In this document: positions 1 through 64,000 of the stretch, in pieces | How positions within the stretch are numbered: position 1 is the first letter of the stretch | Layout of the letters: each line of letters begins with the position of its first letter | Source of the DNA: an uncultured Gammaproteobacteria bacterium | Lineage (GTDB): Bacteria > Patescibacteriota > Microgenomatia > CAZETR01 > Amesbacteraceae | DNA: 64,000 bases | Assembly (NCBI GenBank): GCA_964633995.1 | Contig: CAZWKN010000004.1 | Coordinates: forward strand, 1,260 to 65,259 | Direction of reading: 5' to 3' | Notes under the pieces: generated by a model | The model's input: only the letters and a program-made list of their open reading frames with translations | The model's database searches: none | Told to the model about the DNA's origin: nothing | Translations under genes and position numbers: made by a program

Positions 1-480
1 TTGAGTTCCAGATGTGCCGCTTGTTTGTAATTTGATCTTTAACAACTGACCCCTTTCAAGCCTACTTGCCGACACGCTTAATGACTCATTTGGGGCTATT
101 TTTTTAGGTTGACCATTGTCAACTACTTCAGTTGAGTCAGTGGCCCAGGTTGGAGATGCTACTCTCAGTAGGGACTCGGTGGTTATGAGTTCATTTATTG
201 GTTGGAAATTGGCGTTACCTGGTCCAATTTGGGGAAGCCCCGATATCAATGGGTGGCGAACATTGATTGCGTCGGTCAGGCTTGTTTGAGGAGGGTCCGG
301 GATAAATTGGATTCCTGCCTCAAGGTGATCTGTGACAGCTTGTGCTAGATTTCGCGCGGCAGTTACTTGAAGTTCGTCGTAAGGTGTTCTTTTATCAAAT
401 TCTGGGATAGCTTGTAATGAAACTCTATGTTCTGGCTCTGCTGAAACAACTTGCTCTGCCGGAGGTTCTTCGTCTGCCAT
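1..480 (-). CDS. hypothetical protein, N-terminal part (ORF runs off window start)
   Basis: Open frame on the minus strand from ATG at 478-480 to position 1 with no stop (MADEEPPAEQVVSAEPEH...). It is missing from the ORF track only because it is truncated by the window edge. Confidence 0.4.
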   Translation of the reverse strand, partial: MADEEPPAEQVVSAEPEHRVSLQAIPEFDKRTPYDELQVTAARNLAQAVTDHLEAGIQFIPDPPQTSLTDAINVRHPLISGLPQIGPGNANFQPINELITTESLLRVASPTWATDSTEVVDNGQPKKIAPNESLSVSASRLERGQLLKIKLQTSGTSGTQ

Positions 481-501
481 GGGAGAATTTTAGCATGATC
501 A

Positions 502-510
502 TGTATAATT
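502..510 (+). promoter_or_regulatory. extended -10 promoter element (TGTATAAT) about 10 nt upstream of tRNA-Ile
   Basis: aTGTATAAT lies immediately 5' of the tRNA. The same TGTATAAT motif recurs upstream of rpsA and of the 15198 gene. Confidence 0.35.
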
Positions 511-520
511 TGGGAAGTTT

Positions 521-592
521 GGGCTGCTAGTTTAGCGGTATAACGCGTTCCTGATAAGAACGAGGTGCTAGGTTCGACTCCTAGGCAGCCCA
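521..592 (+). tRNA. tRNA-Ile (anticodon GAT)
   Basis: Cloverleaf: acceptor GGGCTGC/GCAGCCC, anticodon stem CGTTC/GAACG with loop cTGATaa, T-arm CTAGG-TTCGACT-CCTAG, discriminator A. Confidence 0.85.
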
Positions 593-600
593 CAACAGAT

Positions 601-728
601 TTAACGCGTTCCTGATATGGAAGGAATTCTTCTTTTCGCTATCGCTCAAAGGTCCTTCCATATAACTCACTCGTTTTTACGAGTTCGTTAGAAGAACGAG
701 GTGCTAGGTTCGACTCCTAGGCAGCCCA
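601..728 (+). repeat. partial direct duplicate of the tRNA-Ile 3' half (D-stem 3' strand to acceptor 3' end), interrupted after anticodon-loop position 37 by an 83-bp hairpin-containing insert
   Basis: ttaacgcgttcctgata and agaagaacgaggtgctaggttcgactcctaggcagccca are exact copies of tRNA-Ile segments. They are separated by tggaagg...ccttcca, an inverted repeat. Confidence 0.5.
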
Positions 729-738
729 CATTGATTGA

Positions 739-1284
739 TCAAACAACAGGGATGGATGATTGTGTTTGTTGTTGTAATTCCTTGGTCGCTAGCTGTTTTG
801 CAGCAGTATAGACTAACATTTCGGCAAATTCACGGGTTTGTACATGTTTATGATTAATAACTCCCTGATTGCTAGGGTCACGATTGAGTCCTACCTCTGT
901 AAGTTGTTTTAACCAGGCCGTTTTTTTGTCTTGATGGGTTTCTCCATAAGCAGCCTTTGCGGCATATAGATCAAGAACCGAGCCAATATCGGCAGCCAAT
1001 TGGGGATTTGTTTTGGGGGTTGGAGGAGGTTTGCGCTCGTCTGTAATGTAAGAGGAGACAACATACGCTACTGCTTCGCGAAAAGTAGCTCTTGCGTCTC
1101 CGTTCTCAAGATAGTCATAGTAATTTTCAAAATTAATTGCCAGTTGGGTTGCAAGAACAAGAGCACGTTGATAACGATCTAACTCTGCGGGTTTTGCTTC
1201 TCCGGCAAAATATTTTAAAAACTTTAGTGTCGTCCCTTGGATTTGTTCGGTGGTTATATTTGCCCTGGCATCGATCGGTGACAT
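739..1284 (-). CDS. hypothetical protein (181 aa)
   Basis: Intact ORF with no recognisable motif. It sits directly downstream of the tRNA-Ile duplication. Confidence 0.5.
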   Translation of the reverse strand: MSPIDARANITTEQIQGTTLKFLKYFAGEAKPAELDRYQRALVLATQLAINFENYYDYLENGDARATFREAVAYVVSSYITDERKPPPTPKTNPQLAADIGSVLDLYAAKAAYGETHQDKKTAWLKQLTEVGLNRDPSNQGVINHKHVQTREFAEMLVYTAAKQLATKELQQQTQSSIPVV

Positions 1285-1309
1285 TGTTATTTGATTATAG
1301 CAGCCGAAT

Positions 1310-1573
1310 CTAGGAAGTTTCTCTCAGTTTTTTATTGGTGCGTCTGACTGCGTGGTTTGGTAATGGTATGTGTTTTGACTGTAACAGATGTAGTTCCACT
1401 GCCGTGGCCACTTGATGTCTGGCGTGAGCCAACGCTCGGAATAGTTGAAATTTCTTCCAAAAGACAATTTCTTGTGGAGTGGCTTTGGTTATTTCATCTC
1501 TCGGAAATGGATCTGGCGTTTGAACGGTTACGGCCTTAAAAAAACCGAAGTATGCTTCTTTGGGGTGGGCCAT
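1310..1573 (-). CDS. hypothetical small protein (87 aa)
   Basis: ORF co-oriented with, and 25 bp upstream of, the 181-aa ORF. Confidence 0.4.
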   Translation of the reverse strand: MAHPKEAYFGFFKAVTVQTPDPFPRDEITKATPQEIVFWKKFQLFRALAHARHQVATAVELHLLQSKHIPLPNHAVRRTNKKLRETS

Positions 1574-1606
1574 TGAGCTAATATCTATTATAAATTATAA
1601 TGCAAG

Positions 1607-2611
1607 GTGATGAAAAAGTGGATTAACAAGAGGAATATTGCGATTTTAGTCGTAGTGGTTTTGGTGGGGGGGTGGTGGTACATTGGCAACCAAAAAACTA
1701 AAAACAAAAAACTAACGACCAAAGTTGTGGTGGTGGAGAAAAAGGATGTGGTGCAGACGCTCACATTGTCGGGAAAGATAAAGGCTGAAAAAATGGCAGA
1801 GTTAAAATTTTTGACTTCCGGGAGGCTTTCTTTTTTGAGAGTGAAAAGTGGCGATAGTGTAAAAAATGGGGAATGGTTGGCAGGTCTTGATACCGGAGAT
1901 TTACAAGCAGCGGTGACTAAAGCTTGGTATGCATATTTAACGGCTGACGCGAATGCTAAGGAAGTGGAAGATTTGGTAAAAAATCATGATAAAGATGAAA
2001 CCTTTGCTCAAAAAAACGACAGGATAGCTGCTCAAGTTGCAAGAGATAGCGCATATGAGACTTGGTTATCTGCACGTAGGGCTGCGGATTATGCCATATT
2101 GAAGGCACCATTTGATGGTGTTGTCACAAATTTGAATATTGGTGGAGTGGGGGAGATTGTGGGGATAACTAGTGGGCTTACGGTTGTGGACCCTGCAAGT
2201 TTGTATTTTGAAGTAGAAATAGATGAATCAGATCTGGGTAGGGTGAATGTGGGACAAAACGTAGGTGTTAAGTTGGATGCATTTTCGGATAAAGTTGTAG
2301 ATGGAAAGTTGGAAGAAATAGAGTTTGTGTCTCGTTTATCTGATACCGGGGCTAATGTGTATCCGGCGAGGGTTAAATTGACAACGGACAATGGACAATT
2401 GACAATTTTAAGGTTGGGGATGAAGGGGGATGCGGTGTTGGTACTGGGGGAGGCCAAAGGAGTGTTAGCTCTTCCGATTGAGGCGGTAATCGATGGAAGT
2501 GTCGTGACTCCTGATGGTAAAAAATTAAAAGTAGAAACGGGGTTGGAAAGTGAAAACGATGTAGAGATAAAGTCGGGTTTAGCTGAGGGCGACAAGGTAG
2601 TAGTTAAATGA
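1607..2611 (+). CDS. efflux periplasmic adaptor / membrane fusion protein (HlyD/MacA family)
   Basis: N-terminal TM, coiled-coil, biotinyl-lipoyl-like and beta-barrel segments (LAGLDTGDLQ..., ILKAPFDGVV). ATGA overlap with the downstream ABC ATPase. Confidence 0.8.
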   Translation: MMKKWINKRNIAILVVVVLVGGWWYIGNQKTKNKKLTTKVVVVEKKDVVQTLTLSGKIKAEKMAELKFLTSGRLSFLRVKSGDSVKNGEWLAGLDTGDLQAAVTKAWYAYLTADANAKEVEDLVKNHDKDETFAQKNDRIAAQVARDSAYETWLSARRAADYAILKAPFDGVVTNLNIGGVGEIVGITSGLTVVDPASLYFEVEIDESDLGRVNVGQNVGVKLDAFSDKVVDGKLEEIEFVSRLSDTGANVYPARVKLTTDNGQLTILRLGMKGDAVLVLGEAKGVLALPIEAVIDGSVVTPDGKKLKVETGLESENDVEIKSGLAEGDKVVVK

Positions 2612-3285
2612 CTCCAGTAGTCGAATTTAAAAACGTCAGTCGAGTGTATGGAGATCCTGCAAACGAGGACAGTTTGGTGACTGCGTTAAACAACGTGTCG
2701 TTCAAGATTGAAAAAGGAGAGTTTGTGGCTATTACTGGGCCTTCGGGATCGGGGAAATCAACACTTTTGCACCTGATAGGTCTATTAGATCGGCAAAGCA
2801 GTGGGGAGATATTAGTTGATGGGACGAATACCAAAAAATTGAATGATAATAAATTGGCGAAACTGCGAAATGAAAAAATAGGATTTGTGTTCCAACAATT
2901 TAACCTACTTCGGGCAACTCCGGCTATTACAAATGTGGAGTTGCCAATGATCTATAGGCGAGTTGTTGGAAACGTAAGACGAGAAAAAGCAAAAAAAGAG
3001 TTAACCATGGTAGGACTTGGTGGAAGACTTATGAACAAACCGTCTCAGCTGTCTGGTGGGCAGCAGCAAAGAGTGGCGATTGCCAGGGCACTGGTTACTG
3101 ACCCCTCTTTGCTATTGGCTGATGAGCCGACGGGAAATTTGGATAGCAAAACCGGTCTAGAAATATTGGAACTTTTTGAAGATTTGCACAAAAAGGGAGT
3201 GACGATAGTCCTTGTGACTCACGACCCCAACATTGCCAAGCGGGCCAAAAGGCAAATTGTGATTGTAGATGGGGGGGTGAAATAA
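2608..3285 (+). CDS. ABC transporter ATP-binding protein (MacB/LolD type)
   Basis: Walker A GPSGSGKST, signature LSGGQQQRVAIARAL, Walker B LLLADEPTGNLD, H-loop VTHD. Confidence 0.9.
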   Translation: MTPVVEFKNVSRVYGDPANEDSLVTALNNVSFKIEKGEFVAITGPSGSGKSTLLHLIGLLDRQSSGEILVDGTNTKKLNDNKLAKLRNEKIGFVFQQFNLLRATPAITNVELPMIYRRVVGNVRREKAKKELTMVGLGGRLMNKPSQLSGGQQQRVAIARALVTDPSLLLADEPTGNLDSKTGLEILELFEDLHKKGVTIVLVTHDPNIAKRAKRQIVIVDGGVK

Positions 3286-4485
3286 ATGGACACAATTGAA
3301 TTATTTAAATCGGCCACCAGGGCGATAAGAACTAATAAGACCAGATCGTTTTTGACGACGTTGGGAATTATTATTGGTGTGGCGTCGGTAATTTTGTTGG
3401 TATCTATCGGGTCTGGACTGCAAAGTTTTGTGACCAAAGAGTTTGAGTCTTTGGGGTCGAACATATTGTTTATTTCACCCGGTAAGGTAAGTTTTTCCGG
3501 TGGTCCGCCTCAAAACGTAGAAGCCAAATTTGATTTCGAGGACGTAAAAAATATCAGCAATATGGGAGGGCCTATTGTGAAAGCAGCGGGAATGATTGCT
3601 AAGGGATCGACTATCAAATATAAATCTAAGTCGTATTACGGTAACATAGCCGGGACAAACGAATCTTATTTAGAGTATGGGAATGTCAAAATAGAGAGTG
3701 GAAAATTTTTTGGTAAAAACGATGTGGAGAGAAGTGCTCTGGTGGCGGTAATAGGGCACAAAATTTATACTGAGTTATTTGCCTCGGGGGAAAACGCCGT
3801 TGGTAAGCAAATTAGTGTTGTTGGAGCCAAGTTGACAGTGATAGGGGTTTTGCAGGAAAAGGGTGGGGGGTTGGGGGGTGCATCTGATGATAATTCGTAT
3901 GTGGTAATGCCGGTGACGACGGTAAGTAAAATCACCGGGATTAAAAAACCGGCTGCTGTGATGGTAAGGACGCAAACCGCCGATGATACTGGAAGGGCGG
4001 CCAGTATGATCAAGAAATATTTCTATAGAAGAGACTTGACCGATGACGACTTTACGATCATGGAGCCTAAAGAATTGTTGAGTTCGATAAATCAATTTTT
4101 GGGAGTAGTGACTGGGGCGCTGTCGGGAATTGCTGCGATTTCTTTGGTAGTGGGCGGGATTGGGATTGCTAATATTATGTTGGTATCAGTAACCGAAAGA
4201 ACAAGAGAGATTGGACTTCGTAAAGCATTGGGGGCGACTAATGCTGATATTTTGAGACAATTTTTGATTGAATCGGTTTTGTTGTCGGTGTTGGGAGGAG
4301 GGATTGGAATTGGAATTGGATGGGGGTTCTCGTTGCTTCTTAAAAAGTTTATTGAGACGTCTGTGACTTCCCAGTCTGTAATTATGGCGTTTGGTATATC
4401 TGCAATTGTTGGGGTGTTGTCAGGAATTTTACCCGCTTTGCGGGCGTCGAGACTCAATCCAATTGAGGCTTTGAGGTGGGAGTAA
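3286..4485 (+). CDS. ABC transporter permease (FtsX/MacB-like, 4 TM with large periplasmic domain)
   Basis: MacB_PCD-like periplasmic domain and FtsX C-terminal TM bundle (REIGLRKALGA motif). Adjacent to the ATPase. Confidence 0.85.
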   Translation: MDTIELFKSATRAIRTNKTRSFLTTLGIIIGVASVILLVSIGSGLQSFVTKEFESLGSNILFISPGKVSFSGGPPQNVEAKFDFEDVKNISNMGGPIVKAAGMIAKGSTIKYKSKSYYGNIAGTNESYLEYGNVKIESGKFFGKNDVERSALVAVIGHKIYTELFASGENAVGKQISVVGAKLTVIGVLQEKGGGLGGASDDNSYVVMPVTTVSKITGIKKPAAVMVRTQTADDTGRAASMIKKYFYRRDLTDDDFTIMEPKELLSSINQFLGVVTGALSGIAAISLVVGGIGIANIMLVSVTERTREIGLRKALGATNADILRQFLIESVLLSVLGGGIGIGIGWGFSLLLKKFIETSVTSQSVIMAFGISAIVGVLSGILPALRASRLNPIEALRWE

Positions 4486-5242
4486 CTGGTTTGAGTTTGA
4501 GAGCAAAATAGAGACATTGGGTGGAACTTTGGGCACTGTGGTTTTTGCCAGGGGGAAGGACAAGTGGACGAATAGAAAGAAAGGGAACATCGTAGCCTTT
4601 TGGGTAAACATCAAGGGTGATGGCCTGGTTGTTTCTAGTCCGTAATGCATATTTTGCGTCGACTAAGGTGTTTATGGCAGTTTGCCAATGTAGATAGGCG
4701 AGTTCAGGATTGCCTTCTATTGAATACGCTGCGTTGCTGTGAAAGGGAGAATCATCTGGTGATTTGGGGTCTAGGGTCCACAGGGGGAAAATGATTTCAG
4801 TTACTTGAGGGTTTTCGACATGGGGTGAGACGGCTGAATTTTCACCCAATAATTGTAAGCCGGAAGTAATAATTTCTAAGTCTTGGTCGTGTATGTTAAC
4901 AACGGTTTTTGAAGGTTGTTGATCTTCGAGCCATAAGACTTGGCCTTGAAATTTGACAGGGTTAATGGCATTGAGATCCAGGTTGGAATTTGGGACAGGA
5001 GAAAAAAAGACAGATTCGTTTTGGCGAAGTATGGTATCCCTGCGGTCAGCCTCAATTCGGTCGGGCCAGGGGACACGGTGGACGGCCCAGGAATCGTAAG
5101 TTACGATATCCCTTCTTAGCTCTTCGGGCAAATCCGGCCAAGAGACTCTCTTGGCTACGAGATCGTTGGCCGCTCTGTAATTGGAGTGGGTAGACATTCG
5201 ATGAACAGAATCAAAAAACGATTGGGTGAATAATTCAGGCAT
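4454..5242 (-). CDS. hypothetical protein (262 aa)
   Basis: Intact ORF with no recognisable motif. Its 3' end converges on, and overlaps, the permease end by about 30 nt. Confidence 0.45.
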   Translation of the reverse strand: MPELFTQSFFDSVHRMSTHSNYRAANDLVAKRVSWPDLPEELRRDIVTYDSWAVHRVPWPDRIEADRRDTILRQNESVFFSPVPNSNLDLNAINPVKFQGQVLWLEDQQPSKTVVNIHDQDLEIITSGLQLLGENSAVSPHVENPQVTEIIFPLWTLDPKSPDDSPFHSNAAYSIEGNPELAYLHWQTAINTLVDAKYALRTRNNQAITLDVYPKGYDVPFLSIRPLVLPPGKNHSAQSSTQCLYFALKLKPVTPTSKPQLD

Positions 5243-5279
5243 AGGCGGATATTAAAGTATAAGCGTTATACTGTCAAAC

Positions 5280-5308
5280 TTGACGGACGTTGCCGACAGT
5301 GTTAGACT
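5280..5308 (+). promoter_or_regulatory. candidate sigma70 promoter (TTGACG-17-TAGACT) for the TrmB gene, near-leaderless
   Basis: The -35/-10 spacing is 17 bp. The -10 ends 7 nt before ATG 5315. Confidence 0.3.
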
Positions 5309-5314
5309 AAAGCT

Positions 5315-6172
5315 ATGGATATGATAGAAAAGGTATTGGGAGAGCTGGGGTTATCGGAAAATGAGATAAAGATTTATCGGGCTGCTGTCAGGCATGAGGA
5401 AACGTCACCATATGCTCTATCTAGGGAGACAAATATTCCTAGGACGACTGTGTACGAGGCTATAATGAATTTGGCCCTTAAGGGCTTGGTGACATTGGTT
5501 AAGAGTGATGGTTTTACCAAACAGCAGACAAGAATTGTGGCTAAGAACCCATCTACACTTAGGGAGATCATACGGAATAGTAGGGAGAGATTGACCAGGT
5601 TGGAGGTAGATGTTGTGCAAATATTACCGGATTTGAAGGCGGAATATTTAAAAACTGTGCCTAATGCCCAGGTGAGGTTTTTTTCAGGAATTGAGGGGGC
5701 GGGCGAGGTGTATGGGCGGGTGTATTCGGGCAGGTTGGGTGTATCGGTAGTGGGATGGGATTCTATGATGCCGATGGACAGTTTTGGAAGCAAAAAAATT
5801 AACAAATGGGTGGATCAGGATTTGGATGCTCGAAAATCTGAGAAAAGCATAGTCTTGCTGAATGATTGGACTAAGCATGTAATTGGATACCAGTATGGGA
5901 GGGATAAGAGGTATTTGGATAAAGAATTTAGGTATATTGACGATTCAGGGTGTGTGTTTAACCAAGATATCTATGTGATAGGTGGGTCTGTTTTTGTGGT
6001 AAACGGTTTTAAAGACGAGGCGTGGGGAATGGTAATAAATAGCGAATTATTCGCTCAAACAATGAAATCTATGTTTGAGGTGATGTGGCGGGTGGCTAGG
6101 CCAATCACTGAAGAAATGGTAAAAAGTTGGGGTGAAAACGAGTATTTAAATGAGGAAAGACGAAGGAAATGA
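5315..6172 (+). CDS. TrmB-family transcriptional regulator (N-terminal wHTH)
   Basis: LGLSENEIKIYRAAVRHEETSPYALSRETNIPRTTVYEAIMNLALKGLV is typical of the TrmB HTH. Confidence 0.7.
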   Translation: MDMIEKVLGELGLSENEIKIYRAAVRHEETSPYALSRETNIPRTTVYEAIMNLALKGLVTLVKSDGFTKQQTRIVAKNPSTLREIIRNSRERLTRLEVDVVQILPDLKAEYLKTVPNAQVRFFSGIEGAGEVYGRVYSGRLGVSVVGWDSMMPMDSFGSKKINKWVDQDLDARKSEKSIVLLNDWTKHVIGYQYGRDKRYLDKEFRYIDDSGCVFNQDIYVIGGSVFVVNGFKDEAWGMVINSELFAQTMKSMFEVMWRVARPITEEMVKSWGENEYLNEERRRK

Positions 6173-6180
6173 ATTGGGGT

Positions 6181-6209
6181 TGACAAGGAGTTCTCACCAG
6201 GATAATATA
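6181..6209 (+). promoter_or_regulatory. near-consensus sigma70 promoter (TTGACA-17-TAATAT), probable rRNA operon promoter
   Basis: Perfect -35 with 17-bp spacer, about 150 bp upstream of tRNA-Ala-23S-5S. Confidence 0.5.
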
Positions 6210-6249
6210 CGATTACCTTTCGAGGCCAAGTTTGTTTCATGAAGACTAA

Positions 6250-6260
6250 TGCTTTTTACT
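6250..6260 (+). promoter_or_regulatory. boxA-like antitermination element in rRNA leader
   Basis: TGCTTTTTACT compared with boxA consensus TGCTCTTTAACAA. Confidence 0.3.
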
Positions 6261-6310
6261 TTAAAAAAATCCGGTAGAGTTTAGTTTATCGGCAAAAGCA
6301 GTCTCATGAT

Positions 6311-6336
6311 GGCCTCCGCAAGGAGGCTTTTTTACA
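6311..6336 (+). terminator. GC hairpin + T-run (ggcctccgcaaggaggc-tttttt) in rRNA leader
   Basis: Perfect 7-bp stem with tetraloop, followed by 7 T. Possible attenuator or boxB-like hairpin, or the 3' end of a small leader RNA. Confidence 0.4.
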
Positions 6337-6354
6337 TTTTATAGGCAGGAACTA

Positions 6355-6428
6355 GGGCCCGTAGTTCACCTGGCTAGAACGCGTCATTTGCAATGACGAG
6401 GTAAGCGGTTCGAGTCCGCTCGGGTCCA
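6355..6428 (+). tRNA. tRNA-Ala (anticodon TGC)
   Basis: Acceptor GGGCCCG/CGGGTCC with a G3:U70 pair, anticodon loop tTTGCAa, T-loop TTCGAGT. Confidence 0.9.
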
Positions 6429-7020
6429 CTAAACCTAAAAGTTGGTCCCGACTTCCTCTTGTGGGGAGTCGAGATCAGCTTTGAGGCTGAATCTGGCGAA
6501 ATCCAGATGAGTAGCTCATTGAAAAGTGAAGAGAATTTAATAAGTAGTAGAGTCGTATTTTTTACTTCCGTAATGCAGACAATGGATGCCTAGGATGCTA
6601 GAGCCGAAGAAGGACGTACATAGCCACGAAAGTCGTCGGGGAGCTGCTAAGAAGCTTTGATCCGGCGGTATCCGAATGGGGAAACCCCTCCTATATGGAG
6701 AGTCCGCCGTAAGGCGAGATGGGGCACGTCCCGAACTGAAACATCTAAGTAGGGACAGGAAAAGAAATCACAGAGATTCCGTAAGTAAGCAGCGAGCGAA
6801 AGCGGAACAGCCTAAACCACGCCGCAAGGCGATGGGGTTGCGGGGTCCGCCGCAAGCAATTGATCGAGGATAGGAGAATCCCGTGGAAACGGGAACCAAA
6901 GCAGGTGATAGTCCTTTATCCGAAATCTAAGATCATGCTGGCGGATTCCCAAGTACCATGAGACACACGATCTTGTGGGAATCCGGGGTGACCACACTCC
7001 AAGGCTAAATACTTTAGCAT

Positions 7021-7061
<41 letters not shown>

Positions 7062-7751
7062 GGGTTAAAAACCTAGTGAAATAGAACCTGAAATTGTCTG
7101 CTGGCAAACAGTGAGAGCCCTGTCCCGCAAGGGGTGGGGTGATCGCGTGCCTATTGAAGAATTATCCGGCGAGTTTTCGATTGTTGCGAGTTTAAGCACG
7201 TCAAACGTGTGGAGGCGAAGCGAAAGCGAGTCTTAACAGGGCGCATAGCAGCAGTTGGAAGACCCGAAACCTGGTGAGCTAATCATGAGCAGGGTGAACC
7301 CCGATGAGAATCGGGGGGAGGCCCGAACTCGTTAGAGCTACAAATCTATGAGATGACTTGTGATTAGAGGTAATATGCCAATCGAACCAGGAGATAGCTG
7401 GCTCTCCCCGAAATATATATAGGTATAGCCCTAAAGCCAACTGATATGTGGTAGAGCACTGGATGCTTTCTGCAGCTTCACCGCTGTTGCGAGCAATCAA
7501 ACTCCGAATACGTATCAGAGTGCTTTGGGAGTCAGAACGACCCGGCTAAGCGGGCCGCTCTAAAGGGAAACAACCCAGACTGTCGTCTAAGGCCTCTAAA
7601 TAATGACTTAGTGTTGAACGCAGTTGAATTCCTCAGACAGCCAGGAGGTTGGCTCAGAAGCAGCCATCCTTTAAAGAAAGCGTAACAGCTCACTGGTCGA
7701 TTTGGGAGTTTGGCGCGGAAAATGAACCGAGGCTCAAGTCATTTGCCGAAG

Positions 7752-7848
7752 ACACAGATATTCGTGCTTCGCACAAAATTTATCATTTGTCATTTTACAT
7801 TTGATCATTCAATTGATGAAATGAAAAATGTTTAAATGGTTAATTTCG
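7752..7848 (+). other. AT-rich roughly 95-nt insertion in 23S helix 45 (IVS-like expansion)
   Basis: It replaces the short helix-45 tip (E. coli about 1170) between CCGAAG... and ...GGTAGGGGAGCGTT. At roughly 80% AT it contrasts with the flanking rRNA. Confidence 0.45.
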
Positions 7849-8596
7849 CGCGGAGCGCGGATGTGGTAGGGGAGCGTTGAAAGAGCTGTGAAGCATACGC
7901 CGTAAGGCGGTGTGGAGCGACTTCAAGTGAGAATGCCGGAATGAGTAGCGTTAACTCCGATGAGAATTCGGAGCGCCGAATACCCAAGGTTTCCTCCGCA
8001 ACATTTATTGTCGGAGGGTTAGTCGGCACCTAAGGTGAGGCCATAGTGGGCGTAACCGATGGACGAGCCGTTTAGATTCGGCTACATAAAATATATCGTT
8101 ATGAGCTAGGGACGGACTGAAAAGGAGTATCCAGGCGCATGCAGTGAATGTGGCGTCTAAGCAGTGAGATAGTGAACTTAGGAAAATCCGAGTTTGCGTT
8201 TTAAGTCGAGCTGTTATGGGAAGACTTGCGAGAAATTGTGAGACAACCTGGAGTGCTTCATTTTACGAGAAAATGTTCGTAGCCAGATGTATTTTATGCC
8301 GTACCGCAAACCGACACTGGTGGGTGGGTCGAGTAGACCAAGGCGTTCGGGAGAAGGTAGTTCAAGGAACTCGGCAAAAAAGCTGGACGTAATCTAGAGA
8401 GATGTCCTTCCCGCCTTTGGCGGGACGCAGCAAAAGCTTATTCCTCGACTGTTTAACTAAAACACAGGTCCATGCAAACTCGAAAGAGAAAGTATATGGG
8501 CTGAGGCCTGCCCAGTGCTCGTAAGTTAAGTGGATGGGTGTTAAAGCCCTGAAATGAAGCCCGAGTGAACGGCAGCAGTAACTATAACTGTTCTAT

Positions 8597-8638
<42 letters not shown>

Positions 8639-9148
8639 CGGCTTAACGAGGGAATAACTGTCTTGAACTATCACCCGGCGAAATTGAAATGGCTGTGAAG
8701 ATGCGGCCTAACTCTACTAGGACAAAAAGACCCTATGGAGCTTTACTGTACTCTGGCCCTGTTTCGGATTTTAAAATAGTTTAGTGTAGGAGGGAGCCTT
8801 CGGGCGACAATGAAACACCTCTCGTTTTGGAATCTCGAAACTAACCTATGCCGTCTGGAAACGACGGTGGAGACAAGGTCAGACGGGCAGTTTTACTGGG
8901 GAGGTATCCTGCTAAAGAGTAACGCAGGAGTGCCAAGGTGCTCTAAGCTCGGATGGAAATCGAGCTAGTCGTGTAACGGCATAAGAGCGCTTGACTGCGA
9001 GAGGGACACCTCGAGCAGGTGCGAAAGCAGGTCGTAGTGATCCTCGGATCCCTCGTGGGAGGGACCGGGCTTAACGGATAAAAGCTACCCTAGGGATAAC
9101 AGGCTGATCGCCGCCAAGAGTCCATATCGACGCGGCGGTTTGGCACCT

Positions 9149-9433
9149 TAACCAAATGGTATCGGGGTGTGTTGCCAGTAATGGCATTAGCAAGCTTTGT
9201 TATATGTATAATATTTTTTACTGACTCATATCGGAGAACTCCTTATAAAACGAACAATATAAGGAAAACCCCGAGGGAAGGCCGCCTATGGCGGCCCCCG
9301 TATCGACTTGTGGTTTCAAGACCACGGAGCCGTCTTTTTTAAGACGAGCTAAGACGTCAGCCCCTACTTTGGGTGAATTAACTTAAAGAGGGTGAAGGTA
9401 TAGTCAGCGCTTCGTGTAAACGAAGTCGACACG
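9149..9433 (+). ncRNA. candidate group I intron in 23S rRNA at the E. coli U2500-equivalent site
   Basis: The 285-nt insert exactly splits the conserved GGCACCU|CGAUGUCGG. The 5' exon ends in U and the insert ends in G. An internal guide GGGTG (9164-9168) can pair with exon CACCU with a U.G wobble at the splice site. No ORF is present. Confidence 0.5.
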
Positions 9434-9501
9434 CGATGTCGGCTCATCCTATCCTGGAGGGGCAGTACCTTCCAAGGGTCCGGCTGTTCGCCGGTTAAAA
9501 G

Positions 9502-9550
<49 letters not shown>

Positions 9551-9668
9551 AGTAGAATCGTGGAATTCTTGAGGGGGTCTGACCTCAGTACGAGAGGACC
9601 AGGTTGGAGGTATCACTGGTGTGCCGGTTGTGACGTCAGTTGCAGCGCCGGGTAGCTAAATACCTACG

Positions 9669-9701
<33 letters not shown>

Positions 9702-9902
9702 CTACCCAAGATTAGGAATTCATTCCGTCGCAAGATGGAAAAAGACCCGGGGAAGACTACCCCGTATAAGAGGCAGGCAGTGTAAGCACAGCAATGTGTT
9801 TAGCTTACCTGTACTAATCGGTCTAATGGAGTAAACTTACTAAACCCTATTACTTATTGTTCTCTTCACTTTTCAGTTAGTTACTTGCAAAGAGCGCAGA
9901 GT

Positions 9903-10022
9903 TCTTAGGTCATTTGAGCGGCGTGGAACTACCTTTTTCCATTCCGAACAGAGCCGTAAAACGCGCCAGCGCTGAAAATAGCTAGGGGGCAACTCCTCGT
10001 GAAGATAGGTCATGGCCTAAGA
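9903..10022 (+). rRNA. rrf: 5S ribosomal RNA
   Basis: Helix I is TCTTAGGTCAT/ATGGCCTAAGA and the conserved CCGAAC...GAAGATAGG loop motifs are present. It lies 44 nt after the 23S 3' end. Confidence 0.85.
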
Positions 10023-10056
10023 ATTGTGCGCTTTTTTGGTGGGGTAAAATAGATTA

Positions 10057-10977
10057 ATGAAGTATGTTTTAGGGTTATTGATAGGATTGTTGATTGGTGC
10101 AAGTATTGTTTATTGGTGGCCGAGGAAGGTGGAAGTGCCTAGGCCAAAGGAATATCCTCTGCTGAAATATACGATAGAAAATTTGGGGAAGAGAACATAC
10201 GATTCGCAAATTGTATTGGACGATGAGATAAAAATGGGTGTATTTAAGTTTCACTTTTTAAGTGATGGGAAAAGAGTAAATGGTTTGGCGCATATACCGA
10301 CTGAGTGTGAAAAGTGCCCGGTTATAGTCCAATTTAGGGGATATGCGGACGTGGAAAATTACGAAAGTGGATATGGGACGGCGCATAGTGCGGAGGTCTT
10401 TGCTAAAGAGGGGTTTATTAGTTTGGCGCCGGATTTTTTGGGGTACGGGGGATCTGCTGGTCCGTCAGCTGATGTATTTGAAGCCAGGTTTGAAACCTAT
10501 ACAACGGCATTGAATCTATTGGCAGCAATTGATAAATGGCAAATGTCAAATGGTCAAATTGGGGTGTGGGGCCATAGTAATGGAGGGCAAATTGCTTTAA
10601 CAGCTCTGGAAGTAACAGGAAAAAATTATCCTACTGTATTGTGGGCGCCGGTGACTGCATCTTTTCCGTACTCGATATTGTATTTTGACGATGATGGAAA
10701 AAAATTACTGCGGCAAAAGTTGGCAAAGTTTGAGGAGGACTACGATACGGATTTGTTTTCGCTGACTAATTATTTAGATAGAATTTTTGCTCCGGTTTTA
10801 ATTCAACAAGGGACGGGAGATAGACAAGTGCCGTATGAATGGAATAGAGATTTGTTAACAAAACTCAAAACAGAGTATATAGAATATGCTGGGGCGGATC
10901 ATAATATGGTTCCGAGTTGGAATGAGGTGGTAAGAAAAGATATTGAATTTTTTAAACAACACTGGTATAAGTTATAG
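10057..10977 (+). CDS. alpha/beta-hydrolase (S9 prolyl-oligopeptidase/esterase-like) with N-terminal TM anchor
   Basis: Nucleophile elbow GHSNGG, with GTGDRQVP and ADHN supplying the acid and His. Confidence 0.7.
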   Translation: MKYVLGLLIGLLIGASIVYWWPRKVEVPRPKEYPLLKYTIENLGKRTYDSQIVLDDEIKMGVFKFHFLSDGKRVNGLAHIPTECEKCPVIVQFRGYADVENYESGYGTAHSAEVFAKEGFISLAPDFLGYGGSAGPSADVFEARFETYTTALNLLAAIDKWQMSNGQIGVWGHSNGGQIALTALEVTGKNYPTVLWAPVTASFPYSILYFDDDGKKLLRQKLAKFEEDYDTDLFSLTNYLDRIFAPVLIQQGTGDRQVPYEWNRDLLTKLKTEYIEYAGADHNMVPSWNEVVRKDIEFFKQHWYKL

Positions 10978-12579
10978 GTGCCGAAGTATGTTTTTGTTGT
11001 TGGTGGAGTAGTATCGGGCCTGGGAAAGGGGATTGTAAGTGCCTCCATAGGAATGCTTTTGAAGTCATGTGGATATAGGGTAAACATGATCAAGATAGAT
11101 CCGTATTTAAACGTAGATGCTGGAACTATGAGGCCTGCTGAGCATGGTGAGACGTTTGTGACTGGTAATGGGGGTGAGATCGATCAAGATTTGGGTAATT
11201 ATGAGAGGTTTTTGAATCAAGATTTCGGACGGGAAAATAATATTACGTCTGGGAAAATATTTAAAACAATTATTGAGCGGGAAAGGGCGATGGGTTATGA
11301 AGGCAGAGACGTAGAAATGATTCCCGATGTTCCAAACGAAGTAAAAAGGAGATTTTACGAGGCAGAAAAAGGCTTTGATTTTGTGATTGTAGAGGTGGGA
11401 GGAACAACGGGGGATATTGAGAACTTGCCGTTTTTGTATGCGGCCAGAGAGATGGGGAGAGAGCGAAAGTCGTTTTATGTAATGGTGGCCTATGTGCCAT
11501 TTTTGAAGAACGTAGGCGAACTTAAAACAAAACCTGCCCAGCATGCGATTTCATTATTAAGATCTACCGGCATAAATCCGGACATGTTGATTACCCGCTC
11601 TGAGGTTGAACTGGATGGACCTAGGAGAGAAACGCTGGCTAAGAGGTGTTTCTTGGATCAGGACATGATTATTGATGACCATGATATGAAATCAATTTAT
11701 AATGTGCCGTTGGAATTGGAAAAACAGGGAATAACAAAAAAAATACTAAAATCGTTTAAACTCACAAAAACTCCAAAGTTAACGGACTGGAAAAAATTTG
11801 TAAGTGGAACAAAGGATTTTAAAAAATCTGTAAAAATAGCGCTAGTTGGAAAATACGTAAAACATGGATCAGGAAATCACAAAGATGTTTATGTGTCAGT
11901 GTTGGAAGCTTTACGACATGCTGGTTCTAAGTTGAATGTGGGTATCGAAGTAGAAGCGATAGATGCAAATGACTTGGATGCCAAGGATTTGGCTGGTAAA
12001 GGATTTAGTGGAATTGTTGTGCCTCAGGGGTGGGGAAGTAGGGGGGTGGAAGGAAAAATCGCGGCGGTGAAGTTTGCTCGCGAGAAAAAGATTCCGTATT
12101 TGGGATTGTGCTTTGGGATGCAGATGGCGGTTGTTGAGTTTGCAAGAAATGTATGTGGGATGAAAGGAGCAAATTCTACGGAAGCAGATGCAAAGACGAA
12201 ATATCCGGTGGTGCACATAATGCCGGAGCAAGAAAAATATTTAAAGGAACATAACTATGGGGGGACGATTAGATTGGGAGCATGGCCGTGCAAAGTAAAA
12301 TTTGGGACGAGGTTAAGAGATATATACGGACAGGATGAAATAAGCGAAAGGCATAGACATAGATATGAGTTTAATAACGAATTTAGAGAAAAGTTGGAGA
12401 AATGCGGTTTAGTGATATCAGGAACAAGTCCGGATGGAAAATTGGTGGAGGCTGTTGAATTGCCCAAAAAAATACATCCATTTTTTGTGGGGACGCAATT
12501 TCATCCGGAGTATAAATCCAGACCGCTGGACCCACACCCGATATTTGTAGGTTTTATAGAAGCAACATTAAAAAAATGA
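10978..12579 (+). CDS. pyrG: CTP synthase
   Basis: N-terminal synthetase motif KYVFVVGGVVSGLGKG and a C-terminal glutaminase domain (GLCFGMQ, HPE). GTG start abuts the upstream stop. Confidence 0.95.
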   Translation: MPKYVFVVGGVVSGLGKGIVSASIGMLLKSCGYRVNMIKIDPYLNVDAGTMRPAEHGETFVTGNGGEIDQDLGNYERFLNQDFGRENNITSGKIFKTIIERERAMGYEGRDVEMIPDVPNEVKRRFYEAEKGFDFVIVEVGGTTGDIENLPFLYAAREMGRERKSFYVMVAYVPFLKNVGELKTKPAQHAISLLRSTGINPDMLITRSEVELDGPRRETLAKRCFLDQDMIIDDHDMKSIYNVPLELEKQGITKKILKSFKLTKTPKLTDWKKFVSGTKDFKKSVKIALVGKYVKHGSGNHKDVYVSVLEALRHAGSKLNVGIEVEAIDANDLDAKDLAGKGFSGIVVPQGWGSRGVEGKIAAVKFAREKKIPYLGLCFGMQMAVVEFARNVCGMKGANSTEADAKTKYPVVHIMPEQEKYLKEHNYGGTIRLGAWPCKVKFGTRLRDIYGQDEISERHRHRYEFNNEFREKLEKCGLVISGTSPDGKLVEAVELPKKIHPFFVGTQFHPEYKSRPLDPHPIFVGFIEATLKK

Positions 12580-13010
12580 AGCGACTTTCTGCTGAAAAAT
12601 TTAGGGAAATTTACTCGATGGTAACTCGGCTGTGTGTTGAAGTGTTGGTTGTTAAGGACGGTAAGCTGTTGTTGACCAAGAGGGCGATAGAACCATATCT
12701 GGGAATGTGGCATTTCCCGGGTGGAACGGTAATGTATGGGGAGTTGTTGGAGGAAACAGTTAGGCGAAAGGCAGCAGAGGAGTTGGGAATTGAGGTGGTG
12801 ATTGATAGAATGTTGGGATATTTGGAATATCCAGAAATGGCTAAATTGTCAGATGGGGGTTGGGCTATTGGCGTTGTATTTAAAACTAGGTGGATAAGTG
12901 GTGATATCAAGTTGAATAATGAAGCGGTCGAATTTGGTTGGTATGATACGGTGCCGGAAAATATGATAGCAGTACAATCTAATTTTATGAAGAAAAATGA
13001 ATGGAAATAG
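12576..13010 (+). CDS. NUDIX hydrolase
   Basis: Nudix box GGTVMYGELLEETVRRKAAEELGI. ATGA overlap with the pyrG stop. Confidence 0.8.
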   Translation: MKRLSAEKFREIYSMVTRLCVEVLVVKDGKLLLTKRAIEPYLGMWHFPGGTVMYGELLEETVRRKAAEELGIEVVIDRMLGYLEYPEMAKLSDGGWAIGVVFKTRWISGDIKLNNEAVEFGWYDTVPENMIAVQSNFMKKNEWK

Positions 13011-13299
13011 AGTTGGTTTTTTCCAGAAAGTCTATGGTATAGTAAAATCCATTCCCATGGGTGAGGTGATGACGTATGGGCAGGTGGCGAGAATATTGGG
13101 AACAAGGGATGCCAGGAGAGTGGGGCAGGCATTGCATGCCAATAAAGACAAAAATGTACCCTGTCATAGGGTTATTTTTGCAAATGGATCATTGGCGCCA
13201 AATTATGCTTTTGGAGGAGCTGAGGAGCAGAAAAAGAAATTGCTGGAAGAAGGAGTGCGATTTGAGGGCGACAAAGTGGATTTGAAAAGCTTGCACTGA
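12997..13299 (+). CDS. MGMT-family protein (methylated-DNA-protein-cysteine methyltransferase DNA-binding/active-site domain only)
   Basis: Active-site PCHRV motif with HTH. About 100 aa, a stand-alone Ogt C-terminal domain. Confidence 0.75.
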   Translation: MNGNRVGFFQKVYGIVKSIPMGEVMTYGQVARILGTRDARRVGQALHANKDKNVPCHRVIFANGSLAPNYAFGGAEEQKKKLLEEGVRFEGDKVDLKSLH

Positions 13300-13794
13300 G
13301 CGAAGTCGAAGTGGTCAAGATGGGGTCAAGATAAATATTAATTTCGATTTGATAATTAATGGATGAAATTTGAGGTGGTTAAATGTTTGGCTGGTCGGAA
13401 TTTAAAAGTTGAGGAAGTGGGTGGAATGTTGCCTCGTTTGGTGATAATGTTGGCACCTAGTGGATATGCGAATCCGGGTGATTTGCAATTTGCACGGTTC
13501 GAGAAGGCGATTGCTCTGGTTAGAGGTTGTTTTAGGGAGGGGTGTAAGAATACTGGTAATCATTGTGAAAGAGGTTTCTGGGAGGCAGATGAAAACAAGC
13601 AGTGAGTATGGGTGCTTGCTGGGGTTAGTTTATCGCTGTTTTGAAGTTCCTGTTGTAAGAAAACTAGAAGTTCCGGTTCCCGCAGCTAGAAATAGCTTGA
13701 AATCTCCCGACGTTTGGAGATATGGATGTCTGGGGTTGATGGTTCGAGCATTGGTAACCGTAAGACACTATTTAGAGAAAAAAGACCTTGGTGT

Positions 13795-14766
13795 TTAGTT
13801 TGTAAGTAGATATCCTTCACCCCGCTTGGTTTGGATGAAGGAGCCGGAGATGCCGGAGGCTTCGAGTTTATCACGGAGGCGTTGGATGGATTTGGAAATT
13901 GCATAAAGCGAAAAGTTGTTGGGGTCGGCGAGTTCATCAAAAGTAACGACGTTTGGAGAGCGGGATTTGAGAAGGTCAAAAAGCTTTTTTTCGGCGGAAG
14001 TGAGATTGGAAATTTTATGTTGAGTTGGGGAGATGGGAGGAGCGCCGATTTTTTGGAGGAATTTTTCTGATTGTTGAATTAGGGTGGCCTTTTGTTTGGT
14101 GCGAGTGGCGTTTAGAGTCTGTGAAATTGGGGGAAGCAATTTGGATAGGGGTGAGTAAGTGAGTAGCCAATCGACAATAATTTCTGACTCAGACCAGGTG
14201 CCAGAAAGATTGTCATAAACATCTTTTCGGGTGAGTGAAGTCAAAAGACATTCGACGAGGGCGGAGAGGTTTTGATCCTGGCGTAACCAGATAGTGATGT
14301 TGTGTGGCGGTTTGTTTACGACATTAAACGACCCGCCGGTACCAAAATTGGTGGGCCAGATATTAACGCTTTTGATGGTATTTTTTAGATGAGGAATAAG
14401 ACGGTAAATTTCGGCTCGTATTTTGGCTGAATTTTTTTGCCAGGCAATTTTGAGAAGATCTAAATTTGGAGTGGGGATTTGGGATGATTCGAGTAGTTTT
14501 TGGGTGGAGGTAATCAGATCTTCGGGGACGGTCATTTTTATGCTAGGGGTGGATTTGATATCTATTCTGGAACAATGGTCCCAAAATCTGGGGATAGATA
14601 AATAGGGGAGATTGGGAAGAAGAACGATCTGGTCAGAGATTATTTTTGTGTCGTATGGCAGGACAATAAAGCCATTAAGGCGATAAAAACCGTTGGCGAT
14701 ATTGTGGGCGGTGTGGATAATGCGTAGCGCCTCGGTGCGGGGAGAAAATTGCCAGGTTGTTTTCAT
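13795..14766 (-). CDS. winged-helix (OmpR/PhoB-type trans_reg_C) DNA-binding protein with unknown N-terminal domain
   Basis: C-terminal LTSAEKKLFDLLKSRSPNVVTFDELA...IQRLRDKLE...KRGEGYLL matches the OmpR C-terminal wHTH. No receiver domain. Confidence 0.6.
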   Translation of the reverse strand: MKTTWQFSPRTEALRIIHTAHNIANGFYRLNGFIVLPYDTKIISDQIVLLPNLPYLSIPRFWDHCSRIDIKSTPSIKMTVPEDLITSTQKLLESSQIPTPNLDLLKIAWQKNSAKIRAEIYRLIPHLKNTIKSVNIWPTNFGTGGSFNVVNKPPHNITIWLRQDQNLSALVECLLTSLTRKDVYDNLSGTWSESEIIVDWLLTYSPLSKLLPPISQTLNATRTKQKATLIQQSEKFLQKIGAPPISPTQHKISNLTSAEKKLFDLLKSRSPNVVTFDELADPNNFSLYAISKSIQRLRDKLEASGISGSFIQTKRGEGYLLTN

Positions 14767-14844
14767 TGGTGAATTATAGCCTGTAGTAATTACGAGTCAA
14801 GATTGGTCAAGATATGCTTGGAGTGAATTGTATATTTATGGTTT

Positions 14845-15069
14845 ATGACAACAGGAGAACCCCCCGAAGGAGATGGTTTTGAATATTTGGTATTTGGTAT
14901 CCCCATTGGAATGTTGCTAGCAGCGGGTTTGATAGGTTTGGCCACAGATGTGTTTGGAACCCTGGATATTTTGAGTGTTGGATGTTTGGGTGTTGCGCCT
15001 GTTTGTTTAACGCCTGTCATATTGGCAATTGGAAATTCTTGGGTAAAAAAACACATTTTTTATGATTGA
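14845..15069 (+). CDS. small hydrophobic protein (74 aa)
   Basis: Two predicted TM helices. Preferred over the overlapping antisense low-complexity ORF 14790..15056. Confidence 0.3.
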   Translation: MTTGEPPEGDGFEYLVFGIPIGMLLAAGLIGLATDVFGTLDILSVGCLGVAPVCLTPVILAIGNSWVKKHIFYD

Positions 15070-15092
15070 AACAGTTTGTAGGTCGTGCTTGT

Positions 15093-15197
15093 GGAATTTT
15101 GGCGGTGGTGGGTGCTTTTGATAGGGCTAATGAGGGTAGGATATAGAGATGTGTCGGTGTATAATGGGGCATTATTTCAAAAAAAGGTGGAGATGAC
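15093..15197 (+). promoter_or_regulatory. copy 1 of a duplicated roughly 100-bp promoter/leader module (extended -10 TGTATAAT at 15158-15165 plus RBS)
   Basis: Shares 31 identical nt (ggaattttggcggtggtgggtgcttttgatag) and then about 75% identity with 15897-16002, including gGTGTATAATGGGG and the ...tttcaaa.aaagg.gga.atga leader. Confidence 0.5.
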
Positions 15198-15539
15198 ATG
15201 GAGCCAGATCTGGTAAATACGTTTCTTTTTGGCAGTTTTACCACTAATGTTGAGAAAGACAATGGGGGTGTTTATTATGTTGCTCCTCGAAGAGAAGGAG
15301 GGCTTTTGGAAATTGCCGGGGTGTTGGGGGTCGTTTCAATTGGATTATTAGCTAGCGGCGTAATAATTAAATTGGGGTTCGAATTACTTTCGGAGTTGCC
15401 TGAACGTTTCCCGTGGATTTATAGGGATGTAAGAACAAGTTTGGGATTGGTTTGTTTGGGGTCAGTCGCTTTATTTGGTGGAGTATCGTTGGCATATATG
15501 AAAATTGAAGAAACTTTCAACAATTGGATTAAAAGGTGA
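15198..15539 (+). CDS. hypothetical membrane protein (113 aa)
   Basis: ORF directly after promoter module copy 1, with 2-3 hydrophobic helices. Confidence 0.45.
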   Translation: MEPDLVNTFLFGSFTTNVEKDNGGVYYVAPRREGGLLEIAGVLGVVSIGLLASGVIIKLGFELLSELPERFPWIYRDVRTSLGLVCLGSVALFGGVSLAYMKIEETFNNWIKR

Positions 15540-15599
15540 ATTTACCGGTGTATTATTTTTTTCTTCATAATATAAGAAAACAGTGATAGAATTCCGGAC

Positions 15600-15950
15600 A
15601 TGGCAAGCGATGAAAATTTGTCTCCTTGTGGTTATGTAGTTGGTCCAGATGGAACATTTTTACTTACTGGTGAAATGTTACAAGTGTTTTTTTGGAAAGA
15701 AAGATTAAATTATTCTGTGTTTTTGTATCGTGGCGGTGGTGAGCAGTCAGATGTGGCAATGAGAATGGGAGTTGTGGGTTTGAACAGCCTATGTGCCACG
15801 ATTTGGGGTTCAGTAGGTTTTAGAGGAGTGGCGGTTTCTAGTGATGTTATTGGTATCGGGCATGGTGAGGTCTTGCAGATTAATACTTTTGCTTTTGGGA
15901 TTTTGGCGGTGGTGGGTGCTTTTGATAGAAATAAAGAAGGTAGAGCTTAG
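15600..15950 (+). CDS. hypothetical protein (116 aa)
   Basis: ORF whose 3' end runs into promoter module copy 2. Confidence 0.4.
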   Translation: MASDENLSPCGYVVGPDGTFLLTGEMLQVFFWKERLNYSVFLYRGGGEQSDVAMRMGVVGLNSLCATIWGSVGFRGVAVSSDVIGIGHGEVLQINTFAFGILAVVGAFDRNKEGRA

Positions 15951-16002
15951 GGAAAGATTGGTGTATAATGGGGTATCTTTCAAAGAAAGGCGGAAATGAA
16001 GT
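15897..16002 (+). promoter_or_regulatory. copy 2 of the duplicated promoter/leader module (TGTATAAT at 15962-15969) driving rpsA
   Basis: See copy 1. It ends at the TTG start of rpsA. Confidence 0.5.
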
Positions 16003-17124
16003 TTGGCTACAAAGACAAAGAAAACAGATAAAGTAACGGTTGAGTCCCCACAGTCGATGGATCAGTTGATGAAGTCGGTGGGGTATACGTTTAAAGGATT
16101 TAAGCGGGGGGAGCAGGTAGTTGGGAAAGTAGTAGAAGTAACTAGTAGGACGGTATATATAGATATCGGTGGTAAGGCAGAGGCGATAGTATCGGAAAAA
16201 GAATACGAAATGGCCAAGGATTATTTTAGAGCCATGAAGCCGGGTGATGAGGTGACCGGAACAGTGCTTATTACTGAAAACGATGCCGGACAGGTGATAT
16301 TGTCTTTGCGGCGAGCTGCGTCAGACAATAAATGGAAGGCATTTGAGCAGGCGTTGGCAGACGATAGCCCAATTGCTGTAAAGGGTAAAGAAGTTACTAA
16401 AGGAGGATTGTTGGTTGAGATAGATGGGGTATTTGGATTTATACCTTCTTCACAATTGGGGCATGAAGCAGACGCGGATTCTTCGGCGCTTATTGGTAAG
16501 ACAATTATGGTAAAGGTTATCGAGGTTGACAGGTCGATGAATAGGTTGGTATTGTCAGAAAGGGCCGTGTCTGAAGCCGCTGATATAGAAAAACGAAAGA
16601 CTGCCCTAACAGCTGTAAAGGTTGGTGGAGAGTATGAGGGAACAGTGGTAGGCATGGTGCCGTTTGGAGCATTTATTGAAATTAGTGTGGGTAAAGGTGC
16701 GAAGGTTCAGGGTTTGGAAGGACTAGTACATATCTCCGAGATTACTTGGGACAAGGTGGACGATGTGAGTAAAGTCTTAAAAGAAGGTGAAAAAGTAAAA
16801 GTTCAAGTTATAGGAATTGACGAGGAAAACGGTAAGTTGGCACTGTCTATGAAAAGGTTGTCTTCAGATCCTTGGCTAATTGCTATATCCAAATACAATG
16901 TGGATTCAAAACACAGGGGTGTGGTTTCAAAGATAGTTCCTTATGGTATTTTGGTCAAGCTGGAACGAGGGATTGAGGGATTGATTCATGCATCCAAGAT
17001 GCCGGTTGATAAAGCATTTAAAGAGGGTGATGAAGTGGATGTCTTTGTGGAGTCGGTTGATTTGGATAAACGAAGGCTATCTTTGGGGGTGGTATTAACT
17101 ACAGTCCCGGTGGGATATAAATAA
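16003..17124 (+). CDS. rpsA: 30S ribosomal protein S1 (short, 4 S1 domains)
   Basis: Repeated S1 OB-fold motifs (GKVVEVTSRTVYIDIGGKAEAIV, GTVVGMVPFGAFIEI, GVVSKIVPYGILVKL). TTG start. Confidence 0.85.
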   Translation: MATKTKKTDKVTVESPQSMDQLMKSVGYTFKGFKRGEQVVGKVVEVTSRTVYIDIGGKAEAIVSEKEYEMAKDYFRAMKPGDEVTGTVLITENDAGQVILSLRRAASDNKWKAFEQALADDSPIAVKGKEVTKGGLLVEIDGVFGFIPSSQLGHEADADSSALIGKTIMVKVIEVDRSMNRLVLSERAVSEAADIEKRKTALTAVKVGGEYEGTVVGMVPFGAFIEISVGKGAKVQGLEGLVHISEITWDKVDDVSKVLKEGEKVKVQVIGIDEENGKLALSMKRLSSDPWLIAISKYNVDSKHRGVVSKIVPYGILVKLERGIEGLIHASKMPVDKAFKEGDEVDVFVESVDLDKRRLSLGVVLTTVPVGYK

Positions 17125-17166
17125 GTGTTGAAGAGCAGGAGAGTAGAAGAGTATAAGTAGTATCTA

Positions 17167-18444
17167 ATGACAAAAATACGGTCTAGTTATGTGTGTCAGC
17201 AGTGTGGGTATGTCCAGAGCCAGTGGAGTGGTAAGTGTCCCGAGTGTGATACGTGGAATTCGTTAGTAGAAACAGTTGCAGAAATCGCAAATCGCAAATC
17301 GCAAATCGCAAATAAGTCAAAAATATATCAACTATCTGATATAAAAATTGACGAGAAGAAGAGGATAAAGACGGGGATTGAAGAATTGGATAGTGTAATG
17401 GGGGGCGGATTGGTGGCTGGAATGGTGGTGCTGATTGCAGGAGAACCGGGAATTGGAAAAAGTACGTTGTTGACTCAAATAGGAAATGGGTCATTATATG
17501 TTTGCGGCGAAGAAAGTGCGTCTCAGGTGGCTTTGAGAGCGAAACGATTAAGCTTAAAAGGAGAAATGGATTTGTTGGAATCGACTGATGTGGATGAAAT
17601 CGTAAATAAGATGGATGGGGCTAAATTTGTGATAGTGGACTCGGTCCAGACATTAACGACCTCGGATTTGACGGGGACGGCTGGAAGTGTGGGTCAGGTG
17701 AGGGAGTGTGCAGCTAGATTGACTATGGCGGCAAAGAGACTAAATATCCCGCTGTTTATGGTCGGGCATGTAACTAAGGAAGGTAATATTGCAGGGCCCA
17801 TGGTGCTAATGCATGTAGTTGATACCGTATTGTGGTTTGAAGGTGAGCGGGGGCAGACATTGAGACTGATTAGGGCGGTAAAAAATAGATTTGGGCCCAC
17901 AGATGAAGTGGGGGTGTTTGAGATGAAAGAAGCTGGGCTTGTGGGGGTGAGTAATCCATCAGAACTAATGCTTGAAGAGCGGGTAAAAAACGTGCCGGGA
18001 AGTGTTGTGTCTGTAGTGTTGGAAGGCTCACGGCCAATGCTTATAGAAATTCAAGCTTTGGTTGTATCGAGTCAGTTGGCAATTCCCCGACGAGTGGGGA
18101 CTGGGTTGGATATGGCGAGATTGCAAATGTTGATTGCGGTGCTTATGAAAAGGGCCGGCTTGCAACTGGGGAGCGAGGATATTTTTGTGAATGTGACTGG
18201 GGGGATAAGGTTGGCAGATAGGGGAATAGATTTGGCTGTTTGTTTGGCAGTGGCCTCAAGTTTTTTAAACAAGAGTTTGGCTGGGGATATTGCCGCTGTG
18301 GGAGAAGTGGGATTGTTGGGAGAGGTGCGTAAGGTGACGGGATTAGAAAGGCGGGTTAAGGAGGCTAAGAAGTTGGGGTATAGAGTGGCTTCGGCAGAGT
18401 CGGGTAAGAGTGTGTCGGCGGCGATAAAAAAACTCCTAAACTAG
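17167..18444 (+). CDS. radA: DNA repair protein RadA/Sms
   Basis: N-terminal C4 zinc finger CQQCGY...CPEC, Walker A GEPGIGKSTLL, KNRFG motif and a C-terminal Lon-protease-like domain. Confidence 0.95.
   Translation: MTKIRSSYVCQQCGYVQSQWSGKCPECDTWNSLVETVAEIANRKSQIANKSKIYQLSDIKIDEKKRIKTGIEELDSVMGGGLVAGMVVLIAGEPGIGKSTLLTQIGNGSLYVCGEESASQVALRAKRLSLKGEMDLLESTDVDEIVNKMDGAKFVIVDSVQTLTTSDLTGTAGSVGQVRECAARLTMAAKRLNIPLFMVGHVTKEGNIAGPMVLMHVVDTVLWFEGERGQTLRLIRAVKNRFGPTDEVGVFEMKEAGLVGVSNPSELMLEERVKNVPGSVVSVVLEGSRPMLIEIQALVVSSQLAIPRRVGTGLDMARLQMLIAVLMKRAGLQLGSEDIFVNVTGGIRLADRGIDLAVCLAVASSFLNKSLAGDIAAVGEVGLLGEVRKVTGLERRVKEAKKLGYRVASAESGKSVSAAIKKLLN
17274..17312. repeat. degenerate heptanucleotide tandem array (aaatcgc x4-5) inside radA linker
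   Basis: gaaatcgc aaatcgc aaatcgc aaatcgc aaataag encodes EIANRKSQIANKS between the zinc finger and the ATPase. Confidence 0.9.
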
Positions 18445-18457
18445 GTTTTTCCTCAGG

Positions 18458-18574
18458 TTATCCACAGGCGAAAAGTGCAAAGTGTTAAGTGCAAAGTGCT
18501 AATACTAGTTATCCACAATGGGCTGTGTTATGCGGCAAATTAGGTATATTTGTATGCTATAGGTCTGTGGATAA
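18458..18574. promoter_or_regulatory. cluster of three perfect DnaA boxes (TTATCCACA at 18458-18466 and 18509-18517, TGTGGATAA at 18566-18574)
   Basis: Exact 9-mer consensus three times within 117 bp. About 0.5 occurrences are expected by chance in the whole window. The boxes flank the heptamer array 18471-18498. Confidence 0.5.
18471..18498. repeat. heptamer tandem array (aaagtgc aaagtgt taagtgc aaagtgc), intergenic
   Basis: Four 7-nt units. Lies between two DnaA boxes. Confidence 0.85.
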
Positions 18575-19294
18575 ATGGCCCATAGAAAACTATGGGATTG
18601 ATAAAATTGACAGGGGTTGGTATACTCCCGGGTGAGGACCACAAGTAGCAAGAGTTATGCGTAAACTGCTCAGATTATGGTTTCGTAAGAGTGCCGTACG
18701 AAGACGGGGTGTTTTGGGGAGCAATTGGATGAGAGGGCAATTGGCCCAGGCTGTAAAGGTGAATCAAGGAGTTATTTTGATGGGGATGGGGAGGTAGTGA
18801 ATAATACTATGTTTACCGAGGCATCGAGACGATTATTGTTAGACAAGGCCAGGTTCGATCACGCGAGTGGTTGGGTGCTGTGGGGGGCGAGTATGTTGGC
18901 GTTGGTTACAGGAAATAGAGATTTGGGTATTTTATTCCTGGGGTTATCTTTTCCGGTATCGATTGATGCTGCTACTAGTTATTTCTCGGCATTTGTTCAC
19001 AAAAATAGGCATTAAAAAAGAGCATCGCCATCGCTGGATTGAGGACCACGAGTAGCAATGCCCTTTGAGAGATAATCGCCTGGACAGATACGGCGATTTT
19101 CACTTGATAACGGTGATAACATTTAAAGATCACCCTTGTCAAGAAAAAAAAGTCCTTATATTTCGCACCTTTTTAAATTAATTAGCCTCTTTGATGTGTA
19201 CTCAGCATGGAGGACCTGAAAAACGTAGTGGAATTTGATAGTGAGCAGGGCAGGCTGACTATTAGTCCACTTGTCCAGGTCTTCCATGGTGAGT

Positions 19295-20089
19295 ATGAAA
19301 AAATATTGCTTATTGCTTATTGCGTATTGCCTATTTTTTGGAATTGCCACTTCCCCTGCAAGGGCGGCTATTTCGTATGGAGCGGGTTACTACACCAATT
19401 TATGTGATAGTGGGACGTCGGCTAAGTTTTATAACTGTGATCCTGGGTGTAATCCTTCTTTGGGATCGTGTATCGGGAAGAATGAGGGAGTGGTGAAGTG
19501 GGTATGTAGTGGAAAATGGGATCAGTGTTTGGAATCCGAAAGCAACTGGAGTAATGCTGAAAGTTTTAATGGGATGAGTTGTGGTAAGACGGCGCAGATT
19601 TCACTGTTTGATAAAAAATGTCGCCGTGATGATGGCAGTTGGGATCAAACCTGCGTCTTGAAGGGATATATGGTGTGGTACTCGGGGGATTGTAAATCTG
19701 GGATGGTCGTTGATACGCCAAAACCGACGACAACGGTGGTACCGACTGTAAAAATAACACCGACCAAATCCGTATCTCTGGTGCCTTCTGCAACTCTAAC
19801 TCCGACTCCGACTATCATCGTAAAGATTTCCGAGGCGCCCAGCGTGTGTGGCGTGGCCTGTACTCCTTTGGGTGGATGTAAAGCTGGATTGGTGTGCACA
19901 AAAGGGGTTTGTAGAAACCCTGCATGTAATCAGGAGAGTAGCTGCTTTTGCGGAAAGATATTAGGATCTGCTGTTGCGACAAAGCCGCCCGAAACAGGTT
20001 TTAATGTTTGGCAGTGGAGTATCGTGTGGATGGGAATATTTGGTTTGGGATGGTATTTGAAAAAAATGGCTGTTAAAGTTTGGAAGTGA
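19295..20089 (+). CDS. secreted Cys-rich protein with Thr/Pro linker and C-terminal sortase-type sorting signal (KPPETG + hydrophobic segment + KK tail)
   Basis: Signal peptide MKKYCLLLIAYCLFFGIATSPARA with a GGTGA RBS. C-terminus ...ATKPPETGFNVWQWSIVWMGIFGLGWYLKKMAVKVWK. The sortase gene follows with an overlapping start. Confidence 0.6.
   Translation: MKKYCLLLIAYCLFFGIATSPARAAISYGAGYYTNLCDSGTSAKFYNCDPGCNPSLGSCIGKNEGVVKWVCSGKWDQCLESESNWSNAESFNGMSCGKTAQISLFDKKCRRDDGSWDQTCVLKGYMVWYSGDCKSGMVVDTPKPTTTVVPTVKITPTKSVSLVPSATLTPTPTIIVKISEAPSVCGVACTPLGGCKAGLVCTKGVCRNPACNQESSCFCGKILGSAVATKPPETGFNVWQWSIVWMGIFGLGWYLKKMAVKVWK
19304..19338. repeat. heptamer tandem array (tattgct x2, tattgcg, tattgcc, tattttt) encoding the signal-peptide h-region
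   Basis: Same tattgc unit as the intergenic array at 46610-46637. Confidence 0.85.
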
Positions 20090-20733
20090 AGCGGGGATTA
20101 ATTTATAAGAGTGGAGTTTATCGGGAGCCTGTCGGTTTGGCTGGGATAGTCGAGGCCCTAAAAGCTGTTGCCAGGTGGCTGGTGAGGGTGGGTAGGTTTT
20201 TGATGGTATTGGCTGTTGTTGGAGCGGTTTATATATATTTACCGTTGGGAATAGCTTGGATAAATTACTCCAACCATAAAGTGACGAAAGAGTTGGTGGT
20301 GGAAGATAATAATTATGCCGTTTTTGTGCCGAAAATTGGTGCTTTGGCGGCGGTTATTCCAAATGTGGACGCTAATAGTAAAGAGGCTTATGGGCTGGCT
20401 TTAAGGGCGGGGGTGGCGGAAGCTGCTGGAATGGCTCATCCAGGTGAGATGGGGACTACTTTGTTATTTGCTCATTCGGTGGGAGATAGGATAGATTTTG
20501 CAAGGTATAACGCAGTTTTTTACTTGTTAGACAAGCTGGGTTTAGGGGATACGGTGGAGATTGTTTATAAGGGTAAATTATTGCGATATGAGGTTGTCCG
20601 GAGAGAAATATTGGAACCAGAAAATAATGCCTATTTTAAGCCTCAAAAATTGTCTGAACAACTGGTTTTACAGACGTGTTGGCCACCAGGGACGACGTGG
20701 AAGAGATTGGTAGTTGTAGGGAGGAGAATTTAG
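20080..20733 (+). CDS. sortase (cysteine transpeptidase), membrane-anchored
   Basis: N-terminal TM. Catalytic His region LLFAHS, TLxTC-type motif LVLQTCWP, and a conserved C-terminal Arg in RLVVVGRR. Confidence 0.75.
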   Translation: MEVKRGLIYKSGVYREPVGLAGIVEALKAVARWLVRVGRFLMVLAVVGAVYIYLPLGIAWINYSNHKVTKELVVEDNNYAVFVPKIGALAAVIPNVDANSKEAYGLALRAGVAEAAGMAHPGEMGTTLLFAHSVGDRIDFARYNAVFYLLDKLGLGDTVEIVYKGKLLRYEVVRREILEPENNAYFKPQKLSEQLVLQTCWPPGTTWKRLVVVGRRI

Positions 20734-20809
20734 TGTTATACTCGCATTTGAACTTCTGGTTTGCCTCAATATTTTTTGATAAATGACCTCTTTTTGAAAT
20801 CTTTGGGAT

Positions 20810-22153
20810 ATGTCTGACAACAATGATGGTGTAATAAATGTTCCGCCCGGACCGGTTTCTGATGGGCAGGATGTAGCAATGGCTTCTCCGGGTGTAAGGT
20901 CTATGATGAGACCTGGTGTGGTCCGAGTTATAGGTAGGGTAGTTCCACGCCCAGCCCCCAGTTTCAATGGCCAGAATCAACAGGCGCGTCCGATAGTTAG
21001 GGCGCCTATTTATCAACAGGAAGAAAGAGTGATTCCCGATTCTGGTTGGCCCACTGAATACGTAGAGGGATTTTTGGATATTACCCCTGATGGGCATGGT
21101 TATTTAAGGCCCAAGATGGTACCCTCTTCTAAGGATGTTTATATTTCTTCTTCTCAGGTAAGAAGGTTTAATTTACGCCCCGGAGATTTGGTGGGTGGCC
21201 AGGCAAGGGAGCCCAAAGAAAATGAAAGATATTGGGGGCTTTTGAAAGTCGAAAAAGTAAATTCTGGGACACCAGAACAGGCGGCAACCAGGCCAGAATT
21301 TGACAACATGACGGCTGTTTTTCCGGAGGAACAGTTGGTTTTGGAGACCGATCCCGAAATAATGTCGACGAGGATCATCGATTTGGTGGCCCCGATCGGA
21401 AAGGGTCAAAGAGGACTTATTGTGGCCCAACCTAAGGCTGGGAAGACATGGTTACTTAGGGACATTGCTCAGTCGCTGACCAAAAATTATCCGGATATGC
21501 ATTTGATGGCGGTGCTTATAGGGGAAAGGCCTGAGGAAGTAACGGAGATTATCAGATCACTAAAGGGAGAAGTGGCTGCGTCGCATTTCGATGAGCCTCC
21601 CTTGGAACAAGTTAGAATTGCCGAATTGGCTTTGGAGCGGGCCAAAAGATTGGTAGAGATGGGTAAGGATGTGTTTATCCTGTTGGACTCGATTACACGA
21701 CTGGCCAGGGCATATAACATGATTACTTCTGGGTCGGGTAGGATGATGTCTGGAGGATTTTCGGCAGAAGCTATTTATCCCGCCAAAAAAGCTTTTGGGG
21801 CAGCAAGAAAATTTGAAGAGGGTGGAAGCTTGACTATTTTGGGTACATGTTTGGTGGATACTGGTTCCCGACAGGACGACTTGGTTTATGAGGAATTTAA
21901 AGGAACCGGAAATATGGAGTTGCATTTGGACAGAAGACTGGCTGATAGGCGAGTGTTTCCGGCATATGATATCTTGAAAAGTGGAACCAGAGGTGAAGAA
22001 AAATTGTTGGGCAAGAGATACGAGAAGGTAATTCAACTTCGGAGAATGTTGGACTTACTAAACGAGGATGAACGGACAGAATTGTTGATTGCGAAAATGA
22101 AAAAGACTAAGAATAACGACGACTTTTTGGAAAGCTTGACGAAGGCTGGTTAA
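20810..22153 (+). CDS. rho: transcription termination factor Rho (with N-terminal low-complexity extension)
   Basis: CSD-like RNA-binding domain (RFNLRPGDLVGG) and an ATPase domain with Walker A GKGQRGLIVAQPKAGKT and Q/R loops. Confidence 0.95.
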   Translation: MSDNNDGVINVPPGPVSDGQDVAMASPGVRSMMRPGVVRVIGRVVPRPAPSFNGQNQQARPIVRAPIYQQEERVIPDSGWPTEYVEGFLDITPDGHGYLRPKMVPSSKDVYISSSQVRRFNLRPGDLVGGQAREPKENERYWGLLKVEKVNSGTPEQAATRPEFDNMTAVFPEEQLVLETDPEIMSTRIIDLVAPIGKGQRGLIVAQPKAGKTWLLRDIAQSLTKNYPDMHLMAVLIGERPEEVTEIIRSLKGEVAASHFDEPPLEQVRIAELALERAKRLVEMGKDVFILLDSITRLARAYNMITSGSGRMMSGGFSAEAIYPAKKAFGAARKFEEGGSLTILGTCLVDTGSRQDDLVYEEFKGTGNMELHLDRRLADRRVFPAYDILKSGTRGEEKLLGKRYEKVIQLRRMLDLLNEDERTELLIAKMKKTKNNDDFLESLTKAG

Positions 22154-22154
22154 C

Positions 22155-23156
22155 ATGTCCGATATTCAAGCCAGAAAACAGCAACATTTGGTTTTGGCGA
22201 TGGATGAGAGAAGTCAGGGAAATTTGGATTTGTGGAAAGAGGTTGGTTTACCATACAAAACACTGCCAGAGATTAACTTGGCAGATGTAGATACGGCAGT
22301 TAATTTGTTAGGAAAGAAGATTAATCAGCCGTTAATTATCGGGTCGATGACGGGAGGGTCGGAGCATGCGGCCCAGATAAATACAAATCTGGCAATTGCC
22401 GCTGAGCAAATGAGAGTGGGGTTGGGAGTAGGTAGTCAGCGGGTCGCTTTGGAAAAAGCAGATGCGAAAAAGACATTTGAATTAGTTAGAAAATACGCAC
22501 CGACGACGGTGGTTTTTGCTAATATGGGCGCGGTGCAGTTGAACTATGGCCACACGGTTGAGTCGTATAAGAGAGTCGTAGATATGATTTCTGCAGATGG
22601 ATTGTACTTACACATAAACCCCATGCAGGAAGCTTTACAGCCGGAGGGAGACACAAATTTCGAATTTCTAATTTCTAAGATTGAAAAGTTGGTAAAAGAA
22701 ATTGGTGTGCCGGTGTTTGCCAAAGAAGTTGGTGGAGGAATAGATGTGGAATCAGCCAGGAAATTGGTGAATGTGGGGGTAGCTGGAATTGATGTGGCAG
22801 GGGTTGGGGGAACAAGTTGGACATGGATTGAGGGAATGCGGCGGCAAAATGACCGGCTGACTAGTTGGTTTTCTGATGCTGGGTATAGGACAGACGAATT
22901 ATTGCCGAAAATCAGGAAGGAATGCCCTGAAGTGATGTTGGTGGCTAGCGGGGGAGTACGGAGCCCTATTCAGGGGTTAAAAGCCATGATAATGGGGGCT
23001 AACTATTATTCGGCGGCAAGGCCGTTTTTGGGGCCAGCTATGGATTCGGCTGAGGAGGTGGTGAGGTTGGTAGCGGATTGGGAAAGCGGGTTTAGGATTG
23101 CGTTGTTTGGTACCGGCAAGAAAAAACCACCTAATGGTGGCTTGGGCTTTTCTTAG
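22155..23156 (+). CDS. fni: type 2 isopentenyl-diphosphate delta-isomerase (FMN-dependent)
   Basis: RKQQHL, IIGSMTGGS, GVGSQR, VFANMG, HINPMQEALQPEGD and AKEVGGGID motifs co-linear with Fni. Confidence 0.85.
   Translation: MSDIQARKQQHLVLAMDERSQGNLDLWKEVGLPYKTLPEINLADVDTAVNLLGKKINQPLIIGSMTGGSEHAAQINTNLAIAAEQMRVGLGVGSQRVALEKADAKKTFELVRKYAPTTVVFANMGAVQLNYGHTVESYKRVVDMISADGLYLHINPMQEALQPEGDTNFEFLISKIEKLVKEIGVPVFAKEVGGGIDVESARKLVNVGVAGIDVAGVGGTSWTWIEGMRRQNDRLTSWFSDAGYRTDELLPKIRKECPEVMLVASGGVRSPIQGLKAMIMGANYYSAARPFLGPAMDSAEEVVRLVADWESGFRIALFGTGKKKPPNGGLGFS
22656..22676. repeat. heptamer array (aatttcg aatttct aatttct) inside fni
   Basis: Same aatttct/taatttc unit as the array in murD (28999-29033). 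Confidence 0.8.
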
Positions 23157-23263
23157 GGTCTTCTTTACAACCCTCGGATCAATCTGGTTTATCGCGATTG
23201 ATAGTATTGAGTATACCAGGGGACTTGAAGCAAGTCAATGCTGAGTGGTAAATTGGCCGAACT

Positions 23264-23497
23264 ATGGACAAAAAATTGCTGAAAGAAAAACTGGAAAAAT
23301 TAAAAAAGGATTTAATTCAGCTGGAGACGGTCGAAGCCGAAAAAATAAGACTGAAGCGGATTGAGGCGGATATGGAAGATGATTACAGAGAGAATGAGTA
23401 TGCAAAGATGGTGATGGGGGACCATGATCTGTTGTGGGTTAGAAAGTTGGAATTAAAGAGGGAGATAGTTAAGTTGAAAAAGATGCTTCTTACTTGA
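23264..23497 (+). CDS. small coiled-coil protein (77 aa)
   Basis: Charged heptad-rich ORF with no known motif. Confidence 0.4.
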   Translation: MDKKLLKEKLEKLKKDLIQLETVEAEKIRLKRIEADMEDDYRENEYAKMVMGDHDLLWVRKLELKREIVKLKKMLLT

Positions 23498-24776
23498 CCC
23501 AGATAGCTTGGTCTGAAACGGTGGTGTCAAAGGGGCCGGTTACGGCGCATGAATTGGTATCGGCGACCTGGTTGGTCTTGAGGGACAGGATGTATTTGCT
23601 ATCTGAAGACCAGATTTGGGCTGGGATTGTGGTGGAATACGTAAAATTGGTATAGTCACAGTCAGAAATAAGGTCGCCGCTTAAGGAGTAGGTTTTAAAG
23701 CCTTTGTATGGAAGGAGTACTTTGTCCGATCCGGGGTTGGGAATAGGTACAGAGGAGGTATTTGGTGTATGTCTGTTAAAGAAAAACGAGTCGCCTGATT
23801 TAGTATTGAGATTAAAGGAATATAAGGGGTTTTCGTCGATATTGGGATCGTAAGAATCTTTTTTAAAGTTAAGATATGCAAATGACGGATTGACAGAATT
23901 GAAAGAAATAAGTTCGCCATAAGGTTTCCTGTCGGTTGAACTTTCGGCCAATAATAGTTTCTCCTTGGTTTGGGAGTCGAACAGTATTAATTGGTTGAGA
24001 CTGTTGTAGAGGGTGATGTAGCGGTTATCAGGTGAATAATGGTGAGATGCGGGGTTAAGCTGGTCGGTGACCTTGACAACATTATTTCCGGAATACTCAC
24101 TTTCGTACAAGACTCCGTTTTGAATGTATGAAACTTTGGGTTTGTTGGGAATAAAGACAAGAGAGCCTTCGGAGGCAATATCGACAAGCCTTCTTTTGGT
24201 GGTCATATCAAATAAGGTGTTGGATTTACCAGAATTCCAAACATTGAGATACAAGTTATCGGCCGACCAGGTGGGATGGCTTGGGATTTGGTCTGGCGGG
24301 GTGATAAATTCGGTTAACGGAGCAAGTGTGTTGGCAAGATCTAATACTTTAAGACCTGAAACTTCGGATGAGCCGAAAATAATGGCCAGAAGTTGGCGAT
24401 TTGGGGAGAGTGACAGTTCCAAAACGGGGGACTTTACGTCTAGTAATAGGGATTTTCTGGGTCCTTCGGGAGTAAAATTGATGAGCCAAAGTTGATTATC
24501 GGAAACGGTTATAAGTTGGTGGCCGGAGAGTGCGGTTAGGGGAAGTCTGTTTATGGATGGAGGAGGGGGGTTGGTTGTAAGAGTAGGAATAGGAGATGGG
24601 GAATTTGATGAGGTGGGGAGTGTGGAGGTGGGTTTGGGTCTTGGTTTCGAACCATTTTTAATCAAGGACAATAGGATAATAAGTAATAATAAAATGGCGA
24701 GAATGCCACCGAGAATAGGAAAGAAAAGTTTGGGGATTTTGAGCATGGCGAAGGGGTTTGTGGACGGCAGTTCCAT
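23490..24776 (-). CDS. membrane-anchored beta-propeller (TolB/PD40-like) protein with Pro/Thr-rich stalk
   Basis: N-terminal TM, PT-rich linker, and repeated approximately 40-aa beta-strand blocks. Confidence 0.5.
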   Translation of the reverse strand: MELPSTNPFAMLKIPKLFFPILGGILAILLLLIILLSLIKNGSKPRPKPTSTLPTSSNSPSPIPTLTTNPPPPSINRLPLTALSGHQLITVSDNQLWLINFTPEGPRKSLLLDVKSPVLELSLSPNRQLLAIIFGSSEVSGLKVLDLANTLAPLTEFITPPDQIPSHPTWSADNLYLNVWNSGKSNTLFDMTTKRRLVDIASEGSLVFIPNKPKVSYIQNGVLYESEYSGNNVVKVTDQLNPASHHYSPDNRYITLYNSLNQLILFDSQTKEKLLLAESSTDRKPYGELISFNSVNPSFAYLNFKKDSYDPNIDENPLYSFNLNTKSGDSFFFNRHTPNTSSVPIPNPGSDKVLLPYKGFKTYSLSGDLISDCDYTNFTYSTTIPAQIWSSDSKYILSLKTNQVADTNSCAVTGPFDTTVSDQAIWVK

Positions 24777-24785
24777 GGAGTTACT

Positions 24786-25784
24786 TTAGACTATTTTGAC
24801 TTCGTATTCCAGGTCGATGTCAAAATGTTTTTTAACATCTGCGCGCATGAGTTCGGAATAATTATAAATTTCTTGACCAGAGGCTCCGCCTAGGTTGATG
24901 ATGTTTAGAGCTTGGTTTGGCGATGTGGAAACTTTGCCAATTTTCTTTCCTTTCCAGCCTAATTCATCTACTACTCTGGCGACAGAAAGTTTGACGTATT
25001 TATCCTGCGTATTGGGATCCGTATATGAAAGTCTGTCGACGGGGTAAGCCAAAAGGTCCGGAACTTGAGTTTGCAGGTGGATAAATTTTTCTTTGGTAAT
25101 AATCGGGTTTTTAAAAAATGAACCGGCAGTACCTACCCTTTTTATGTCTGGGAGTTTGTCTGTGCGGATTTTGATAACGGCGTTAAAAATGTCTCTAATA
25201 GTGAACGGCTCTTTGGCTATTTGTTCTAGGGTTGGAAGTAATGAAGCGTGGCGTGTGGCGCGATATGAGGTTTCCAGGTGAGGAATTTTGGAAAGACGGT
25301 AGGTGGTTGATGTAACTAATAATTCAGGGTGGTTTTTGAAATAACTGTCGCGGTAAGAAAATTGACAATCTGATTTTTGAAAAGTTTGAGAGGAAGTTTG
25401 GACACTAACGAGGACATCTTCCTGGTTTTGGCCGTAGGCGGCGATGTTGCCTATCACGGCGCCACCGACGGTGCCTGGGATTAAGGCCATGTTTTCCAGC
25501 CCAGAGAGATTGTGGTCGACAGACCAGGTGACTAAATCGTGCCAGTTTTGGCCTGCAGCGGTTTCTATTAAAACATCAGTGTCTGTTTCTTTAATAACTT
25601 TAATACCGGAGAAATTTATTTTAACGACGGTACCTAGAAAGTTTTTAGTAAACAGAATGTTGGCGCCGCCACCGAGAAATAAAATTGGTTCGTCTTTGGG
25701 AAGATCATTGGGATTATTTAACTCGATGAAGTTGTTGGCATTAGCGTGGACGCGGAGGGTGTTGTAGGGGAAAAGATCTATCAT
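24786..25784 (-). CDS. murB: UDP-N-acetylenolpyruvoylglucosamine reductase
   Basis: FAD-binding PxNT...ILGxGSNxLF-like block (PYNTLRV...FLGGGANILF) and LENMALIPGTVGGAVIGNIAAYG. Start chosen at the internal ATG (MIDLF) abutting the murA stop, rather than the 98-nt-overlapping upstream ATG. Confidence 0.8.
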   Translation of the reverse strand: MIDLFPYNTLRVHANANNFIELNNPNDLPKDEPILFLGGGANILFTKNFLGTVVKINFSGIKVIKETDTDVLIETAAGQNWHDLVTWSVDHNLSGLENMALIPGTVGGAVIGNIAAYGQNQEDVLVSVQTSSQTFQKSDCQFSYRDSYFKNHPELLVTSTTYRLSKIPHLETSYRATRHASLLPTLEQIAKEPFTIRDIFNAVIKIRTDKLPDIKRVGTAGSFFKNPIITKEKFIHLQTQVPDLLAYPVDRLSYTDPNTQDKYVKLSVARVVDELGWKGKKIGKVSTSPNQALNIINLGGASGQEIYNYSELMRADVKKHFDIDLEYEVKIV

Positions 25785-25785
25785 G

Positions 25786-27075
25786 CTAGGATTCTTGAAT
25801 GACTGCCCCAAGGGATTTGAGATTGTTAACAAAGTTGGGATGACCGCGGTGAATAGCGTCTGCATTTTGAATGACGGTTTCACCTGTAGCGATCATGGCG
25901 GCCATGGCCATGCTGATGACGGCTCTGATAATGTAGGGAGCTTCCAGTTTGGTGCCGGAAAGTTTGTTGCCGCCGGTTGCAATAACACGGTGTGGGTCGC
26001 ACATGAGAATATTGGCACCGAGTTTGGTAAGTTCCGATGTCCAAAAAAGACCTGCTTCGTACATCCAGTTGTGAAACAAGACTTGTCCAGATGGGGCCGC
26101 GAGTGCCAGGGGGATAAAGAGGGGAAGCATGTCGACAGGAAGGGCGGGCCAGGGTTGGGCGCGGATGATCAAGGGGGATGTGGATTTGGTAATGGTTGGA
26201 GTTTGGCCGGATGCGATGGTGGCCGTATCGGCGTCATAGGTAATTTTGATCCCAAATTTGGCAAATTCCCGATTTATACTAATGGAATGGCCGGGTAGAC
26301 TTTTTTTGACTTTGATTTGGCCGTCGGTAATGGCCCCCAGGGCAAGAAAAGTTCCGATTTCGTAAATGTCGGAGATTACGGTGTATGGTATGGGGGATAA
26401 GGGATGGCCGCCTTCGATGGTAAGAATGTTTGATCCAATGCCAGAAATTTTGGCTCCGGCAAGGTTGAGAAAATTACAGAGTTCCTGTACATGTGGTTCA
26501 CTGGCTGCATGGGTAATCGTGGTGGTGCCGTGTAGGGTGACAGCTAGCATGATGGTGTTTTCCGTGGCGGTGGGACTGGCTTCCAGGAGCCAAACCTGGC
26601 CTGGCTTGGCGCTCGTGGCGTCAAAGATAACTCCGGAAGCGGTGACGTTGACCTTTACCCCTAGGTCTAAAAATGCTTGATAATGGGCATCTATAGGACG
26701 GGCGCCTAAGGTGCATCCAGCTGGTTGTTCTGAGCTTTCGGCTTTTTGGAATCTACCCAACATTGGGCCCCAAAGTAGAGTCGTCCCCCGGATACCCTTG
26801 CCGGTGCCGACGTCGTTTTTATCTAAGGGGTCATATCTGACGGAGGAATTATCGATGGTTAGAGTGCAGGTTTTTTTGTTCCAGTCAATGTTGCTTCCGA
26901 GCCCCATTAGAATAGTTACCAACCTTTGAACATCAGTAATATCGGGGACATTGGTTAGGGTGACTGGTTTGTCAAAAAGAAGGGTGGCTGGGATGAGGGC
27001 GACAATTGAGTTTTTGGAACCTGAGGGAGTAATTTCTCCAGAAAGTTTCTGTCCACCCAGGATAGTGAGATTCAT
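25786..27075 (-). CDS. murA: UDP-N-acetylglucosamine 1-carboxyvinyltransferase
   Basis: N-terminus LTILGGQKLSGEITPSGSKNS. EPSP-synthase fold with the active-site Cys loop region conserved. Confidence 0.95.
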   Translation of the reverse strand: MNLTILGGQKLSGEITPSGSKNSIVALIPATLLFDKPVTLTNVPDITDVQRLVTILMGLGSNIDWNKKTCTLTIDNSSVRYDPLDKNDVGTGKGIRGTTLLWGPMLGRFQKAESSEQPAGCTLGARPIDAHYQAFLDLGVKVNVTASGVIFDATSAKPGQVWLLEASPTATENTIMLAVTLHGTTTITHAASEPHVQELCNFLNLAGAKISGIGSNILTIEGGHPLSPIPYTVISDIYEIGTFLALGAITDGQIKVKKSLPGHSISINREFAKFGIKITYDADTATIASGQTPTITKSTSPLIIRAQPWPALPVDMLPLFIPLALAAPSGQVLFHNWMYEAGLFWTSELTKLGANILMCDPHRVIATGGNKLSGTKLEAPYIIRAVISMAMAAMIATGETVIQNADAIHRGHPNFVNNLKSLGAVIQES

Positions 27076-27111
27076 ACTTGATCATTATAGCGAGTAATGT
27101 AAAGTGGGGAT

Positions 27112-27951
27112 ATGGGAATAAGTAAGGTTGTTGTATCGACTCTCAGAAGTCATCCAATGCAATTGCCCACGAGTGAAGAAATAAAACAAATGATGGCTAT
27201 TGAGGCGAAGTGTGATCCTTCAACATCAAAACACTTTCCGGATTTTTCTGTGGCTAATGAATGGTTAGAATTGTTGAAGGTTGAGTCGGATTTATTTTTA
27301 AAGTTTTCTTCTATTGTAGAAACTAACGATGAGGTTGAAAAAATTAAATCAGTGGTAGTCGAGAGAACCCTAAGAGAAAGGCCGATGAGTTTATTTAATA
27401 AGATAGAAGGTTATTTGGGTGAAGAAGATAAACTGGAAAAATGTGAGGTGGCGATTGTGTTTGGTGGAAAAACACTGTCTAGGGCAAATAAGGGTGCGCA
27501 AATGTATTTGGATGGATGGGTTGAAAAATTACTAATGACAGGAAAAGGGCCGGTTTATAAGGGGGTTTTTAAAGAACCAGAAGCAATCGTATTTAAAAAG
27601 AGGGCAATGGAATTGGGTGTTTCAGAAGAGAAAATATTAACCGAGTGTGAATCGATAAATATTCCCAGTAACGTCAGGGCAAGTCTAAATTTGCTTGATG
27701 AATTGGGAATCAAATATAAAACAGTGATGCAAATTATTTCATGGTACGCAAACCGAAGAGCCTGGGTAACTCTGAAAAAGTATGTTGAGCCAGGAGTTCG
27801 GATAATAAGAGTAAATCCGGATTTACCAAAAAATGATGGTAAGCCGAACGGTTACGATAGGGGTGAGTGGTACAAAACTGGGGAAGGGATAGAAATAGTT
27901 TTTAATGAGTTTGTGAAGATGGTGCATCAAGTGGTGACTGATGCTGCGTGA
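27112..27951 (+). CDS. DUF218 (YdcF/ElyC/SanA-family) protein
   Basis: CEVAIVFGGKTLSRANKGAQMYLDGWVEKLLMTGKGP matches the DUF218 core. Confidence 0.6.
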   Translation: MGISKVVVSTLRSHPMQLPTSEEIKQMMAIEAKCDPSTSKHFPDFSVANEWLELLKVESDLFLKFSSIVETNDEVEKIKSVVVERTLRERPMSLFNKIEGYLGEEDKLEKCEVAIVFGGKTLSRANKGAQMYLDGWVEKLLMTGKGPVYKGVFKEPEAIVFKKRAMELGVSEEKILTECESINIPSNVRASLNLLDELGIKYKTVMQIISWYANRRAWVTLKKYVEPGVRIIRVNPDLPKNDGKPNGYDRGEWYKTGEGIEIVFNEFVKMVHQVVTDAA

Positions 27952-29179
27952 TGTTGTCTACATATTGTTGGTATTCATCTCGGTAATCCTTGAACAGAGT
28001 GAAACTGGGGGCGGCGGGGGATAATAAGCAAACGGAGTTTTTTGGCGTGTATTCAAAAGCTAATTTGACGGCTTCGGGCATTGAGCCTGTGAACTTCACC
28101 TCGGGGGAGTCCGTTCGGCCACCCCTGAGGTGTTTGGCGCCTTCCAGGTGTTTTTGGACTTCTTGCCAAATACGTTCTCCGGTTATTGGAAATAGAATGA
28201 GGGTTTTGATGCCGGAGGAGATGATTTTTTTAGCTAATTCTTCGTAGTTTTGGTGGCGGTCGTGGCCGCCAGCTATTAAGGTTGTGGGGTGCAAAGTGTC
28301 GATAGCGGCAATGGTGGCTTCGGGAATGGTGGCCAGAGTATCGGCGTAAAATTTGATATTATTTTTTTCGGCGACAAGTTCTAGTCGGGTTTCCAGGGGC
28401 TGGAACAATTTTATTGAATTGAGAATGAATTGGCGGGGAATACCTAGGAGTTCGCCAATAATTATGCTGGGTTTGATATTGTATAGATTGTGTTCGCCCA
28501 ACAGTTGAGATTCGATCGGCTCGGGGGTAATAAGAATTTTTTTGGCTTTGGTTTGGATATCAGGTCTGGTTATTAGGTAATCTGACGTTGTTTGGTATTT
28601 GGTAATATTTAATTTGGCGTTTTTGTATTCTTCGAAATCGTTGTGATAATCAAGATGATCGGGATAAATATTTTGTAAGACGGCGATGTGAGGAGAGACT
28701 GTTAAGTCTAATAATTGATACGAAGAAAGTTCACAGACTACCCAAGTTTCAGGTGTAATTTCATCTAGGTAATCTAAAGCGGGTTTTCCAATATTACCGA
28801 CCAAAACCGTGGGAAAGTGATCTTTGAGAACATGATAAATTAGAGAGGTAGTTGTGGATTTGCCTTTGGTGCCAGTGACGCCAATTGTATTTTTACTGGG
28901 GCAGACTTCGAAAAAGATTTGCATGTGAGAAGTAAATATAATTCCGGCTTTTTTAGCGGCAATGATTTCAGGTTTGTGAGGAGAGATGCCGGGGGTCTTA
29001 ATTACTAATTTGTAATTTCTAATTTCTAATAGATAGTTCGGATTGTCTATTTGATCGACATGGTCGATTTGTAAATAAGGGAATTTTTTGTGGAGAAAAT
29101 TGTAAGTGGATTGACCCTCGCGGGCGAAGCCCAAGATAAGAATTTTGTCTAGTTTGGATATTTGATCAAGAATTGGCAT
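27902..29179 (-). CDS. murD: UDP-N-acetylmuramoylalanine-D-glutamate ligase (MurD-type)
   Basis: Rossmann N-domain KILILGFAREGQS, P-loop GVTGTKGKSTTTSL and a Mur-ligase C-domain. Start set at the MPILDQ ATG just after the upstream stop. It could instead be an L-Glu-adding MurD2 (see findings). Confidence 0.85.
   Translation of the reverse strand: MPILDQISKLDKILILGFAREGQSTYNFLHKKFPYLQIDHVDQIDNPNYLLEIRNYKLVIKTPGISPHKPEIIAAKKAGIIFTSHMQIFFEVCPSKNTIGVTGTKGKSTTTSLIYHVLKDHFPTVLVGNIGKPALDYLDEITPETWVVCELSSYQLLDLTVSPHIAVLQNIYPDHLDYHNDFEEYKNAKLNITKYQTTSDYLITRPDIQTKAKKILITPEPIESQLLGEHNLYNIKPSIIIGELLGIPRQFILNSIKLFQPLETRLELVAEKNNIKFYADTLATIPEATIAAIDTLHPTTLIAGGHDRHQNYEELAKKIISSGIKTLILFPITGERIWQEVQKHLEGAKHLRGGRTDSPEVKFTGSMPEAVKLAFEYTPKNSVCLLSPAAPSFTLFKDYRDEYQQYVDNITQHQSPLDAPSSQTH
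28999..29033. repeat. heptamer tandem array (taattac taatttg taatttc taatttc taataga) inside murD
   Basis: Five 7-nt units in frame within the murD coding sequence. Confidence 0.85.
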
Positions 29180-30329
29180 AGGCTTGGTGTAATATTTTCT
29201 CAAATTTGTCTGGCATATTGGGATTGTCCTGCCAGGAGGTAAGAATTGGGGCGAGGTTTTTGTCAAGAACAGCTTGGGCTTCGGCTCGGGTTAAGATGCA
29301 CTCGAAAGGTTTTACAATTGTAAGTTGGCTCATTTCTGACTTTGTCGGGAATCTACCAATGATTTTTACGATTTGATCGTGAGATAAAAATGGTTTTAGG
29401 AGAAGTGCGGTGGAAATGCATTTGGGACAATGGCCGCACCAGGAATTTTGTTTTTGATTTTTATTGCAACTTCTGAATTGGTCGAAATACTGGGGCATAT
29501 TGGAGAAGAGTTTGGTAATTTGGAGCTCGTAGAGTGGTCGGAGGAAGGAGAAATAGTTAACAGTTGGCAGTTGCCAGTTGTCAGTTAAGTTCTTTATATA
29601 GTTATTAAAGTCTGTTTCGAATTCGAGGGTTTTGCTGTATTGATGATTAATGGTGTGACCCAGGTATTCTACATTGCCTTCTTCGGAACTTTTTTCGCTT
29701 GATACAGCGATGTATTTGTAGCCCGGAATTAGAAAAATAAAAGCTAAAATTGCGGAGTAGGGAATATGACCTTTAAGAAAACCAGGACCGGTGATTTGAG
29801 GGTCGAGAATGCGGCGGACGATGATTGAATTCGGAAACATTTTTTCGCTAGCCGGAGTAGTGGGGTAAACGATAATTGGTTTGACATCGAAGTGATTTTT
29901 TAATAATTCATAAGTGACAATTGAGTCCTTCCCGCCCCCGATGGGAATGAGTACTTTGTCATTCATGGTCATACGATTGGCATTCGTAGGCATACGGTTG
30001 CCAAAGGAAGAAATTTTTAGAAAATCCTTTTTTGTGAAGTCGATTTTGTTTTCGTAAAAATATTGACCCATTCCTTTGAGAGTCAGTTTATGCCAGAAAG
30101 CGACCTGACTGGGAGTGAGATAGCCGGCGCGGATTTCGATTTCGGGAGAGCAGAAGAGTTTCCAATAGGAAAACATTTCGGCAATTCCCAGATGAAATAT
30201 GAAAGGAGAGTTGAGACTTGAGATATTTTCAAATATTACTTGGTGGGTGAAGCGATATTCGCCAGCTGAGTAGTTAAATTTGAATGTGTTGCCTTCAATG
30301 GAATAAGAGTTATAAACAAAAGTAGTCAT
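29166..30329 (-). CDS. PP-loop superfamily ATP pyrophosphatase, QueC-like, with roughly 120-aa N-terminal extension; function unknown
   Basis: PP-loop SGGxDS as LIPIGGGKDSIVTYELL. C-terminal Cys cluster SWCGHCPKC resembling the QueC Zn site. Start overlaps the murC stop (ATGA), and its stop lies 10 nt before the murD start. Confidence 0.7.
   Translation of the reverse strand: MTTFVYNSYSIEGNTFKFNYSAGEYRFTHQVIFENISSLNSPFIFHLGIAEMFSYWKLFCSPEIEIRAGYLTPSQVAFWHKLTLKGMGQYFYENKIDFTKKDFLKISSFGNRMPTNANRMTMNDKVLIPIGGGKDSIVTYELLKNHFDVKPIIVYPTTPASEKMFPNSIIVRRILDPQITGPGFLKGHIPYSAILAFIFLIPGYKYIAVSSEKSSEEGNVEYLGHTINHQYSKTLEFETDFNNYIKNLTDNWQLPTVNYFSFLRPLYELQITKLFSNMPQYFDQFRSCNKNQKQNSWCGHCPKCISTALLLKPFLSHDQIVKIIGRFPTKSEMSQLTIVKPFECILTRAEAQAVLDKNLAPILTSWQDNPNMPDKFEKILHQAYANS
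29554..29588. repeat. heptamer tandem array (tagttaa cagttgg cagttgc cagttgt cagttaa) inside the PP-loop gene
   Basis: Five units, with the last position of the unit drifting. Confidence 0.85.
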
Positions 30330-31618
30330 AAATTTTCTAAAATTTGACGGGAAAGTTTGTAACTATTGCCCGAGCCCATGACTAAAATTACATCACCAGG
30401 TCGGGTTTCGGTTTTTAGGGTGTTAATAATGTCTGGAAACTCTGGAATATAGCGCCCCCCTGCAACTTTGGCGATGTCTGCTCCCGAAAAATCTCCGGGG
30501 TCGGTTTCACGCGAAGCGTAGATTTTGGAGACAATGACAGAGTCTGCCTGGATCAACGAATGGTGGACATCCGTTAAGACCGCTCGAAGTCTGGAGAAGG
30601 TATGAGGTTCGATGACGGCAAATATTTTAGAGTTGGGATTTTGCTCTTTTACCCCAGCTATACTTGCTGCAAAAGCAGTTGGGTGGTTGGCGTAGTCGTC
30701 GTAAACTTTGATGCCGTTTTTCTCGCCCAGAAGTTGAATACGTCTATCGATTCCAGTGAAATTTGTGAGTGCTTGATTGGTGATGTGATCGGACACATTA
30801 AGAAGTCGAGCTAATTTAATGACACCTAAGGCATTTGATTTGTTGTGGTTACCAGGGACGCCTAAATTGCGGTCGAATTCAGATAGGGTGTAGGAAATTG
30901 AATTCTTGGGTAGTTCAAGTTTGTGAATAAGGGGGGAATCTGTATTGTAAATTAACGTGCCCCCGGGTTTTAGATTGTTTATGAATTTTTGGAATGATTC
31001 TAGTAGTCGATCTATGGTGTGGAAATATTCAGGATGGTCCATCTCGATATTGTTTAAGATGATAACGTCGGGTTTGTATGTGGCGAAGTTGTCGTAAAAT
31101 TCGTCAGCCTCTGAAATAAAATATTTACTTTTGCCGATGCGGACATTTGAGTGCCAGATGGGAACCGTAGCTCCGACTTCTACGGTCGGGTCAAGGCCGG
31201 CTGCTTCTAATAGTAAGCCTGCCATAGTAGTGGTAGTAGATTTTCCGTGAGTACCGGCGACGCAAATTAAATATTTATTTTTGTGTAAATAGTTGCCCAT
31301 GAATTCTTGCCAGGTCGTGAGAATATTTTTTTGCTTGGCAAGGATCACTTCTGGATGGGCGTCGTTTTGGTAAAAAACGGCTGGAGTGACAGCTAAAATA
31401 TCGACGTCTTTCAAGTGGTCGGCAGAGTGGCCTTGGTGGATGCTAGATGCTAGATCCTTGATTTTAGAAATATAGGGAGTATCTAAATTCAGGTCGCAGC
31501 CGGATATTTCGTAGCCTTGGGCGTGGGCAATCTGGGCAACTGCAGACATGCCTGATCCACCTATGCCCATGAAGTGGATTTTTTTGGGATTTGACACGGA
31601 GATATTATACAATGGCAC
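30326..31618 (-). CDS. murC: UDP-N-acetylmuramate-L-alanine ligase
   Basis: KIHFMGIGGSGMSAVA N-domain, P-loop AGTHGKSTTT, and a Mur-ligase C-domain. Confidence 0.9.
   Translation of the reverse strand: MPLYNISVSNPKKIHFMGIGGSGMSAVAQIAHAQGYEISGCDLNLDTPYISKIKDLASSIHQGHSADHLKDVDILAVTPAVFYQNDAHPEVILAKQKNILTTWQEFMGNYLHKNKYLICVAGTHGKSTTTTMAGLLLEAAGLDPTVEVGATVPIWHSNVRIGKSKYFISEADEFYDNFATYKPDVIILNNIEMDHPEYFHTIDRLLESFQKFINNLKPGGTLIYNTDSPLIHKLELPKNSISYTLSEFDRNLGVPGNHNKSNALGVIKLARLLNVSDHITNQALTNFTGIDRRIQLLGEKNGIKVYDDYANHPTAFAASIAGVKEQNPNSKIFAVIEPHTFSRLRAVLTDVHHSLIQADSVIVSKIYASRETDPGDFSGADIAKVAGGRYIPEFPDIINTLKTETRPGDVILVMGSGNSYKLSRQILENL
31439..31466. repeat. heptamer array (gatgcta gatgcta gatcctt gatttta) inside murC
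   Basis: Four 7-nt units. Confidence 0.75.
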
Positions 31619-31619
31619 T

Positions 31620-32660
31620 ATGCACTTCTACCTGGGATTAGTAATTTTGGCCTTTTTGGTTACGTCAGGGCTAATGGTACCGTTTATAGGTCTGTTATAT
31701 AAGCTGAGGTTTACTAGGAAAACAGAACTTAATGAGGTGAGAAAATCTGCTACAAAAGCTTTTTTGGCAATTAGGCAGATGCATGCAGTTAAGGCTGGGG
31801 TGCCGACCGGGGGTGGGATTTTGGTGGCGTTGGTGGTGGTTGTATTGTTTGCGTTTGCGTTTATGTTCCGAGAAGGGGAAGGGTCCATGGGGCCGTTGTC
31901 TGGCTATAATTTCTGGGGTGAAGTAGGTGCTTTGGTTGTGACATTTTTAGGGTTTGGGCTGTTGGGTTTTTACGACGATGTTATTAAAATTTTTGGATTT
32001 GCCAAAAGTAATTTTTTTGGGCTTAGGATGCGGCATAAACTGATGTTCCAGGTGGTTTTGGGGATGATTTCTGCGGGAATTTTGTGGTTGGGATTGGGAA
32101 TAGATATTGTGAATATTCCGTATATGGGGGCGGTTCATTTGGGTTGGTGGTATTTTCCCTTGGCTACTTTTTTAATTGTCGGGTTTGCGAATGCGTTTGA
32201 TTTTACGGATGGATTGGATGGATTATCGTGTGGCTTACTTATGGTTTGCCTATTGGCCTTTTGGGTTATTTCGGTTGCAGCACTAGACCATGTGCTTTCG
32301 GTTTTTATAGCACTATGGTTGGGGGGATTACTTGCTTTTTTGTATTTCAATATTTTTCCGGCTCGAATAATGCTTGGAAACATGGGAGGGCTAGCGTTTG
32401 GGGCAACTTTGGCAGTGGTCGGGTTGCTGTCTGGAAAAATGGTTGCTATGTTGGTAATTGGGGGTGTGTTTTTGGCAGAGGGAATGAGTAGTTTGTTGCA
32501 GTTGTTTAGCAAAAAATTTATGAAAAAACGACTATTTCCGATTGCACCACTCCATCATTGGTTGCAGTTGATCGGCTGGGAAGAGCCGAAAATTGTAGCT
32601 CGGGCGTGGCTGGTTGGATTGATGTTGGCAATATTTGGTGTTTGGCTGGCGTTTTTATGA
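31620..32660 (+). CDS. mraY: phospho-N-acetylmuramoyl-pentapeptide transferase
   Basis: MraY signature loops (NAFDFTDGLDGL, GNMGGLAFGATLA, APLHHWL). Start set at the MHFYLG ATG. The annotated upstream ATG would overlap divergent murC by 70 nt. Confidence 0.85.
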   Translation: MHFYLGLVILAFLVTSGLMVPFIGLLYKLRFTRKTELNEVRKSATKAFLAIRQMHAVKAGVPTGGGILVALVVVVLFAFAFMFREGEGSMGPLSGYNFWGEVGALVVTFLGFGLLGFYDDVIKIFGFAKSNFFGLRMRHKLMFQVVLGMISAGILWLGLGIDIVNIPYMGAVHLGWWYFPLATFLIVGFANAFDFTDGLDGLSCGLLMVCLLAFWVISVAALDHVLSVFIALWLGGLLAFLYFNIFPARIMLGNMGGLAFGATLAVVGLLSGKMVAMLVIGGVFLAEGMSSLLQLFSKKFMKKRLFPIAPLHHWLQLIGWEEPKIVARAWLVGLMLAIFGVWLAFL

Positions 32661-33811
32661 TGAGAAGGTTAAAAAATTTGTGGCATTTGATGCATGCGTG
32701 GTATTGGGTGATTAGATGTGGATATCCGGCTAAGGATTTGTATGTAATAGGCGTGACTGGAACGGATGGTAAAACGACAACGACGACTTTGATATATGAA
32801 ATTCTAAAAGCGGCGGGTTTTAAAGTTGGGTATTTGACTACGGTTAATTCACACGGTTTGCATACTACAAATCCAGGTCCGGAAGAATTACAACCAATGT
32901 TGGCGGAAATGAAAAACTCTGGAATAACTCATGTAGTGTTAGAAGTTACCAGTCATGGACTAGATCAAAACAGAGTGGTGGGGTGTAATTTTAAAATTGG
33001 GGTTTTAACTAATATTACACATGAACATTTGGATTATCATGGGACGATGGAAAAATATATCGCAGCAAAATTGAAGTTGTTTAAGAAAGTTAAGTATGCG
33101 GTATTGCCAAGTTTTCAGTTTTCAGTTTTCAATTCTCAGTTAAATACAAATGTACAAAGTGTTAAATACGATAAAACGGCAATAAAGAATGTTAGTCCGG
33201 CTCTGGAGGGGGATTATAATAAATATAATATTGGAGCAGCAGCCGCCGTGGCAGACATATTAAAAATTGATAAGTCATTAAGTCATAAAGTCATTAGGTC
33301 ATTTTCTGGGGTGGAGGGGAGACGGCAGGAGGTGGATGTGGGGCAAAAGTTTAGGGTAATTGTAGATTTTGCACATACGCCCAATGCGTTGGAACAAGTA
33401 TTAAAATCGTTTCGGAGCAGTCGAGGTAGGTTGATTGTAGTATTTGGGTGTACCGGGGAGAGGGATAAAGCGAAAAGACCTATGATGGGGCAAGTAGCTG
33501 TGGAACTGGCGGATGAGGTAATAATAACCTCAGACGATACCCGATCGGAGAATCAGGACACTATATACAATCAGATAGTATCAGGGATTAAGTATCAAGA
33601 ATTAAGCATGAGGAAAATACATAAAATTAACGATAGGAGAACGGCAATCGAGGAGGCGATAAAAATGGCTAAACCAAACGATACTGTTTTGTTGGCCGGA
33701 AAGGGGCACGAGAAGTCAATTTTGATTGGCAAAACTGAGGTGCCGTGGTCTGATGTTGAGGAAGCTAAGCGGGCAATCCTTCCTGCCGGCAGGCAGGTTT
33801 TGCATAAGTAA
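32657..33811 (+). CDS. murE: MurE-like Mur ligase lacking the N-terminal UDP-binding domain (384 aa)
   Basis: P-loop GVTGTDGKTTTT only about 35 aa from the start. Middle domain THEHLDYHG. C-domain DFAHTPNA, VFGCTGERDKAKRPMMG, TSDDTRSE (DNPR-equivalent). ATGA overlap with the mraY stop. Confidence 0.75.
   Translation: MMRRLKNLWHLMHAWYWVIRCGYPAKDLYVIGVTGTDGKTTTTTLIYEILKAAGFKVGYLTTVNSHGLHTTNPGPEELQPMLAEMKNSGITHVVLEVTSHGLDQNRVVGCNFKIGVLTNITHEHLDYHGTMEKYIAAKLKLFKKVKYAVLPSFQFSVFNSQLNTNVQSVKYDKTAIKNVSPALEGDYNKYNIGAAAAVADILKIDKSLSHKVIRSFSGVEGRRQEVDVGQKFRVIVDFAHTPNALEQVLKSFRSSRGRLIVVFGCTGERDKAKRPMMGQVAVELADEVIITSDDTRSENQDTIYNQIVSGIKYQELSMRKIHKINDRRTAIEEAIKMAKPNDTVLLAGKGHEKSILIGKTEVPWSDVEEAKRAILPAGRQVLHK
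33110..33144. repeat. heptamer array (agttttc x3, aattctc, agttaaa) inside murE
   Basis: Encodes PSFQFSVFNSQ in an interdomain region. Confidence 0.85.
33271..33302. repeat. octamer array (taagtcat taagtcat aaagtcat taggtcat) inside murE
   Basis: Four 8-nt units encoding DKSLSHKVIRSF. Confidence 0.85.
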
Positions 33812-33838
33812 TTTTCATATGTTAAGGTTTTAGGGCTT

Positions 33839-34933
33839 ATGAACAGAGGATTAAGAGTTGTGTTGTCAGATGTGCGGCTGTACGTGCGTTTATGGTCCCG
33901 ATATTTATTTAGAAAAGGCTATGGGAGTTTTGCTGGGTTTGAGAAAATTAAGGGTTTTGTAGCATCCAGTCTGTATCGACAAAGGGGAAGGTTTGCCAGG
34001 CCTTTTGTACACACTGCTATGGGAGCTATTGTGGCTATGGGGGTGGCGTTGGCTCCAGTTTTGGCAAATTCTTTTCCGGGCATTGAAAACACTCAGGTGA
34101 GTGAAAGTTTGCAGTCTTCTGGAATTATGGAGATAACTGATGATGGAACAGCAACAGTGGTGTCTGACAAGGTACGCGATAAGGTAATGGAGTATGTAGT
34201 TCAGACAGGAGATACTGTAACGGCGATCGCTTTGAAATTTGGGGTTTCCGCTGATACGATCAGGTGGGAAAACGGTTTGGTTTCGGCCAATGAGATTAAG
34301 CCGGGTCAAACACTCAGGATTCTTCCGGTGACTGGTGTCAGGCATAAGGTGGCCAGGGGAGAGACTATTTATACCATTGCAAAAAAGTATGACGCCAATC
34401 CACAGGCGGTCGTCGATTTTCCGTTCAACACTTTTTCCGATAATGAATCGTTTGCTTTGGCGGTGGGGCAAGATCTGATTGTGCCGGATGGTAAAAAAAC
34501 GGACGAGATTCCCTGGTCCCCGCAGTTGTACGTGACACAAAAGACTCCGAATGCAGGAGCTGTGTCGGCCACTGGTAATTTTGTTTGGCCGATGGGTGGG
34601 GTAATTACACAGTATTTTTCCTGGTACCATAGGGGTATTGATATTGCTACCGGATTTGGAACGCCAATTGTGGCGGCTGATGCTGGAAAGGTGGTCGTGG
34701 CTGGGTGGCCTGATAACTCGGGTTATGGAAATCGGGTGGTAATAGATCATGGAAATGGTTATCAGACTTGGTATGCGCACATGTCTAAGATTTTTGTGAC
34801 AACAGGCCAAACTGTGACCAGGGGTGCTCAGTTGGGGCTGGAGGGGTCTACTGGGCGGTCAACAGGGCCTCATTTGCACTTTGAGGTTAGATACAAAGGG
34901 GTCAACCAAAGTCCTCTAAATTACCTTAAGTAG
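33839..34933 (+). CDS. LysM-domain M23-family peptidoglycan endopeptidase
   Basis: Two LysM repeats (YVVQTGDTVTAIALKFGVS, HKVARGETIYTIAKKYDAN) and the M23 HxxxD/HxH core (HRGIDIA...DHGNGYQTWYAHM). Confidence 0.85.
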   Translation: MNRGLRVVLSDVRLYVRLWSRYLFRKGYGSFAGFEKIKGFVASSLYRQRGRFARPFVHTAMGAIVAMGVALAPVLANSFPGIENTQVSESLQSSGIMEITDDGTATVVSDKVRDKVMEYVVQTGDTVTAIALKFGVSADTIRWENGLVSANEIKPGQTLRILPVTGVRHKVARGETIYTIAKKYDANPQAVVDFPFNTFSDNESFALAVGQDLIVPDGKKTDEIPWSPQLYVTQKTPNAGAVSATGNFVWPMGGVITQYFSWYHRGIDIATGFGTPIVAADAGKVVVAGWPDNSGYGNRVVIDHGNGYQTWYAHMSKIFVTTGQTVTRGAQLGLEGSTGRSTGPHLHFEVRYKGVNQSPLNYLK

Positions 34934-35047
34934 GGCCAATTTGCTATAATGCTGGTAGACCCAGGTAGAAGTCCTTCTGGATATTAGGTTTCCCAGAGGC
35001 TAATAGGACCGGGGAATCTATAAACCAGAAGGAGGTGACCGACTAAA

Positions 35048-35320
35048 ATGCAAGATCAAACATTAACATGCAAAGATTGTGGTAAGCCATTCGTTTGGAC
35101 AGCTGGAGAGCAAAAATTCTATCAAGAGAAAGGATTTACGAATCCTCCAACTCGATGCCCAGAGTGTCGGCAGAAAAAGAAATCTGACATGCAGGGTGGA
35201 AGAGCGAGCTTCCCAATCACTTGTAGCAATTGTGGAAAACAAGACACTGTGCCGTTTGAACCGAAAGGTGACAGGCCAGTTTTGTGCCGCGATTGTTTCA
35301 AAAACAGCAAACAAGGTTAA
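35048..35320 (+). CDS. duplicated zinc-ribbon protein (zf-trcl-like)
   Basis: CKDCGKPFVWTAGEQKFYQEKGFTNPPTRCPECR followed by a second C-x2-C...C-x2-C unit. Confidence 0.6.
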   Translation: MQDQTLTCKDCGKPFVWTAGEQKFYQEKGFTNPPTRCPECRQKKKSDMQGGRASFPITCSNCGKQDTVPFEPKGDRPVLCRDCFKNSKQG

Positions 35321-35345
35321 ATCCTTGTGGCTGGATAAAAATTAA

Positions 35346-35375
35346 ACCCCCCGATGTACATCGGGGGGTTTTGTG
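35346..35375 (+). terminator. rho-independent terminator
   Basis: ccccccgatgtacatcgggggg hairpin followed by TTTTGT. Confidence 0.6.
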
Positions 35376-35379
35376 TCGG

Positions 35380-35452
35380 TGGACCCTAGGGGATTCGAAC
35401 CCCTTGCCTTCTCTATGCCATAGAGACGCTCTACCAAGTGAGCTAAGGGCCC
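35380..35452 (-). tRNA. tRNA-Ala (anticodon GGC)
   Basis: Reverse complement GGGCCCTTAGCTCACTTGGTAGAGCGTCTCTATGGCATAGAGAAGGCAAGGGGTTCGAATCCCCTAGGGTCCA. G3:U70 pair, loop aTGGCAt, canonical T-loop. Confidence 0.85.
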
Positions 35453-35503
35453 AGGAGTTTAATTTTACCAGATTGGGCCTGAATGTTTTGAGGGGATGCG
35501 AGT

Positions 35504-35800
35504 TTATTGAGATCTTCTGGCGCCGGGAATCATGCTGAGTGCTGCGATGAAGGTTGCTCCGGCTCCGGTAGCAAGGATTTGAACAGCTGCGTCTCCATGT
35601 TCAGCTACTACTCTTAGAATTCCAAAGGATAAAACTGGTCCTGGTGCGGTGGCTAATATTCTTATGGACTCTATTATGTTGTGGGACTGGGCAAGGGTGT
35701 CAATTCCTAAGGAAAGGCTAGTTGCTGCTATGCCGATCCAAGCTGCGGCTAGGGGCAATAGCGGTAATAAGGCTCGCCTTTCGACTTCTGCGTTACTCAT
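35504..35800 (-). CDS. small membrane protein (about 98 aa), hypothetical
   Basis: ORF between the two tRNA-Ala genes. Two hydrophobic helices, higher local GC. Start taken at MSNAEVERR. Confidence 0.4.
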   Translation of the reverse strand: MSNAEVERRALLPLLPLAAAWIGIAATSLSLGIDTLAQSHNIIESIRILATAPGPVLSFGILRVVAEHGDAAVQILATGAGATFIAALSMIPGARRSQ

Positions 35801-35926
35801 TGTCCTATAGTATACCAATATTTGGGGTTTTCGTCAAGTTTGGTGGACCATGGGGGAATCAGCTGCGGCCTGCACAGCAGCCCCGTATCCGCAATTTACC
35901 TACTATCTAATCTAGTGCGAATGTTG

Positions 35927-35997
35927 TGGACCCAGCCGGAATCGGACCGGCGACTGGTCGATGCGAACGACCTGGTATACCACTTGCCTATGGGCCC
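35927..35997 (-). tRNA. tRNA-Ala-like (anticodon CGC), possibly degenerate
   Basis: Reverse complement gggcccataggcaagtggtataccaggtcgttcgcatcgaccagtcgccggtccgattccggctgggtcca. G3:U70 pair and anticodon loop tTCGCAt. However, the T-loop is TCCGATT (C55) and the D-stem has a C.A mismatch. Confidence 0.5.
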
Positions 35998-36028
35998 TAT
36001 AGAGTTATTTTATCAAAATAGGAAGCGA

Positions 36029-38095
36029 TTATGGAGTGGTTGTAGGGGCTGGAGTGGTGGATGGGGCCGGGGTGGTGGAAGTTTGAGGGCCGAGCTCTGT
36101 TGGGAGTTTAAGAGGAGGATTTACTTTTGGACTGGTTTGAACTTTGGGTGATTCCAATTGGGTTTTCGCAGGAGCTGCTGCAGGAGTTACTTCCTCTTGG
36201 CCAATTTTGGTTGCCAGCTCTTCCAGCTCCCCCTGAGCTTTGGTGTAGTCAGCGCTGGTTTTGTCGACCAGACTAACAACTTTTTGCATGGCTAAGTAGG
36301 CATTTTTATAGTCAGATTTTTCTTTAAAAGACGCTGCGAGGTTGTAGTAGCCATTGGCATAGTCTGGTTTTAGGTCGATTGATTGTTGGAAGAGTCTGGT
36401 GGCCTCGTCAAAGCTTTTTTGGGAGAAGAGGACTCCACCTAATGCAACTCTTAAGGCTGGATTAATGGGGTCCAGGGCGATTGCCTGGCGGTAGGAGGCC
36501 ACGGTCCACTCGTCTGCACCTTGAGCGATATTGATGAGGTTTCTATAGACATTAGCTAAGTTTTCGACGTTGGTTACTTTTTGAGGATTTAGGGCTACGG
36601 CATTTTTGGCTTCGCGGATCGATTGTTGGACGAGTTGGGAGATGGTGTTTCGTTCGTCGTTGGTTAAGTCTTTTTTGGCAGCGAGAGTGTTGGCCAAAAG
36701 AAGGTTGGTTTGAGAATAGGCAATACGATATGTGTCGCGATTGGGATTAATGCGCATGGCAGAGAGAAGAGTGTCGTACGTTTTCTTGCCGTCGTTGTTG
36801 GCAGCAAAAACCAACGCTTGCTGAAACACATATTCTCCGGTGTAGGCAGAAGCTGTGTAGTAGAGACTGGGTAAGGCAAGAGCTACTGCCATTACAAAAG
36901 CAATCCATGGCAATATGGGGGATTTGTTTCCGGAATCGGTGGCCGCCACGATATCAATATTGGCTTCGTGGATAAGCGATGAACCTAACAATTTGAAAGC
37001 AGATACTGCCAAAACAAGCAACGTAAAGGTGATGGTTAGTGTAGAAAGATTTGTTGGCAAGAAAAGTTGGCTTATGAAAAATAGCGAAGCAGTGGCTGTG
37101 GTTGATAAAGCAATGGCGTGAAGTGGTGATTCAGAGCTGGTTTTAAACGCCTTAAGGAGCAAATTTAATGCTTTGACGGCCAAAATTACGTAAGCTGCCG
37201 TCCCCAAGACTCCTACTGTGGCCAAGAGTTGGAGGTAGTAATTTGAGGCACTAGTAAATCTGACTGCCCAATTAGGAGACATGTTGTAAGCCAAAGGACG
37301 GAATTGGCTGAAATCAGTCATGAATGTGGACGGGCCAGTTCCCAAGATGGGTGATTGTTTTAGTACTTCAAGAGCAATGGCCCAGCTGGTGGCCTGGGAC
37401 AGGAAAATTGGTTTGTTTACGGAGTCTGTTTTAAAGATACGGTAACCAGTAAGGCCTGCCCCAATTACGCTGGCAAACAGGGCAATGGAAAGAAGTAGTG
37501 TTTTGAGTGAGTTGGATTTTTCTTTGACGATAAGGATAATTAAAAAGACTGAAAATCCGGCAAGTAAAACAAGAGTTGTCAGGGGATTTCCTGTTGGAGT
37601 CCAGATTTGCGATTTAAGAAAAGCGGGTAGTGGTATGAGCTGTATTACCCCAGATCCCCAAAGGACTGCAGTAATAGCCAAAAGCGAAAGTGAAACGATA
37701 AAAGTGTTAATGAGACCTTCGATGTGTTTTCGAGTACGAATGAGGTTGATTGCTGAAAAAAAGAAGAAGGAAATTGCCAATATTGTTCCGGTCTGACCGG
37801 GTTCAAAAAAAGCGTCTATGCGGTTGGGGGATTTTATAAATGTAGAAAGAGCCCAGGTAAGAGCCAGGCCAAGTATTGGAAGTCCAAAAGGACTACGTGT
37901 AAGGCGGACTTGTTTGTCGACAACAAACGATCCGGTTAATGAAAGAGTTGCGATTATGGTGGCGATAAACAGAAGAGCTTGTTTGTTGTATTCATAGAAC
38001 TCTGAAGTAATGGGTAGGAAGAATACTGGAAGTAGTAAGACTGTCGCGACAATGCTAAAGAAGCCAAGTTTTTGTAGAGCTGTAGAAAGTTTCAT
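36029..38095 (-). CDS. O-antigen-ligase-like (Wzy_C) polytopic membrane protein with C-terminal TPR repeats and Pro/Thr tail
   Basis: About 10 TM helices with a large loop, then TPR-like repeats (YYNLAASFKEKSDYKNA). Confidence 0.65.
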   Translation of the reverse strand: MKLSTALQKLGFFSIVATVLLLPVFFLPITSEFYEYNKQALLFIATIIATLSLTGSFVVDKQVRLTRSPFGLPILGLALTWALSTFIKSPNRIDAFFEPGQTGTILAISFFFFSAINLIRTRKHIEGLINTFIVSLSLLAITAVLWGSGVIQLIPLPAFLKSQIWTPTGNPLTTLVLLAGFSVFLIILIVKEKSNSLKTLLLSIALFASVIGAGLTGYRIFKTDSVNKPIFLSQATSWAIALEVLKQSPILGTGPSTFMTDFSQFRPLAYNMSPNWAVRFTSASNYYLQLLATVGVLGTAAYVILAVKALNLLLKAFKTSSESPLHAIALSTTATASLFFISQLFLPTNLSTLTITFTLLVLAVSAFKLLGSSLIHEANIDIVAATDSGNKSPILPWIAFVMAVALALPSLYYTASAYTGEYVFQQALVFAANNDGKKTYDTLLSAMRINPNRDTYRIAYSQTNLLLANTLAAKKDLTNDERNTISQLVQQSIREAKNAVALNPQKVTNVENLANVYRNLINIAQGADEWTVASYRQAIALDPINPALRVALGGVLFSQKSFDEATRLFQQSIDLKPDYANGYYNLAASFKEKSDYKNAYLAMQKVVSLVDKTSADYTKAQGELEELATKIGQEEVTPAAAPAKTQLESPKVQTSPKVNPPLKLPTELGPQTSTTPAPSTTPAPTTTP

Positions 38096-38191
38096 TGATT
38101 ATATTAAATAGTCATTTGGTTCACTGGTCAATGGGGAGTTTGGAATGGGTCTGACCTATTGCGGAAGAGGTCTGACCTGTGTCATGATGTA

Positions 38192-38872
38192 ATTATGCCG
38201 GCCAAGTTTAGGGTGAAGTCTAATAATGAGCACACGCTATACCATATATATAATAGGGGCGTGGATGGGAGGGATGTATTTGTTGATGAGAACGATTACA
38301 CCGAATTTTTGGACACATTAAAAAAATATGTGACTAAGGTGGAAATAAAAACCGTTCCGGGTTTTAAGACATTGAAACCGTCAATGGCAGAATACATGCA
38401 GAAGATGAATTTGTCGGATCAGCTGGACATGGTAGCATATTGTATGATGTCCAATCATATTCATCTGGTGATTTATCAGAAACAATTGGACGCTATTGCC
38501 AAGCTGATGAGGAGAGTGATGACTGGGTATGGGATGTATTTTAATAAGAAATACAAGCGAAGAGGACCTTTGTGGGAGGGGGTATATAGGGCTGTGGAAA
38601 TATCGTCAGGGGAACAGCTTGTTTGTCTTACTAAATATATTCACTTAAACCCGGTAACTCGGACGGTAAGAAGGTTTGGCCCGGTCGAAACGATAACCGG
38701 TTCGTCGCCTGAGAGTTATACGTATTCAAGTTTTGGTACATATATAGGTCTAAATAATGATAAATGGGTAAATATTAAATTCGTAAATATGAATTCCGAT
38801 GAATATAAAAGATATGTGTCTGAGCACGACAATGCCTTGGAAGAGAAGCTCAAAGAGGTGAAGATCGATTAA
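38192..38872 (+). CDS. IS200-like HUH (Y1) transposase-family protein, paralog A
   Basis: YHIYNRG N-motif, HUH motif SNHIHLV, catalytic-Tyr region GVYRAVEI, and IHLNP. Paralog of the gene at 55993-56685. Confidence 0.65.
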   Translation: MMPAKFRVKSNNEHTLYHIYNRGVDGRDVFVDENDYTEFLDTLKKYVTKVEIKTVPGFKTLKPSMAEYMQKMNLSDQLDMVAYCMMSNHIHLVIYQKQLDAIAKLMRRVMTGYGMYFNKKYKRRGPLWEGVYRAVEISSGEQLVCLTKYIHLNPVTRTVRRFGPVETITGSSPESYTYSSFGTYIGLNNDKWVNIKFVNMNSDEYKRYVSEHDNALEEKLKEVKID

Positions 38873-38972
38873 TGGATAAGAGGAGTGTTCAAACTTTCGA
38901 CCCGCTGTAGTCTGTTTAAAAGGCCGTAAGGCAGGAGGGATATGGTTGCGTGATGTCGTATAATACAGATTA

Positions 38973-39887
38973 ATGGTCGATGGGAGATATAGTTTCGACA
39001 CATATCATACTCAGTGGGGTATGGTGGATGGAGGAATACGCCAACTGTGGGCACTGCCATTTGCGGTTCAGGAGATTGTGCTAAGGCAGGCGATGGAGCG
39101 ATTTGACCACTGCAGTCCAATATCACTTGCCATGCTGGGATTTAGTGATAGTAGAGCAACCGATTTGGTAAGAAAGAGAAATGAGTGGCATGGTTCAAGA
39201 TTGGGAAGTCAAGATATATTGGCGGCGGTGATGCTGGGATCGCTAGATTTATACCCAATTGAGGCGTTGAAAAATTTAGGCGGCGATTGTTTGGATTGTG
39301 GGGTTTGGGATAATGTCATGGGTTCGGGTTACTATTATAAACAGCATAGATCTGACGGTCAGGCGTCAATTAATCCGGGGAGTGTGGATGGCGCAAAGAG
39401 AATGTGGGGTGAGGCCATCCGAATACCTAGAGTTTCAGAAGTAAAAATGGGGAATCCTAAATTAGACACTGAGGAAATGCGCGATGGGGACGGATACATA
39501 GACATTCGCCCTGGAGTAGCCTATCTGTTTGGAATATGGCCTGCGATAAAGATGACCGATTTGAACGCAGGCTTGCAGACAAGGTCAAACTTTGGAAGAT
39601 ATGGTTTAAATGCGGCCGTAAATTCAGTAACCTGCCATAGGGGATTTAATGGTGTCGTTACCGCGGAAGCGATAATGATTGGAAGCGTGATGCCTGAACC
39701 TTTATGTACTGGGTGGTTGCCCTTTCAAATGTTTTTTGATTATGTTAATCCTGAGTTAAAACAACCGGGTGAAGGATCGCAGTCTACTTTTGGAGAAAGC
39801 GGAAGCACTTCGTTAGAGGAGTCTGCAAGAAAATTTCAATCCGATCCAACCAGGATGTTGCCAAAGCAAGTAAGAAGACAAAGATAA
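38973..39887 (+). CDS. hypothetical protein (304 aa)
   Basis: Intact ORF with no recognisable motifs. Confidence 0.45.
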   Translation: MVDGRYSFDTYHTQWGMVDGGIRQLWALPFAVQEIVLRQAMERFDHCSPISLAMLGFSDSRATDLVRKRNEWHGSRLGSQDILAAVMLGSLDLYPIEALKNLGGDCLDCGVWDNVMGSGYYYKQHRSDGQASINPGSVDGAKRMWGEAIRIPRVSEVKMGNPKLDTEEMRDGDGYIDIRPGVAYLFGIWPAIKMTDLNAGLQTRSNFGRYGLNAAVNSVTCHRGFNGVVTAEAIMIGSVMPEPLCTGWLPFQMFFDYVNPELKQPGEGSQSTFGESGSTSLEESARKFQSDPTRMLPKQVRRQR

Positions 39888-40479
39888 CGCGCCGGTAGAG
39901 GATATTGCCGGTATGCGCCGGTATACATTTATGCAAACAGAATAATCAAATTAAACTATGTCTTGTTGCATAAATTTTACAGTTGATGCTTATATTCACG
40001 AATTGGCATGGGGTGGGGATAAATGACGGGGTGATCAGTATTGGGAGACTGTATCGTCGTAGCAATGATATGTTTTAAGAGCCAAAATAATCAGGCGGAA
40101 TTGTTGTCACACTGAAGGTTAAATTACCGCGCCACGGTTATGAAAATAAAGGTGAAAAATGATTTAGGTTATTAATTAATTACCGCAATTAGCTTAACAC
40201 AGCCTTAATAGTGTTGTGCGGAAAATATTTATGCCTTTGTCCTTGGTTTTGTTGATTAGTAGTTTTCCGCATAAACTTTTTTCACTGATTTTCAATTCTT
40301 TCTTTTTTAGTATTTACTTATTAGCGTTATAGGATAAGTGAAAGAGCTAGTTATCAGTCTATTTGCTTTATTGATAAGTTTTTTTATAACTTTTATTTCC
40401 TTTAATTCCATGCTAATTCTTAGGCTTGTGAATTTAGTTGAGTATTTACGACAGTCGTTTTGACTCATATAATAGGGTA

Positions 40480-42765
40480 ATGGAATATGGTAAGTTTGAT
40501 CACAAATTACTAGCTAGGAAGTGGTTTGATGCATGGACTGAGTCTGGTATTTATCAGGCTGTTGATGAGAGTAGTAAGAAAAAGTTTTATTTATTGATTG
40601 AGTTTCCGTATCCATCAGGAGCGGGTTTGCACGTGGGGCATGTCAGGTCTTGGGGGGCGATGGATGTGTTTGCCAGATATAAGAGAATGAAGGGATTTAA
40701 CGTTTTGTATCCAATTGGTTGGGATGCGTTTGGATTGCCAGCCGAGAACTTCGCGCTAAAAATGGGTGTTCACCCGTCAAAAATTGTGCCTGAGAACATT
40801 TCCACTTTTAAACGTCAGTGTCAGAATTTGGGCTTATCTTTTGATTGGAGTAGAGAGATAGATACAACTGATTCAAAATATTACAAATGGACTCAATGGA
40901 TATTTGTCCAACTATACAAAAAGGGCTTGGCAAGTAAAATTGAGACTCAGGTAAACTGGTGCCCGTTTTGTAAGACCACTTTAGCAAACGAGGAAGTAAA
41001 TACTGACGGGAGTCATGAGAGGTGTGGTAAACAAACTGAGAAAAAGGTGCAGGATCAGTGGGTGGTTAAGATAACAAAATACGCTGAGCGGCTGATAGAG
41101 GATTTGAAGCTGGTAGATTATTCTCCAAGTATTGCCACGCAGCAGGTTAATTGGATTGGGAAAAAGGTTGGTAGAAGGATAAATTTTGGTGAAATAGGTG
41201 TGTTTACTACAAAACCAGAAACTATTTTAGGGGCCACTTTTGTGGCTATTGCGCCAGAACATGAGGTGGCGAAGCGAATTTCCAAAGAAAATAAACGGGT
41301 GAGCGAATATGTGGAAAGTGTAAAAAATAAGGATGACCAGGAGAGAACGAAGGGGGCTGGTAAGACGGGCGTGGATACTGGAATGACCGTAAAAAACCCA
41401 GTGACTAACGAGGAATTGCCGGTATGGGTTTCTGATTATGTTATGGCCGATTCGGGAATGGGGGCAATTATGGGGGTGCCGGCTGGCGATGAACGCGATT
41501 TAGAGTTTGCTAATAAATTTGGTCTGAGGGTGAAGGAGTATGAGAACTATTCGCAAGTCATAGGAGAAGAAATGGTGACCTACCATCTGAGGGATTGGAT
41601 ATTTTCTAGGCAACACTATTGGGGGGAGCCGATTCCAATGATCGATTGTCCGAAGTGTGGTTGGGTTGTGGTCCCGGATGATCAATTGCCAGTGAAATTG
41701 CCGTATGTAGAGAGATACGAGCCTTCGGGGACAGGGGAATCACCATTGGCAAATATAAAAGAATGGGTGAATACAACATGCCCCGACTGTGGAGGGGCGG
41801 CTAGAAGAGAAACGGACACAATGCCTAATTGGGCTGGGTCTAACTGGTATTTTTTAAGATATCTTGATAGGGATAATGATTCAGAAATAGTCAGTAAGCA
41901 AAAGATGAAATATTGGTTGCCGGTAGATTTATACCAGGGAGGATTTGAACATACGACTTTGCATTTATTGTATTCCCGGTTTATATACAAATTTTTGTTT
42001 GATCTGGGGGTGGTCCCTACTTTGGAGCCATACGCCAAGAGGCGGTCACATGGAATAGTGCTTGGGCCTGATGGCAGAAAGATGAGCAAGTCGTTTGGGA
42101 ATGTGATAAACCCTGACGAAATAGTAGAAAAATACGGGGCGGATACGCTCCGGATGTATGAGATGTTTATTGGGCCGTTTGACCAGATGGTGGCTTGGAG
42201 TTGGGAGGGGGTAGAGGGGGTATCCAGATTTTTAAATAGAGTTTGGAAGCTGGTAAATGATAACTTGAGCGTAGAAAATACAAGTTCACGTGAAGCAAAA
42301 ATTAAGATGGGCGGCTTGGTTAGAAAGGTTGAGAGTGACATTGAGAACATGAAGTTTAATACTGCGGTTGCCGCCTTGATGGAATGGACTAATTGGTGGA
42401 TGGACCATCAAACTGAGGTCGGAAAGGACGTGGTGAGTATTTTCGTCCTTGTTATAGCTCCAATGGCACCCTTTTTAGCAGAAGAGGCTTATCAGCGCTT
42501 GGAAGGATTTCCTGCCAAGTTTGAATCTATTCATCTGCAAAAGTGGCCGGTGATGGTGGACGAGGATGTGGCGGATAAGAAGAAGTTGGTGATAATACAA
42601 ATAAATGGCAAAATGAGGGACAAAGTCGAGTGTGAGAGCGCCAAGGCGATGGATCAGGAGTATGTTGAATCGGTGGCGAGTGAACTGGTTAAAAAATACG
42701 TAGAGGGGAGAAAATACAGGGTTGTATTTGTTCCCGGGAAAGTTTTAAACTTTGTTTTGGAATGA
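40480..42765 (+). CDS. leuS: leucine-tRNA ligase
   Basis: HVGHVRSW (HIGH), KMSKS, and the CP1 editing domain. Start chosen at MEYGKFDHKLLARKW to align with LeuS N-termini (the annotated 40438 alternative is possible). Confidence 0.95.
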   Translation: MEYGKFDHKLLARKWFDAWTESGIYQAVDESSKKKFYLLIEFPYPSGAGLHVGHVRSWGAMDVFARYKRMKGFNVLYPIGWDAFGLPAENFALKMGVHPSKIVPENISTFKRQCQNLGLSFDWSREIDTTDSKYYKWTQWIFVQLYKKGLASKIETQVNWCPFCKTTLANEEVNTDGSHERCGKQTEKKVQDQWVVKITKYAERLIEDLKLVDYSPSIATQQVNWIGKKVGRRINFGEIGVFTTKPETILGATFVAIAPEHEVAKRISKENKRVSEYVESVKNKDDQERTKGAGKTGVDTGMTVKNPVTNEELPVWVSDYVMADSGMGAIMGVPAGDERDLEFANKFGLRVKEYENYSQVIGEEMVTYHLRDWIFSRQHYWGEPIPMIDCPKCGWVVVPDDQLPVKLPYVERYEPSGTGESPLANIKEWVNTTCPDCGGAARRETDTMPNWAGSNWYFLRYLDRDNDSEIVSKQKMKYWLPVDLYQGGFEHTTLHLLYSRFIYKFLFDLGVVPTLEPYAKRRSHGIVLGPDGRKMSKSFGNVINPDEIVEKYGADTLRMYEMFIGPFDQMVAWSWEGVEGVSRFLNRVWKLVNDNLSVENTSSREAKIKMGGLVRKVESDIENMKFNTAVAALMEWTNWWMDHQTEVGKDVVSIFVLVIAPMAPFLAEEAYQRLEGFPAKFESIHLQKWPVMVDEDVADKKKLVIIQINGKMRDKVECESAKAMDQEYVESVASELVKKYVEGRKYRVVFVPGKVLNFVLE

Positions 42766-43325
42766 GCTTGGATGGTATTTGGACATGGATATTAGAACGT
42801 CGGGTGGGGGTGGGTGTTGTCATGGTGGGACTGATTTTGTTGGGATGGGGAGTGTTTTTGTGGCGAACTGATAACGGCAGCGACAAAATTGAGGTGCTGA
42901 CGGAAAAAGAGACAGTCGGGACGCAGGTTGTGGTGGACGTTGCTGGGGCAGTAAAAAGCCCGGGGGTGTACCATATAGCAGTTGGGGGTAGGATTGGGGA
43001 AGTGATTGATTTGGCTGGCGGTTTTAGTGATGATGCAGATGGTGTGTGGGTCGAGAGGTTTTTAAACAGGTCGGCAAAGGTGGTAGATGGTCAGAAGATA
43101 TATGTGCCAAGACAAAATGAACAAGGTACAGTGCTCAGTGCTCAGGGGTACGTTAGTTTAAATAAGGGGAGTCAGGGCGAGCTTGAGGGGTTGCCTGGAA
43201 TTGGGCCAGTGACGGCGGAAAAGATAATCGCCGGTAGGCCGTATCAGAGATTAGAAGAACTGGTAGAAAAGAAAATTGTTGGGGTGAAGGTGTGGGAGCA
43301 GATTAAGGATAAAGTCGGGCTATGA
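42762..43325 (+). CDS. comEA: ComEA-family DNA-binding competence protein (SLBB + helix-hairpin-helix)
   Basis: N-terminal TM. C-terminal GLPGIGPVTAEKIIAGRPY HhH motif. Confidence 0.8.
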   Translation: MSLDGIWTWILERRVGVGVVMVGLILLGWGVFLWRTDNGSDKIEVLTEKETVGTQVVVDVAGAVKSPGVYHIAVGGRIGEVIDLAGGFSDDADGVWVERFLNRSAKVVDGQKIYVPRQNEQGTVLSAQGYVSLNKGSQGELEGLPGIGPVTAEKIIAGRPYQRLEELVEKKIVGVKVWEQIKDKVGL

Positions 43326-44509
43326 AATTGGGTTTTTTAATAATTTTAGCTTTGATTGCGGGAATTAGGGTAAGCTTGTGGATGGGTCGTACGCCAGGTT
43401 ATAGAGATGGTGATACCCTAAAAATAACTGCGGAGATTAGACAGTTTCCCAAACAGGTTAGCGGTGGATGGGCGGTAAATGTATATGGGTTGGAGGTAGT
43501 AGTGCCTTCGGAAGTAGGTGTTGGCTATGGGGACAAGTTGGTGGTAATTGGCAAAGTTGCAGACAAAGTGACAAGTAGTGGACAGCATAAAAAAATACTG
43601 ATAGTTGGTGATTTTAATGTAACCAGGGGGAAGGGAGTTGTGGAGGGTCTAGCTAGTTGGAGGGGCTGGGCAATGGATCGAATTGAGGAGTGGTTGCCAG
43701 GTGATTTTGGGGGATTGGCTAGTGGAATTTTTTTGGGGGGAAGTGGGGGTTTAAGTTATGACACGGTTGTAAGCTTTAGAAGAACTGGTTTGTCGCACAT
43801 TGTGGCGGCTTCGGGATTTAATGTAACAATGGTAGCGAGTTGGGTATTGGCGGCGGGAGCGGTAGTGGTTGGTAAGCGTAGAGCGATATATTTTGCTATT
43901 GTTTGTATATGTTTGTATGTTTTTGTTGCGGGCCTTTCGGCGGCTGTAATTAGGGCGGGAATTATGGCGGTTTTAATTCTAATGGGGCTTTTGGCCGGAA
44001 GACGAGTTGATAGTAGATGGAATTTGGTGTGTGTGGGACTTGCAATGATTGTTGTCAATCCTGGTTTTATCGTAGACGTTGGGTGGCAGCTGTCATTAGC
44101 TTCAATGGTGGGACTGGTGTGGGTGGTTCCTGCTTTGGGGGACAATCTCTGGGGAGCGGAAGTTAAGGCTACTTTGGCAGCTCAGTTAACCACATTGCCA
44201 TTGATATGGCACTATTTTGGTCAGGTAAGTGTTGTCGCACCTTTGGCTAATGTGTTACTGGCTTGGGTAGTGCCAGCAATAATGCAGATAGTTGGTTTAG
44301 CAATTCTTGCCGGCGTTTTCTTACCGGCGGTGGGTCAACTGGTGGCGTATTTGGCGTGGCCATTGTTGTGGTGGATGCTTACCGGCGTTCAGTTGATATC
44401 GAAATTTGATTGGGTGGTGGTGAATACGAATAGGTTGGGGTGGGGTTGGGTGGTAGTTTATTATGGTGTTTTAGTAGCATTAGTGATGCGCTATGAAAAA
44501 TCTGTTTAA
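43322..44509 (+). CDS. comEC: ComEC/Rec2 competence channel, membrane (DUF4131 + Competence) portion
   Basis: Polytopic membrane protein. The conserved competence-domain Asp is not confirmed, but the arrangement ComEA then ComEC then MBL is canonical. Confidence 0.7.
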   Translation: MKLGFLIILALIAGIRVSLWMGRTPGYRDGDTLKITAEIRQFPKQVSGGWAVNVYGLEVVVPSEVGVGYGDKLVVIGKVADKVTSSGQHKKILIVGDFNVTRGKGVVEGLASWRGWAMDRIEEWLPGDFGGLASGIFLGGSGGLSYDTVVSFRRTGLSHIVAASGFNVTMVASWVLAAGAVVVGKRRAIYFAIVCICLYVFVAGLSAAVIRAGIMAVLILMGLLAGRRVDSRWNLVCVGLAMIVVNPGFIVDVGWQLSLASMVGLVWVVPALGDNLWGAEVKATLAAQLTTLPLIWHYFGQVSVVAPLANVLLAWVVPAIMQIVGLAILAGVFLPAVGQLVAYLAWPLLWWMLTGVQLISKFDWVVVNTNRLGWGWVVVYYGVLVALVMRYEKSV

Positions 44510-45359
44510 GATATTGGGTTTGGCGGTGGTGACGATATGGGGGGCGGTTTTGGTAATTCCAGACGGAAAAGTGCATGTGGTAATGTGCGATGTGGGGCAA
44601 GGAGACGCGCTGATTGTCTTTAGGGGGACAACCCAAGTGGTAATTGACGGAGGTCCAAATGACAGTGTATTGCAATGTTTAGCCAGATATTTGCCGATTT
44701 ATGACAAAAGAATCGAAGTAGTGGTGTCTACACACCCTCAGGCGGACCACATGAACGGGTTGATAGAGGTGGCAAAAAGATATAATGTGATGTTGTTTGT
44801 AATGGGTCCTGAAAATAATACATCGTTGGGGTATAAACAGTTATGGAATGTCATAAAACAAAAAAATATTCCGGTAAAACATGTGTATTCAGGTGATCAA
44901 ATTAATTTGGGTGGGATGGAGTTTTATTCAGTATGGCCAAGCAGGGAATATGCTGATGCACACGTGGATTCCGATAAAGTGTTGGGGCTTAATTCGGATG
45001 GGACAGATCTAAACCGATTTGGGATAGTACTTAAACTCAAATTCGGTCAGTTTAAGGCGTTATTTTCGGCAGACGCCGATTCGGGTGTAGATTTGGCGGA
45101 GATTATGACAGGATTATTAGAGTCTGTTGATGTGTTAAAAGTGCCGCACCATGGCAGTAGGACTGGAATGACTGATGAATGGCTTGAGATGGTAAGACCC
45201 AAGTTGGCCCTGATTTCGGTGGGTAGAAAAAATAGCTATGGACATCCAAGTGGTGAAGTGATTAAGCGATTAAGCGATTTGGGGATTAAGACATTAAGAA
45301 CGGATTTGGAGGGAGATATTGAGGTGATTAGTGATGGAAAGGAGTGGTGGGTGAGGTAA
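44493..45359 (+). CDS. ComEC C-terminal metallo-beta-lactamase domain as a separate ORF
   Basis: HVVMCDVGQGDA and THPQADHMNGL (HxHxDH) motifs. Overlaps the end of the membrane ORF by 17 nt. Confidence 0.75.
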   Translation: MKNLFKILGLAVVTIWGAVLVIPDGKVHVVMCDVGQGDALIVFRGTTQVVIDGGPNDSVLQCLARYLPIYDKRIEVVVSTHPQADHMNGLIEVAKRYNVMLFVMGPENNTSLGYKQLWNVIKQKNIPVKHVYSGDQINLGGMEFYSVWPSREYADAHVDSDKVLGLNSDGTDLNRFGIVLKLKFGQFKALFSADADSGVDLAEIMTGLLESVDVLKVPHHGSRTGMTDEWLEMVRPKLALISVGRKNSYGHPSGEVIKRLSDLGIKTLRTDLEGDIEVISDGKEWWVR

Positions 45360-45368
45360 AATTGGAGC

Positions 45369-46526
45369 ATGCGGATTGGAATTGATGCCAGTAGGGGGTT
45401 TGTGAATGAGCCGACCGGGACGGAACGATATAGCTACGAATTGATAACCCGAATTTTGGCCTTGCCGGAAGCCAGGGAGCATGAATGGATACTCTATGCG
45501 CGAAATTTATCAGTTAACAGTTTTCAATTGGCATTTAAAAACTGTCAAATGCCAAATGTTAAATTGGTAAATATTAGTTTACCGAGGCTGTGGACCCAAG
45601 TTGGATTGGCATATCGGACGTGGGTGGATAGGTTGGATGTACTTTGGGTGCCAGCTCACACCCTTCCCCTACTTCGCCAGCCTAGCTGGCTTCGAAAGGG
45701 CAGGCTACTAAAAACAGTGGTCACAATACATGGAATTGAGTATGAGTGGTTGCCTGCATATGAGAATAGGCTTCAAAGATGGTATTTACCACTCAGTACT
45801 CAGTATGCAGTACGCAGTGCTCAAAAAATAATAGCGGTGAGTGAGTTTACAAAGAAACAGTTGGTGGAGAGGTTGGGGGCAGATGCTGGAAAAATAGAAG
45901 TAGTTTACGAGGGAGCGGGATCAAATCCTAAACCCGAAACTCTAAACACCAAACTAATTCTTAGTAAATACAACTTGCAGGAGAAAAAGTATCTGTTGTT
46001 TGTGGGAACAGTGCAACCGAGAAAAAATTTAGAGAGATTTATAGTGGCTTATGCAGGACTCAGGGCACCCATTCGACAGGCTCAGGGCAAGCAGGACTCA
46101 GGACTCAAATTGGTGATTGCGGGGAAGTTGGGGTGGAATTATGAGAGGGTAGTGGAATTGGCAAAGAAACATGGTGTGATAATTACTGGATATATAACGG
46201 AAGCAGAAAGATATATTCTGTTACAGAATGCAGTAGTCTATGTGCAACCAAGTATTACCGAAGGGTTTGGGTTGCCGGTTTTGGAAGCTATGAAGGTTGG
46301 GGTTCCTGTCGCTAGTTCGAATGGGGGTGCTTTGGCCGAAGTAGTGGGGGGCGCGGGTGTGTTGTTTGACCCATATAATGTATCTGATATGAGTCTTAAA
46401 TTGTCATTGGTCATTCATAGTCATTCGTTGCAAAAAGAATTAATCGAGAAGGGAAGAAAACGAGTGAAAGAGTTTGGGTGGGAAAAAGCGGCTAAAATGA
46501 CTTATAATATATTAACTGTCAATTGA
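45369..46526 (+). CDS. GT4-family glycosyltransferase
   Basis: C-terminal EGFGLPVLEAMKVGVPVASS and E-x7-E region. Confidence 0.8.
   Translation: MRIGIDASRGFVNEPTGTERYSYELITRILALPEAREHEWILYARNLSVNSFQLAFKNCQMPNVKLVNISLPRLWTQVGLAYRTWVDRLDVLWVPAHTLPLLRQPSWLRKGRLLKTVVTIHGIEYEWLPAYENRLQRWYLPLSTQYAVRSAQKIIAVSEFTKKQLVERLGADAGKIEVVYEGAGSNPKPETLNTKLILSKYNLQEKKYLLFVGTVQPRKNLERFIVAYAGLRAPIRQAQGKQDSGLKLVIAGKLGWNYERVVELAKKHGVIITGYITEAERYILLQNAVVYVQPSITEGFGLPVLEAMKVGVPVASSNGGALAEVVGGAGVLFDPYNVSDMSLKLSLVIHSHSLQKELIEKGRKRVKEFGWEKAAKMTYNILTVN
45791..45818. repeat. heptamer array (actcagt actcagt atgcagt acgcagt) inside the GT4 gene
   Basis: Four units encoding LSTQYAVRSAQ. Confidence 0.85.
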
Positions 46527-46609
46527 GTAAATTATTGTGGATAGACTGTGTACAACTACATCATTTGAAGCTAAAATATTGATTACTTATTGTGGACAAA
46601 GTACAGGAC

Positions 46610-46637
46610 TTATTGCTTATTACGTATTGCGTATATA
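46610..46637. repeat. heptamer array (ttattgc ttattac gtattgc gtatata), intergenic
   Basis: Four units in the GT4-to-TagA spacer, which also carries a roughly 20-bp direct repeat catttga(a/g)gctaaaat (46560/46672). Confidence 0.8.
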
Positions 46638-46692
46638 CTTATAGTATTATGACCAATATTTGTCTGTTTATGACATTTGAGGCTAAAATGAT

Positions 46693-47409
46693 ATGAAAAT
46701 GCCTGAAAAAAGGAATATTTTTGGAGTGAATGTACTTAGCATTCCTATGGAAGAAGTGCTAAAGGTATTAAACGAGAGAGTGGCAAAAAAAGCCTACAAC
46801 AAGCCACTATTTGTTACAACTGTCAATGTAGAGTTTGTAATGCTAGCCCAGGAAGACACTGATTTTAAACGGATATTAAATACGAGTGATTTGGCTATTG
46901 CGGACGGGTTTGGCTTGAGGCTAAAAGGGGTTGGGCATGTGGTAGCCGGGAGAAAGTTGGTGGAGGCTTTGGTGACATCTAAAATGAAAGTGTTTTATTT
47001 GGGAGGTAGAAAAGGGGTGGCAAAGAAAATGGCTTTGAAATATGGGGGTGAGTTTGACGAAGGATCCAGCGATATTAAATCCGAAATACTAAACTCTAAG
47101 GACCAAATAAATACTAATACTCAAATAATTAACAAGATAAATATGTATAAACCTGATGTGTTGCTGGTGGCGTATGGGGCGCCGTGGCAGGAAAAGTGGA
47201 TTGCGAGGAATTTGGACAAGTTAAAAGCTCAGGTGGTAATGGGGGTAGGTGGATCGTTTGATTATTTAACTGGCAAAGTACCTGTTCCGCCTGACTGGGT
47301 AAACAAAATGGGTTTTGAGTGGCTCTGGAGGCTTGTAAGGGAGCCTTGGAGGTGGAGAAGGCAGCTAAATTTGATTAAGTTTGCATGGAAGGTCTGTTGT
47401 GGAGCGTAA
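46693..47409 (+). CDS. WecB/TagA/CpsF-family (GT26) glycosyltransferase
   Basis: Family-typical C-terminal WLWRLxxEPxRxWRR as EWLWRLVREPWRWRR. Confidence 0.8.
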   Translation: MKMPEKRNIFGVNVLSIPMEEVLKVLNERVAKKAYNKPLFVTTVNVEFVMLAQEDTDFKRILNTSDLAIADGFGLRLKGVGHVVAGRKLVEALVTSKMKVFYLGGRKGVAKKMALKYGGEFDEGSSDIKSEILNSKDQINTNTQIINKINMYKPDVLLVAYGAPWQEKWIARNLDKLKAQVVMGVGGSFDYLTGKVPVPPDWVNKMGFEWLWRLVREPWRWRRQLNLIKFAWKVCCGA

Positions 47410-47424
47410 ATTTACTTATTAATT

Positions 47425-48546
47425 TTGGGTGGTCGGGATTATAATGGCACGGTGCCTTGCGGTGTAGAAACAAGAGGGAAAATAAACCCGGAATCAGTAG
47501 GCCTGCTTGTTCAGGCGATTGAGCAGATGCCAGAACAAGTGGGAGTGCCCATACACAAGCGGATGGATCCAGATGCAATAGCGGCGGCGATATTGTCTGT
47601 CGACTTGTTGAAGGGTTTGAAAAAACAGCCGGTCTTGCTGATGGGAGCAAATAGGTGTGTTCCGGAGTATATGGGGCCACAGTTGGAACTGGCAATGGGT
47701 ACGGGAGTGAGTTTGTTGCCGATGGGTGTATTGGCGGCTTTGGCAGCAAGAAAAATTGGGGCGGTGTTGGCTTTGGATGCTTCCGATGGACCAAGGTTGG
47801 ATCCAGATTGGAATACCCAGAAACCACGGGATGTGGTGGTAGTTGATCATCATGTGGGCGGTGAAGCATATGGGAGATTTAATTTGGTGGTACCAGGTTG
47901 CGTGGCAACGGTGCAGATATTGGCAGAAGCTAAGAGGTTAATGAAAGCAAGTTTGTTGTCAGTTGAGGAAGCCATGGTGGCGTTGGGAATATATTATGAT
48001 ACGGCCGGACTGCTGGCCGATAAAGAAGGGATGCAAGCTGGGGTGAGCCGGTTTAATATGGCGATTGAAAAAGCAACACAAGGTGGAATAGACGTCCCGA
48101 AAATAATAAAAACGATGAACACTAAAACTGGACCTGAGAGTCAGTTGGTAGAAATGGGTGAAAGGAATAGAAAGGTGCGAGACTTGGCTGGTGGGGGAAG
48201 TATGGTGGTAAGTTGGTTGGGATGTGCCGAAATGCAAGAGACGTTGGGTTGTGCCCAGGGTGATTTGGACAGGGCTACAGTTAGGGTGCCGGCCATGTTG
48301 GCAGATCAATGCCTGGAGCTGGGGTATCGCTTGGCGGTAGCAGTATTGGAATTTCCAGAGTTCACTAGGTTAAGTTTGAGAAGTACCGGTGATGGCGGGG
48401 CAGCGAGATTGTTTGCGGGATTGAATTGGGAAACTGTGGCAAAGGGCATACAAACAACTGGGGGTGCTCACCTGAATGCGGCGGGAATGTCTATATACGG
48501 GATGGACGCGACAGAGACTGTAAATATGGTTTTAAGTGTTGACTAG
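47425..48546 (+). CDS. DHH/DHHA1 phosphoesterase (NrnA-like)
   Basis: Motif I HKRMDPDAIAAA, motif III VVVDHH, and the DHHA1 GGGH-type TGGAHLNAAG. Confidence 0.7.
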   Translation: MGGRDYNGTVPCGVETRGKINPESVGLLVQAIEQMPEQVGVPIHKRMDPDAIAAAILSVDLLKGLKKQPVLLMGANRCVPEYMGPQLELAMGTGVSLLPMGVLAALAARKIGAVLALDASDGPRLDPDWNTQKPRDVVVVDHHVGGEAYGRFNLVVPGCVATVQILAEAKRLMKASLLSVEEAMVALGIYYDTAGLLADKEGMQAGVSRFNMAIEKATQGGIDVPKIIKTMNTKTGPESQLVEMGERNRKVRDLAGGGSMVVSWLGCAEMQETLGCAQGDLDRATVRVPAMLADQCLELGYRLAVAVLEFPEFTRLSLRSTGDGGAARLFAGLNWETVAKGIQTTGGAHLNAAGMSIYGMDATETVNMVLSVD

Positions 48547-49704
48547 AGGTTCTATCTTGACGAATCGGCGGCCGACGCGAACCACAGTGGGGTTAGGGGA
48601 TAGGGTATAGGTGTAAGTTGTAATTTTTTCGTTGTTGACGGAAACTCCACCCTGGTCAATGAGCCGCCTAGCTTCTGATTTGGAGGAGGCTAAATTTGAG
48701 TCCACCAAAATGTCTAAAATGTTAGTTGATTGGGTTGAAATGGTGGGAAGTTCTTGTGGGGTTGAACCCTGTTGAAAGATGGATTCGAATGATTTTCTTG
48801 CCAAGTCTGCAACGGATGGGGAGTAAAGTTCAGAGACTATTTGCCAGGCCAGTTGTTTTTTCAGATCCATAGGATTGGTAAATTGTAATTTTAAATTTGA
48901 AATTTGGATTTCAGTGAGATTGGTGGCCAGTTCGAAGTATCTGCCAATAAGTTCGTCCCGAAGTGACATGGTTTTACCAAACATTTCGTCTGGGGTATCT
49001 TCCAGCCAAATGGCATTACCCCAGCTTTTGCTCATTTTACGACCGTCAGTGCCTTCCAAGAACTCATTTGCCATGACGAACGATTCTTTGTCGCGGAGTT
49101 TTTTTTGTAGGGTACGGCCGGCTTGCATGTTAAAAGTTTGATCTGTGCCACCTAGTTGGAGATCGGTGTCTAAATACCAGGAATCGTAACCTTGCATTAG
49201 TGGGTAGAGAACCTCGGGAAGTGAAATAGAGTTGTTGTTTGAAAGGCGTTTTTTGATGAGTTCACGGGAAATAAAATCATTTAGGCTAAAATGGCGGGCC
49301 AGTTTAATAATGTCTTCAAAATTGAGCTTTTTTAGCCAATCAGAGTTATGGACAATCGTAATTTTGGAAAAATCCAGAATTTTTGAAGCTTGTCTCTTGT
49401 AGGTTTGAAAATTTTCTTCTATTTGGTCGTAGGTTAGTATGGGACGCTCAGTGTCTTTGTCGGAAGTGTCTCCAATCAGGGCTGTAAAATCGCCAATCAA
49501 AAAAGTGACATGGTGGCCAAGTTCGACAAAGGTTTGCAACTTACGGAGTGGGAAAGCGTGGCCAATGTGAATACGTGTGGCAGTGGGGTCTATACCAAAA
49601 TACACGTTAAGTTTTTTATCTGAGCGAAGCAATGTCTCGAGCTGTTTTTTGTCGGGAATTATATTGGCAACGCCGTGGGAAAGTAGTTTTTGAATTTGAT
49701 CCAT
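48532..49704 (-). CDS. tyrS: tyrosine-tRNA ligase
   Basis: HIGH (RIHIGHAF), KMSKS, and a C-terminal S4 domain. Confidence 0.95.
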   Translation of the reverse strand: MDQIQKLLSHGVANIIPDKKQLETLLRSDKKLNVYFGIDPTATRIHIGHAFPLRKLQTFVELGHHVTFLIGDFTALIGDTSDKDTERPILTYDQIEENFQTYKRQASKILDFSKITIVHNSDWLKKLNFEDIIKLARHFSLNDFISRELIKKRLSNNNSISLPEVLYPLMQGYDSWYLDTDLQLGGTDQTFNMQAGRTLQKKLRDKESFVMANEFLEGTDGRKMSKSWGNAIWLEDTPDEMFGKTMSLRDELIGRYFELATNLTEIQISNLKLQFTNPMDLKKQLAWQIVSELYSPSVADLARKSFESIFQQGSTPQELPTISTQSTNILDILVDSNLASSKSEARRLIDQGGVSVNNEKITTYTYTLSPNPTVVRVGRRFVKIEPLVNT

Positions 49705-49744
49705 GGGTTAATTCTAGCACGTGAATGGATGCAAAAATATTTGT

Positions 49745-50014
49745 CTATTTTATGCAGCTGCATTGGGTGGGCAAATAATTAGTGGTTAATGTTGCGAAGG
49801 GATTCTTCGGTCGATTTGGTGTTGCATAAAGAAGCCCTGTTCCAGTTCTAAATGATTCAGCTAGAAAGTATGTAGTGAACTCGGTTTTGGTGGCTGAGGT
49901 CTTGATGCCATTAAACATGGAGCGTTGGCGAGAGTTCCGAATTGCAAGCAGCAAGACAGATGCAAAAGGAACGGTTGCGATGACAAATTTTTCAAAATTA
50001 ACTTTTTGTTCCAT
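49745..50014 (-). CDS. small hypothetical membrane protein (89 aa)
   Basis: One TM. ATGA-type overlap with the upstream ORF. Weak support. Confidence 0.3.
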   Translation of the reverse strand: MEQKVNFEKFVIATVPFASVLLLAIRNSRQRSMFNGIKTSATKTEFTTYFLAESFRTGTGLLYATPNRPKNPFATLTTNYLPTQCSCIK

Positions 50015-50355
50015 TATTTGTTAAGATTTAAGTGAGAATTTAAGCCTTGGGTTGTGGTATAAAGCAGGGCGGTTCCAATTCCGCTGTATATAATTGCAGC
50101 CGAGAGATGGTCTATGCGATCAAGTAAGCTCAACACGAAAATGCTGGTTCTAAAAAATTCTGCAAATGCATAGGCGCCAACTTCTGTTTTTGGAAAACAT
50201 GCCCATATTTTTGTGTTGTTGTAGGGCAAATAAACTTGAATCGAACGGCGTGAGGGCAATTTTGGTTCGCCAAAAGATGAGTTCCAAATCCATGGATAGA
50301 TTCTAGCACTATAGGGCAAGGAGGACGCCGAGGGCGATAAGGATGGAGCTACCAA
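50014..50355 (-). CDS. small hypothetical protein (113 aa)
   Basis: Co-oriented between the Cys-rich membrane protein and tyrS. Weak support. Confidence 0.3.
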   Translation of the reverse strand: MVAPSLSPSASSLPYSARIYPWIWNSSFGEPKLPSRRSIQVYLPYNNTKIWACFPKTEVGAYAFAEFFRTSIFVLSLLDRIDHLSAAIIYSGIGTALLYTTTQGLNSHLNLNK

Positions 50356-51607
50356 TGGTAACGACCCATGTGTTTGTGGTGGATCCGGATTGGGCTAGTT
50401 GGGCGGGGGTGGGGGAAAGTTTGGGTGTCGGCCAGGCTGGGGGACAGGCACATGACATTTGGTCAGAGCAGTTTGGATTACGACAACGGCCGGCTGAGCA
50501 GATAAACTGAGCCTCACAGTTGGCATTTGAGCCACATGTACCATTGCATTTGTTTGGGCTACCAGGTGTATTGTCTGGGATGCCGGGTGTGGGGGTAATG
50601 GTAAGTGTGGGTATCGGTGTAGTGGTAGGTAGGGGTGTCGTGGTGGGGGAAGTAGTAATGCCTGGTGTAGCGGTGGCCATGGGAGTGCTGGTGGGTGTGG
50701 AGGTGGGATTGTTACAACTTCCGGCGTTGGTTTGAGTCCAGTAGTAGTCAAGGCTGCCGGTACAATTGGCAATCGGATTGCCATTCGAGTCGAGTATGGC
50801 CGCCCCGTAATGAATTTCTACTGTAGTGTCGGTTGGTCTTATGCCCGGCCAAGTAGCGGTAATTGAAAATTGGAGGTTGTTGGAAGCAGGTTGGCTAGCA
50901 TAAGTTTGTTCGGTGCGAAGATCGGGTGGGTTAACGATATAGTATGCCGTTTGGAGAGTGCTATTTTCAGGAGCCGAGACTACGGTTCCTGTTACGGCGA
51001 CTTGATTTTGGTTGGGGTCACAATAGAGTTTATCGGCTTCGTTAAATATTACCTGACAACTGGCCAGGTAACTACCCGTATTGAGACAATCGCTTTGGCC
51101 ATCTACTTTCCAACTAAAAACTCCAGATGGGGGAACGGTGACTGTTCCGAGATTGGCGGTTGCTCCAGGGGCTAGGTCGGGCGCATCAAATGTATTGACC
51201 AGGGCGTTGTCGATATAGACATCTACTCTTTGGTTGGGTTCGTTTCTGTTGGAGCCGTTAGTGGCTGTTACAAGCCCGGTTTGGGAGACACTAAAGACAT
51301 ATTTGGAACAATCCCAAGCATACGATGTAGCTCTTTGACGACGCTGGACCAAAACGATGGCTGTTATGACTCCTGACCCCAAAACAAAAAGAAGGGCAAT
51401 GGCAATAATTAATTTTTTATTGAACTTAGGCTTGGAGCTTCCTGTGGAGGTGATTACTTGTTCTGGGCCGGGTAAATCAGTAGGGGGTCTGAAGGGGGTA
51501 TAATTTGTGGGAGTTGGAGGTGGTGGAGGAGGATCCGATGTCATGTACCCAGAATAACCTTTTTTTTGATACAATTGCAATATGTTGTATTCGAAGTTGT
51601 TCCCCAA
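50309..51607 (-). CDS. membrane-anchored extracytoplasmic protein with Pro/Thr linker, Cys-rich C-module and C-terminal TM
   Basis: N-terminal cytoplasmic Pro-rich segment plus TM. Module CNGTCGSNANCEAQFICSAGRCRNPNCSDQMSCAC is shared with the 19295 protein. The start may instead be the MTSDPPP ATG (51544) to avoid a 26-nt overlap with divergent proS. Confidence 0.55.
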   Translation of the reverse strand: MGNNFEYNILQLYQKKGYSGYMTSDPPPPPPTPTNYTPFRPPTDLPGPEQVITSTGSSKPKFNKKLIIAIALLFVLGSGVITAIVLVQRRQRATSYAWDCSKYVFSVSQTGLVTATNGSNRNEPNQRVDVYIDNALVNTFDAPDLAPGATANLGTVTVPPSGVFSWKVDGQSDCLNTGSYLASCQVIFNEADKLYCDPNQNQVAVTGTVVSAPENSTLQTAYYIVNPPDLRTEQTYASQPASNNLQFSITATWPGIRPTDTTVEIHYGAAILDSNGNPIANCTGSLDYYWTQTNAGSCNNPTSTPTSTPMATATPGITTSPTTTPLPTTTPIPTLTITPTPGIPDNTPGSPNKCNGTCGSNANCEAQFICSAGRCRNPNCSDQMSCACPPAWPTPKLSPTPAQLAQSGSTTNTWVVTIGSSILIALGVLLAL

Positions 51608-52784
51608 AACATTAAGAGAGGCACCAAAAGATGCGGTGTCGGTAAATCATCAACTGTTGGTTAGGGCCGGATTTGTAGATCAATTGATGGCTGGATCATG
51701 GACTTTGCTTCCTTTGGGATGGAAAGTGGTTACCAAAATAGAAAATGTAATACGAGAAGAATTAGCTAAAATTGGATGTCTGGAGATGTTGATGCCTCTT
51801 ATGCATCCGAAAGAAATTTGGAATGAGACGGGGAGGTGGGATAGTGCCGATGAAGTTATGTATAAGGTACAAGATACAAATTCCAAGAAACAATATGCAC
51901 TGTCCTTTACGCATGAGGAAATAGTAATGGATCTTTTAAGAAAACATATCCAGTCGTATAAAGATTTGCCGGTGGCAATATATCATTTTTCGACAAAATT
52001 TAGGAATGAGGCTAGGCCACAAGGTGGAGTGCTTAGGGGGAGAGAGTTTTTGATGAAGGACTTATATAGTGCCCATGAAAGTGAGGAGGATATGATGAAG
52101 TTTTATGAACAGGTTTCCGAGGCGTACATAAGAATATTTGAAAGATTTGGTTTTGAGGTTTACATAACGGAAGCGGCCGGGGGAGTATTTACACAGCGGC
52201 ACACCCGGGAGTTTCAGGTGGTGACTGGTGCGGGTGAAGATACTATATATGTAAAGCCGGGAACCAGAGTGGCCGTAAATAAAGAGGTGTTTACAGAGTC
52301 GGAAAGCGACTATGAGATAAAAAGAGCTGTTGAGGTCGGAAACATCTTCCCATTTGGAAGTGAAAAATATGCAGAAATGATGGGGGGTACTTTTACTGGT
52401 AAAGATGGCAAAAAAGTGCCGGTACATTTTGCCAGCTATGGAATAGGCGTTACGAGACTTATGGGGGTGATGGTAGAGGTTGGGAATGATAAAAATGGCA
52501 TAATTTGGCCCAAAGAGGCAGCACCTTTTGACGCGCATTTGATTGTGCTAAGCACGAAGGATGAAGGGGTATATGAAAAATTAATGGGACTGGGCGTGGA
52601 CGTGCTATGGGATGATACAGATAGAGGAGTAGGGCAGAAATTTGCCGATGCAGACTTGATTGGGTGTCCAGTTAGGTTGGTGGTTTCCGAAAAAAATAAT
52701 GGTTTAATCGAATGGAAAGAGAGAGATTCGGACAAGATTGAGTTGATAAGTTTGAATGAGGTGATTAAGAAGATTGGGCGATAA
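51582..52784 (+). CDS. proS: proline-tRNA ligase (short form without INS editing domain)
   Basis: N-terminus aligns with ProS (TLREAPKDAVSVNHQLLVRAGF). Class II motifs are present, and a C-terminal anticodon-binding domain. Confidence 0.9.
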   Translation: MLYSKLFPKTLREAPKDAVSVNHQLLVRAGFVDQLMAGSWTLLPLGWKVVTKIENVIREELAKIGCLEMLMPLMHPKEIWNETGRWDSADEVMYKVQDTNSKKQYALSFTHEEIVMDLLRKHIQSYKDLPVAIYHFSTKFRNEARPQGGVLRGREFLMKDLYSAHESEEDMMKFYEQVSEAYIRIFERFGFEVYITEAAGGVFTQRHTREFQVVTGAGEDTIYVKPGTRVAVNKEVFTESESDYEIKRAVEVGNIFPFGSEKYAEMMGGTFTGKDGKKVPVHFASYGIGVTRLMGVMVEVGNDKNGIIWPKEAAPFDAHLIVLSTKDEGVYEKLMGLGVDVLWDDTDRGVGQKFADADLIGCPVRLVVSEKNNGLIEWKERDSDKIELISLNEVIKKIGR

Positions 52785-53159
52785 ATGAAAAATAGATTCC
52801 AGTCCATTGGAAGTGAATCACTAGGGTTGGTTTTGAGTATGGTTGGTTATTCAATTCTGTCTGTCGTCTTGGGAATCGTAGTTGGCTATGCGGCCGGTTT
52901 AATGAATTTGGGAAGAAGTAATGGAATATTTTCAATATTACTTCAATTGATATCAGCTATTGGATTTGGGTTTGGGGGAGTATTAATCCCATTAGTGGTG
53001 GTAATTCGGGGGATGGTGAAGTTATTTAAAATAAATGGGCAAAGTCAATTGGTCAGGGCGGGAGTTGTGGGGTTGGTAATGGTGGGATGTGGGGTTTTAT
53101 TATTTTTGGTTGGACGTGAGGCGTATCGGTATCTATTTTGGTCACCCCGGGGTTATTAA
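52785..53159 (+). CDS. hypothetical membrane protein (124 aa)
   Basis: Four predicted TM helices. Abuts the proS stop. Confidence 0.45.
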   Translation: MKNRFQSIGSESLGLVLSMVGYSILSVVLGIVVGYAAGLMNLGRSNGIFSILLQLISAIGFGFGGVLIPLVVVIRGMVKLFKINGQSQLVRAGVVGLVMVGCGVLLFLVGREAYRYLFWSPRGY

Positions 53160-53210
53160 ATTCGGAAAGTTGTGGTTGACAGGTTGGTTTGATATCTTTA
53201 ATATCTCCAA

Positions 53211-54320
53211 ATGGAGAGATTGGCTATTTTGGTTATTTTGTTAGGGACGATGGTTGGTGTGATTAGTAAGCCAGTTTCGACTCGGGTATTGGCTGCCAGT
53301 GTGTCGCCAGTTAACCTGACAGGTGGGCAGAGTTTGACGATAAATTGTGAAGGTAAAAGATTGGATGTGCGGCGGATGACTGCTTTGCAATTAGTAGCGG
53401 ATTGTGCAATTTTAACGATAACTCCTACGTTGACTCCATCTCCGACAGCAATGCCGATGCCTACAGGGCCTGGAGCTGGTGTTGACGGAATTGTGAGTAC
53501 TGCTATTGTGAATGAAAGCTTGGGAACATGTAGTGTTGCGACGCACGATAAATATGTATTGACCGGGCCGGATAGTAAGAAATACAGAACTTGGCATCCT
53601 AGAAAAGATCCACAGACAGGATGTATTTTTGGACACGAACATGGCGATGATCCGGCTAGATCAAATATTTCCGGGATTTTGCCGGTGTTATTTAGTTTGT
53701 ACGATCAGGGATCTGAAGCGCATGAAGGGTTTAAGGTTGGGGTGGTTAACTATGGTGATGTAAACAACGAGGGAAGTATGGCCATGAACAGCACGAGAGT
53801 GGTGGTTCATCAGGGTACAGGTGGGGCAAAAAGATTTACGACTCAGATGCATTCATTGGAAATAGCGTTTTTGGGTGGACCAAACGGAAAAAATGCTGGG
53901 CAGAAATTTTTTGAAGGGGGAATGGCTGATACCGGAGGAATTGGATCAATTTGTGCCAACCCTAGACAGGGCAGAACAGTAATGCAGACGGATTGCAATG
54001 AAACGTCGGATTATGAGATCTGGCAGTTTAGTTTGAAGGGGATGACGGTTTCTTGGGCCGTGTTTGATCCAATTACGGAAAGAAATCCTGTTGACAATAC
54101 GACGTTGTTGTTGGCGGGCAACAAAGGTTGTACGGCTGAATTTTATGTAGGGCCTTTCAATTCGGCGTCTGGGACGTACCGGCCGCAGTTTGGGAAGTTG
54201 CCACAGGGGTTGGGATATTTGGCGACGTACAAAAGTGGGGATGTAAATCAGCCACAAAGCCAGTTTAAAATGACTCGCCCAGCGTGTGATGTTTATAGCC
54301 AGATTGGGACGAAGAATTGA
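53211..54320 (+). CDS. secreted hypothetical protein (369 aa)
   Basis: Signal peptide and PT linker. No recognisable catalytic motif (HEHGDDP noted). Confidence 0.5.
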   Translation: MERLAILVILLGTMVGVISKPVSTRVLAASVSPVNLTGGQSLTINCEGKRLDVRRMTALQLVADCAILTITPTLTPSPTAMPMPTGPGAGVDGIVSTAIVNESLGTCSVATHDKYVLTGPDSKKYRTWHPRKDPQTGCIFGHEHGDDPARSNISGILPVLFSLYDQGSEAHEGFKVGVVNYGDVNNEGSMAMNSTRVVVHQGTGGAKRFTTQMHSLEIAFLGGPNGKNAGQKFFEGGMADTGGIGSICANPRQGRTVMQTDCNETSDYEIWQFSLKGMTVSWAVFDPITERNPVDNTTLLLAGNKGCTAEFYVGPFNSASGTYRPQFGKLPQGLGYLATYKSGDVNQPQSQFKMTRPACDVYSQIGTKN

Positions 54321-54350
54321 CATAATGTATTTTGACGGTAGAATGGTGGG

Positions 54351-54698
54351 ATGAATTGGGAACGGAAGTTTAGAGTTATTGGTTCTGTTGCTCTGAGTGG
54401 GCTAGCGATAGCTAGTTTGTGGTTTGCAAACATGGTGTCTGCTGGGGGATCCGATGTGACACCGACTTTTTGGCCACCAGAGATGACACCCACACTTGCG
54501 CCAGCTTCTGTGGATGTGTATGTTCCACTTGTGTTAAATGGGGCTCCGCTGGCGACTTCGACTATTGCGTGGCCTCCAACTGAAACACCAACTCGAACTT
54601 CGTTTCCTACTCCAACCATTGATCTGAACTTTGATACTCCAACCCCAACGTCGACACATACAGCGCTTCCTCCCCCCCAATACAATTTGTTGCCTTAG
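54351..54698 (+). CDS. small secreted Pro/Thr-rich protein
   Basis: Signal-anchor plus low-complexity PT repeats. Confidence 0.35.
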   Translation: MNWERKFRVIGSVALSGLAIASLWFANMVSAGGSDVTPTFWPPEMTPTLAPASVDVYVPLVLNGAPLATSTIAWPPTETPTRTSFPTPTIDLNFDTPTPTSTHTALPPPQYNLLP

Positions 54699-54725
54699 GT
54701 TTAATTTTTGGTATGATTAGCGGGC

Positions 54726-55967
54726 ATGGGAAAGACTGATGTGATTACATTGCCTCCTGGGACCAAGGTGCCTAACCATATTGCGATGATACTGGATGGA
54801 AACAGGCGGTGGGCGCGGGCGAGAGGATTAAAACCTTGGGAAGGGCACGCAGCGGGGTATCAAGCAATTAAGGAGTTGTCTGAGGCCACAAGAATGCTGG
54901 GAGTACATACGTTTACGGTTTGGGCGTGGTCTACGGAGAATTGGGAGAGGTCAGAAGTGGAAGTAAGTGAGATTATGAAATTGTTGAGGATGGGTTTGGA
55001 CGAGATGGAACCCGATTTGCACAGAGAGAAGATAAGGTTGGTGCATTTGGGGCGAAAGGATAGGTTGCCGAAAGATGCTCTCGAGCATATTGCTAGGCTT
55101 GAGGCGGAGACGAAACAATACAACGACTCGCATGTATTTAACATTGCTTTGGATTATGGTGGTAGGGATGAGCTGGTGAGGGCGGTTAAACAAGTTATCA
55201 CTGATCAGGTATCAGTTGATCAGTTGGATGTGAAAGTGTTTGAGAAATATTTGGATACGTGTGATCAACCTTATCCCAATGTAGATTTGTTTATCAGGAC
55301 CAGCGGAGAGCAGAGAACATCGGGACTTTTGCCTTGGCAGATGGACTATGCAGAATATTATTTTGAACAGGACCATTTACCGGATTTTAGTCCGGAAAAG
55401 TTGCGGGAAGCGATAATGGATTTTTCTAGGCGCAGGAGGCGGTTTGGGGCTAATGACAAAGAGGAGCATTTAAGGTTCAACCCCAAAATAGTGGCTGATT
55501 TAGAGGTTAAATGGAGACATGCTTTGGCGGGGGGAGAGACGGAGAGATTAAGAGATTTAGTGATTAAGTATGTGGGTGAGCAGTATGGATTGTCGAAGGA
55601 GCTGGCGTATGATGCTGGAGTAAATTTGGCCAAGGCGTTGATGTACAGGCGACAGGAAAATTGGGTAGAGGCTAAAAAAGCACTGGTGGGGTTGTATGGA
55701 ATTGTACAAAAAACGTTGAAATTGGCATTTGAGCCGGAGGTAATTGCTAATATTGAAGTGAATTTGTGGAACCCTCCTTTGCGGGACGCTTCGGAAGGGC
55801 AAGAGGGGCGGTGGCAAATGTATTTGGCAGAGAAATACAGGATTTCTAAGTTGCAGGCGGCTAAATCAGCTCATTTGGCGGTGTTGGCGGAGCGGGAGGT
55901 TGATCCCAAAAAACAAAAAGGATATTTGGAAATGTTTTACGAAGCACTGAAAGAAAGAGTGGCCTAG
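54726..55967 (+). CDS. uppS: isoprenyl transferase (undecaprenyl-diphosphate synthase family) with roughly 170-aa C-terminal extension
   Basis: HIAMILDGNRRWA, FTVWAWSTENWER, and RTSGEQRTSGLLPWQ (the RxSG...W of cis-prenyltransferases). Confidence 0.85.
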   Translation: MGKTDVITLPPGTKVPNHIAMILDGNRRWARARGLKPWEGHAAGYQAIKELSEATRMLGVHTFTVWAWSTENWERSEVEVSEIMKLLRMGLDEMEPDLHREKIRLVHLGRKDRLPKDALEHIARLEAETKQYNDSHVFNIALDYGGRDELVRAVKQVITDQVSVDQLDVKVFEKYLDTCDQPYPNVDLFIRTSGEQRTSGLLPWQMDYAEYYFEQDHLPDFSPEKLREAIMDFSRRRRRFGANDKEEHLRFNPKIVADLEVKWRHALAGGETERLRDLVIKYVGEQYGLSKELAYDAGVNLAKALMYRRQENWVEAKKALVGLYGIVQKTLKLAFEPEVIANIEVNLWNPPLRDASEGQEGRWQMYLAEKYRISKLQAAKSAHLAVLAEREVDPKKQKGYLEMFYEALKERVA

Positions 55968-55974
55968 GGATACT

Positions 55975-56725
55975 CCTTTAAGGACAGTTCTTTCAAAGAT
56001 CGAGGGTGAGAGATGATATTTGGGAGAGGGAGGGTTCGTCGATTTGCGAGTTTTCGACAAAACTAGAGTAGGAATTGAATCCTGATTTGGCAAAATAAGA
56101 TAAAATTGCTTGTGGTTTGAGCCAATCTTGTTTGATAAAGCCGAGATAGTTTCGATAAGATGATGGTTGGGGACACTCTTGTAAGGACTGTCCTTTTTGG
56201 AAAGGATTGAGGTGAATATAGCGAGATAGGTGGAGCAGTTGTTGTTCTGAATCTACAAGGACCGCCTTGTAAGCATCCTGAAAAAGTGGTCCTACTCTGT
56301 GGTTGTTTCTATGGTTAAAATACTGGACGTAGCGGGTGCAAAGAGAGCGCATAAACATTTCTATAGTTCTGGGAACGGTTTGTTTGACTAAAAGATGGAA
56401 ATGATTGGGCATTAGGCAATAGGCTAGTAAATCGAGTTGATTGGAAAAATTGTTGAGTCGAATTAGTTTTTTGGCATCTGCCTTTTGATAGGGAGTAGAT
56501 GTGGGGTTGGTTAATACCTGAAGGAGTTTGTCTAAGTCTTTGGGGGAAAGATATTCTTTGAGATATGAGAGGAAAACGGACTCATCCTGTTTGTCTGAAA
56601 AAATTGCTCGCTTTTCGACACCGCGGTTGTAGATGTGGTAGTAGCCGTTTTCGTGATACTCTTTGATCTTGTTCTTGGCGGGCACAAATTTAGGATACTC
56701 TTGAAAGGACTGTCCTTTCAAGAGT
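55975..56725 (-). mobile_element. putative IS200/IS605-like element (HUH transposase gene bounded by palindromic hairpins)
   Basis: GAAAGGACTGTCCTTTC perfect palindrome at 56703-56719, just upstream of the gene. A related palindrome lies at 56183-56196 and a degenerate copy (AAGGACAGTTCTTT) at 55981-55994, just past the stop. Overall size about 750 bp. Confidence 0.45.
55993..56685 (-). CDS. IS200-like HUH (Y1) transposase-family protein, paralog B
   Basis: YYHIYNRGV, HUH as PNHFHLL, YKAV, and IHLNP. Start proposed at GTG 56683-56685, equivalent to MPAK of paralog A. The annotated 368-aa ORF has a 140-aa low-complexity N-terminus overlapping the neighbouring gene. Confidence 0.6.
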   Translation of the reverse strand: MPAKNKIKEYHENGYYHIYNRGVEKRAIFSDKQDESVFLSYLKEYLSPKDLDKLLQVLTNPTSTPYQKADAKKLIRLNNFSNQLDLLAYCLMPNHFHLLVKQTVPRTIEMFMRSLCTRYVQYFNHRNNHRVGPLFQDAYKAVLVDSEQQLLHLSRYIHLNPFQKGQSLQECPQPSSYRNYLGFIKQDWLKPQAILSYFAKSGFNSYSSFVENSQIDEPSLSQISSLTLDL

Positions 56726-56742
56726 TGGAATTGTGATAGAAT

Positions 56743-57792
56743 TTGGGGATGGCGAGTGATTTGGGGCAGAAGGCAAAGAAAACGTTGGAAGCGTTTGTGC
56801 CGGAGATAGATAAGCGAATTGCTGAGTATTTTGACGAAGAAATAAAAAAAGATTTCGGGTTTAATGAGAAACAGAAAAAGTTGGATAGGGAGATTTTGGA
56901 ACACGCAAAAGAATACATTCTGCGTCCGACGAAGAGAATCAGAAGTTCGTTTGTGCGTTATGGAGCAAGGTTGGGTGGAGAAGAATGTGATTGGGGTGCT
57001 GCTGTGGGGGTGGAGTTGGTACATGCAGGGCTTTTGATGCATGACGATTTTATGGATAACGATAGTTTTAGGCGGGGAGGGTTGACAACCCATGAACATT
57101 TTAAAAAAGTAATGAATGATTCACACCTGGGGGATGCTATGGCGGTTACGGTGGGAGATGCAATGTTGTTTATGGGCTTAGAGCTTATTTCTAATAGCGA
57201 CAACAGACCGGCAATGAAACAGATGTTGAGAGGGTTGGCAAATACTGGTTATGGCCAGGCTTACGATGTTGGTTTGGAAGCACTTAAGGAATGGACAGAA
57301 GACGATGTGATCGTTTTGCACAAGGCAAAGACGGCGATTTATACGTATGAGAATCCGTTGTTTATTGGGGCGCATTTGGCCGGTTTATCAAAAGAGGTTT
57401 TTGAAATTTTGCATGAATATTCTATGGATGGTGGGGTGGCATTTCAGTTGCAAGATGATATTTTGGGAGTGTATGGGAGTCCAGAGAAGACGGGAAAGAG
57501 TGCAGATTCGGATCTAAAACAGGGAAAATGTACCCTGATGGTGCTTAAGGCGTGGGATTGTCCAGAAGTGCATAAAGTTTGGGGTGATCAAAATGCAACG
57601 AGAGAGGATCTGGATGCGGCTAAAAAAGCCATATTGGACTGCGGGGCGTATGAATATAATAAAAAATTGGCCAGAGAGTATGCGGCAAAAGCGGCTAGGA
57701 CGGCAGAGAAATTGCGTAAATTTGAGTTAAATTCAGAAGCGATTGATTTCATCCAGGGTATTGCTGAGTATATGGTGGAGAGAGAAGTATAA
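56743..57792 (+). CDS. trans-polyprenyl diphosphate synthase (FPP/GGPP synthase family)
   Basis: First Asp-rich motif LLMHDDFMDNDSFRRG and second motif LQDDILG. Confidence 0.85.
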   Translation: MGMASDLGQKAKKTLEAFVPEIDKRIAEYFDEEIKKDFGFNEKQKKLDREILEHAKEYILRPTKRIRSSFVRYGARLGGEECDWGAAVGVELVHAGLLMHDDFMDNDSFRRGGLTTHEHFKKVMNDSHLGDAMAVTVGDAMLFMGLELISNSDNRPAMKQMLRGLANTGYGQAYDVGLEALKEWTEDDVIVLHKAKTAIYTYENPLFIGAHLAGLSKEVFEILHEYSMDGGVAFQLQDDILGVYGSPEKTGKSADSDLKQGKCTLMVLKAWDCPEVHKVWGDQNATREDLDAAKKAILDCGAYEYNKKLAREYAAKAARTAEKLRKFELNSEAIDFIQGIAEYMVEREV

Positions 57793-57803
57793 ATTTGCCG
57801 GCT

Positions 57804-57861
57804 TGTCATCCCGACTAAGCGTAGCGCATGGAGGGATCCCTCGACTTCGCTCGGGATGACA
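57804..57861 (+). other. long hairpin (11-bp perfect stem tgtcatcccga/tcgggatgaca, 36-nt loop with an internal gagggatccctc palindrome)
   Basis: Lies between the polyprenyl synthase gene and the next gene. No T-run follows. Confidence 0.3.
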
Positions 57862-57876
57862 TAGTATAGTAGTACT

Positions 57877-58599
57877 ATGAACTGCCCGGGTTGTGGAGGA
57901 GAGCTGAATCCCATATCGGTTATGGGGTTTGATGATTCATATAGGTGTAGGAAATGTGGTGGTTTTTGGTTGGAATCTTGGATGGTTAATCAATTGCCCG
58001 AAAAAGATTTGGATCATGTGGTTCCGCTCAAAGTAGAAAATGCCCCCGATGGGGAAGGATTGTGTCCGGTGGATAAGGTAAGAATGACAGCGCTTGCGGG
58101 AGAAAATATTCCGACCGGACTTGTAATTGAAAAATGTGAGAAGTGTGGGTGGTGGTGGTTTCCAAAAGATAGTCTATTTGGCTTTAAGCAGGCATATGAC
58201 CTGAAGAAGAACTATCTGAAAGTATGGGGAAAGAAATCCGAGCAGGCGATGTTTGTATTGCCTGCACTGTTTACACTGGTTTTGGTAATCGGGCTTTCGG
58301 TGGGAGTGATAAAAGTAAAGAACAGGCAAAATACTGACGTGTCGGCGTCTTCGGAAGTGACGGGATTTGGGTCTGTTTATTTGGGAGCAGGCAGGACGAG
58401 TGTGGTGTTTCGGTCGAGTGGAAAAGTGTCGCAAGTATATTATAAAAAGGCTGGCGAGATAGACTGGAACAGTGCGGGGGTATCGGAAGACAATGGTTTA
58501 TATACTGCTGATTTAAAGTGGTTGGATTCTGATACGAACTACGTAGTTAAGGTATTGGAAAAGGAGTTTAAATTTAAAACCGGGAGGCAGGATTTATGA
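57877..58599 (+). CDS. Zn-ribbon/TM/extracytoplasmic-domain protein, paralog 1
   Basis: CPGCGG...CRKCGG and CP...CEKCGWWW ribbons, a single TM, and a 90-aa C-terminal domain. Confidence 0.55.
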   Translation: MNCPGCGGELNPISVMGFDDSYRCRKCGGFWLESWMVNQLPEKDLDHVVPLKVENAPDGEGLCPVDKVRMTALAGENIPTGLVIEKCEKCGWWWFPKDSLFGFKQAYDLKKNYLKVWGKKSEQAMFVLPALFTLVLVIGLSVGVIKVKNRQNTDVSASSEVTGFGSVYLGAGRTSVVFRSSGKVSQVYYKKAGEIDWNSAGVSEDNGLYTADLKWLDSDTNYVVKVLEKEFKFKTGRQDL

Positions 58600-59312
58600 A
58601 ATGTCCGGGATGTGGAGGACCTTTGAATGAAGTTTCAATTGCCGGTTTTGATCGGTCTTTTAGGTGTTATACCTGTGGGGGATTTTGGACTCAATCGTGG
58701 GTGGTAAATCGGATGTCGCCACGGTCTATGGACAGATGGATGCCGGTTATTGTAGATGCCGATCTTTTAAAAATGGGAACCATGGTGTGTCCGACAGATT
58801 TGACGCCGCTAACCCGGTTTACTGGTGAAAGCATGCCAACTAATTTGCCGGTCGAAAAATGTGATAAGTGTGGGTGGTGGTGGTGGCCGGAGGATACGCT
58901 GTTTAGATATAAGCCGGCACAAGAAGCGAAGATTAATTATTTTAAATTGTGGGGGAAAGCCGCAGACGCGACAGCCCTAATACTGCCAGTTATGAGTGTG
59001 GTTTTGTTGATTGTGGGGGCGGCCATAGGGGTAGGGTTGGTAAAAGTGCGACAAGAATCGAGCATAAACGCTTCGGGTTACGCGAGGGCTTTTTTTGCGA
59101 CGTATTTGGGGAATGGACGGGAGTTTATTAGTTTCCAGTCGATGCAAAAAATTGACAGTGTGGAATATCAGGCGAAAGGGTTGGCTTATTGGACTAAAAT
59201 GAATGTGTCTTCTGAAAATGGGGTATATACACTTGAGATAAAGAATCTAAAAGAGGGGGAGAGGTACAGCGTGAGAATTTTGGGGAAAGAATTCGAATTT
59301 GTGGCTAGGTAG
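58596..59312 (+). CDS. Zn-ribbon/TM/extracytoplasmic-domain protein, paralog 2
   Basis: Same architecture (CPGCGG...CYTCGG, CDKCGWWWW). ATGA overlap with paralog 1. Confidence 0.55.
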   Translation: MKCPGCGGPLNEVSIAGFDRSFRCYTCGGFWTQSWVVNRMSPRSMDRWMPVIVDADLLKMGTMVCPTDLTPLTRFTGESMPTNLPVEKCDKCGWWWWPEDTLFRYKPAQEAKINYFKLWGKAADATALILPVMSVVLLIVGAAIGVGLVKVRQESSINASGYARAFFATYLGNGREFISFQSMQKIDSVEYQAKGLAYWTKMNVSSENGVYTLEIKNLKEGERYSVRILGKEFEFVAR

Positions 59313-59508
59313 TTTTGGGGGTCATGCCCAAAAGCCAAAGGACTGCTTCCTTTTTGTACCTGCGATCGCCTCGAGAGTTGATTCTGATTGGTGTAAGTTT
59401 GCCGCGTTTGCCCCAGCGCTTGATGGTGAGAGTGGAAACCCGAAGGACTTCTGCTACTTCGCGGACGGTGAGGAGGTCAGGGAGTTCGGTGAGACTTAAA
59501 GAAGCCAT
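59305..59508 (-). CDS. excisionase/MerR-like HTH_17 DNA-binding protein (67 aa)
   Basis: LLTVREVAEVLRVSTLTIKRWGKRGKL helix-turn-helix. Confidence 0.6.
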   Translation of the reverse strand: MASLSLTELPDLLTVREVAEVLRVSTLTIKRWGKRGKLTPIRINSRGDRRYKKEAVLWLLGMTPKTT

Positions 59509-59555
59509 TTGATATATAAGTTAGTACTTTGATGGGGATATGTCAATAGTGCACA

Positions 59556-60938
59556 ATGGTTTATACTAAGAATGACGTGAATGTTTCTAAATTATCTTTG
59601 TGGTTTCAGATAGTTTTGGTGGTTTTTTTTATCATCTCATTGTTGATAATTGTTCGGTTGTTTCCCAAAAAACAATCATTTCATACCCAAGCTGCGGCTT
59701 GTTCGGATTTTTCAACCCAAGTTATTTGTTCTGCTCAGCCAAATTGTAGGTGGCAATTAGGCCAACTTGTTAATTGTAGTGGGGTTCCTCCTTGTCAAAG
59801 TTCTTCCTGTACTATTCAAGACAATTATTCCCAATGTAATTCGAGTTGGGTTGATTTACGGTGTACTAGTCGTTCAGGTTGCTCTTTTGCAGAGGTTAGA
59901 CGACAATGTTCGGGTTTGACGCAAACCCAGTGTCAGGCCACAGTTTTCTGCTCACCCCTGACGACGGCGTGCGCTTTTTCGGGTGGTGTATGCCCCACTG
60001 GTTGTAATTATGGTGCCGCATCTGCTGCAAAGTGTTGGGGCAGATCAGGTTGTGAACGTAATACTAGCCAAACTTCGTGTTTAACCTATAGCTGTCAGTG
60101 GACACCGAGTAAGCCTGCGACCTGTACAGGATCTCGATATACCGGATGCGGAGGGGGGAGTTGGCTTGAAAGTACCACTTGTTCTGGTACTTATATTTCT
60201 TCCAGATCGTGTGCTGGTAGTTACACATCTGCGGGATCTTGTGTGTCAGTTCCGCCTACAGCCATACCCACTCCCACACCCGTTCCGCCTACTCCTGTCC
60301 CTGTCGCAAATTGCAACACATCGATTCCGGCAAATGATTACATAGCATATTATCTTTATCATCTTACCGGACCTGAATCTTTTGCTGCTGGAGCATTGCG
60401 GTGGACGGGAAATCTGGGTAAAAACTACGGCAAAGAGTGTTATTGGGATGTGGTGAATCAATCTTATCAGAGAGGCGTAGATCCGGGATTTACTCTAGCG
60501 GTGTGGTTGCATGAGAGCGGTGCTAGTAACTATGTTCGTTTTGCACCTAATCCAGTACTCGATTTTGGAGTTCTGGGTTCGAATAATAACAATTTAAGTA
60601 TACAACTGGGTGCTTTCTTGGGATTGCCGGCACATTATTTAAGCGGGTGTAGTGCGGAAATATCTTCTGGAAAACTGCCGATGGAGGTATTTGTTTCTAA
60701 GTTCACTTCTGGTTATTGTAATCCTGATACAAATGCCGATGTTCGCTTAAGGGTGGATGGTTATATTCAAAAACTTCGAAACATATATCCCATGGCTACT
60801 AGTGATCCATTCCCAAATTATCCTACAGCTATCTCAAGTGAGGTTCGCCGGGTTGTTATTCCATCTCCCACGCTAGTAAAAACTACACCATTGCCGAAAT
60901 TTCCAATGATGAACACTGATTTGGAAACAGGTTTTTAA
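59556..60938 (+). CDS. membrane-anchored Cys-rich secreted protein with possible lysozyme-like/SLT C-terminal domain
   Basis: N-terminal TM. About 40 Cys in the first 230 aa. PT linker, then AVWLHESGASNY...APNP...DFGVLG, reminiscent of the transglycosylase ES...GLMQ core. Confidence 0.45.
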   Translation: MVYTKNDVNVSKLSLWFQIVLVVFFIISLLIIVRLFPKKQSFHTQAAACSDFSTQVICSAQPNCRWQLGQLVNCSGVPPCQSSSCTIQDNYSQCNSSWVDLRCTSRSGCSFAEVRRQCSGLTQTQCQATVFCSPLTTACAFSGGVCPTGCNYGAASAAKCWGRSGCERNTSQTSCLTYSCQWTPSKPATCTGSRYTGCGGGSWLESTTCSGTYISSRSCAGSYTSAGSCVSVPPTAIPTPTPVPPTPVPVANCNTSIPANDYIAYYLYHLTGPESFAAGALRWTGNLGKNYGKECYWDVVNQSYQRGVDPGFTLAVWLHESGASNYVRFAPNPVLDFGVLGSNNNNLSIQLGAFLGLPAHYLSGCSAEISSGKLPMEVFVSKFTSGYCNPDTNADVRLRVDGYIQKLRNIYPMATSDPFPNYPTAISSEVRRVVIPSPTLVKTTPLPKFPMMNTDLETGF

Positions 60939-63900
60939 GGCGATCCAGTAGCTGGTCCAAACCGTACGGCAGAACCTTCGTTGTATAGACGTTTCACTTG
61001 AGATGAAGATTGGGGATAGTTGTAAATTTGGACATTGTCTATTTGGCCGGTAAAGAAATCGCTAGCTCCGTCGGCTGATCCGATATAAAAAGATCTCGTA
61101 GTTAGAGACGAGGGGGATCCAGCTGGTGCTCCAGCGGTGTTGCCATTTACATAGAGAGTATTGGTGCCGGCATTGTTGACCCAAACGACATGTTGCCAGC
61201 TATTTAGACTAATTCTATTGTCTAGTCCGTAGTTACATGAAGCACCGTTGACGCACAAGGAAAGAGAAGCGTTTGTCTGGCGAATATAAAAAGTATAACC
61301 AGCTGTGCCACTATCGCGGGATACTATTGTGGGGAATCCTCCACCCCAACTGGTGGGATAAATCCATGCGGAAATTGTAAAATTGGTGGTTAGATTAAAA
61401 TTGGCATCTGTAGCCACTGACACCTGGTCATTTGTGCCGTCGAAGCCGAGTGATGAATTGTATTTTCCAGTAGTTCCGTCGTTCCACATTTCAGTGGTAG
61501 TGCCACTACTACATGATCCGACTGTATCGTTGTCTCCAGTTGTGTCGCCGGGAGTAATGGTGCCGTTCATGCCGGCGGCTTGGCCTTGGGAGTTGAGGGC
61601 GGCATTATAAGCGGTGGCGCCACTACATTCGTCAAATTTGTACCAGGCAATAGGCGCGCCTTGGTTATACAAATATTCGACTTGTGCTTTGGTGAGAGCA
61701 GAGCGAAAAATGCGGACATCGTCTATTTTCCCAGTAAATTCGTTGGCGGTACCGCATCCACCTGAAGCTTGAGCGTCGGTACCTATGCACAATCCTAGGG
61801 TATTGGAGAGTGAGCCAATTTCGGTGGGACTTGCACAATTTGTACAGCTTTCGTAGGTGTTGTATTCTACTCCGTTAAGATAGATGGCTGAACCAGCGAG
61901 GGTGGAATTATCAAATACGCCCACGATGTGATACCACTGGTTGAGAGTGTCGGTGCTGTGGTCTGGAGTACATACCTCGTATTGGTCTGAACCACCAGCA
62001 GTACCGTCGGACAGGTAGAAACATGTATTGCCACCATCGGTGTTATACCACCAGGATATATCGTAACCTGTTTCTGATGCTGTCCAAATTGAATCTTTCT
62101 TGGAAACAATTTGGGCGTCTTGGGTGTTAGCGGTGGGGTAAATCCATACAGAGATAGAAAATGAATCACCATCGGCGATATTTATGTTGTCTCCAAAAGA
62201 GACGTAGTCACTAGTGCCGTCGAACGTAACGGCGGATCCGATTTCGCCTTGGGTAAACGCAGTGTTTCCACTAAACGCACCGTCTATGCCTCCGCTCGAA
62301 GTGTCGCAAACATCGTTGGCGCCACCCGAGCAAGTGTTGGGTGTATTTTCGTCCATTTTCCATTGAGCAACCGCTGCTGGGAGTGAGAAGCCTTTGTCCG
62401 TATGGTCGTCAACTCCTCCCAACGTTATAGATGAATTGGCGTTCATGTCGAGTAGGACCTCAGAGGGGGAGAGGGCAGATCTGTATATTTTTACTTCGTC
62501 GATGTCGCCTGCGAATGAATTGGTGGCATCACCGTCATCGTCTCCTATGTACAACGCAGTTGCGTTTTCCAGGGAACCTGTGGCCGAGAGGCTGGTGTCC
62601 TGGCCTGCTAGTTTGCCGTCTACATACAGGTTTAATTTGCCTGAGGCGATATCCCTGATACAGACAACATGGTGCCAGGTGGCGTCGTAATAATCTGTCG
62701 TCGTCGTTGCCGTGTCTTCGGGATATGAGGTGGTGTCATCGTCCAGATCACAGGTAAGTAGTCCCGTGGAGTTGGCAAAGTACATTCTGTATCCTGCTAC
62801 GTTGCCGGCGGCTTTCTTTTGGATGATTACTTCGTCGTTGGTCACGGGATTAGTTGCCGAGTCGGACTTAACCCACATGCTTAAGGAGAAATCCGTACTG
62901 GCTGCAAAATCAAAATCGGCATCATCGGCACGAGACGCCCAGATGGAGCCAGTCCCATTCCAGGCACCACTATATTTACCGCTTGTAGTCCAGGAGGCAG
63001 AGGAAAGAGTGAGATCGTTGTTATTGTCAGTCAAATCATTAACATTAGTTCCTTGCATGTCATTAAAACTCCAACGAGATACATAGCTTCCTACAGGACT
63101 TCCTCCTGCAGGGTGACCGCCGTTCATATCCTCAATGATTTGCTTGGAAGTGCGGGCGTAGTTGTAGACACGTAGGTCATCGAGGTACCCGTATAGTTCC
63201 TGCGTAGTGTTGCAATTGGCGCCAGCGCCAAAAATTCCCAAACAAGCGACGTTGGTGTTGGCTAGAGAGCCGACGTTGGCCAGCGTGCCTGAAGTGGTGG
63301 TAGTTTGAGCAATACCATTGATATAGATGAGGTTGTTGGCAGAATTATTGCGATCGATTACTCCGGCTACGTGATACCAATTATTTAGGGCCATCGAGGA
63401 AGCCGAGGCGTAGATAAAATAAATATCTGTGCCGTCACTAATTTTCATACAGATTTGATTGGGTACGGTATCAGAAATTTGGCAGGTGGTACTGGAGCCT
63501 AAGAAAAAGGTCATGCCTGCACTAGTGCCATTTTGTTTGGAAATAATAGTGGAAGGATTGTTGAATGAAGCCAGACCTGCCAGGTTTATCCAGAAATCTA
63601 CTGAAATACTATTGGTGTCACTAAAATCAAGTGCATTGTTATCGCCCAGATTTATTGCTGAATCGCTCGTATTGCCATTAAAGTATAAAGAGGATCCGAT
63701 TTTCCCCGGGAGCCATTTGGGGCTGTTTACAAAAGATCCTGCAGAGCCGTTACCTGTGGCGTCGGTGACGCTGGTGCCCGTGTTTTCATCCAGTTTCCAC
63801 CAGCCTACTGGTCCGGGGGCGAAGGAGTAGAGAGCGGAGACTTCGGCAGGTGAGAGGGCGCGGTTGTAAATGCGTATTTCGTCCATTTTCCCGGTGTTGT

Positions 63901-63970
63901 TTAGATATGCTCCATTAGCTCGACCAACTTCAAATGCAGTAGCGTTGACGGCTGTGGTTGTGGTTACCAC
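60935..63970 (-). CDS. giant surface protein with five tandem LamG/concanavalin-A-like lectin domains
   Basis: The LamG_3 C-terminal signature recurs five times (MDEIRIYNRALSPAEVSALY, LDDLRVYNYARTSKQI, IDEVKIYRSALSPSEV, IDDVRIFRSALTKAQV, IDNVQIYNYPQSSSQV). An in-frame stop lies immediately upstream of GTG 63970. Confidence 0.7.
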   Translation of the reverse strand: MVTTTTAVNATAFEVGRANGAYLNNTGKMDEIRIYNRALSPAEVSALYSFAPGPVGWWKLDENTGTSVTDATGNGSAGSFVNSPKWLPGKIGSSLYFNGNTSDSAINLGDNNALDFSDTNSISVDFWINLAGLASFNNPSTIISKQNGTSAGMTFFLGSSTTCQISDTVPNQICMKISDGTDIYFIYASASSMALNNWYHVAGVIDRNNSANNLIYINGIAQTTTTSGTLANVGSLANTNVACLGIFGAGANCNTTQELYGYLDDLRVYNYARTSKQIIEDMNGGHPAGGSPVGSYVSRWSFNDMQGTNVNDLTDNNNDLTLSSASWTTSGKYSGAWNGTGSIWASRADDADFDFAASTDFSLSMWVKSDSATNPVTNDEVIIQKKAAGNVAGYRMYFANSTGLLTCDLDDDTTSYPEDTATTTTDYYDATWHHVVCIRDIASGKLNLYVDGKLAGQDTSLSATGSLENATALYIGDDDGDATNSFAGDIDEVKIYRSALSPSEVLLDMNANSSITLGGVDDHTDKGFSLPAAVAQWKMDENTPNTCSGGANDVCDTSSGGIDGAFSGNTAFTQGEIGSAVTFDGTSDYVSFGDNINIADGDSFSISVWIYPTANTQDAQIVSKKDSIWTASETGYDISWWYNTDGGNTCFYLSDGTAGGSDQYEVCTPDHSTDTLNQWYHIVGVFDNSTLAGSAIYLNGVEYNTYESCTNCASPTEIGSLSNTLGLCIGTDAQASGGCGTANEFTGKIDDVRIFRSALTKAQVEYLYNQGAPIAWYKFDECSGATAYNAALNSQGQAAGMNGTITPGDTTGDNDTVGSCSSGTTTEMWNDGTTGKYNSSLGFDGTNDQVSVATDANFNLTTNFTISAWIYPTSWGGGFPTIVSRDSGTAGYTFYIRQTNASLSLCVNGASCNYGLDNRISLNSWQHVVWVNNAGTNTLYVNGNTAGAPAGSPSSLTTRSFYIGSADGASDFFTGQIDNVQIYNYPQSSSQVKRLYNEGSAVRFGPATGSP

Positions 63971-64000
63971 TACATGATTCCAAACACTTGCGGTCAGGGT

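Follow-up and report, generated by a model that had tools for sequence, protein, structure and literature searches.

The 23S rRNA gene in the 64,000-nucleotide stretch of DNA analysed here (positions 1-64000, referred to as the window) is interrupted by a 285-nucleotide (nt) insert, which is very probably, with a confidence of roughly 0.9, a compact, ORF-less, spliced group I intron. The initial annotation had proposed a group I intron at this place, and this proposal is supported by a full P1-P10 fold, including the P3/P7 pseudoknot, with compensatory changes across 31 inserts that occupy the same site. The insert separates the residues equivalent to U2500 and C2501 of the peptidyl-transferase centre and belongs to a family, here termed L2500 after its site, some longer members of which code for LAGLIDADG_2 endonucleases.

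Position and boundaries of the insert

The interrupted gene is matched over its full length by the bacterial large subunit model of Rfam (LSU_rRNA_bacteria, RF02541; 2303 bits, model positions 1-2925), and a 5S rRNA gene lies downstream of it at 9905-10021. Read directly, the sequence of the upstream exon runs as ...GGUUUGGCACCU up to 9148, the insert begins with UAACC and ends with GACACG, and the downstream exon resumes as CGAUGUCGGCUC from 9434. A local scan with Rfam shows the LSU model halting at model position 2522 and restarting at 2527, flanking the insert exactly, and the pairwise alignment with the 23S rRNA of Escherichia coli contains one 285-nt insertion here, immediately after the U of GGCACCU. 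Coordinates in the E. coli copy aligned here, 2907 nt in length, are offset by +3 at the insertion site, as they also are at the sarcin-ricin landmark A2660, and hence the site is U2500/C2501 in the conventional numbering. The sequence itself, the break in the Rfam alignment and the E. coli alignment thus all bear out the original claim of a 285-nt insert at the U2500 equivalent. Equally correct was the description of an exon that ends in U (U9148, equivalent to U2500) and an insert that ends in G: the conserved exons leave no latitude for the boundary, which cannot be moved in either direction without altering universally conserved mature 23S sequence. Removal of the insert would restore the sequence GGCACCU-CGAUGUCGG of the peptidyl-transferase centre.

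The 5' part of the insert carries a 13-nt internal guide sequence, which is a continuous complement of the ligated exon junction and the sole such site on both strands of the 64 kb, where 0.2 would be expected from shuffled sequences. One part of it forms P1 with the end of the 5' exon (GCACCU/GGGUGU), including the wobble pair U9148.G9165, and the other forms P10 with the start of the 3' exon (Table 1). The pairing of an intron GGGTG with the exon CACCU and the presence of a U.G pair at the splice site had been predicted in the initial annotation, and both hold; however, the motif had been placed at intron nucleotides 16-20, whereas it occupies nucleotides 17-21 (9165-9169), and P1 is in reality 6 bp long.

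Several other features of the same gene and of its surroundings were recorded in the course of this analysis. At 7758-7863 (after E. coli ~1166-1187, helix 45) two inserts of 16 and 69 nt (85 nt in total) lengthen helix 45 to a long AU-rich hairpin, and the surrounding 131-nt stretch at 7745-7875 folds at -48.9 kcal/mol with a z-score of -6.7. Helix 45 is the classic site of intervening sequences processed by RNase III, and the mature 23S rRNA may therefore be fragmented at this point. A further insertion of 34 nt relative to E. coli, at 6832-6865 (after E. coli ~287), folds with no unusual stability (z-score -0.55) and probably reflects a variable helix that has expanded in the usual way. The genes for tRNA-Ile(GAU) (521-593) and tRNA-Ala(UGC) (6355-6429), which are normally adjacent to each other in the 16S-23S spacer, are about 5.7 kb apart here, with a MacA/MacB-like efflux operon and a TrmB-like regulator, and no 16S rRNA gene was found in the 64-kb window. 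Besides the tRNA-Ala(UGC) gene upstream of the 23S rRNA gene, there are tRNA-Ala genes with GGC and CGC anticodons (35378-35452 and 35926-35997, minus strand), which are separated by about 470 nt. The plus strand of the window is strongly biased in composition (G 29.0%, C 15.4%; GC skew ~0.31); this skew remains between +0.27 and +0.30 even where blocks of genuine minus-strand genes (MurA, MurB and Mur ligases) lie, and falls to ~0.1 nowhere but in the rRNA and the 60.9-64 kb segment. On the minus strand, a 368-aa ORF (55993-57099) matches Y1_Tnp, the Pfam domain of IS200-like Y1 transposases (E 3.8e-10).

Fold and covariation of the intron core

A search with the Rfam group I model (Intron_gpI, RF00028), which had been proposed as a check on the insert, recovers it from end to end (model positions 1-253; E 5.3e-5 in a 381-nt search), but with 26.8 bits, which is below the gathering score of 50; in keeping with this score, Intron_gpI is missing from the gathering-mode Rfam results for the window. 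In the resulting alignment P7.1 and P7.2 appear as an insertion at the junction of P7 and P3, and the segment GAAGGUAUAGUC, which spans J8/7 and P7, aligns to the Rfam consensus gAAGAUAUAGUC with a posterior probability of '*'. When eight relatives of the insert were compared with the same model only one of them (L196, 50.5 bits) reached the gathering score and seven stayed below it, which suggests that the single Rfam group I model is insensitive to the L2500 family. The group I reading had been regarded as falling if a sub-threshold score coincided with a core in which P3 and P7 could not be folded. As the complete P3-P9 core can be built, with the P3/P7 pseudoknot included, the latter point decisively fails and the group I reading stands.

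Relatives were sought in metagenome contigs by means of a pattern combining the exon end with the guide sequence, which matched at least 120 loci, and metagenome and genome contigs together furnish at least 63 complete inserts of 275-911 nt at the same site with the same guide sequence. A looser pattern used on genome contigs (TTTGGCACCTD N5-35 GGGTG) mostly gave chance matches, the only real 23S inserts among the 120 loci listed being L012 (Ca. Uhrbacteria) and L096. A sequence-only nhmmer profile built from 28 members of the family, with the window and its two closest relatives (L123 and L156, see below) left out, recovered a single match in the 64 kb, which covers 9160-9422 of the window (E 7.4e-14, 128 kb searched).

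To measure covariation, 31 ORF-less members were aligned with MAFFT and the core helices of the window were projected onto the alignment, P7 being treated as a pseudoknot. The 43 core pairs are 96.9% paired over the 31 sequences, as against 35-41% when their partners are slid by 1-3 columns, a control that keeps the relatedness of the sequences. Double-sided changes are present in 28 of these 43 pairs, and none of 500 shuffles, which ignore phylogeny, matches any of the observed measures. P3 switches from UCGGC/GCCGA in the main family to CUGAC/GUCAG in the lineage comprising the window, L123 and L156, and the first pair of P4 is U-A in this lineage versus A-U in the main family. P4 as a whole is 97.8% paired, with one A.C mismatch (9235/9270) that is present in the window and in L156, while the base of P5 is 100% paired with two covarying pairs. 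The closing pair of P7 likewise covaries (A-U in 27, U-A in three and G-C in one of the 31 sequences), and the loops L2 and L9 are of the GNRA type throughout the family. In the three-member lineage taken by itself 75 pairs, with those of P1 and P10 included, are 98.2% paired, and 15 pairs, mostly in P2, P5, P7.2, P8 and P9, have changed on both sides.

The minimum free energy (MFE) fold of the insert is multi-branched (z-score -5.2) and yields P2, P3, P4, P5, P6, P7.1, P7.2, P8 and P9, the P7 pseudoknot being of a kind that thermodynamic folding cannot predict. Between the tentative P2.1 and the 5' strand of P3 there is an AU-rich stretch that extends up to 9220. The architecture is assigned to the subgroup IA type solely by the placement of the two extra hairpins P7.1 and P7.2, which follow the 5' strand of P7 and precede the 3' strand of P3. 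The pair G9305-C9405 of P7 sits at the position of the guanosine-binding pair, presumably the counterpart of G264-C311 in the Tetrahymena intron, and might by this analogy bind the guanosine cofactor. The longest ORF of the insert (9149-9433) measures 53 aa, and there is no Pfam match, in agreement with the earlier statement that no homing endonuclease is encoded in it.

Table 1. Coordinates of the interrupted 23S rRNA gene and of the elements of the probable group I intron in the window
Feature	Position	Strand	Evidence and remarks
Bacterial 23S rRNA gene that hosts the intron	6560-9838	+	Rfam RF02541
P1, 5' exon strand GCACCU	9143-9148	+	U9148 = U2500, the 5' splice-site U of the wobble; pairs in all three members of the lineage
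Probable group I intron, 285 nt, no ORF	9149-9433	+	Full-length match to RF00028, family profile match, covariation, MFE z-score -5.2
Internal guide sequence, 13 nt	9158-9170	+	GGUAUCG (9158-9164) with the 3' exon = P10; GGGUGU (9165-9170) with the 5' exon = P1
P2 hairpin UGCCA-GUAA-UGGCA, GNRA loop	9173-9186	+	5 of 5 pairs covary; 99.4% of cells paired (31 sequences)
Tentative P2.1 hairpin UAGCAA-GCU-UUGUUA	9188-9202	+	Invariant in the three-member lineage, so no covariation signal is possible
P3, 5' strand CUGAC	9221-9225	+	Pairs with 9356-9360; 4 of 5 pairs double-changed relative to the main family; 96.8% of cells paired
P4-P5 domain	9231-9274	+	P4 9231-9236/9269-9274; J4/5 AA 9237-9238; P5 9240-9247/9258-9265; both helices in the MFE fold
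P6/P6a GGG-AA-GGCCGCC-UAU-GGCGGCC-CCC	9275-9299	+	97.8% paired; 3 double-changed pairs; in the MFE fold
P7, 5' strand	9303-9308	+	U9303, bulged C9304, GACU 9305-9308; GACU/AGUC invariant in 31 of 31
P7.1 hairpin GUGGU-UUCAAG-ACCAC	9310-9325	+	Extra to the Rfam consensus, inserted after P7 and before P3'; in the MFE fold; invariant in the lineage
P7.2 hairpin AGCCGUCUU-UUUU-AAGACGAGCU	9328-9350	+	5 of 9 pairs double-changed in the three-member lineage; basal pairs covary family-wide
P3, 3' strand GUCAG	9356-9360	+	Partner of 9221-9225
P8 hairpin CCCU-A-CUUU, 14-nt loop, AAAG-AGGG	9362-9392	+	Basal 4 pairs 96.8% paired, 3 of them covary; in the MFE fold
J8/7 UGAAGGUAU (9393-9401) and P7, 3' strand AGUCA (9402-9406)	9393-9406	+	Near-invariant across the family
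P9 hairpin CUUCGU-GUAA-ACGAAG, GNRA loop	9410-9425	+	6 of 6 pairs covary; 90.9% of cells paired
omegaG, terminal guanosine at the 3' splice site	9433	+	Boundary fixed by the conserved exon
P10, 3' exon strand CGAUGUC, from C2501 onward	9434-9440	+	Complements GGUAUCG 9158-9164

Host, relatives and endonuclease genes of the family

The best named homologues of the RadA protein encoded in the window come from Ca. Amesbacteria, the Microgenomates group and Patescibacteria (67-75% identity), and the host is accordingly a Microgenomates-like bacterium of the CPR. The closest introns among the relatives collected are those of L123 (74% identity) and L156 (66%). The exons of these two loci are 92% identical to those of the window, as against 70-80% for the other hosts, which indicates that the three hosts are related to each other and that divergence has been quicker in the intron than in the rRNA around it.

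Relatives with lengths of 734-911 nt possess ORFs of about 190-208 aa, intact or decayed, that match the LAGLIDADG_2 domain (E 1e-44, 3e-41). In the intact relatives these ORFs begin at intron nucleotides 82-135, which is upstream of the P3-P9 core, and the region of entry would correspond to the AU-rich/P2.1 stretch of the window. Loci with LAGLIDADG_2 ORFs shortened to 77-159 aa (L133, L140, L178, L191, L209, L217 and L227) are found alongside others with inserts of 450-860 nt that have no ORF of at least 60 aa (L138, L142, L150, L166, L168 and L240). The shortened and missing ORFs look like snapshots of the decay of the endonuclease gene within one intron family, and the ORF-less intron of the window fits the usual cycle of gain and loss of such genes. 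The family is spread by LAGLIDADG_2 homing endonucleases; the copy in the window has lost such a gene and is apparently inherited vertically in its host lineage.

A separate observation concerns the 3' end of these elements. Natural group I introns that lack omegaG are rare. In this family, 33 of the 63 complete L2500 inserts end in A, typically with GUA directly before the exon sequence CGAUGUCGG, and their boundaries cannot be shifted (e.g. L129:826-1120, L164:124-448 and, on the minus strand, L096:7433-7826); the intron of the window itself ends in G. The A-ending and G-ending relatives share the same guide for P1 and P10 and the same invariant G-C pair in P7, and a search of the alignment for a core position that separates the omegaA from the omegaG relatives found none. 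A 23S intron of Coxiella is a precedent for the lack of omegaG, to go by a title cited in PMC11270868, and the omegaA half of the L2500 family may merit a study of its own.

The nearest known counterparts are the 23S introns of the CPR. According to the survey by Tsurumaki et al. 2024 (PMC11270868), 433 of 968 CPR 23S inserts are group I introns that cluster around the peptidyl-transferase centre, and LAGLIDADG-encoding and ORF-less versions share a site and have highly similar cores; Brown et al. 2015, as cited there, also deals with CPR 23S group I introns. The intron of the window shares with these the host phylum, the region of the 23S rRNA (matched as a region and not by a numbered 23IS site), the coexistence of LAGLIDADG-encoding and ORF-less forms with similar cores and the weak detection by RF00028. 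No substantive difference separates them; the survey left the exact splice boundaries undefined. Further, IA introns that reside in patescibacterial tRNA genes undergo self-splicing in vitro (PMC13011429). The site itself is also occupied in plastids: rrl_2500 is a recognised group I site of streptophyte chloroplast genomes and green algae (PMC4877394), which agrees with the description of the peptidyl-transferase neighbourhood as a classic landing zone in the initial annotation. The likeness to these chloroplast introns consists of the site (in E. coli numbering), the class and the gene, whereas the host compartment differs.

In terms of architecture, the cyanobacterial L2593 introns and the Twort ribozyme, compared here by their description (PMC1995217), resemble the intron of the window in a short P2 and in the presence of P7.1 and P7.2 between P7 and P3, an extension that in Twort braces the guanosine pocket. 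The L2593 introns likewise have LAGLIDADG partners; unlike the intron of the window, they carry a full endonuclease gene and lie at a different site, while the Twort intron resides in a host gene other than rRNA. Coxiella burnetii Cbu.L1917 and Cbu.L1951 and the L1931 introns of Thermotoga, Simkania and cyanobacteria are again group I introns of 23S domains IV/V, but at sites that differ from the present one (PMC1995217 and PMC11270868). In 2007 the bacterial 23S intron sites listed outside the CPR were L1917, L1931, L1951 and L2593, with L2500 not being among them (PMC1995217). Thus, the intron of the window belongs to a large family of CPR rRNA introns that has already been described, and the L2500 site itself is not new to group I introns.

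Proposed splicing, alternatives and implications

The anatomy of the intron, taken together with the established chemistry of group I introns, allows a splicing pathway to be proposed. The guide segment GGGUGU would pair with GCACCU to form P1 and so offer the U9148.G9165 wobble to a catalytic core built from the P4-P6 and P3-P9 domains, the guanosine pocket being probably braced by P7.1/P7.2, as it is in the Twort intron (PMC1995217). A free guanosine held at G9305-C9405 of P7 would then attack the 5' splice site, after which G9433 would take its place in the pocket while GGUAUCG holds CGAUGUC in P10. Finally, the 3'-OH of U2500 would attack the 3' splice site, ligating the exons and restoring the uninterrupted centre. 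The RNA would by this pathway catalyse its own removal, presumably independently of proteins, and the insert would be missing from the mature rRNA.

Improbable by comparison is a group I-derived element that does not self-splice, and which either depends on a host factor or a maturase or is retained in the mature 23S rRNA. Such an element would accord with the lack of an encoded endonuclease or maturase, the A.C mismatch in P4 and the sub-threshold Rfam score, and the L1931 intron of Simkania negevensis is reported to be unspliced (reference 28, as cited in PMC11270868). Yet the core helices, the guide, omegaG and J8/7 are all intact, and compensatory constraint is apparent even within the three-member lineage, where a loss of function should have meant degradation. 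Moreover, U2500 and C2501 are part of the single-stranded central loop of the peptidyl-transferase centre, and 285 nt retained at this point would be hard to square with function; the CPR survey reports that the rRNA inserts are absent from transcripts, from which they have been removed (PMC11270868). An expansion segment retained in the mature rRNA was likewise considered and rejected, as it fits poorly with the compensated helices and with the site in domain V.

Intervening sequences of the RNase III type, which are excised without religation and leave the 23S rRNA in fragments, are common in bacterial 23S genes, and the gene studied here has a long hairpin resembling one at the helix 45 site. 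That the present insert is another of them is nevertheless highly improbable: its ends form no extended terminal stem, its MFE fold is multi-branched, and the family of its homologues has a group I core that covaries, while the guide for P1 and P10 would have no role in an intervening sequence. The sites known for such sequences are helices 25 and 45 and not the central loop of domain V (PMC11270868). The missing terminal stem and the covarying catalytic core together rule this reading out. Since the window probably derives from a metagenome-assembled genome, an assembly chimera might also be considered, as might an insert in a dead rRNA pseudogene; we give these next to no credence. The LSU model matches the 23S rRNA gene along its whole length with 2303 bits, a 5S rRNA gene lies next to it and a tRNA-Ala gene upstream, and the clean and unique boundaries of the insert restore the universal sequence. 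The same insert, with 66-74% identity, occupies the same site in two independent contigs of related hosts, and such diverged copies rule out an assembly artefact.

For the spliced group I intron favoured here, a further idea may be entertained, although it is unlikely to be correct. Rather than being a decaying parasite, the ORF-less intron could be a vertically kept, quasi-domesticated element, whose obligatory guanosine-dependent splicing at U2500/C2501 might make completion of the peptidyl-transferase centre subject to a checkpoint linked to the supply of nucleotides or to the order of ribosome assembly in these bacteria with reduced genomes. This idea stems from the 92% identity of the exons versus the 66-74% identity of the introns in the three Microgenomates hosts, in which every helix is compensated.

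With the window, a catalogue of hundreds gains a further ORF-less member, and the alignment of the family provides exact splice boundaries and a covariation-tested structure for its L2500 members. A model specific to the L2500 family would improve annotation, given that just one of the eight relatives scored passes the curated threshold of Rfam. More generally, the annotation of rRNA in Patescibacteria must allow for introns inside the peptidyl-transferase centre.

Follow-up and report, generated by a model that had tools for sequence, protein, structure and literature searches.

Short tandem heptanucleotide arrays dispersed through genes and spacers of a Candidatus Amesbacteria-like bacterium

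Heptanucleotide repeats are reported as the most abundant class of long simple sequence repeats (SSRs) in most prokaryotes, an excess for which the span of DNA touching the polymerase has been proposed as the cause (Mrazek 2007, as cited in PMC4692102 and PMC4679880). The window analyzed here, 64,000 nucleotides from a Candidatus Amesbacteria-like, ultra-small bacterium (Microgenomates, CPR), carries dispersed heptanucleotide, sometimes octanucleotide, micro-satellites that we read as a coding-tolerant variant of this excess. As far as the cited accounts describe the LSSR class of 5–11 bp (Mrazek, Guo and Shah 2007), both comprise head-to-tail 7-nt arrays of diverse units, period 7 is favored over 5, 6, 8 and 9 in both, and slippage has been blamed for both. 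In those accounts, however, the LSSR class belongs mainly to large genomes of free-living bacteria and its units that are not multiples of three are mostly non-coding, whereas the present arrays occupy a reduced CPR genome and are at least as dense in coding as in non-coding DNA. Tandem iteration and excess over composition are common to both, but the arrays show neither copy-number variation between strains (12 arrays) nor exclusion from coding sequence, and they further depart from the class as there portrayed in their ceiling of ~4.6 copies, frequent length-neutral coding replacement and sites conserved across lineages.

Dispersed, lineage-enriched heptamers are also represented by the cyanobacterial STRR repeats (Calothrix, Anabaena, Nostoc) and the GGGNATC repeats of Xanthomonas and Nostoc; as here, related Xanthomonas species keep GGGNATC loci with variation in length and sequence (PMC4692102). 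In these families one to three units dominate each genome; the repeats lie between genes, can reach 26-mers and more, and in some cases are G-rich and quadruplex-forming (PMC4692102). In contrast, we find 78 distinct units among 124 arrays, AT-rich, G-depleted and mostly coding, with the reuse of a few consensus heptamers only partially echoed by AATTTTC and AGTCGTC. The TAACTGA repeats of marine Beggiatoaceae and some cyanobacteria resemble our arrays in being direct heptamer repeats, two to six copies long, that occur genome-wide; for them, the limits imposed by reading a tandem heptamer in all three frames have been discussed and a role in translation proposed (PMC4679880). That family is a single, forward-untranslatable unit lying mostly just upstream of start codons (PMC4679880), none of which applies to the present arrays, whose units are diverse and mostly intragenic.

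Arrays turn up in all kinds of permissive context, with rRNA and an intergenic spacer among them besides genes. The 23S rRNA contains a hairpin-loop insertion of ~85 nt (7771–7856, plus strand; model positions 1218/1219, cmscan alignment), the 5' arm of which is a period-7/8 array of ATTTATC (7778–7809, TRF). By eye, the 3' arm is an approximate complement of the 5' arm. Compensatory slippage in rRNA expansion segments was reportedly described by Hancock and Dover for eukaryotic rRNA; the arrangement of the two arms is similar, the difference being that this insertion is bacterial and one case of a pattern seen genome-wide. In templated misalignment mutagenesis of the Ripley type, clustered changes make neighboring imperfect repeats identical while length is kept, which fits the length-neutral arrays and concerted unit changes described below. 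Such events are rare and individual in model organisms, and we know of no case in which they shape ~20 sites per 100 kb at a fixed 7-nt register.

Tandem arrays of period 7 or 8 were called with TRF, the main count taking those of at least 2.8 copies. All 13 loci listed in a preliminary description of the window are present where it placed them and are also called by TRF, ten with period 7 and three with period 8 (33271–33303, 45256–45298 and 55202–55226); TRF adds ~11 more (at 1693, 2376, 7778, 10534, 14884, 17130, 43129, 46092, 48589, 48883 and 55543). Period-7 arrays in the main count number 13, against a mean of 0.23 and a maximum of 2 in 60 order-3 Markov shuffles, and period-8 arrays 5 against 0.38; TRF arrays are in 56-fold excess over chance. 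In exact lag-7 self-matching, the window has 7 runs of 10 or more (0.14 by chance). Within the 51.5 kb of CDS there are 8 runs of at least 9, compared with 0.28 after codon-order shuffling and 0.57 after synonymous-codon shuffling, in which all proteins are preserved (~14-fold excess); since the latter abolishes the signal, the signal resides in the DNA. Four arrays of only 2.3–2.4 copies (murC, 43129, 46092 and 14884) are unconvincing singly, and such weak calls, with the shortness and AT-richness of the arrays, are what favors chance, a side effect of codon usage or protein repeats, or an assembly artefact. Against this stand the Markov, codon-order and synonymous-codon shuffles, all with at least 14-fold fewer arrays, the recurrence of arrays in MAGs that come from many different projects and were built with many assemblers, and an array size of 30 nt that is far below read length. 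An independent Logan assembly (run SRR8893623) moreover matches positions 17284–31825 at 100%, six arrays included. Both grounds on which the preliminary description would have been overturned, array-rich composition-matched shuffles and assembly artefact, thus fall away, and this explanation, to which we attach next to no probability, is effectively refuted.

The trait tracks lineage and not base composition. Relatives with strong GC skew (Amesbacteria-like loci) have ~20 arrays per 100 kb, whereas many other CPR loci whose GC is no higher have zero and the non-CPR control loci (613 kb) have 2.4. Whether arrays are present at all depends strongly on the lineage within the CPR, and the earlier impressions that the arrays belong to a lineage and are denser than is typical of bacteria were correct. 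In ~13 kb the nearest relatives (L081/L082) hold four period-7/8 arrays, of which two reach 2.8 copies. At most array sites of the window close relatives have no array; 20 of 145 orthologue pairs have arrays at matching sites, where 3.4 are expected at random (none of 5000 permutations reached 20). The ortholog comparison, suggested as a search for clade-specific insertions, instead revealed sites common to Microgenomates that diverged deeply, each lineage having a unit of its own, and at one site both the unit and the period (7 or 8) can differ.

Every coding array proved to be in frame, as had been claimed. The further claim that all are insertions in interdomain linkers does not hold: codon alignments show mostly equal-length replacement (murD, murE site 2 and the radA sites, the last two without length change in any orthologue), and some arrays are found inside catalytic domains (murC, GT4, uppS) or in the tyrosyl-tRNA synthetase (TyrRS) gene. 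In the murD N-terminal domain, GAAATTA x4.6 on the sense strand (28999–29030, minus strand; TRF, codon alignment) swaps a Rossmann segment of conserved length (YLLEIRNYKLVIK vs YLSHLTDYSLVIK) with no length change relative to orthologues, and L091–L093 have a different array there, TCACTAA. The only clean insertion relative to the nearest relatives is in MurL, the gene previously called 'PP-loop', where CAACTGN x4.6 on the sense strand (29555–29586, minus strand; TRF, codon alignment) adds exactly 7 codons (21 nt) compared with L081/L082; L097 and L088 have their own TRF-called arrays at this site, and L091/L092 are array-like by eye. The murC N-terminal domain has a short, weak array of 2.4 clean copies, GATGCTA on the plus strand (31439–31455, minus-strand gene), without length change. 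In murE, site 1 lies where the middle domain ends and is AGTTTTC x4.6 (33110–33141, plus strand), translated as FQFSVFNSQL; relatives have TCTCAAT (L097) or AATTTTC x4 (L091/L092), and a hand count from the DDP motif to KS gives 12 residues in L091 and 5 in L089/L103 (+7). Site 2, directly before the FxGVxGR motif, is the period-8 unit TAAGTCAT x4.1 (33271–33303, plus strand) and is unchanged in length in all orthologues aligned. Its counterparts have period 8 in L103/L108 (TAAGAGAT) and period 7 in L095 (TATTCGG) and L105/L118 (AATTTTC) by TRF and in L106 by eye, and a paralogous Mur ligase carries arrays at the equivalent position.

The other arrays, called by TRF and on the plus strand where not specified, have equally varied hosts. 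A HlyD-like gene (1607–2611) contains AAAAACT x3.3 (1693–1715; also Pfam) and AATTGAC x4.6 (2376–2407; product KLTTDNGQLTI), and an alpha/beta-hydrolase gene contains AAATGGTC x3.5 (10534–10559; also Pfam), at a site that is array-free in all 4 orthologues compared. Between rpsA (S1) and radA, a 42-nt spacer holds the period-8 unit GAAGAGTA x4 (17130–17162; TRF, ORFs). In radA itself, the linker after the Zn ribbon (codons 39–49) is a perfect AAATCGC x4.6 (17282–17313), read as IANRKSQIAN. No Amesbacteria orthologue differs in length here, TRF calls an array at the site in 10 of 39 orthologues, and L006, whose RadA is only 69% identical, has a perfect AAATCCG x4.6. TATTGCT x4.6 (19304–19335) encodes the hydrophobic core of the signal peptide of a secreted protein adjoining a sortase gene. 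In the fni-like gene (FMN_dh; AATTTCT x3.3, 22656–22678) the first junction is altered to CGA, and by hand-reading the unaltered repeat would give an in-frame TAA. Further along lie CAGTGCT x2.4 in comEA (43129–43145; also Pfam); the period-8 AAGCGATT x5.4 (77% match) at the C terminus of a metallo-beta-lactamase-fold protein encoded after comEC (45256–45298); ACTCAGT x4.7 in the GT4 N-terminal domain (45791–45823), with a second short array, CAGGACT x2.3 (46092–46107); and TATTGCG x3.4 in the spacer between GT4 and a WecG-type transferase (46611–46634). The tyrosyl-tRNA synthetase gene has two, GGGGATA x3.3 as written on the plus strand (48589–48611, minus strand) and TTGAAAT x3.4 (48883–48906, no strand assigned). 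The prenyltransferase domain of uppS has a mixed period-7/8 array, TGATCAGT x3.2 (55202–55226), beyond which is a period-8 array, AGAGATTA x3.2 (55543–55568, no strand assigned).

One array stands within a cluster of DnaA boxes. AAAGTGC x4 (18472–18499, plus strand; TRF) fills the gap between two direct boxes, TTATCCACA, at 18458–18466 and 18509–18517, upstream of a conserved 46-aa ORF (18657–18797). The cluster comprises three perfect boxes in 117 nt (18458–18574), conserved in relatives, with rpsA, radA and the ORF as neighbors. L004, L006 and L007 show this box-array-box layout as well, built on other units, the spacing being 50–51 nt in the window and L007. For the cluster as a possible replication origin (oriC), GC skew has no change of sign, but this criterion is uninformative because the skew of sister lineages keeps one sign across the entire chromosome (PMC7143001).

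Across all loci, period-7 arrays fall within long ORFs in 142 of 187 cases, and density is 17–24 per 100 kb in coding compared with 9 in non-coding DNA. Perfect arrays have four copies in 15 cases and three in 8, with none of five or more and none of at least 35 nt; their mode is 30 nt, the TRF length mode near 30 nt holds for non-coding arrays too, and perfect non-coding arrays have 3.1 to 4.9 copies. Of the deviations from an array's own consensus, 23% fall where the consensus base would give a stop, over a baseline of 5.7%. The perfect array at L095:7498 spans 24 codons against 24 in 10 orthologues and that at L095:12537 is a length-neutral replacement. The close relatives L097 and L098 differ at array sites by +12, +21, +9 and 0 nt. 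Units are mostly individual, each window array but two having its own. The sharing of units between genes noted previously is real insofar as rotating TAATTTC gives AATTTCT and TATTGCT is close to TATTGCG, but it is not significant within the window. Over the 124 arrays, AATTTTC (9 times), AATTTCT and AGTCGTC (5 times, with unlinked loci in L031, L020, L022 and L117) recur in unrelated genes 20–70 times above the expectation from heptamer frequency, only part of which can be put down to the requirement that a unit be stop-free and AT-rich.

A phase-variable role, in which gain or loss of one unit toggles a gene, had been suggested from the unit length, which is no multiple of three. One Logan contig (L161) begins exactly where the perfect radA array ends, the pattern expected of a de Bruijn branch created by a longer allele. 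We nevertheless consider such contingency loci very improbable: none of 12 arrays, a small sample, differs in copy number between strains 99.5–99.9% identical, which speaks against contingency loci, copy numbers do not exceed about five, most arrays are imperfect, and the hosts are essential housekeeping genes (murC, murD, murE, murL, tyrS, uppS; array-bearing genes also include radA, fni and 23S rRNA), not surface, restriction-modification or other dispensable genes or promoters. Selection could instead hold fixed sites as functional elements read by periodicity and not by sequence; examples would be binding of each heptamer by one cold-shock or S1-type single-strand protein, altered unwinding or bending of the DNA, or structured RNA. 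Conservation of sites over deep divergence, the DnaA box-array-box layout, and paired inverted arrays with hairpin potential in L031, L022, L117, L014 and L017 (and, by eye, the 23S insertion) are in its favor, and the account in PMC4679880 says that CspB binds heptamer direct repeats. This reading is improbable, if less so than the previous one, given that unit and even period vary by lineage at one site, that most sites are array-free in close relatives, and that the hosts are unrelated and share no regulatory logic. Neither a common motif by eye nor a significant gene-strand bias, a check that had been proposed earlier, was found among the arrays, the window's coding arrays have no inverted partners, and the diversity of units counts against a sequence-specific site.

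We think it probable, though far from certain, that the arrays are the mutational footprint of 7-nt-register misalignment or templated conversion combined with reading-frame selection, and neither switches nor binding sites; the slippage or short template-directed process considered at the outset is judged the best reading. A heritable, lineage-wide process at the DNA level in Microgenomates/Amesbacteria would let the growing strand re-pair 7 nt out of register during synthesis, by slipped-strand misalignment or templated conversion, and recopy the adjacent unit. Within genes, selection purges nearly all outcomes but length-neutral overwriting of ~20–30 nt or a gain of three units (21 nt, 7 codons), and in either case unit variants persist where a perfect repeat would make a stop codon. 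Survivors occupy spots where length counts and residue or base identity matters little: protein linkers and loops, the poorly conserved Mur ligase segment, the signal-peptide core, the 23S expansion segment and the DnaA-box spacer. The same process would keep an existing array homogeneous, and such concerted evolution would give arrays at matching sites in distant relatives with a unit that drifts by lineage. Concerted change is visible between the window and L006 in radA, and between L002 and L105, which differ at the matching unit position across several units. From the lack of copy-number polymorphism, the process would be slow or its products mostly purged; no polymerase or repair gene was linked to the trait.

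Several observations sit uneasily with misalignment at this register. Classical one-unit slippage predicts neither the four-copy mode with none of five or more nor an equal codon count under perfect four-copy replacement, a jump from one to four copies in an essential gene needs three units together or inviable frameshifted intermediates, and a few units over-recur in unrelated genes. The sharp 30-nt mode and the identical codon counts, together with the presence or absence of arrays by CPR lineage and preferred units such as AGTCGTC at unlinked loci of one lineage, speak for a dedicated, possibly enzyme-driven rewriting, in which ~21–30 nt are resynthesized in one event as tandem copies of the adjacent heptamer. 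Such resynthesis might come from a repair polymerase that stutters, from a primase-polymerase, or from a short template copied reiteratively. We rate this as unlikely, albeit the least unlikely of the alternatives, as it has no candidate enzyme, units are mostly local and diverse, and the L097/L098 differences show no fixed quantum. Many array consensuses would also hold an in-frame stop, so such arrays never were perfect, and gradual partial conversion fits them better. If patch rewriting were nonetheless true, the lineage would possess a built-in diversifier of tolerant protein segments.

All 13 short tandem arrays listed in the preliminary description are present in the window where it had placed them, and TRF called about 11 more, some of them beyond the range it had covered. 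Period-7 arrays of at least 2.8 copies number 13 in the window against a mean of 0.23 (maximum 2) in 60 order-3 Markov shuffles, and period-8 arrays number 5 against 0.38, with periods 5, 6, 9, and 10 at background and period 7 dominant. In 51.5 kb of coding sequence we observed eight exact lag-7 runs of at least 9; the mean was 0.57 after synonymous-codon shuffling with the proteins kept and 0.28 after codon-order shuffling. Because the signal is lost on protein-preserving shuffling, the periodicity is a property of the DNA rather than of codon usage, and seven-residue repeats at the protein level are ruled out as its cause. The comparison with composition-matched shuffles that had been proposed leaves the arrays far above chance in all three forms (Markov, codon-order, and synonymous-codon), which rules out chance or composition. 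An assembly artefact was also rejected, since the independent Logan assembly of run SRR8893623 reproduces window positions 17284-31825 at 100% identity. The contig concerned (L161; L numbers denote the loci of other genomes compared with the window) starts at position 17284, two bases into the perfect radA array, and we treat as a lead that this start could be a de Bruijn branch point (k of 31, assumed for Logan) if the sample holds a longer (AAATCGC)n allele or locus. An exact-protein look-up of RadA returned no match, the one recorded contig having its start within the array; the look-ups of Rho and NUDIX did match this run.

The arrays are 16-34 nt long and seldom longer, and their TRF lengths have a clear peak at 29-32 nt (4.1-4.6 copies). 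The distribution of exact lag-7 runs has two modes; counted without duplicate loci, the perfect arrays comprise 8 with three copies, 15 with four (mode 30 nt), and none with five or more. The units are diverse (78 canonical units in 124 arrays), AT-rich (69% versus about 56%), and G-depleted on the G-rich strand, and some recur across unrelated genes and lineages (AATTTTC nine times, AATTTCT seven times, and AGTCGTC five times). Part of this preference stems from the reading frame, because translation of a tandem heptamer passes through all three frames; enumerating by hand, we find that the only AT-rich units without a stop on the sense strand have the form C-A(m)-T(n). The consensus would contain a stop in 62 of the 139 coding arrays, and there the real arrays carry a variant unit, which accounts for the drifting last position reported previously. 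Among 131 deviations from the array consensus, 23% fall where the consensus base makes a stop (baseline 5.7%), and synonymous positions show no enrichment (21% against a 21% baseline), so that the idea of once-perfect, ancient arrays decaying neutrally under purifying selection is unsupported. The suggested cagt/agtt core is not general among the units listed, and by eye we saw no single shared flanking or core motif. Nor was there any significant strand or replication-direction bias, with 34 arrays in G-rich-sense genes and 24 in C-rich-sense genes against about 39 and 19 expected. Hairpin partners were not found adjoining the window's arrays and are present in other lineages. Order-3 Markov shuffles predict 7.2 homopolymer runs of at least 9 nt in the window, which has 0; slippage tracts of short period appear to be purged there, whereas period-7 tracts are enriched.

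RadA and MurC sequences place the window in the superphylum Microgenomates of the Candidate Phyla Radiation (CPR), with Candidatus Amesbacteria MAGs as its nearest relatives (RadA 67-77% identity, MurC up to 79%). The window carries tRNA-Ile, an ABC/HlyD export cluster, tRNA-Ala, and 23S and 5S rRNA, followed by pyrG, rpsA, radA, a sortase with its substrate, rho, and fni, then by murB, murA, murD, murL, murC, and murE, and lastly by leuS, comEA, comEC, glycosyltransferases, tyrS, uppS, and a large LamG protein. Its plus strand contains 29.0% G and 15.4% C nearly throughout, regardless of gene orientation. The GC skew of +0.25 to +0.44 across window positions 1-60000 is an extreme one-strand disparity, seen also in L001-L005, L008, L009, L025, L081-L083, and L089-L110, and in the relatives it has the same sense at the radA and murC loci. 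Sister Microgenomates (Ch65, Collierbacteria, and Beckwithbacteria) have the same disparity (29.8% and 15.0%) and a cumulative skew without any turn, for which unidirectional replication has been proposed (PMC7143001). At window positions 60001-64000 the skew falls to +0.09 and the GC content rises to 47%, and this DNA may have been recently acquired; the minus-strand gene at 60935-63970 encodes a protein of 1011 residues that has four LamG/concanavalin-like domains and one resembling a clostridial-toxin receptor-binding domain. The uppS gene (54726-55967) encodes 413 residues with a prenyltransferase domain up to residue 241, and the C-terminal extension of about 170 residues, which has no Pfam match, holds a period-8 array (55543-55568).

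The arrays are a lineage trait. Period-7 arrays occur at 20 per 100 kb in the window, 23 in nine Amesbacteria loci, about 10 in other CPR loci, and 2.4 in 613 kb of non-CPR loci (Chloroflexota and others), in which period 6 is the commonest, the normal pattern of coding DNA; as had been claimed, the density is atypical. In 1.3 Mb of CPR-like loci the density is about four-fold higher at high skew, at 4.5 per 100 kb for |GC skew| below 0.08 and 20 per 100 kb for |GC skew| above 0.25, with L016, L020, and L031 as exceptions that are array-rich at low skew. Many CPR-like loci of 12-21 kb have no period-7 array at all. AT-richness was rejected as the cause of array density, the fewest arrays being found in the CPR loci of lowest GC.

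Orthologue alignments were used to examine the coding sites. In radA, the linker that follows the zinc ribbon holds a perfect (AAATCGC)4.6 at a site of equal length in every Amesbacteria orthologue, and nearly every Microgenomates relative carries its own array there: a perfect (AAATCCG)4.6 in L006, about seven copies of AAAACAG in L016, AAAGGTC in L012, AGTCGTC in L020, and period-8 arrays in L014 and L017. Two more radA sites bear arrays in relatives, one of them in a length-conserved segment, QRLASSVKRLG (L002 and L008). The radA of Amesbacteria GW2011_GWA1_47_20 is frameshifted just past the linker array (L008:2323-2420), either as a real pseudogene or through an assembly error beside the repeat. 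The murD array encodes YLLEIRNYKLVIK where orthologues have YLSHLTDYSLVIK, of equal length, and L091-L093 have a different array at this site. This segment leads into the conserved KTPGISP motif and is no linker, contrary to the earlier assignment of all coding arrays to interdomain linkers. The array at 19304 codes for the hydrophobic core of a signal peptide.

Between murD and murC, the minus-strand gene at 29166-30329, previously called a PP-loop gene, has the Pfam domains MurL_N and MurL_epimerase_C; we take its product to be the MurL epimerase of the alternative glutamate route of peptidoglycan synthesis. Here the window is exactly seven codons longer than its nearest relatives, and L097 and L088 have their own TRF-called arrays at the site, with L091 and L092 array-like by eye. 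The murC array is short and brings no length change relative to orthologues. At the first murE site (33110), arrays with related units occur in L097 and in L091 and L092, and the interval from the DDP motif to KS is 12 residues in L091 against 5 in L089 and L103 (counted by hand). The second murE site (33271) shows no length difference in any orthologue; it has period 8 in the window (TAAGTCAT) and in L103 and L108 (TAAGAGAT), and period 7 in L095 and in L105 and L118 (TRF-called) and in L106 (by eye), and a paralogous Mur ligase has arrays at the equivalent site in several lineages. Perfect arrays in relatives may also leave the length unchanged: that at L095:7498 (AATGCTC, 4.3 copies) spans 24 codons, the same in 10 of 10 orthologues, that at L095:12537 spans 25 codons versus 25, and those at L159:1081 and L097:6447 are each one codon longer. 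Of 145 orthologue cases, 20 have an array where the window has one, versus 3.4 on random placement; the observed value was reached in 0 of 5000 permutations, although the cases are phylogenetically non-independent. These alignments reject window-specific insertions.

Arrays also occupy non-coding positions. Two perfect direct DnaA boxes flank the 18472 array, which occupies the spacer between them; this arrangement is found with other units in L004, L006, and L007, and from box to box it measures 51 nt in the window against 50 nt in L007. There are three perfect boxes at 18458-18574 (TTATCCACA at 18458 and 18509, inverted at 18566), and the cluster directly follows the radA stop codon, which the first box abuts in L001-L004 and L006-L008. 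This cluster may be a promoter under DnaA control or the origin of a one-directionally replicating chromosome, for which no skew switch would be expected. Downstream lies a conserved basic ORF (18657-18797; 42-47 residues, ...WMRGQLxxMxxLNQGVISMSxGR) that has a TTGACA/TATACT-like promoter of its own. The Amesbacteria relatives that we examined, L001-L007 and L025, also have this ORF, and it is absent from the gene calls of L161. The 23S rRNA (6560-9838) measures 3279 nt against a 2925-nt model, and an 85-nt AT-rich hairpin (7771-7856) is inserted in a hairpin loop, its 5' arm being the 7778 array and its 3' arm, by eye, the approximate complement. Roughly 270 further extra nucleotides are present in this rRNA. 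The rRNA genes do not form a standard operon, 5 kb of transporter genes separating tRNA-Ile (521) from tRNA-Ala, 23S, and 5S, and no 16S rRNA lies within the window. Daviesbacteria-like relatives have heptamer arrays in inverted pairs 7-27 nt apart, a unit array followed by its approximate reverse complement, in some cases matching only with G-U pairs (L031:3309-3389 and 13068-13140, L022:2477-2553, L117:2166-2231 and 16950-17008, L014:3696-3741, and L017:1798-1873); at least those of L031 lie outside long ORFs. Such pairs would form long hairpins with heptamer-periodic stems and may be terminator-like or REP-like elements arising from slippage in both arms.

Comparison of lineages points to homogenization within arrays without length change, the units changing in concert. 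The radA arrays of the window and L006 are both perfect and equal in length and position, and the same two bases differ in every unit between RadA proteins that are 69% identical; likewise, in one array compared between L002 and L105, several units differ at a single shared position. Between strains 99.5-99.9% identical, no indel was found in 12 arrays, so the process is not fast; the start of L161 inside the radA array is a lead in the opposite direction. The sole strain difference at an array-like site separates L091 from L093 (99.5% identical): across about 150 nt of murL (L091:9905-10050) there are 44 substitutions and one gap of 3 nt. The divergent tract ends at the array site and looks like a short stretch imported by homologous recombination from a diverged relative, not like slippage. 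At greater distance (L097 versus L098, aligned segments 84-94% identical), array sites differ by +12, +21, +9, and 0 nt. Indels between L109 and L110 are not tandem repeats and look like assembly gaps, and were rejected as tandem-repeat change.

A mutational origin is the simplest account of the arrays and fits all contexts: DNA synthesis would misalign in a 7-nt register, and the products would be strongly filtered. A preference for this register is already known in general: most prokaryotes have more heptanucleotide repeats than any other class of long SSR, and one proposal traces this to the polymerase footprint (Mrazek 2007, as summarized in PMC4692102 and PMC4679880). The window's arrays differ from those SSRs in occurring at high density in a reduced CPR genome, in being tolerated in housekeeping genes at a density at least that of intergenic DNA, and in occupying sites that persist across lineages and are mostly length-neutral. 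Hypervariable contingency loci, the second explanation offered initially, are rejected by the unvarying copy number of the 12 arrays in near-identical strains, and phase variation is very unlikely. A function tied to the periodicity is unlikely, because unit and period vary at a given site, the array is often absent from close relatives, and the gene-strand bias is not significant. Target-site duplications or excision footprints of transposons fit neither the four copies nor the diverse units, and mobile elements reportedly do not occur in sister genomes (PMC7143001).

One-unit slippage leaves three features unexplained: that the mode is four copies, that arrays of five or more copies are absent, and that length is exactly conserved at perfect arrays. 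The same features keep open a more exotic, single-event process of patch rewriting, which we consider improbable. In its specific form, a heritable "heptamer overwriting" in Microgenomates such as Amesbacteria would replace about 21-30 nt in one step by four copies of an adjacent 7-mer, length-neutrally and in essential genes included, a proposal we hold to be rather doubtful; it might have a connection with the unusual way in which these genomes replicate, apparently in one direction. If true, it would be a new class of templated multi-nucleotide mutation, and tolerant protein segments, rRNA expansion segments, and regulatory spacers would be continuously re-randomized.

Full-text literature searches turned up no account of heptamer arrays in CPR or Patescibacteria; for sister lineages, the strand-wide G/C disparity has already been published (PMC7143001). 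On present evidence the arrays amount to a mutational signature that is robust, lineage-wide, and explained only in part; they are not a new molecular system. If this reading is true, the mutational signature of a large uncultured group is strong enough to rewrite about 1% of housekeeping-gene codons; it could serve as a lineage marker and account for some of the unusual insertions and rapidly evolving stretches of CPR proteins and rRNA, and it would call for caution in alignment and phylogeny, where array segments would lack residue-by-residue positional homology. Array-rich and array-free sister lineages stand side by side, so that their polymerases and replication and repair gene content can be compared, which bears on why prokaryotic slippage prefers a 7-nt register. 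With array density about four-fold higher at high skew, the arrays also bear on a possible link between the whole-chromosome G/C strand disparity of these lineages (PMC7143001) and replication fidelity.

Follow-up and report, generated by a model that had tools for sequence, protein, structure and literature searches.

The action of DnaA as a transcription factor is well established in model bacteria. Candidate Phyla Radiation bacteria cannot be grown alone, and to our knowledge nothing has been described of the DnaA regulon, or of any regulatory RNA, in this group; a literature search found DnaA boxes mentioned for these bacteria in a single paper. Among the closest described systems is sda of Bacillus subtilis, where expression of the small protein requires five DnaA boxes upstream of the promoter and where transcription also crosses the gene in antisense (PMC2533591). 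The DnaA-box clusters of B. subtilis are intergenic, with some of them also regulating neighbor genes (PMC2533591; PMC3245932).

We analyzed a 64-kb stretch of DNA (hereafter the window), from a genome of the Candidatus Amesbacteria type, in which three copies of the 9-mer TTATCCACA lie downstream of radA. Comparison with related loci suggests that they are, on balance, probably operators for DnaA in the control region that precedes a promoter, P1, belonging to a cassette of the Microgenomates, and not a chromosomal origin.

DnaA boxes downstream of radA and the question of an origin

The sequence-only reading had placed three perfect copies of the box in a 117-bp span downstream of radA, and both the boxes (by exact match) and the gene (by Pfam) are where it put them (Table 1). 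Relatives of the window's RadA are found in Candidatus Amesbacteria MAGs at 67-77% identity. The 9-mer had also been judged rare by chance, in agreement with our shuffles, which give 0.86 copies per 64 kb; at that rate only about 1e-6 triples are expected within 117 nt. A fourth copy of the 9-mer in the window lies at 14712 on the minus strand, inside an ORF. Boxes 1 and 3 together form a 10-bp inverted repeat. The position of box 1 (-148/-149) is also filled in Daviesbacteria-type loci and in three metagenome loci; box 3 is the least conserved of the three, with one-mismatch equivalents in three other loci. Tandem Repeats Finder recovered the heptamer array proposed between boxes 1 and 2 as four AAAGTGC units (18472-18499), and relatives have a 7-bp periodic array at the equivalent place, built from other units (TTTGAAG, TTGAAAA, TTAAAAA, TTTTCAA, TAATGTT).

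Table 1. Features of the radA-rho region, in window coordinates.
Feature	Position	Strand	Basis and remarks
radA, 425 aa, upstream neighbor	17167..18444	+	Pfam: Zn_ribbon_LapB, KaiC-type ATPase/AAA_25, ChlI
DnaA box 1 (TTATCCACA)	18458..18466	+	Exact match; at -148 from TTGACA at 18607
7-bp-period array (4 x AAAGTGC, or 2 x 14-mer)	18472..18502	.	Tandem Repeats Finder
DnaA box 2 (TTATCCACA)	18509..18517	+	At -97; close to the recurrent -95 box position of relatives
CTATAGG motif, distal copy	18557..18563	+	Comparison of cassette loci
DnaA box 3	18566..18574	- (reverse)	At -40 from TTGACA at 18607
CTATGGG motif, proximal copy	18590..18596	+	Abuts the P1 -35 region
Predicted promoter P1: TTGATA-17-TATACT, TG before -10 (extended -10)	18598..18626	+	10/12 consensus matches
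Predicted 19-nt 5' leader of the P1 transcript, TGAGGACCACAAGTAGCAA	18633..18651	+	
ORF1, 46-aa basic protein, C-terminus ..MRGQL..NQGVIxMxxGR	18657..18797	+	Coding substitution pattern
ORF2, 68-aa hydrophobic peptide	18809..19015	+	RBS overlaps the ORF1 stop codon
Structured sRNA, ~95 nt: 5' hairpin (loop UCUGUCC), long terminator hairpin, then U6	19012..19108	-	
Predicted promoter P2 of the sRNA: TTGACA-17/18-TATCAC, TG before -10, T-tract upstream	19113..19142	-	
Very stable hairpin, apical loop AGGGCAG	19198..19296	+	dG -55.1 kcal/mol, z -9.1
Cys-rich secreted protein, C-terminal PETG motif and membrane anchor	19295..20089	+	Translation
Sortase	20080..20733	+	Pfam
rho	20810..22153	+	Pfam

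That this cluster might be the chromosomal replication origin, or half of a split one, is suggested by its three perfect boxes within 117 bp, by the repeat array and mildly A+T-rich stretch between them, by some relatives with very A+T-rich 7-bp arrays beside a box, and by the nearby rRNA genes, which are typical of origin-proximal regions. The stretch between boxes 2 and 3, earlier called AT-rich, has however only about 60% A+T against about 56% for the window, and is thus not DUE-like. GC skew also argues against an origin: it is +0.38 to the left of the site and +0.32 to the right, lies in the range of +0.3 to +0.45 on both sides, and accumulates monotonically over all 64 kb, being positive even across the minus-strand mur block. 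In 11 relatives both flanks of the orthologous site are likewise skew-positive, and most relatives keep a single box. An origin commonly, though not necessarily, adjoins dnaA or dnaN. No DnaA or DnaN domain was detected among the 40 window ORFs scanned, and neither in the window nor in the first 80 loci did a six-frame search for dnaA turn up an ORF with the GxGKTHL and RDHTTV motifs.

The basal unwinding system consists of a box, a spacer of at most 16 bp, at least three DnaA-trios and then an A+T-rich DUE (PMC8287927). Such a module was not found at the boxes, where NAN/NTN runs of only three to four units occur at chance level, a loose pattern that discriminates little. The sole TAG-type run is 32 nt from box 1 and lies on what we take, from the B. 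subtilis layout, to be the wrong side of box 2. The DNA flanking the boxes has about 60% A+T. With no skew switch, no dnaA or dnaN in the window and no box-plus-trio module, the origin offered as an option by the sequence-only reading appears extremely improbable, and a striking DnaA-box cluster should not receive the label of origin without skew evidence.

Promoter P1 and its boxes across relatives

P1, a predicted sigma-70-type promoter, begins 24 nt past box 3, and its motifs are kept in all cassette loci. A second -35-like hexamer, TTGACA, is present at 18607; in the window's clade no more than 8 nt separate it from the -10, and the -35 actually used is therefore probably TTGATA, which lies 9 nt before it. 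Paired (C)CTATRGG motifs, about 35-45 nt apart, precede P1 in nearly all cassette loci, and P1 was placed in relatives by a regular expression anchored on CTATRGG...TTGAC. The idea that CTATAGG marks a T7-like promoter was dropped, since conservation is lacking in the upstream specificity region; with regard to a general promoter element, the window has seven copies against 4.4 expected. One CTATAGG follows a -10 at 35804, and at 35996 there is another that overlaps a tRNA gene at its 5' end.

The boxes are conserved in related genomes. All 29 genome loci with P1 placed have a box with at most one mismatch, situated at -85, -95, -106/-108, -115 or -149 from the -35, and in 18 of the 29 a box is perfect (20 perfect boxes on the plus strand, one on the minus strand). 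A second, independent sample consisted of 80 metagenome loci retrieved by the sRNA pattern alone, 67 of them with a recognizable P1. A box (at most one mismatch) is present in 57 of these 67 and missing from 10; perfect boxes occur in 37 loci, all 38 of them are in the plus orientation, and they fall into the same distance classes as in the genome loci. Pooled over both samples, and counting loci irrespective of shared ancestry, perfect boxes number 58 plus to 1 minus. When the metagenome upstream zones are grouped into 65 clusters (at most 85% identity), 54 clusters have a box. The zones downstream of radA are enriched: their 11.5 kb contain 16 perfect boxes, whereas 431 kb of other sequence contain 10. 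Most relatives carry one or two boxes. The box goes with the cassette and not with radA: in Daviesbacteria-type loci, where a further, yacL-like gene stands between the two, the box remains upstream of P1.

A DnaA-regulated promoter, a class that includes those of dnaA, sda and nrdAB, had been another option of the sequence-only reading, and it is the one that gains comparative support, from the placement of P1 just past box 3 and from the fixed orientation and discrete distances of the boxes in relatives. The fixed spacing could in part reflect a block in which indels are rare.

The same boxes might instead titrate DnaA or control its activity, as datA, DARS and the B. subtilis clusters do, and so buffer the initiator rather than control P1. 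They are perfect, high-affinity, intergenic and outside the origin, as this would have it, and the role is compatible with promoter control. Stable sites in B. subtilis have four to eight boxes (at most one mismatch to TTATNCACA) within about 45-95 bp (PMC2533591, Table 2 of that paper), whereas the window has only three sites of this quality in 200 nt, 42-48 bp apart, fewer than the four or more successive boxes of the B. subtilis sites. Most relatives, with their one or two boxes, would make a poor DnaA sink, and titration does not require a strict orientation or discrete distances to P1. We consider it unlikely that titration is what the boxes are for.

DnaA roadblocks have been discussed for B. 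subtilis (PMC2533591), and DnaA on the boxes could act as a roadblock or insulator against read-through into the cassette from the upstream operon (radA, or the yacL-like gene of Daviesbacteria-type loci). In many loci the first box is 4-23 nt from the upstream stop codon, as in TAGTTATCCACA. We found no intrinsic terminator between radA and P1, the sole terminator-like site found being inside radA, and the single orientation of the boxes would suit an orientation-dependent block. What is conserved, however, is the distance from box to P1, whereas the stop codon of the upstream gene can be anywhere between -17 and +178 nt from the box. In one locus the box is retained despite the insertion of an opposite-strand ORF that separates the cassette from radA. 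On this evidence a roadblock seems quite improbable.

We give similarly little credit to the idea that some different factor reads the conserved 9-mer and that the match to the DnaA box is a coincidence. A second conserved motif, CCTATAGG, is present in the same region, and the DNA-binding proteins of this lineage are experimentally uncharacterized, both of which give the idea some room. Against it, the sequence is the exact 9-bp high-affinity DnaA box, and its tolerated variants (TTTTCCACA, ATATCCACA and CTATCCACA) differ at positions 1-3 and leave the TCCACA core unchanged, resembling the accepted degeneracy of DnaA boxes (TTWTNCACA type; compare TTATNCACA).

Small genes and an antisense RNA in the spacer

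The sequence-only reading had seen no convincing ORF in the ~700 bp downstream of the boxes; this did not hold, as the spacer contains ORF1, ORF2, a structured sRNA gene on the minus strand and a long hairpin. ORF1 shows 547 substitutions at third codon positions, compared with 336 at first and 247 at second positions, and synonymous changes make up 40% in frame against 8-9% out of frame. Its 25 homologues are all hypothetical proteins, the named ones from Microgenomates/Patescibacteria, and the conserved basic protein of this type has 42-55 aa among relatives. AlphaFold2, with 24 homologues, predicts a single long helix (pLDDT 65), which says little about the fold. The position of ORF2 is occupied in relatives by unrelated, equally hydrophobic ORFs (two of them in one locus), ORF2 and these positional equivalents reaching Kyte-Doolittle values of 1.8-3.05 over 15 aa; Gottesmanbacteria- and Daviesbacteria-type loci have no equivalent. 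ORF1, ORF2 and the Cys-rich protein gave no significant Pfam match.

The long hairpin takes in GGUGAG with its 3' arm and abuts the AUG at 19295. Its loop GGGCAGG is kept with covarying stems in most clades, and in three loci it stands directly before the promoter of the next gene. From the signal-peptide-like N-terminus we infer that 19295 is the start codon of the Cys-rich protein, which is likely a sortase substrate. Across the Microgenomates the cassette lies downstream of radA and, where there is enough sequence, upstream of rho. Among metagenome loci, 20 have rho on the downstream side of the cassette (at least 3 kb of downstream sequence is available for 29 loci), and in two loci rho follows the cassette directly. 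Spacers that look empty in these compact genomes can hide small genes and RNAs overlooked by gene callers.

The sRNA folds with a dG of -37.5 kcal/mol (z -4.45). Over 31 sequences, pairing is kept in 95.1% of the cells, and double changes are seen at 14 pairs, in 100 cells against 11-27 in slid controls; G-U pairs are compatible with the minus strand only. Rfam 15, searched on both strands with the sRNA/hairpin spacer of the window and of two related loci, returned no match at the gathering threshold and only chance-level matches at permissive E (up to 10 for the window, up to 5 for the two loci). Viral contigs scanned with the sRNA pattern gave no matches, hence no sign of a phage origin. TTGACA and the -10 TGnTA of P2 are invariant in 10 Amesbacteria-type loci, and distant loci keep the canonical spacing. 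The sRNA is kept without either ORF in three loci, and with ORF1 and no ORF2 in four others and in the Daviesbacteria-type loci.

The predicted leader of the P1 transcript repeats 19040-19058 on the same strand, which makes it complementary to the hairpin region of the minus-strand sRNA. Only two copies of the 19-mer occur in 64 kb, where 0.06 are expected, and the repeat has a score of 33, while shuffles reach 23.5 at most. From clade to clade the two copies vary in concert (GAGGACC, GAGGATC, GAGGGYC). In four loci ungapped complementarity scoring missed the leader/sRNA match because of indels, and the match is seen there by eye. A further complementarity, between the 5' loop of the sRNA (YCUGYYY) and the GGGCAGG loop of the downstream hairpin, is present in Amesbacteria- and Daviesbacteria-type loci; kissing of these loops was rejected as a general rule, since some clades have one partner without the other.

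A proposed circuit and its known counterparts

With the boxes taken as operator sites of P1, DnaA would bind them at fixed, roughly helically phased distances upstream of the promoter and, together with one or more factors on the two CTATRGG motifs, would raise or lower P1 firing. For simple occlusion the conserved box, 120-180 nt ahead of the predicted start, is far away; box 3 (-40) alone is near P1, and it is the one conserved least. The output of the cassette would then track the amount or the nucleotide state of the replication initiator. The P1 transcript would begin near 18633, encode ORF1 and the translationally coupled ORF2, and continue antisense through the sRNA gene toward the hairpin at 19198-19296. 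The convergent sRNA, made from its own promoter, would pair with the leader, whose end lies 6 nt ahead of the start codon of ORF1; such pairing may block translation or trigger decay.

A more tentative proposal, which we hold to be possible but doubtful, is that the cassette is a lineage-wide replication-status switch, in which DnaA at the phased boxes gates a sense/antisense RNA pair and the basic protein serves as a cell-cycle or stress effector. If true, the switch would be a functional counterpart of Sda or of SOS-type small inhibitors in reduced-genome bacteria, for which we know of no described checkpoint. The cassette may also tie initiator status to Rho expression, because it lies between radA and rho, and directly before rho in several loci. 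The locus offers a compact, sequence-defined putative circuit of operator, promoter, small protein and antisense sRNA, which an entire superphylum keeps at the same chromosomal place.

The cassette resembles sda in that several DnaA boxes precede the promoter from which a very small protein is expressed, in the presence of an antisense transcript, and in the proposed coupling of a small effector to initiator status. Sda is also about the size of ORF1 (46 aa). It differs in that ORF1 resembles neither Sda nor any Pfam family in sequence, that conservation is greatest for a single box about 95-150 nt from the -35, and that a separate, structured sRNA having a conserved promoter to itself takes the place of the antisense transcript; the organisms bearing the cassette, unlike B. 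subtilis, do not sporulate.

Other parallels lie with antisense-controlled systems. In mok/hok a small hydrophobic peptide is translationally coupled to an upstream frame, as ORF2 is to ORF1, and in RNA-OUT/RNA-IN and Sok a stable stem-loop antisense RNA pairs with the 5' end or RBS region of an mRNA, as proposed for the sRNA. The promoter regulator of tisAB (tisAB/istR-1) is LexA, whose putative counterpart here is DnaA. The cassette shares with type I TA systems a small hydrophobic peptide (ORF2) and an antisense RNA with 19-nt complementarity to the leader of the peptide's mRNA. It departs from them in that the hydrophobic ORF2 varies and is missing in entire clades, the conserved parts being the basic ORF1 and the sRNA. 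The arrangement also differs from type I TA systems and IS10: the sRNA is encoded about 400 nt downstream, in convergent orientation, and is complementary to the leader via the duplicated 19-mer and, because the two overlap, also to the P1 transcript in its 3' part.

Like the B. subtilis DnaA-box clusters and E. coli datA and DARS, the locus has high-affinity intergenic boxes outside oriC that are conserved among relatives. The boxes are fewer and less dense than in the B. subtilis clusters and, in contrast to those clusters, datA and DARS, their orientation and their distance to a promoter are fixed.

DnaA boxes downstream of radA and the origin question

The gene upstream of the site is radA, as claimed in the sequence-only reading, and it is followed by three perfect consensus DnaA boxes (TTATCCACA) at 18458 (+, box 1), 18509 (+, box 2), and 18566 (-, box 3). 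Dinucleotide-preserving shuffles bear out the rarity of this sequence (0.86 copies expected per 64 kb), and thus only ~1e-6 triples within 117 nt are expected by chance. Boxes 1 and 3 together form a perfect 10-bp inverted repeat. Tandem Repeats Finder recovered the heptamer array between boxes 1 and 2 (4 x 7 bp, AAAGTGC). The AT-rich stretch described between the boxes is less pronounced, as the interval between boxes 2 and 3 is only ~60% A+T by our count.

Other box-like sequences occur in the window. A fourth perfect box (14712-14720, -) lies inside the 5' end of an ORF encoding a Trans_reg_C winged-helix protein (13795-14766, -); one perfect box per window is around chance level. An intergenic region at 46527-46692 has three reverse near-consensus boxes (TGTGGATAG at 46536, TGTGTACAA at 46547, and TGTGGACAA at 46591). 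The same region has the 19-mer ATTGCTTATTACGTATTGC at 46612, of which further copies (0-1 mismatches; 0.04 expected) lie at 19305 and 19312, within the signal-peptide codons of a Cys-rich gene.

The proposal that the site is the chromosomal origin is contradicted by GC skew; neither dnaA/dnaN nor an unwinding module was found in the window, and we consider it very improbable that this cluster is a replication origin. Skew is positive throughout the window (+0.3 to +0.45), including both flanks of the boxes (+0.38 in the 8 kb left of radA, +0.32 in the 8 kb right). It is also positive over the minus-strand mur block (23.5-31.6 kb) and thus mirrors replication, not transcription. In the 11 relatives with enough flanking DNA, skew is likewise positive on both sides. 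The skew is unusually strong, and drops to about +0.09 only past 59 kb. Neither dnaA nor dnaN was found among 40 window ORFs scanned against Pfam, which include an HlyD/MacB pair, CTP synthase, an S1 protein, radA, sortase, rho, mur genes, comEC, and several aminoacyl-tRNA synthetases. Scanning all six frames of the window and of the first 80 loci for DnaA signature motifs gave no hit. A basal unwinding system, by the published rule (PMC8287927), has a box followed by no more than 16 bp of spacer and then three or more DnaA-trios; applied to this site, the rule returned only minimal runs, as chance yields.

A compact cassette between radA and rho

The ~700 bp beyond the boxes had been read as lacking a convincing ORF. 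This was wrong: they hold a predicted promoter (P1), two small ORFs, a predicted convergent sRNA, and a hairpin.

Features of the cassette (window coordinates)
Feature	Position	Strand	Description
P1	18598-18626	+	sigma-70-type; TTGATA-17-TATACT with TG extended -10
Leader 19-mer TGAGGACCACAAGTAGCAA	predicted P1 transcript start near 18633	+	
ORF1	18657-18797	+	46-aa basic protein
ORF2	18809-19015	+	68 aa, hydrophobic
sRNA	19012-19108	-	5' hairpin and long terminator hairpin, then U6
Hairpin	19198-19296	+	dG -55.1 kcal/mol, z -9.1; exceptionally stable

P1 begins 24 nt past box 3. Across the last 22 codons of ORF1 in ten orthologues, 547 changes fall at third positions vs 336 and 247 at the others, and the synonymous share of differing codons is 40% in frame vs 8-9% in the other two frames. 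When 5.8 billion proteins were searched with an ORF1 profile, only 25 homologues emerged, none of them named; those few that carry an organism label are Microgenomates or Patescibacteria, and the source organism itself is a Candidatus Amesbacteria-type member of Microgenomates. ORF1 has no significant match in Pfam, and its AlphaFold2 model is uninformative. The ribosome-binding site of ORF2 overlaps the ORF1 stop codon. In close relatives, ORFs at this position are unrelated in sequence and likewise hydrophobic.

Several further motifs were observed around these genes. Between the DnaA box and P1, most cassette loci have a pair of (C)CTATRGG motifs ~35-45 nt apart (18557-18563 and 18590-18596 in the window); the proximal copy abuts the -35, and many loci have a palindromic core (CCTATAGG). 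Elsewhere in the window, a promoter-like TTGACG-17-TATACT (35804-35840, -) runs straight into ATAGG and then a short leader, which leads to a small, hydrophobic-looking ORF between two tRNA-Ala genes; the tRNA-Ala at 35996 also has CTATAGG across its 5' end. Locus L004 (11560-12160) has two tandem cassettes with a hydrophobic ORF; ahead of each stands a copy of the ORF1 3' end and ribosome-binding site (..GTTATTTCGATGAGTG.GGG.AGGT..), and behind each stands AAAAAAGAGCATCGCCAT, an arrangement that suggests duplication through unequal recombination. In L007 the same ORF1-end/hydrophobic-ORF junction occurs as an orphan copy.

Among metagenome loci, 40 have radA upstream in the same orientation, and 20 have rho downstream (29 loci extend at least 3 kb in that direction). 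In L021, L036, L088, and L104 rho directly follows the cassette, with the GGGCAGG hairpin just before its promoter; in the window, genes for a sortase substrate and a sortase intervene. Farther away, the rRNA operon is split (521-10021): ~5.8 kb of protein genes (HlyD, MacB/FtsX, TrmB-like) separate tRNA-Ile (521-593) from tRNA-Ala/23S/5S (6355-10021), and the 64-kb window has no 16S. The 23S match spans 3279 nt vs a 2925-nt model and so carries insertions. LAGLIDADG ORFs occur several kb upstream of radA in the relatives L081 and L085, and an ORF at 55993-57099 (-) has an IS200-like (Y1_Tnp) transposase domain.

The predicted antisense sRNA and the P1 leader

The sRNA folds at -37.5 kcal/mol (z -4.45) and is preceded by a conserved promoter, TTGACA-17/18-TAnnnN with TG. 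A covariance model built from 11 sequences has hits in 31 loci, and in each of them the hit and radA are on opposite strands. In the alignment 95.1% of cells are paired, and both sides have changed in 14 of 27 pairs (100 cells, vs 11-27 with slid partners). The frequent U-G pairs fit the minus strand only. No family in Rfam 15 matches the sRNA, and its pattern has no match in viral contigs.

The leader 19-mer has a second copy at 19040-19058 and no others in the window (0.06 expected). That second copy is on the same strand as the leader, in the stretch of the sRNA gene that specifies the terminator hairpin's loop and 5' arm, which makes the sRNA complementary to the leader as far as 6 nt short of the ORF1 start codon. 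The match scores 33 vs a shuffle maximum of 23.5. Both copies change jointly between clades (GAGGACC, GAGGATC, GAGGGYC), and in further lineages this double role falls to other sequences. Gottesmanbacteria-type loci have GTTAGTCTTGGGA at the 5' end of the mRNA, L015 has AGCGGGCTACGACTACGA, and Daviesbacteria-type loci have GCAGACGGAC in the loop of a hairpin that comes after ORF1. This supports a predicted pairing of the sRNA with the P1 mRNA. Alternatively, the repeat may be a same-strand protein-binding motif, which would produce an identical DNA pattern.

The 19198-19296 hairpin has, within its base, what is likely the ribosome-binding site for the following gene; the apical loop of this hairpin, GGGCAGG, is conserved and its stems covary in most clades. 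The loop of the sRNA 5' hairpin, UCUGUCC (19080-19092), could pair with this apical loop (7 bp, two G-U); as some clades have just one of the two partners, this is a lead only.

DnaA boxes and P1 across relatives

The boxes are kept in relatives, in genome and metagenome loci alike. Perfect boxes number 16 in the 11.5 kb formed by the 350 nt after radA in 33 loci, vs 10 in 431 kb elsewhere. Where a gene separates radA from the cassette, as in Daviesbacteria-type and other loci, the box is upstream of P1, not beside radA. With P1 placed by a motif rule (CTATRGG...TTGAC signature), all 29 loci have a '+' box with at most one mismatch (counts ignore phylogeny), at clade-specific distances of -85, -95, -106/-108, -115, or -149 from the -35. 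The box is perfect in 18 of the 29, and perfect boxes are 20 '+' vs 1 '-', the latter being box 3 of the window. An independent test used 80 metagenome loci retrieved by the sRNA-terminator pattern alone: of the 67 with a recognizable P1, 57 have a box and 37 a perfect one (again ignoring phylogeny), and the 38 perfect boxes are without exception '+' and match the distance classes above. When 210-nt upstream zones were clustered (85% identity or less), 54 of 65 clusters had a box. Variants retain the TCCACA core, and, as noted post hoc, the steps from one distance class to another come close to whole helical turns. Boxes at -148 and -97 in the window fill two recurrent classes; its close relative L108 has the same pair around a different 7-bp array. 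On these comparative grounds, the predicted DnaA box is part of the cassette.

Two loci have additional features. In L024 (Daviesbacteria-type), two adjacent reverse boxes (TGTGGACAAtctTGTGGATAA; 11390-11410) stand right after radA, and further boxes lie upstream of its cassette, 2.6 kb on. L104 is a metagenome contig of Amesbacteria type in which an ORF on the opposite strand (3470-3900) has been inserted between radA and the DnaA box; it is flanked by inverted repeats (..cctcaccc..ctctcctaccttaggagaggg..) and may be a small mobile element.

A DnaA-regulated promoter had been one of the options proposed. The register of the '+' box with P1 in relatives agrees with it, and the operator role is a prediction: the best-supported reading, which we favor by somewhat more than even chances, has the boxes serving as DnaA operators of P1. 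A titration-type site is less likely, disfavored by the few boxes in most relatives and by the constraints on orientation and spacing. The boxes might instead act as a DnaA roadblock, given that the box hugs the upstream stop codon; however, it is the distance to P1 that is conserved, while that to the stop codon varies.

The combination of an sRNA with small ORFs resembles the architecture of type I toxin-antitoxin and RNA-IN/RNA-OUT systems. Since the dispensable part of the cassette is the hydrophobic ORF, we do not class it with the toxin-antitoxin systems. For the reading of the P1 boxes as DnaA operators, the closest precedent is sda of B. subtilis, a small-protein gene whose expression needs five boxes upstream and which is crossed by an antisense transcript (PMC2533591).

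Follow-up and report, generated by a model that had tools for sequence, protein, structure and literature searches.

We describe a two-gene locus from a bacterium of the Candidate Phyla Radiation (CPR) in which the gene for a secreted, Cys-rich protein overlaps the start of a gene for a membrane-anchored sortase. The secreted protein, here called the substrate, and the sortase are a genuine, translationally coupled pair with conserved synteny. The best explanation of the pair, and in our judgement a highly probable one, would be a two-gene operon for covalent surface display by the standard sortase pathway.

Results

The substrate and sortase genes are coupled

The window, i.e., the whole 64-kb stretch of DNA that was analyzed, has a G+C content of ~44% and a GC skew that is strong and constant, at 0.3-0.45. 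It contains 23S and 5S rRNA genes, tRNAs, and housekeeping genes. The nearest matches to its proteins are from Candidatus Amesbacteria and other Microgenomates, which belong to the CPR, with an identity of only ~45-55%. The substrate-sortase pair is flanked by radA (17167-18444) and rho (20810-22153).

The substrate gene (19295..20089, plus strand) encodes 264 amino acids; an alternative ATG start lies at 19286. Its TGA stop codon (20087-20089) overlaps the GTG start codon of the sortase gene at 20086, giving the 4-nt sequence GTGA, and an alternative sortase start is a TTG at 20080. An independent gene call, made for the same DNA in another assembly, repeated the 4-nt overlap. The gene order S1-RadA-substrate-sortase-Rho was kept in three contigs that we looked up by protein identity, and a variant found among relatives has a second substrate gene between the first and the sortase gene (S1-RadA-substrate-[second substrate]-sortase-Rho). 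To sample sortase loci more widely, we scanned species-representative genomes, which yielded 80 sortase loci. In all Amesbacteria-clade loci examined, a gene encoding a sorting signal adjoins the sortase gene, its end lying anywhere from 22 nt past the sortase start to 97 nt short of it. Five of these loci have tandem sorting-signal genes ahead of the sortase gene, and the remaining loci have one. The overlap that had been reported from a sequence-only reading of this DNA was seen directly as the shared GTGA, and adjacency of the two genes extends to every Amesbacteria-clade locus examined and so is not a matter of chance.

The substrate is a secreted protein with a tripartite C terminus

The same reading had described a secreted protein with the tripartite C-terminal layout of a sortase substrate, and we found both the open reading frame (ORF) and the layout exactly as described. 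The N terminus of the protein consists of MKK, a hydrophobic stretch, and an A-x-A cleavage site (ARA/A). This signal peptide, MKKYCLLLIAYCLFFGIATSPARA (19295..19366, plus strand), was recognized by eye from the sequence, and the ortholog alignment shows conservation of hydrophobic segments at the N terminus. The signal peptide is followed on the plus strand by a head domain of ~110 amino acids with 10 invariant Cys residues (GxGYYTNLC...WYSGDC; 19367..19699) and by a Pro/Thr-rich stalk (19700..19840), identified by reading the sequence, which has a pLDDT of <50 and differs in length among orthologs. An 8-Cys mini-module, C-x3-C-x5-C-x5-C-x4-C-R-N-P-x-C-x5-C-x-C (19841..19954, plus strand), was delimited using the ortholog alignment and BLASTP. 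The C terminus reads, in order, ATK-PPETG-FNVWQWSIVWMGIFGLGWYL-KKMAVKVWK: the sorting pentapeptide P-P-E-T-G (19985..19999, plus strand) is directly followed by the hydrophobic segment FNVWQWSIVWMGIFGLGWYL (20000-20059, plus strand), and this in turn by the basic tail KKMAVKVWK (20060-20086, plus strand). The substrate thus has the hydrophobic segment and basic tail of an LPXTG-type sorting signal, as well as a pentapeptide with Pro at position 2, Thr at position 4, and Gly at position 5, located ~30 residues from the C terminus. Position 1 is Pro instead of Leu.

A four-part layout of signal peptide, head, Pro/Thr stalk of variable length, and tripartite C terminus is common to 61 homologs, most of which also have the 8-Cys mini-module ahead of the C terminus. 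Both the signal peptide and the C terminus are conserved in the ortholog alignment, i.e., we did not find the orthologs lacking signal peptides or having unrelated C termini. Searches of Pfam and NCBIfam returned no family for either domain of the substrate, head or 8-Cys module. The LPXTG-anchor models PF00746 and TIGR01167 did not match the substrate at an E value of ≤1.

The head domain, modeled alone, was predicted to be all-beta (pLDDT, 89.9; pTM, 0.83). Foldseek with the full-length substrate model gave no match in the PDB below an E value of 0.09, and a profile search of the PDB with the head domain gave only chance-level matches. A profile search of 1.8 billion representatives found the head domain in 137 clusters, nearly always right after a signal peptide. 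In the longer relatives, the head is accompanied by PKD, DUF11, Big_7, SdrD_B, and comparable domains of surface proteins. Among 130 head-domain relatives, 43 have a complete sorting signal, with Leu at position 1 in 26 (mostly LPKTG) and QPxTG in 10. The PKD, DUF11, and Big_7 domains, together with the LPKTG or QPxTG anchors, identify these relatives as surface proteins. The placement of the head, its partner domains, and the anchors indicate that the head domain is recurrent in sortase-anchored CPR surface proteins. Judging by this surface-protein context only, the role of the head domain is probably ligand binding or adhesion.

The 8-Cys module recurs in a second membrane protein

We used BLASTP to compare the 8-Cys module of the substrate with a membrane protein encoded elsewhere in the window (50309..51544, minus strand; the ORF is also given as 50309-51607). 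The module aligned with residues 350-388 of that protein over 39 ungapped residues, with 8 of 8 Cys residues aligned (E = 2e-7), bearing out the earlier proposal that the two proteins have a Cys module in common. In the second protein, the module (50444-50560, minus strand) is followed by LAQSG (50384-50398, minus strand) and then by a hydrophobic end without a basic tail; an N-terminal membrane anchor is also present. As its homologs show, the 8-Cys module occurs widely among surface proteins of Microgenomates, and its place is always immediately ahead of a C-terminal anchor. The anchors are of two kinds. The first is canonical, with LPKTG, a hydrophobic segment, and a tail of the KKFKLI type. 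In the second, some five residues separate LPx[S/A]G from a hydrophobic segment (...LLLAL) that ends the protein, with no basic tail. The protein encoded at 50309 belongs to the second kind, in an LAQSG form, and it may be a sortase substrate.

The central part of the 8-Cys module, C-x5-C-x5/6-C-x4-C-R-[N/D]-P, resembles that of the Dumpy DPY module and of cystine-knot mini-proteins (E = 0.0046 for 1oig; ~0.1 for knottins). However, the module described here has 8 Cys residues and a fixed position ahead of an anchor, and the likeness, which may be convergent, is weak and extends over a short stretch.

A third Cys-rich protein (59556-60938) had been put forward as a nearby member of the same set of anchored proteins. 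This proposal fell away: the gene lies 39 kb from the substrate gene, the protein has no similarity to the substrate, and we did not find a sorting signal at its C terminus. A scan of the 64-kb window for sorting signals likewise found none in any ORF other than the substrate gene. We consider it rather unlikely that all three Cys-rich proteins form the regulon of one sortase. Three points speak for a common regulon: the 8-Cys module is shared, the 50309 protein is from a family that ends in LPx[S/A]G followed by a hydrophobic segment, and in other Microgenomates, proteins with LPE[S/A]G and a basic tail are encoded beside sortases. On the other side, the LAQSG of the 50309 protein lacks Pro, and this protein combines the missing basic tail with an anchor at its N terminus, while the 59556 protein resembles the substrate neither in sequence nor at its C terminus. 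With one of the three proteins having a complete sorting signal, the absence of a basic tail in the 50309 protein, and the unrelated, signal-less 59556 protein, the idea of an anchored Cys-rich set is only partly supported; the part that stands is the module shared with the 50309 protein.

The sortase has an invariant catalytic triad and falls outside the curated classes

The sortase gene (20086..20733, plus strand) encodes 215 amino acids from the GTG, an assignment based on Pfam, the homolog alignment, and the independent gene call. By inspection, the protein has an N-terminal hydrophobic membrane anchor at approximately residues 33-57. It scored 62.4 bits with Pfam PF04203 (cutoff, 26.6). 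Alignment to solved sortases and to homologs located the catalytic residues His130 (20473-20475), Cys198 (within LQTC, a TxxTC-like motif; 20677-20679), and Arg207 (20704-20706), all on the plus strand; the AHS, QTC, and R of the sortase fall at the catalytic His, Cys, and Arg positions of solved class C sortases. All three residues are invariant in 120 of 120 sortase homologs, so that the catalytic residues claimed in the sequence-only reading are present and conserved.

The HMMs for classes A to F, which had been suggested as a means of classifying the sortase, did not place it: no NCBIfam class cutoff was reached. The scores, in bits, were 42.6 for class C (cutoff, 160), 31.8 for class D (cutoff, 165), 21 for class F (cutoff, 166), and 17 for class E (cutoff, 160); the class A and class B models had no match at an E value of ≤1. 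The score with the generic model TIGR01076, 39.2, was just under its cutoff of 39.35. Since the sortase passes PF04203 but reaches no class cutoff, it is a member of the sortase superfamily outside the curated classes. As judged from these profile scores and from the homologs, it is a representative of a Microgenomates-wide lineage outside classes A to F.

The main rival explanation of the locus casts the sortase as an enzyme of pilus assembly (class C-like) that polymerizes the adjacent protein or proteins into a covalent fiber, instead of or before wall attachment. Class C sortases were indeed the best matches of the sortase, both among HMMs and in the PDB (8t28 and 5k9a), and they likewise have His, Cys, and Arg in alignable positions and genes clustered with those of their substrates; the two tandem substrates of five related genomes are also reminiscent of pilus operons. 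Nevertheless, the class C score lies far below its cutoff, and inspection of the homolog alignment did not reveal the DP[W/F/Y] lid motif of class C between the membrane anchor and the first strand of the sortase. Nor is the substrate pilin-like: its Cys-rich head has no Pfam CnaB, SpaA, or pilin match and no YPKN-type pilin motif, and a long Pro/Thr stalk such as it has is a common trait of anchored proteins that span the wall. We therefore regard pilus assembly as quite improbable and favor anchoring of the substrate by the standard pathway.

Position 1 of the sorting motif varies freely

We tallied the sorting motif in 59 substrate orthologs, taking the window's own row from the ortholog alignment. 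Position 1 is T in 30 orthologs, S in 17, N in 5, L in 4, A in 2, and P in 1, the last being the substrate in this window only. Pro2 is invariant. Positions 4 and 5 are TG in 54 of the 59 (T-A in four and A-G in one), and the motif lies 26-32 residues from the C terminus. The family consensus is [T/S]-P-[E/D]-T-G, and PPETG is a singleton. Most orthologs end in a conserved ...AKK[V/I/L]W tail. Every substrate encoded directly upstream of the sortase in the Amesbacteria-clade loci examined has a residue other than Leu at position 1, and the unrelated second substrates of the tandem loci have TPKTG, NPEAG, or TPTTG. Sortase-adjacent substrates of more distant Microgenomates (Woesebacteria-like and others) have LPKTG, LPETG, LPQTG, or LPE[S/A]G.

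The Amesbacteria-clade sortase appears, from this tally, to read P-x-T-G with position 1 unconstrained. On a plain reading of the alignment, PPETG would be one outcome of drift at position 1 and not a special motif. Of the earlier suggestion of a noncanonical motif, the absence of the canonical Leu thus stands, whereas PPETG as a specific new motif does not, position 1 being free to vary among T, S, N, L, A, and P. It is highly improbable that the C-terminal segment is a mere membrane anchor, with xPxTG incidental and the sortase acting on other proteins: the unconserved position 1, the few orthologs with T-A or A-G, and the lack of a match to anchor HMMs would fit, but Pro2 and the nearly invariant Thr4 and Gly5 are held at a fixed distance from the C terminus in ~59 orthologs while the flanking linker is unconserved, adjacency to or overlap with the sortase gene is strict throughout the clade, and unrelated second substrates have the same motif in the same position.

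A motif without Leu has a precedent. Clostridium difficile SrtB cuts SPKTG, PPKTG, SPSTG, and SPQTG between T and G and leaves LPETG uncut (PMC4155245). Like the substrate described here, the SrtB substrates have Ser or Pro in place of Leu at position 1, PPxTG included, and a hydrophobic segment and basic tail (PMC4155245, PMC5118464); cleavage between T and G has been shown there and is predicted here. Unlike SrtB, which is a class B enzyme, our sortase does not match the class B model, appears far more permissive at position 1, and is gene-coupled to its substrate, which is unrelated to those of SrtB. Since (S/P)PxTG has already been shown to be a sortase motif in C. difficile SrtB, the chemistry is not new.

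Two candidate RNA elements lie upstream of the operon

Between radA and the substrate gene is a gap of 850 nt, which contains DNA that is 75-88% identical across genomes, whereas the flanking proteins are only ~45-55% identical. Conserved DNA and covariation delimit a candidate small RNA gene of ~100 nt in this gap (19012-19112, minus strand), divergent from the substrate gene. Upstream of it is a promoter-like sequence, TTGACA/TGnTATCAC (19113-19152, minus strand), in which an invariant TTGACA is followed after ~18 nt by TGnTATCAC. In the predicted RNA, a hairpin whose CUGUCC loop is invariant precedes a second, long hairpin. The sequence of this second hairpin is conserved, three genomes having a variable helix inserted, and a U-run follows. 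RNAalifold gave a folding energy for this region of -29.3 kcal/mol on the minus strand versus -4.4 kcal/mol on the plus strand. In the alignment, 96.6% of cells were paired, compared with ≤65% when the partners were slid; covariation was above that of all 500 shuffles; and the single-sequence fold had a z score of -4.9. The G-U pairs are possible only when the minus strand is read, which disfavors a DNA palindrome or operator relative to an RNA. Rfam had no match for the upstream RNA elements at gathering thresholds or at an E value of ≤10; this, together with length and sequence, led us to reject RNase P, signal recognition particle (SRP) RNA, tmRNA, 6S RNA, and known riboswitches as identities of the conserved upstream DNA. 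A second copy of an 18-nt word, at 18634, is specific to the window and is not conserved in relatives.

A covariance model found the small RNA in 21 Amesbacteria-clade loci, 20 of them distinct (L002 and L018 share one contig), and, beyond the seed, in four distant loci. At each of these loci, the small RNA sits immediately upstream of the first operon gene and is oriented divergently from it. The four include all three distant loci for which the locus scan placed a substrate gene, with LPKTG or MPKAG, immediately ahead of the sortase gene; the other is L075, where the gene for an LPKTG substrate stops 77 nt short of the sortase ORF. At the two most distant loci, L075 and L081, conservation of the small RNA is confined to its second hairpin.

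The second element is a leader hairpin with an invariant AGGGCAG loop (19198..19296, plus strand), identified from its 11 pairs and its folding energy. Compensatory changes occur in 7 of the 11 pairs. In the window, the hairpin has a folding energy of -55.1 kcal/mol (z = -8.6), with a 3' arm that extends over the region of the start codon. The invariant loops of the two elements, CUGUCC in the small RNA and GGGCAG in the leader, are complementary over 6-7 nt, and the small-RNA loop in L014 is CUGCCC, which converts a G-U pair to a G-C pair. This complementarity suggests regulation by loop-loop contact, by which the small RNA could control display of the anchored head-domain protein. A broader reading would join the substrate-sortase operon and two undescribed RNA elements with loop-loop control into one conserved Microgenomates module, with the sortase as a new class that ignores position 1; we consider this reading rather unlikely.

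Discussion

In the pathway that we favor, the substrate would be exported by the Sec system by means of its N-terminal signal peptide, and the hydrophobic segment and basic tail at its C terminus would keep it in the membrane. We infer that the cotranslated, membrane-anchored sortase would then use Cys198, together with His130 and Arg207, to cut PPETG between Thr and Gly, leaving a thioester at Cys198 after Thr, and would transfer the substrate onto the amine of a peptidoglycan (cell wall) precursor. The expected outcome is a beta-sandwich head displayed on a Pro/Thr stalk. We also infer that disulfides would stabilize the head, and that it would probably bind a ligand or mediate adhesion.

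MurB, two Mur ligases, MraY, UppS, and a TagA/WecG-type (TagA-like) transferase are encoded in the same window. These genes indicate that the organism is able to make the peptidoglycan precursor that a sortase requires, and they make a peptidoglycan acceptor plausible. The CPR envelope is poorly known, and the acceptor could be a molecule other than peptidoglycan.

The proposed pathway shares with Staphylococcus aureus SrtA/LPXTG a tripartite signal, a membrane-anchored Cys transpeptidase, and lipid II as the presumed acceptor. It differs in that Leu1 is not required, the sortase has no class A match, and PF00746 and TIGR01167 miss the signal. Given the textbook mechanism and the precedent for a motif without Leu, the advance is incremental.

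Our searches returned hundreds of sortase homologs. A CPR sortase family, fam000526, is reported to be near-ubiquitous in Microgenomates (Meheust et al. 2019, PMC6744442), and the sortase studied here probably belongs to the same family. The passages of PMC6744442 that we searched treat the distribution of fam000526 only, and we did not find substrates, a sorting motif, gene coupling, or upstream RNA elements in them. Full-text searches and keyword look-ups of the literature on sortases in CPR/Patescibacteria, covering the sources in part, likewise revealed no account of CPR substrates, their motif, or gene coupling.

Predictors based on LPXTG miss the substrates of this clade, which would be recovered by searching for x-P-x-T-G with a hydrophobic segment and basic tail after it. 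CPR bacteria are believed to spend their lives attached to other cells, and to our knowledge nearly all of their surface proteins are uncharacterized. The locus described here is a concrete, conserved, and testable pair: the sortase is unclassified, and the substrate is defined and has a head domain that occurs in >130 protein clusters. We nominate this head domain as a candidate host-contact module.

Candidate small RNA gene and leader hairpin upstream of the operon

Between radA and the gene encoding the secreted substrate, we identified an undescribed candidate small RNA gene of ~100 nt on the minus strand (19012-19152, promoter included), oriented divergently from the substrate gene. It comprises a sigma-70-like promoter that is kept among relatives, two hairpins, both of which covary, and a U-run; the CUGUCC loop of hairpin 1 is invariant. 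Matches were found at 21 loci in the Amesbacteria clade and at 4 in distant Microgenomates, and at every one of these loci the small RNA lies at the head of a surface-protein/sortase operon. A comparison with Rfam gave no match.

A second conserved RNA element, a leader hairpin, lies on the plus strand at 19198-19296. Its predicted fold is very stable (-55 kcal/mol; z = -8.6), and its 3′ arm covers the start codon of the substrate gene. The loop, AGGGCAG, is likewise invariant, and its sequence complements that of the small RNA's CUGUCC loop.

The 18-nt word GAGGACCAC[A/G]AGTAGCAA occurs twice on the plus strand (18634-18651 and 19041-19058), compared to a chance expectation of 0.03 matches. 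The first copy is preceded by a promoter-like sequence, TTGATA-17-TATACT. In related genomes, the word is present just once.

Variant C-terminal anchors

Among the Microgenomates surface proteins collected in our analysis (P0184-P0217), a second C-terminal type consists of LPx[S/A]G, ~5 residues, and a terminal hydrophobic segment (...LLLAL). This ending lacks a basic tail and is accompanied by an N-terminal membrane anchor. Its form in the window is the LAQSG (50384-50398, minus strand) of the membrane protein that shares the substrate's Cys module. Relatives of the substrate's 10-Cys head domain (P0231-P0258 and P0326) have another non-Leu anchor, found in 10-11 representative clusters, in which QP[E/D/S/N/K]TG and then TPT lead into a hydrophobic segment that is followed by a basic tail. 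Many LPKTG relatives of the head domain carry a long conserved cytoplasmic tail (...YLWQxREF). In most substrate orthologs, a conserved ...AKK[V/I/L]W forms the very last residues (the corresponding tail in the window is encoded at 20060-20086); sorting-signal tails do not usually finish in a conserved Trp.

Other features of the window

The Cys-rich protein encoded at 59556-60938 (plus strand) has an N-terminal hydrophobic segment and, within its C-terminal half, WLHESG; we found no sorting signal in it and no Pfam or NCBIfam family for it. Nor did we find a C-terminal sorting signal in a large protein (60935-63970, minus strand) that carries five repeats of the LamG/ConA-like lectin type and probably continues beyond the window end. 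Two open reading frames encode IS200-like Y1 transposase domains (38159-38872, plus strand; 55993-57099, minus strand).

The 23S rRNA match (6560-9838, plus strand) spans 3,279 nt versus a model of 2,925 positions, suggesting ~350 nt of inserted sequence. GC skew is constant and strong (0.3-0.45) across the window, falling in the rRNA region and beyond 60 kb, and the plus strand holds most genes. This skew and gene bias agree with the strand disparity described in UBA1400 Microgenomates (PMC7143001).
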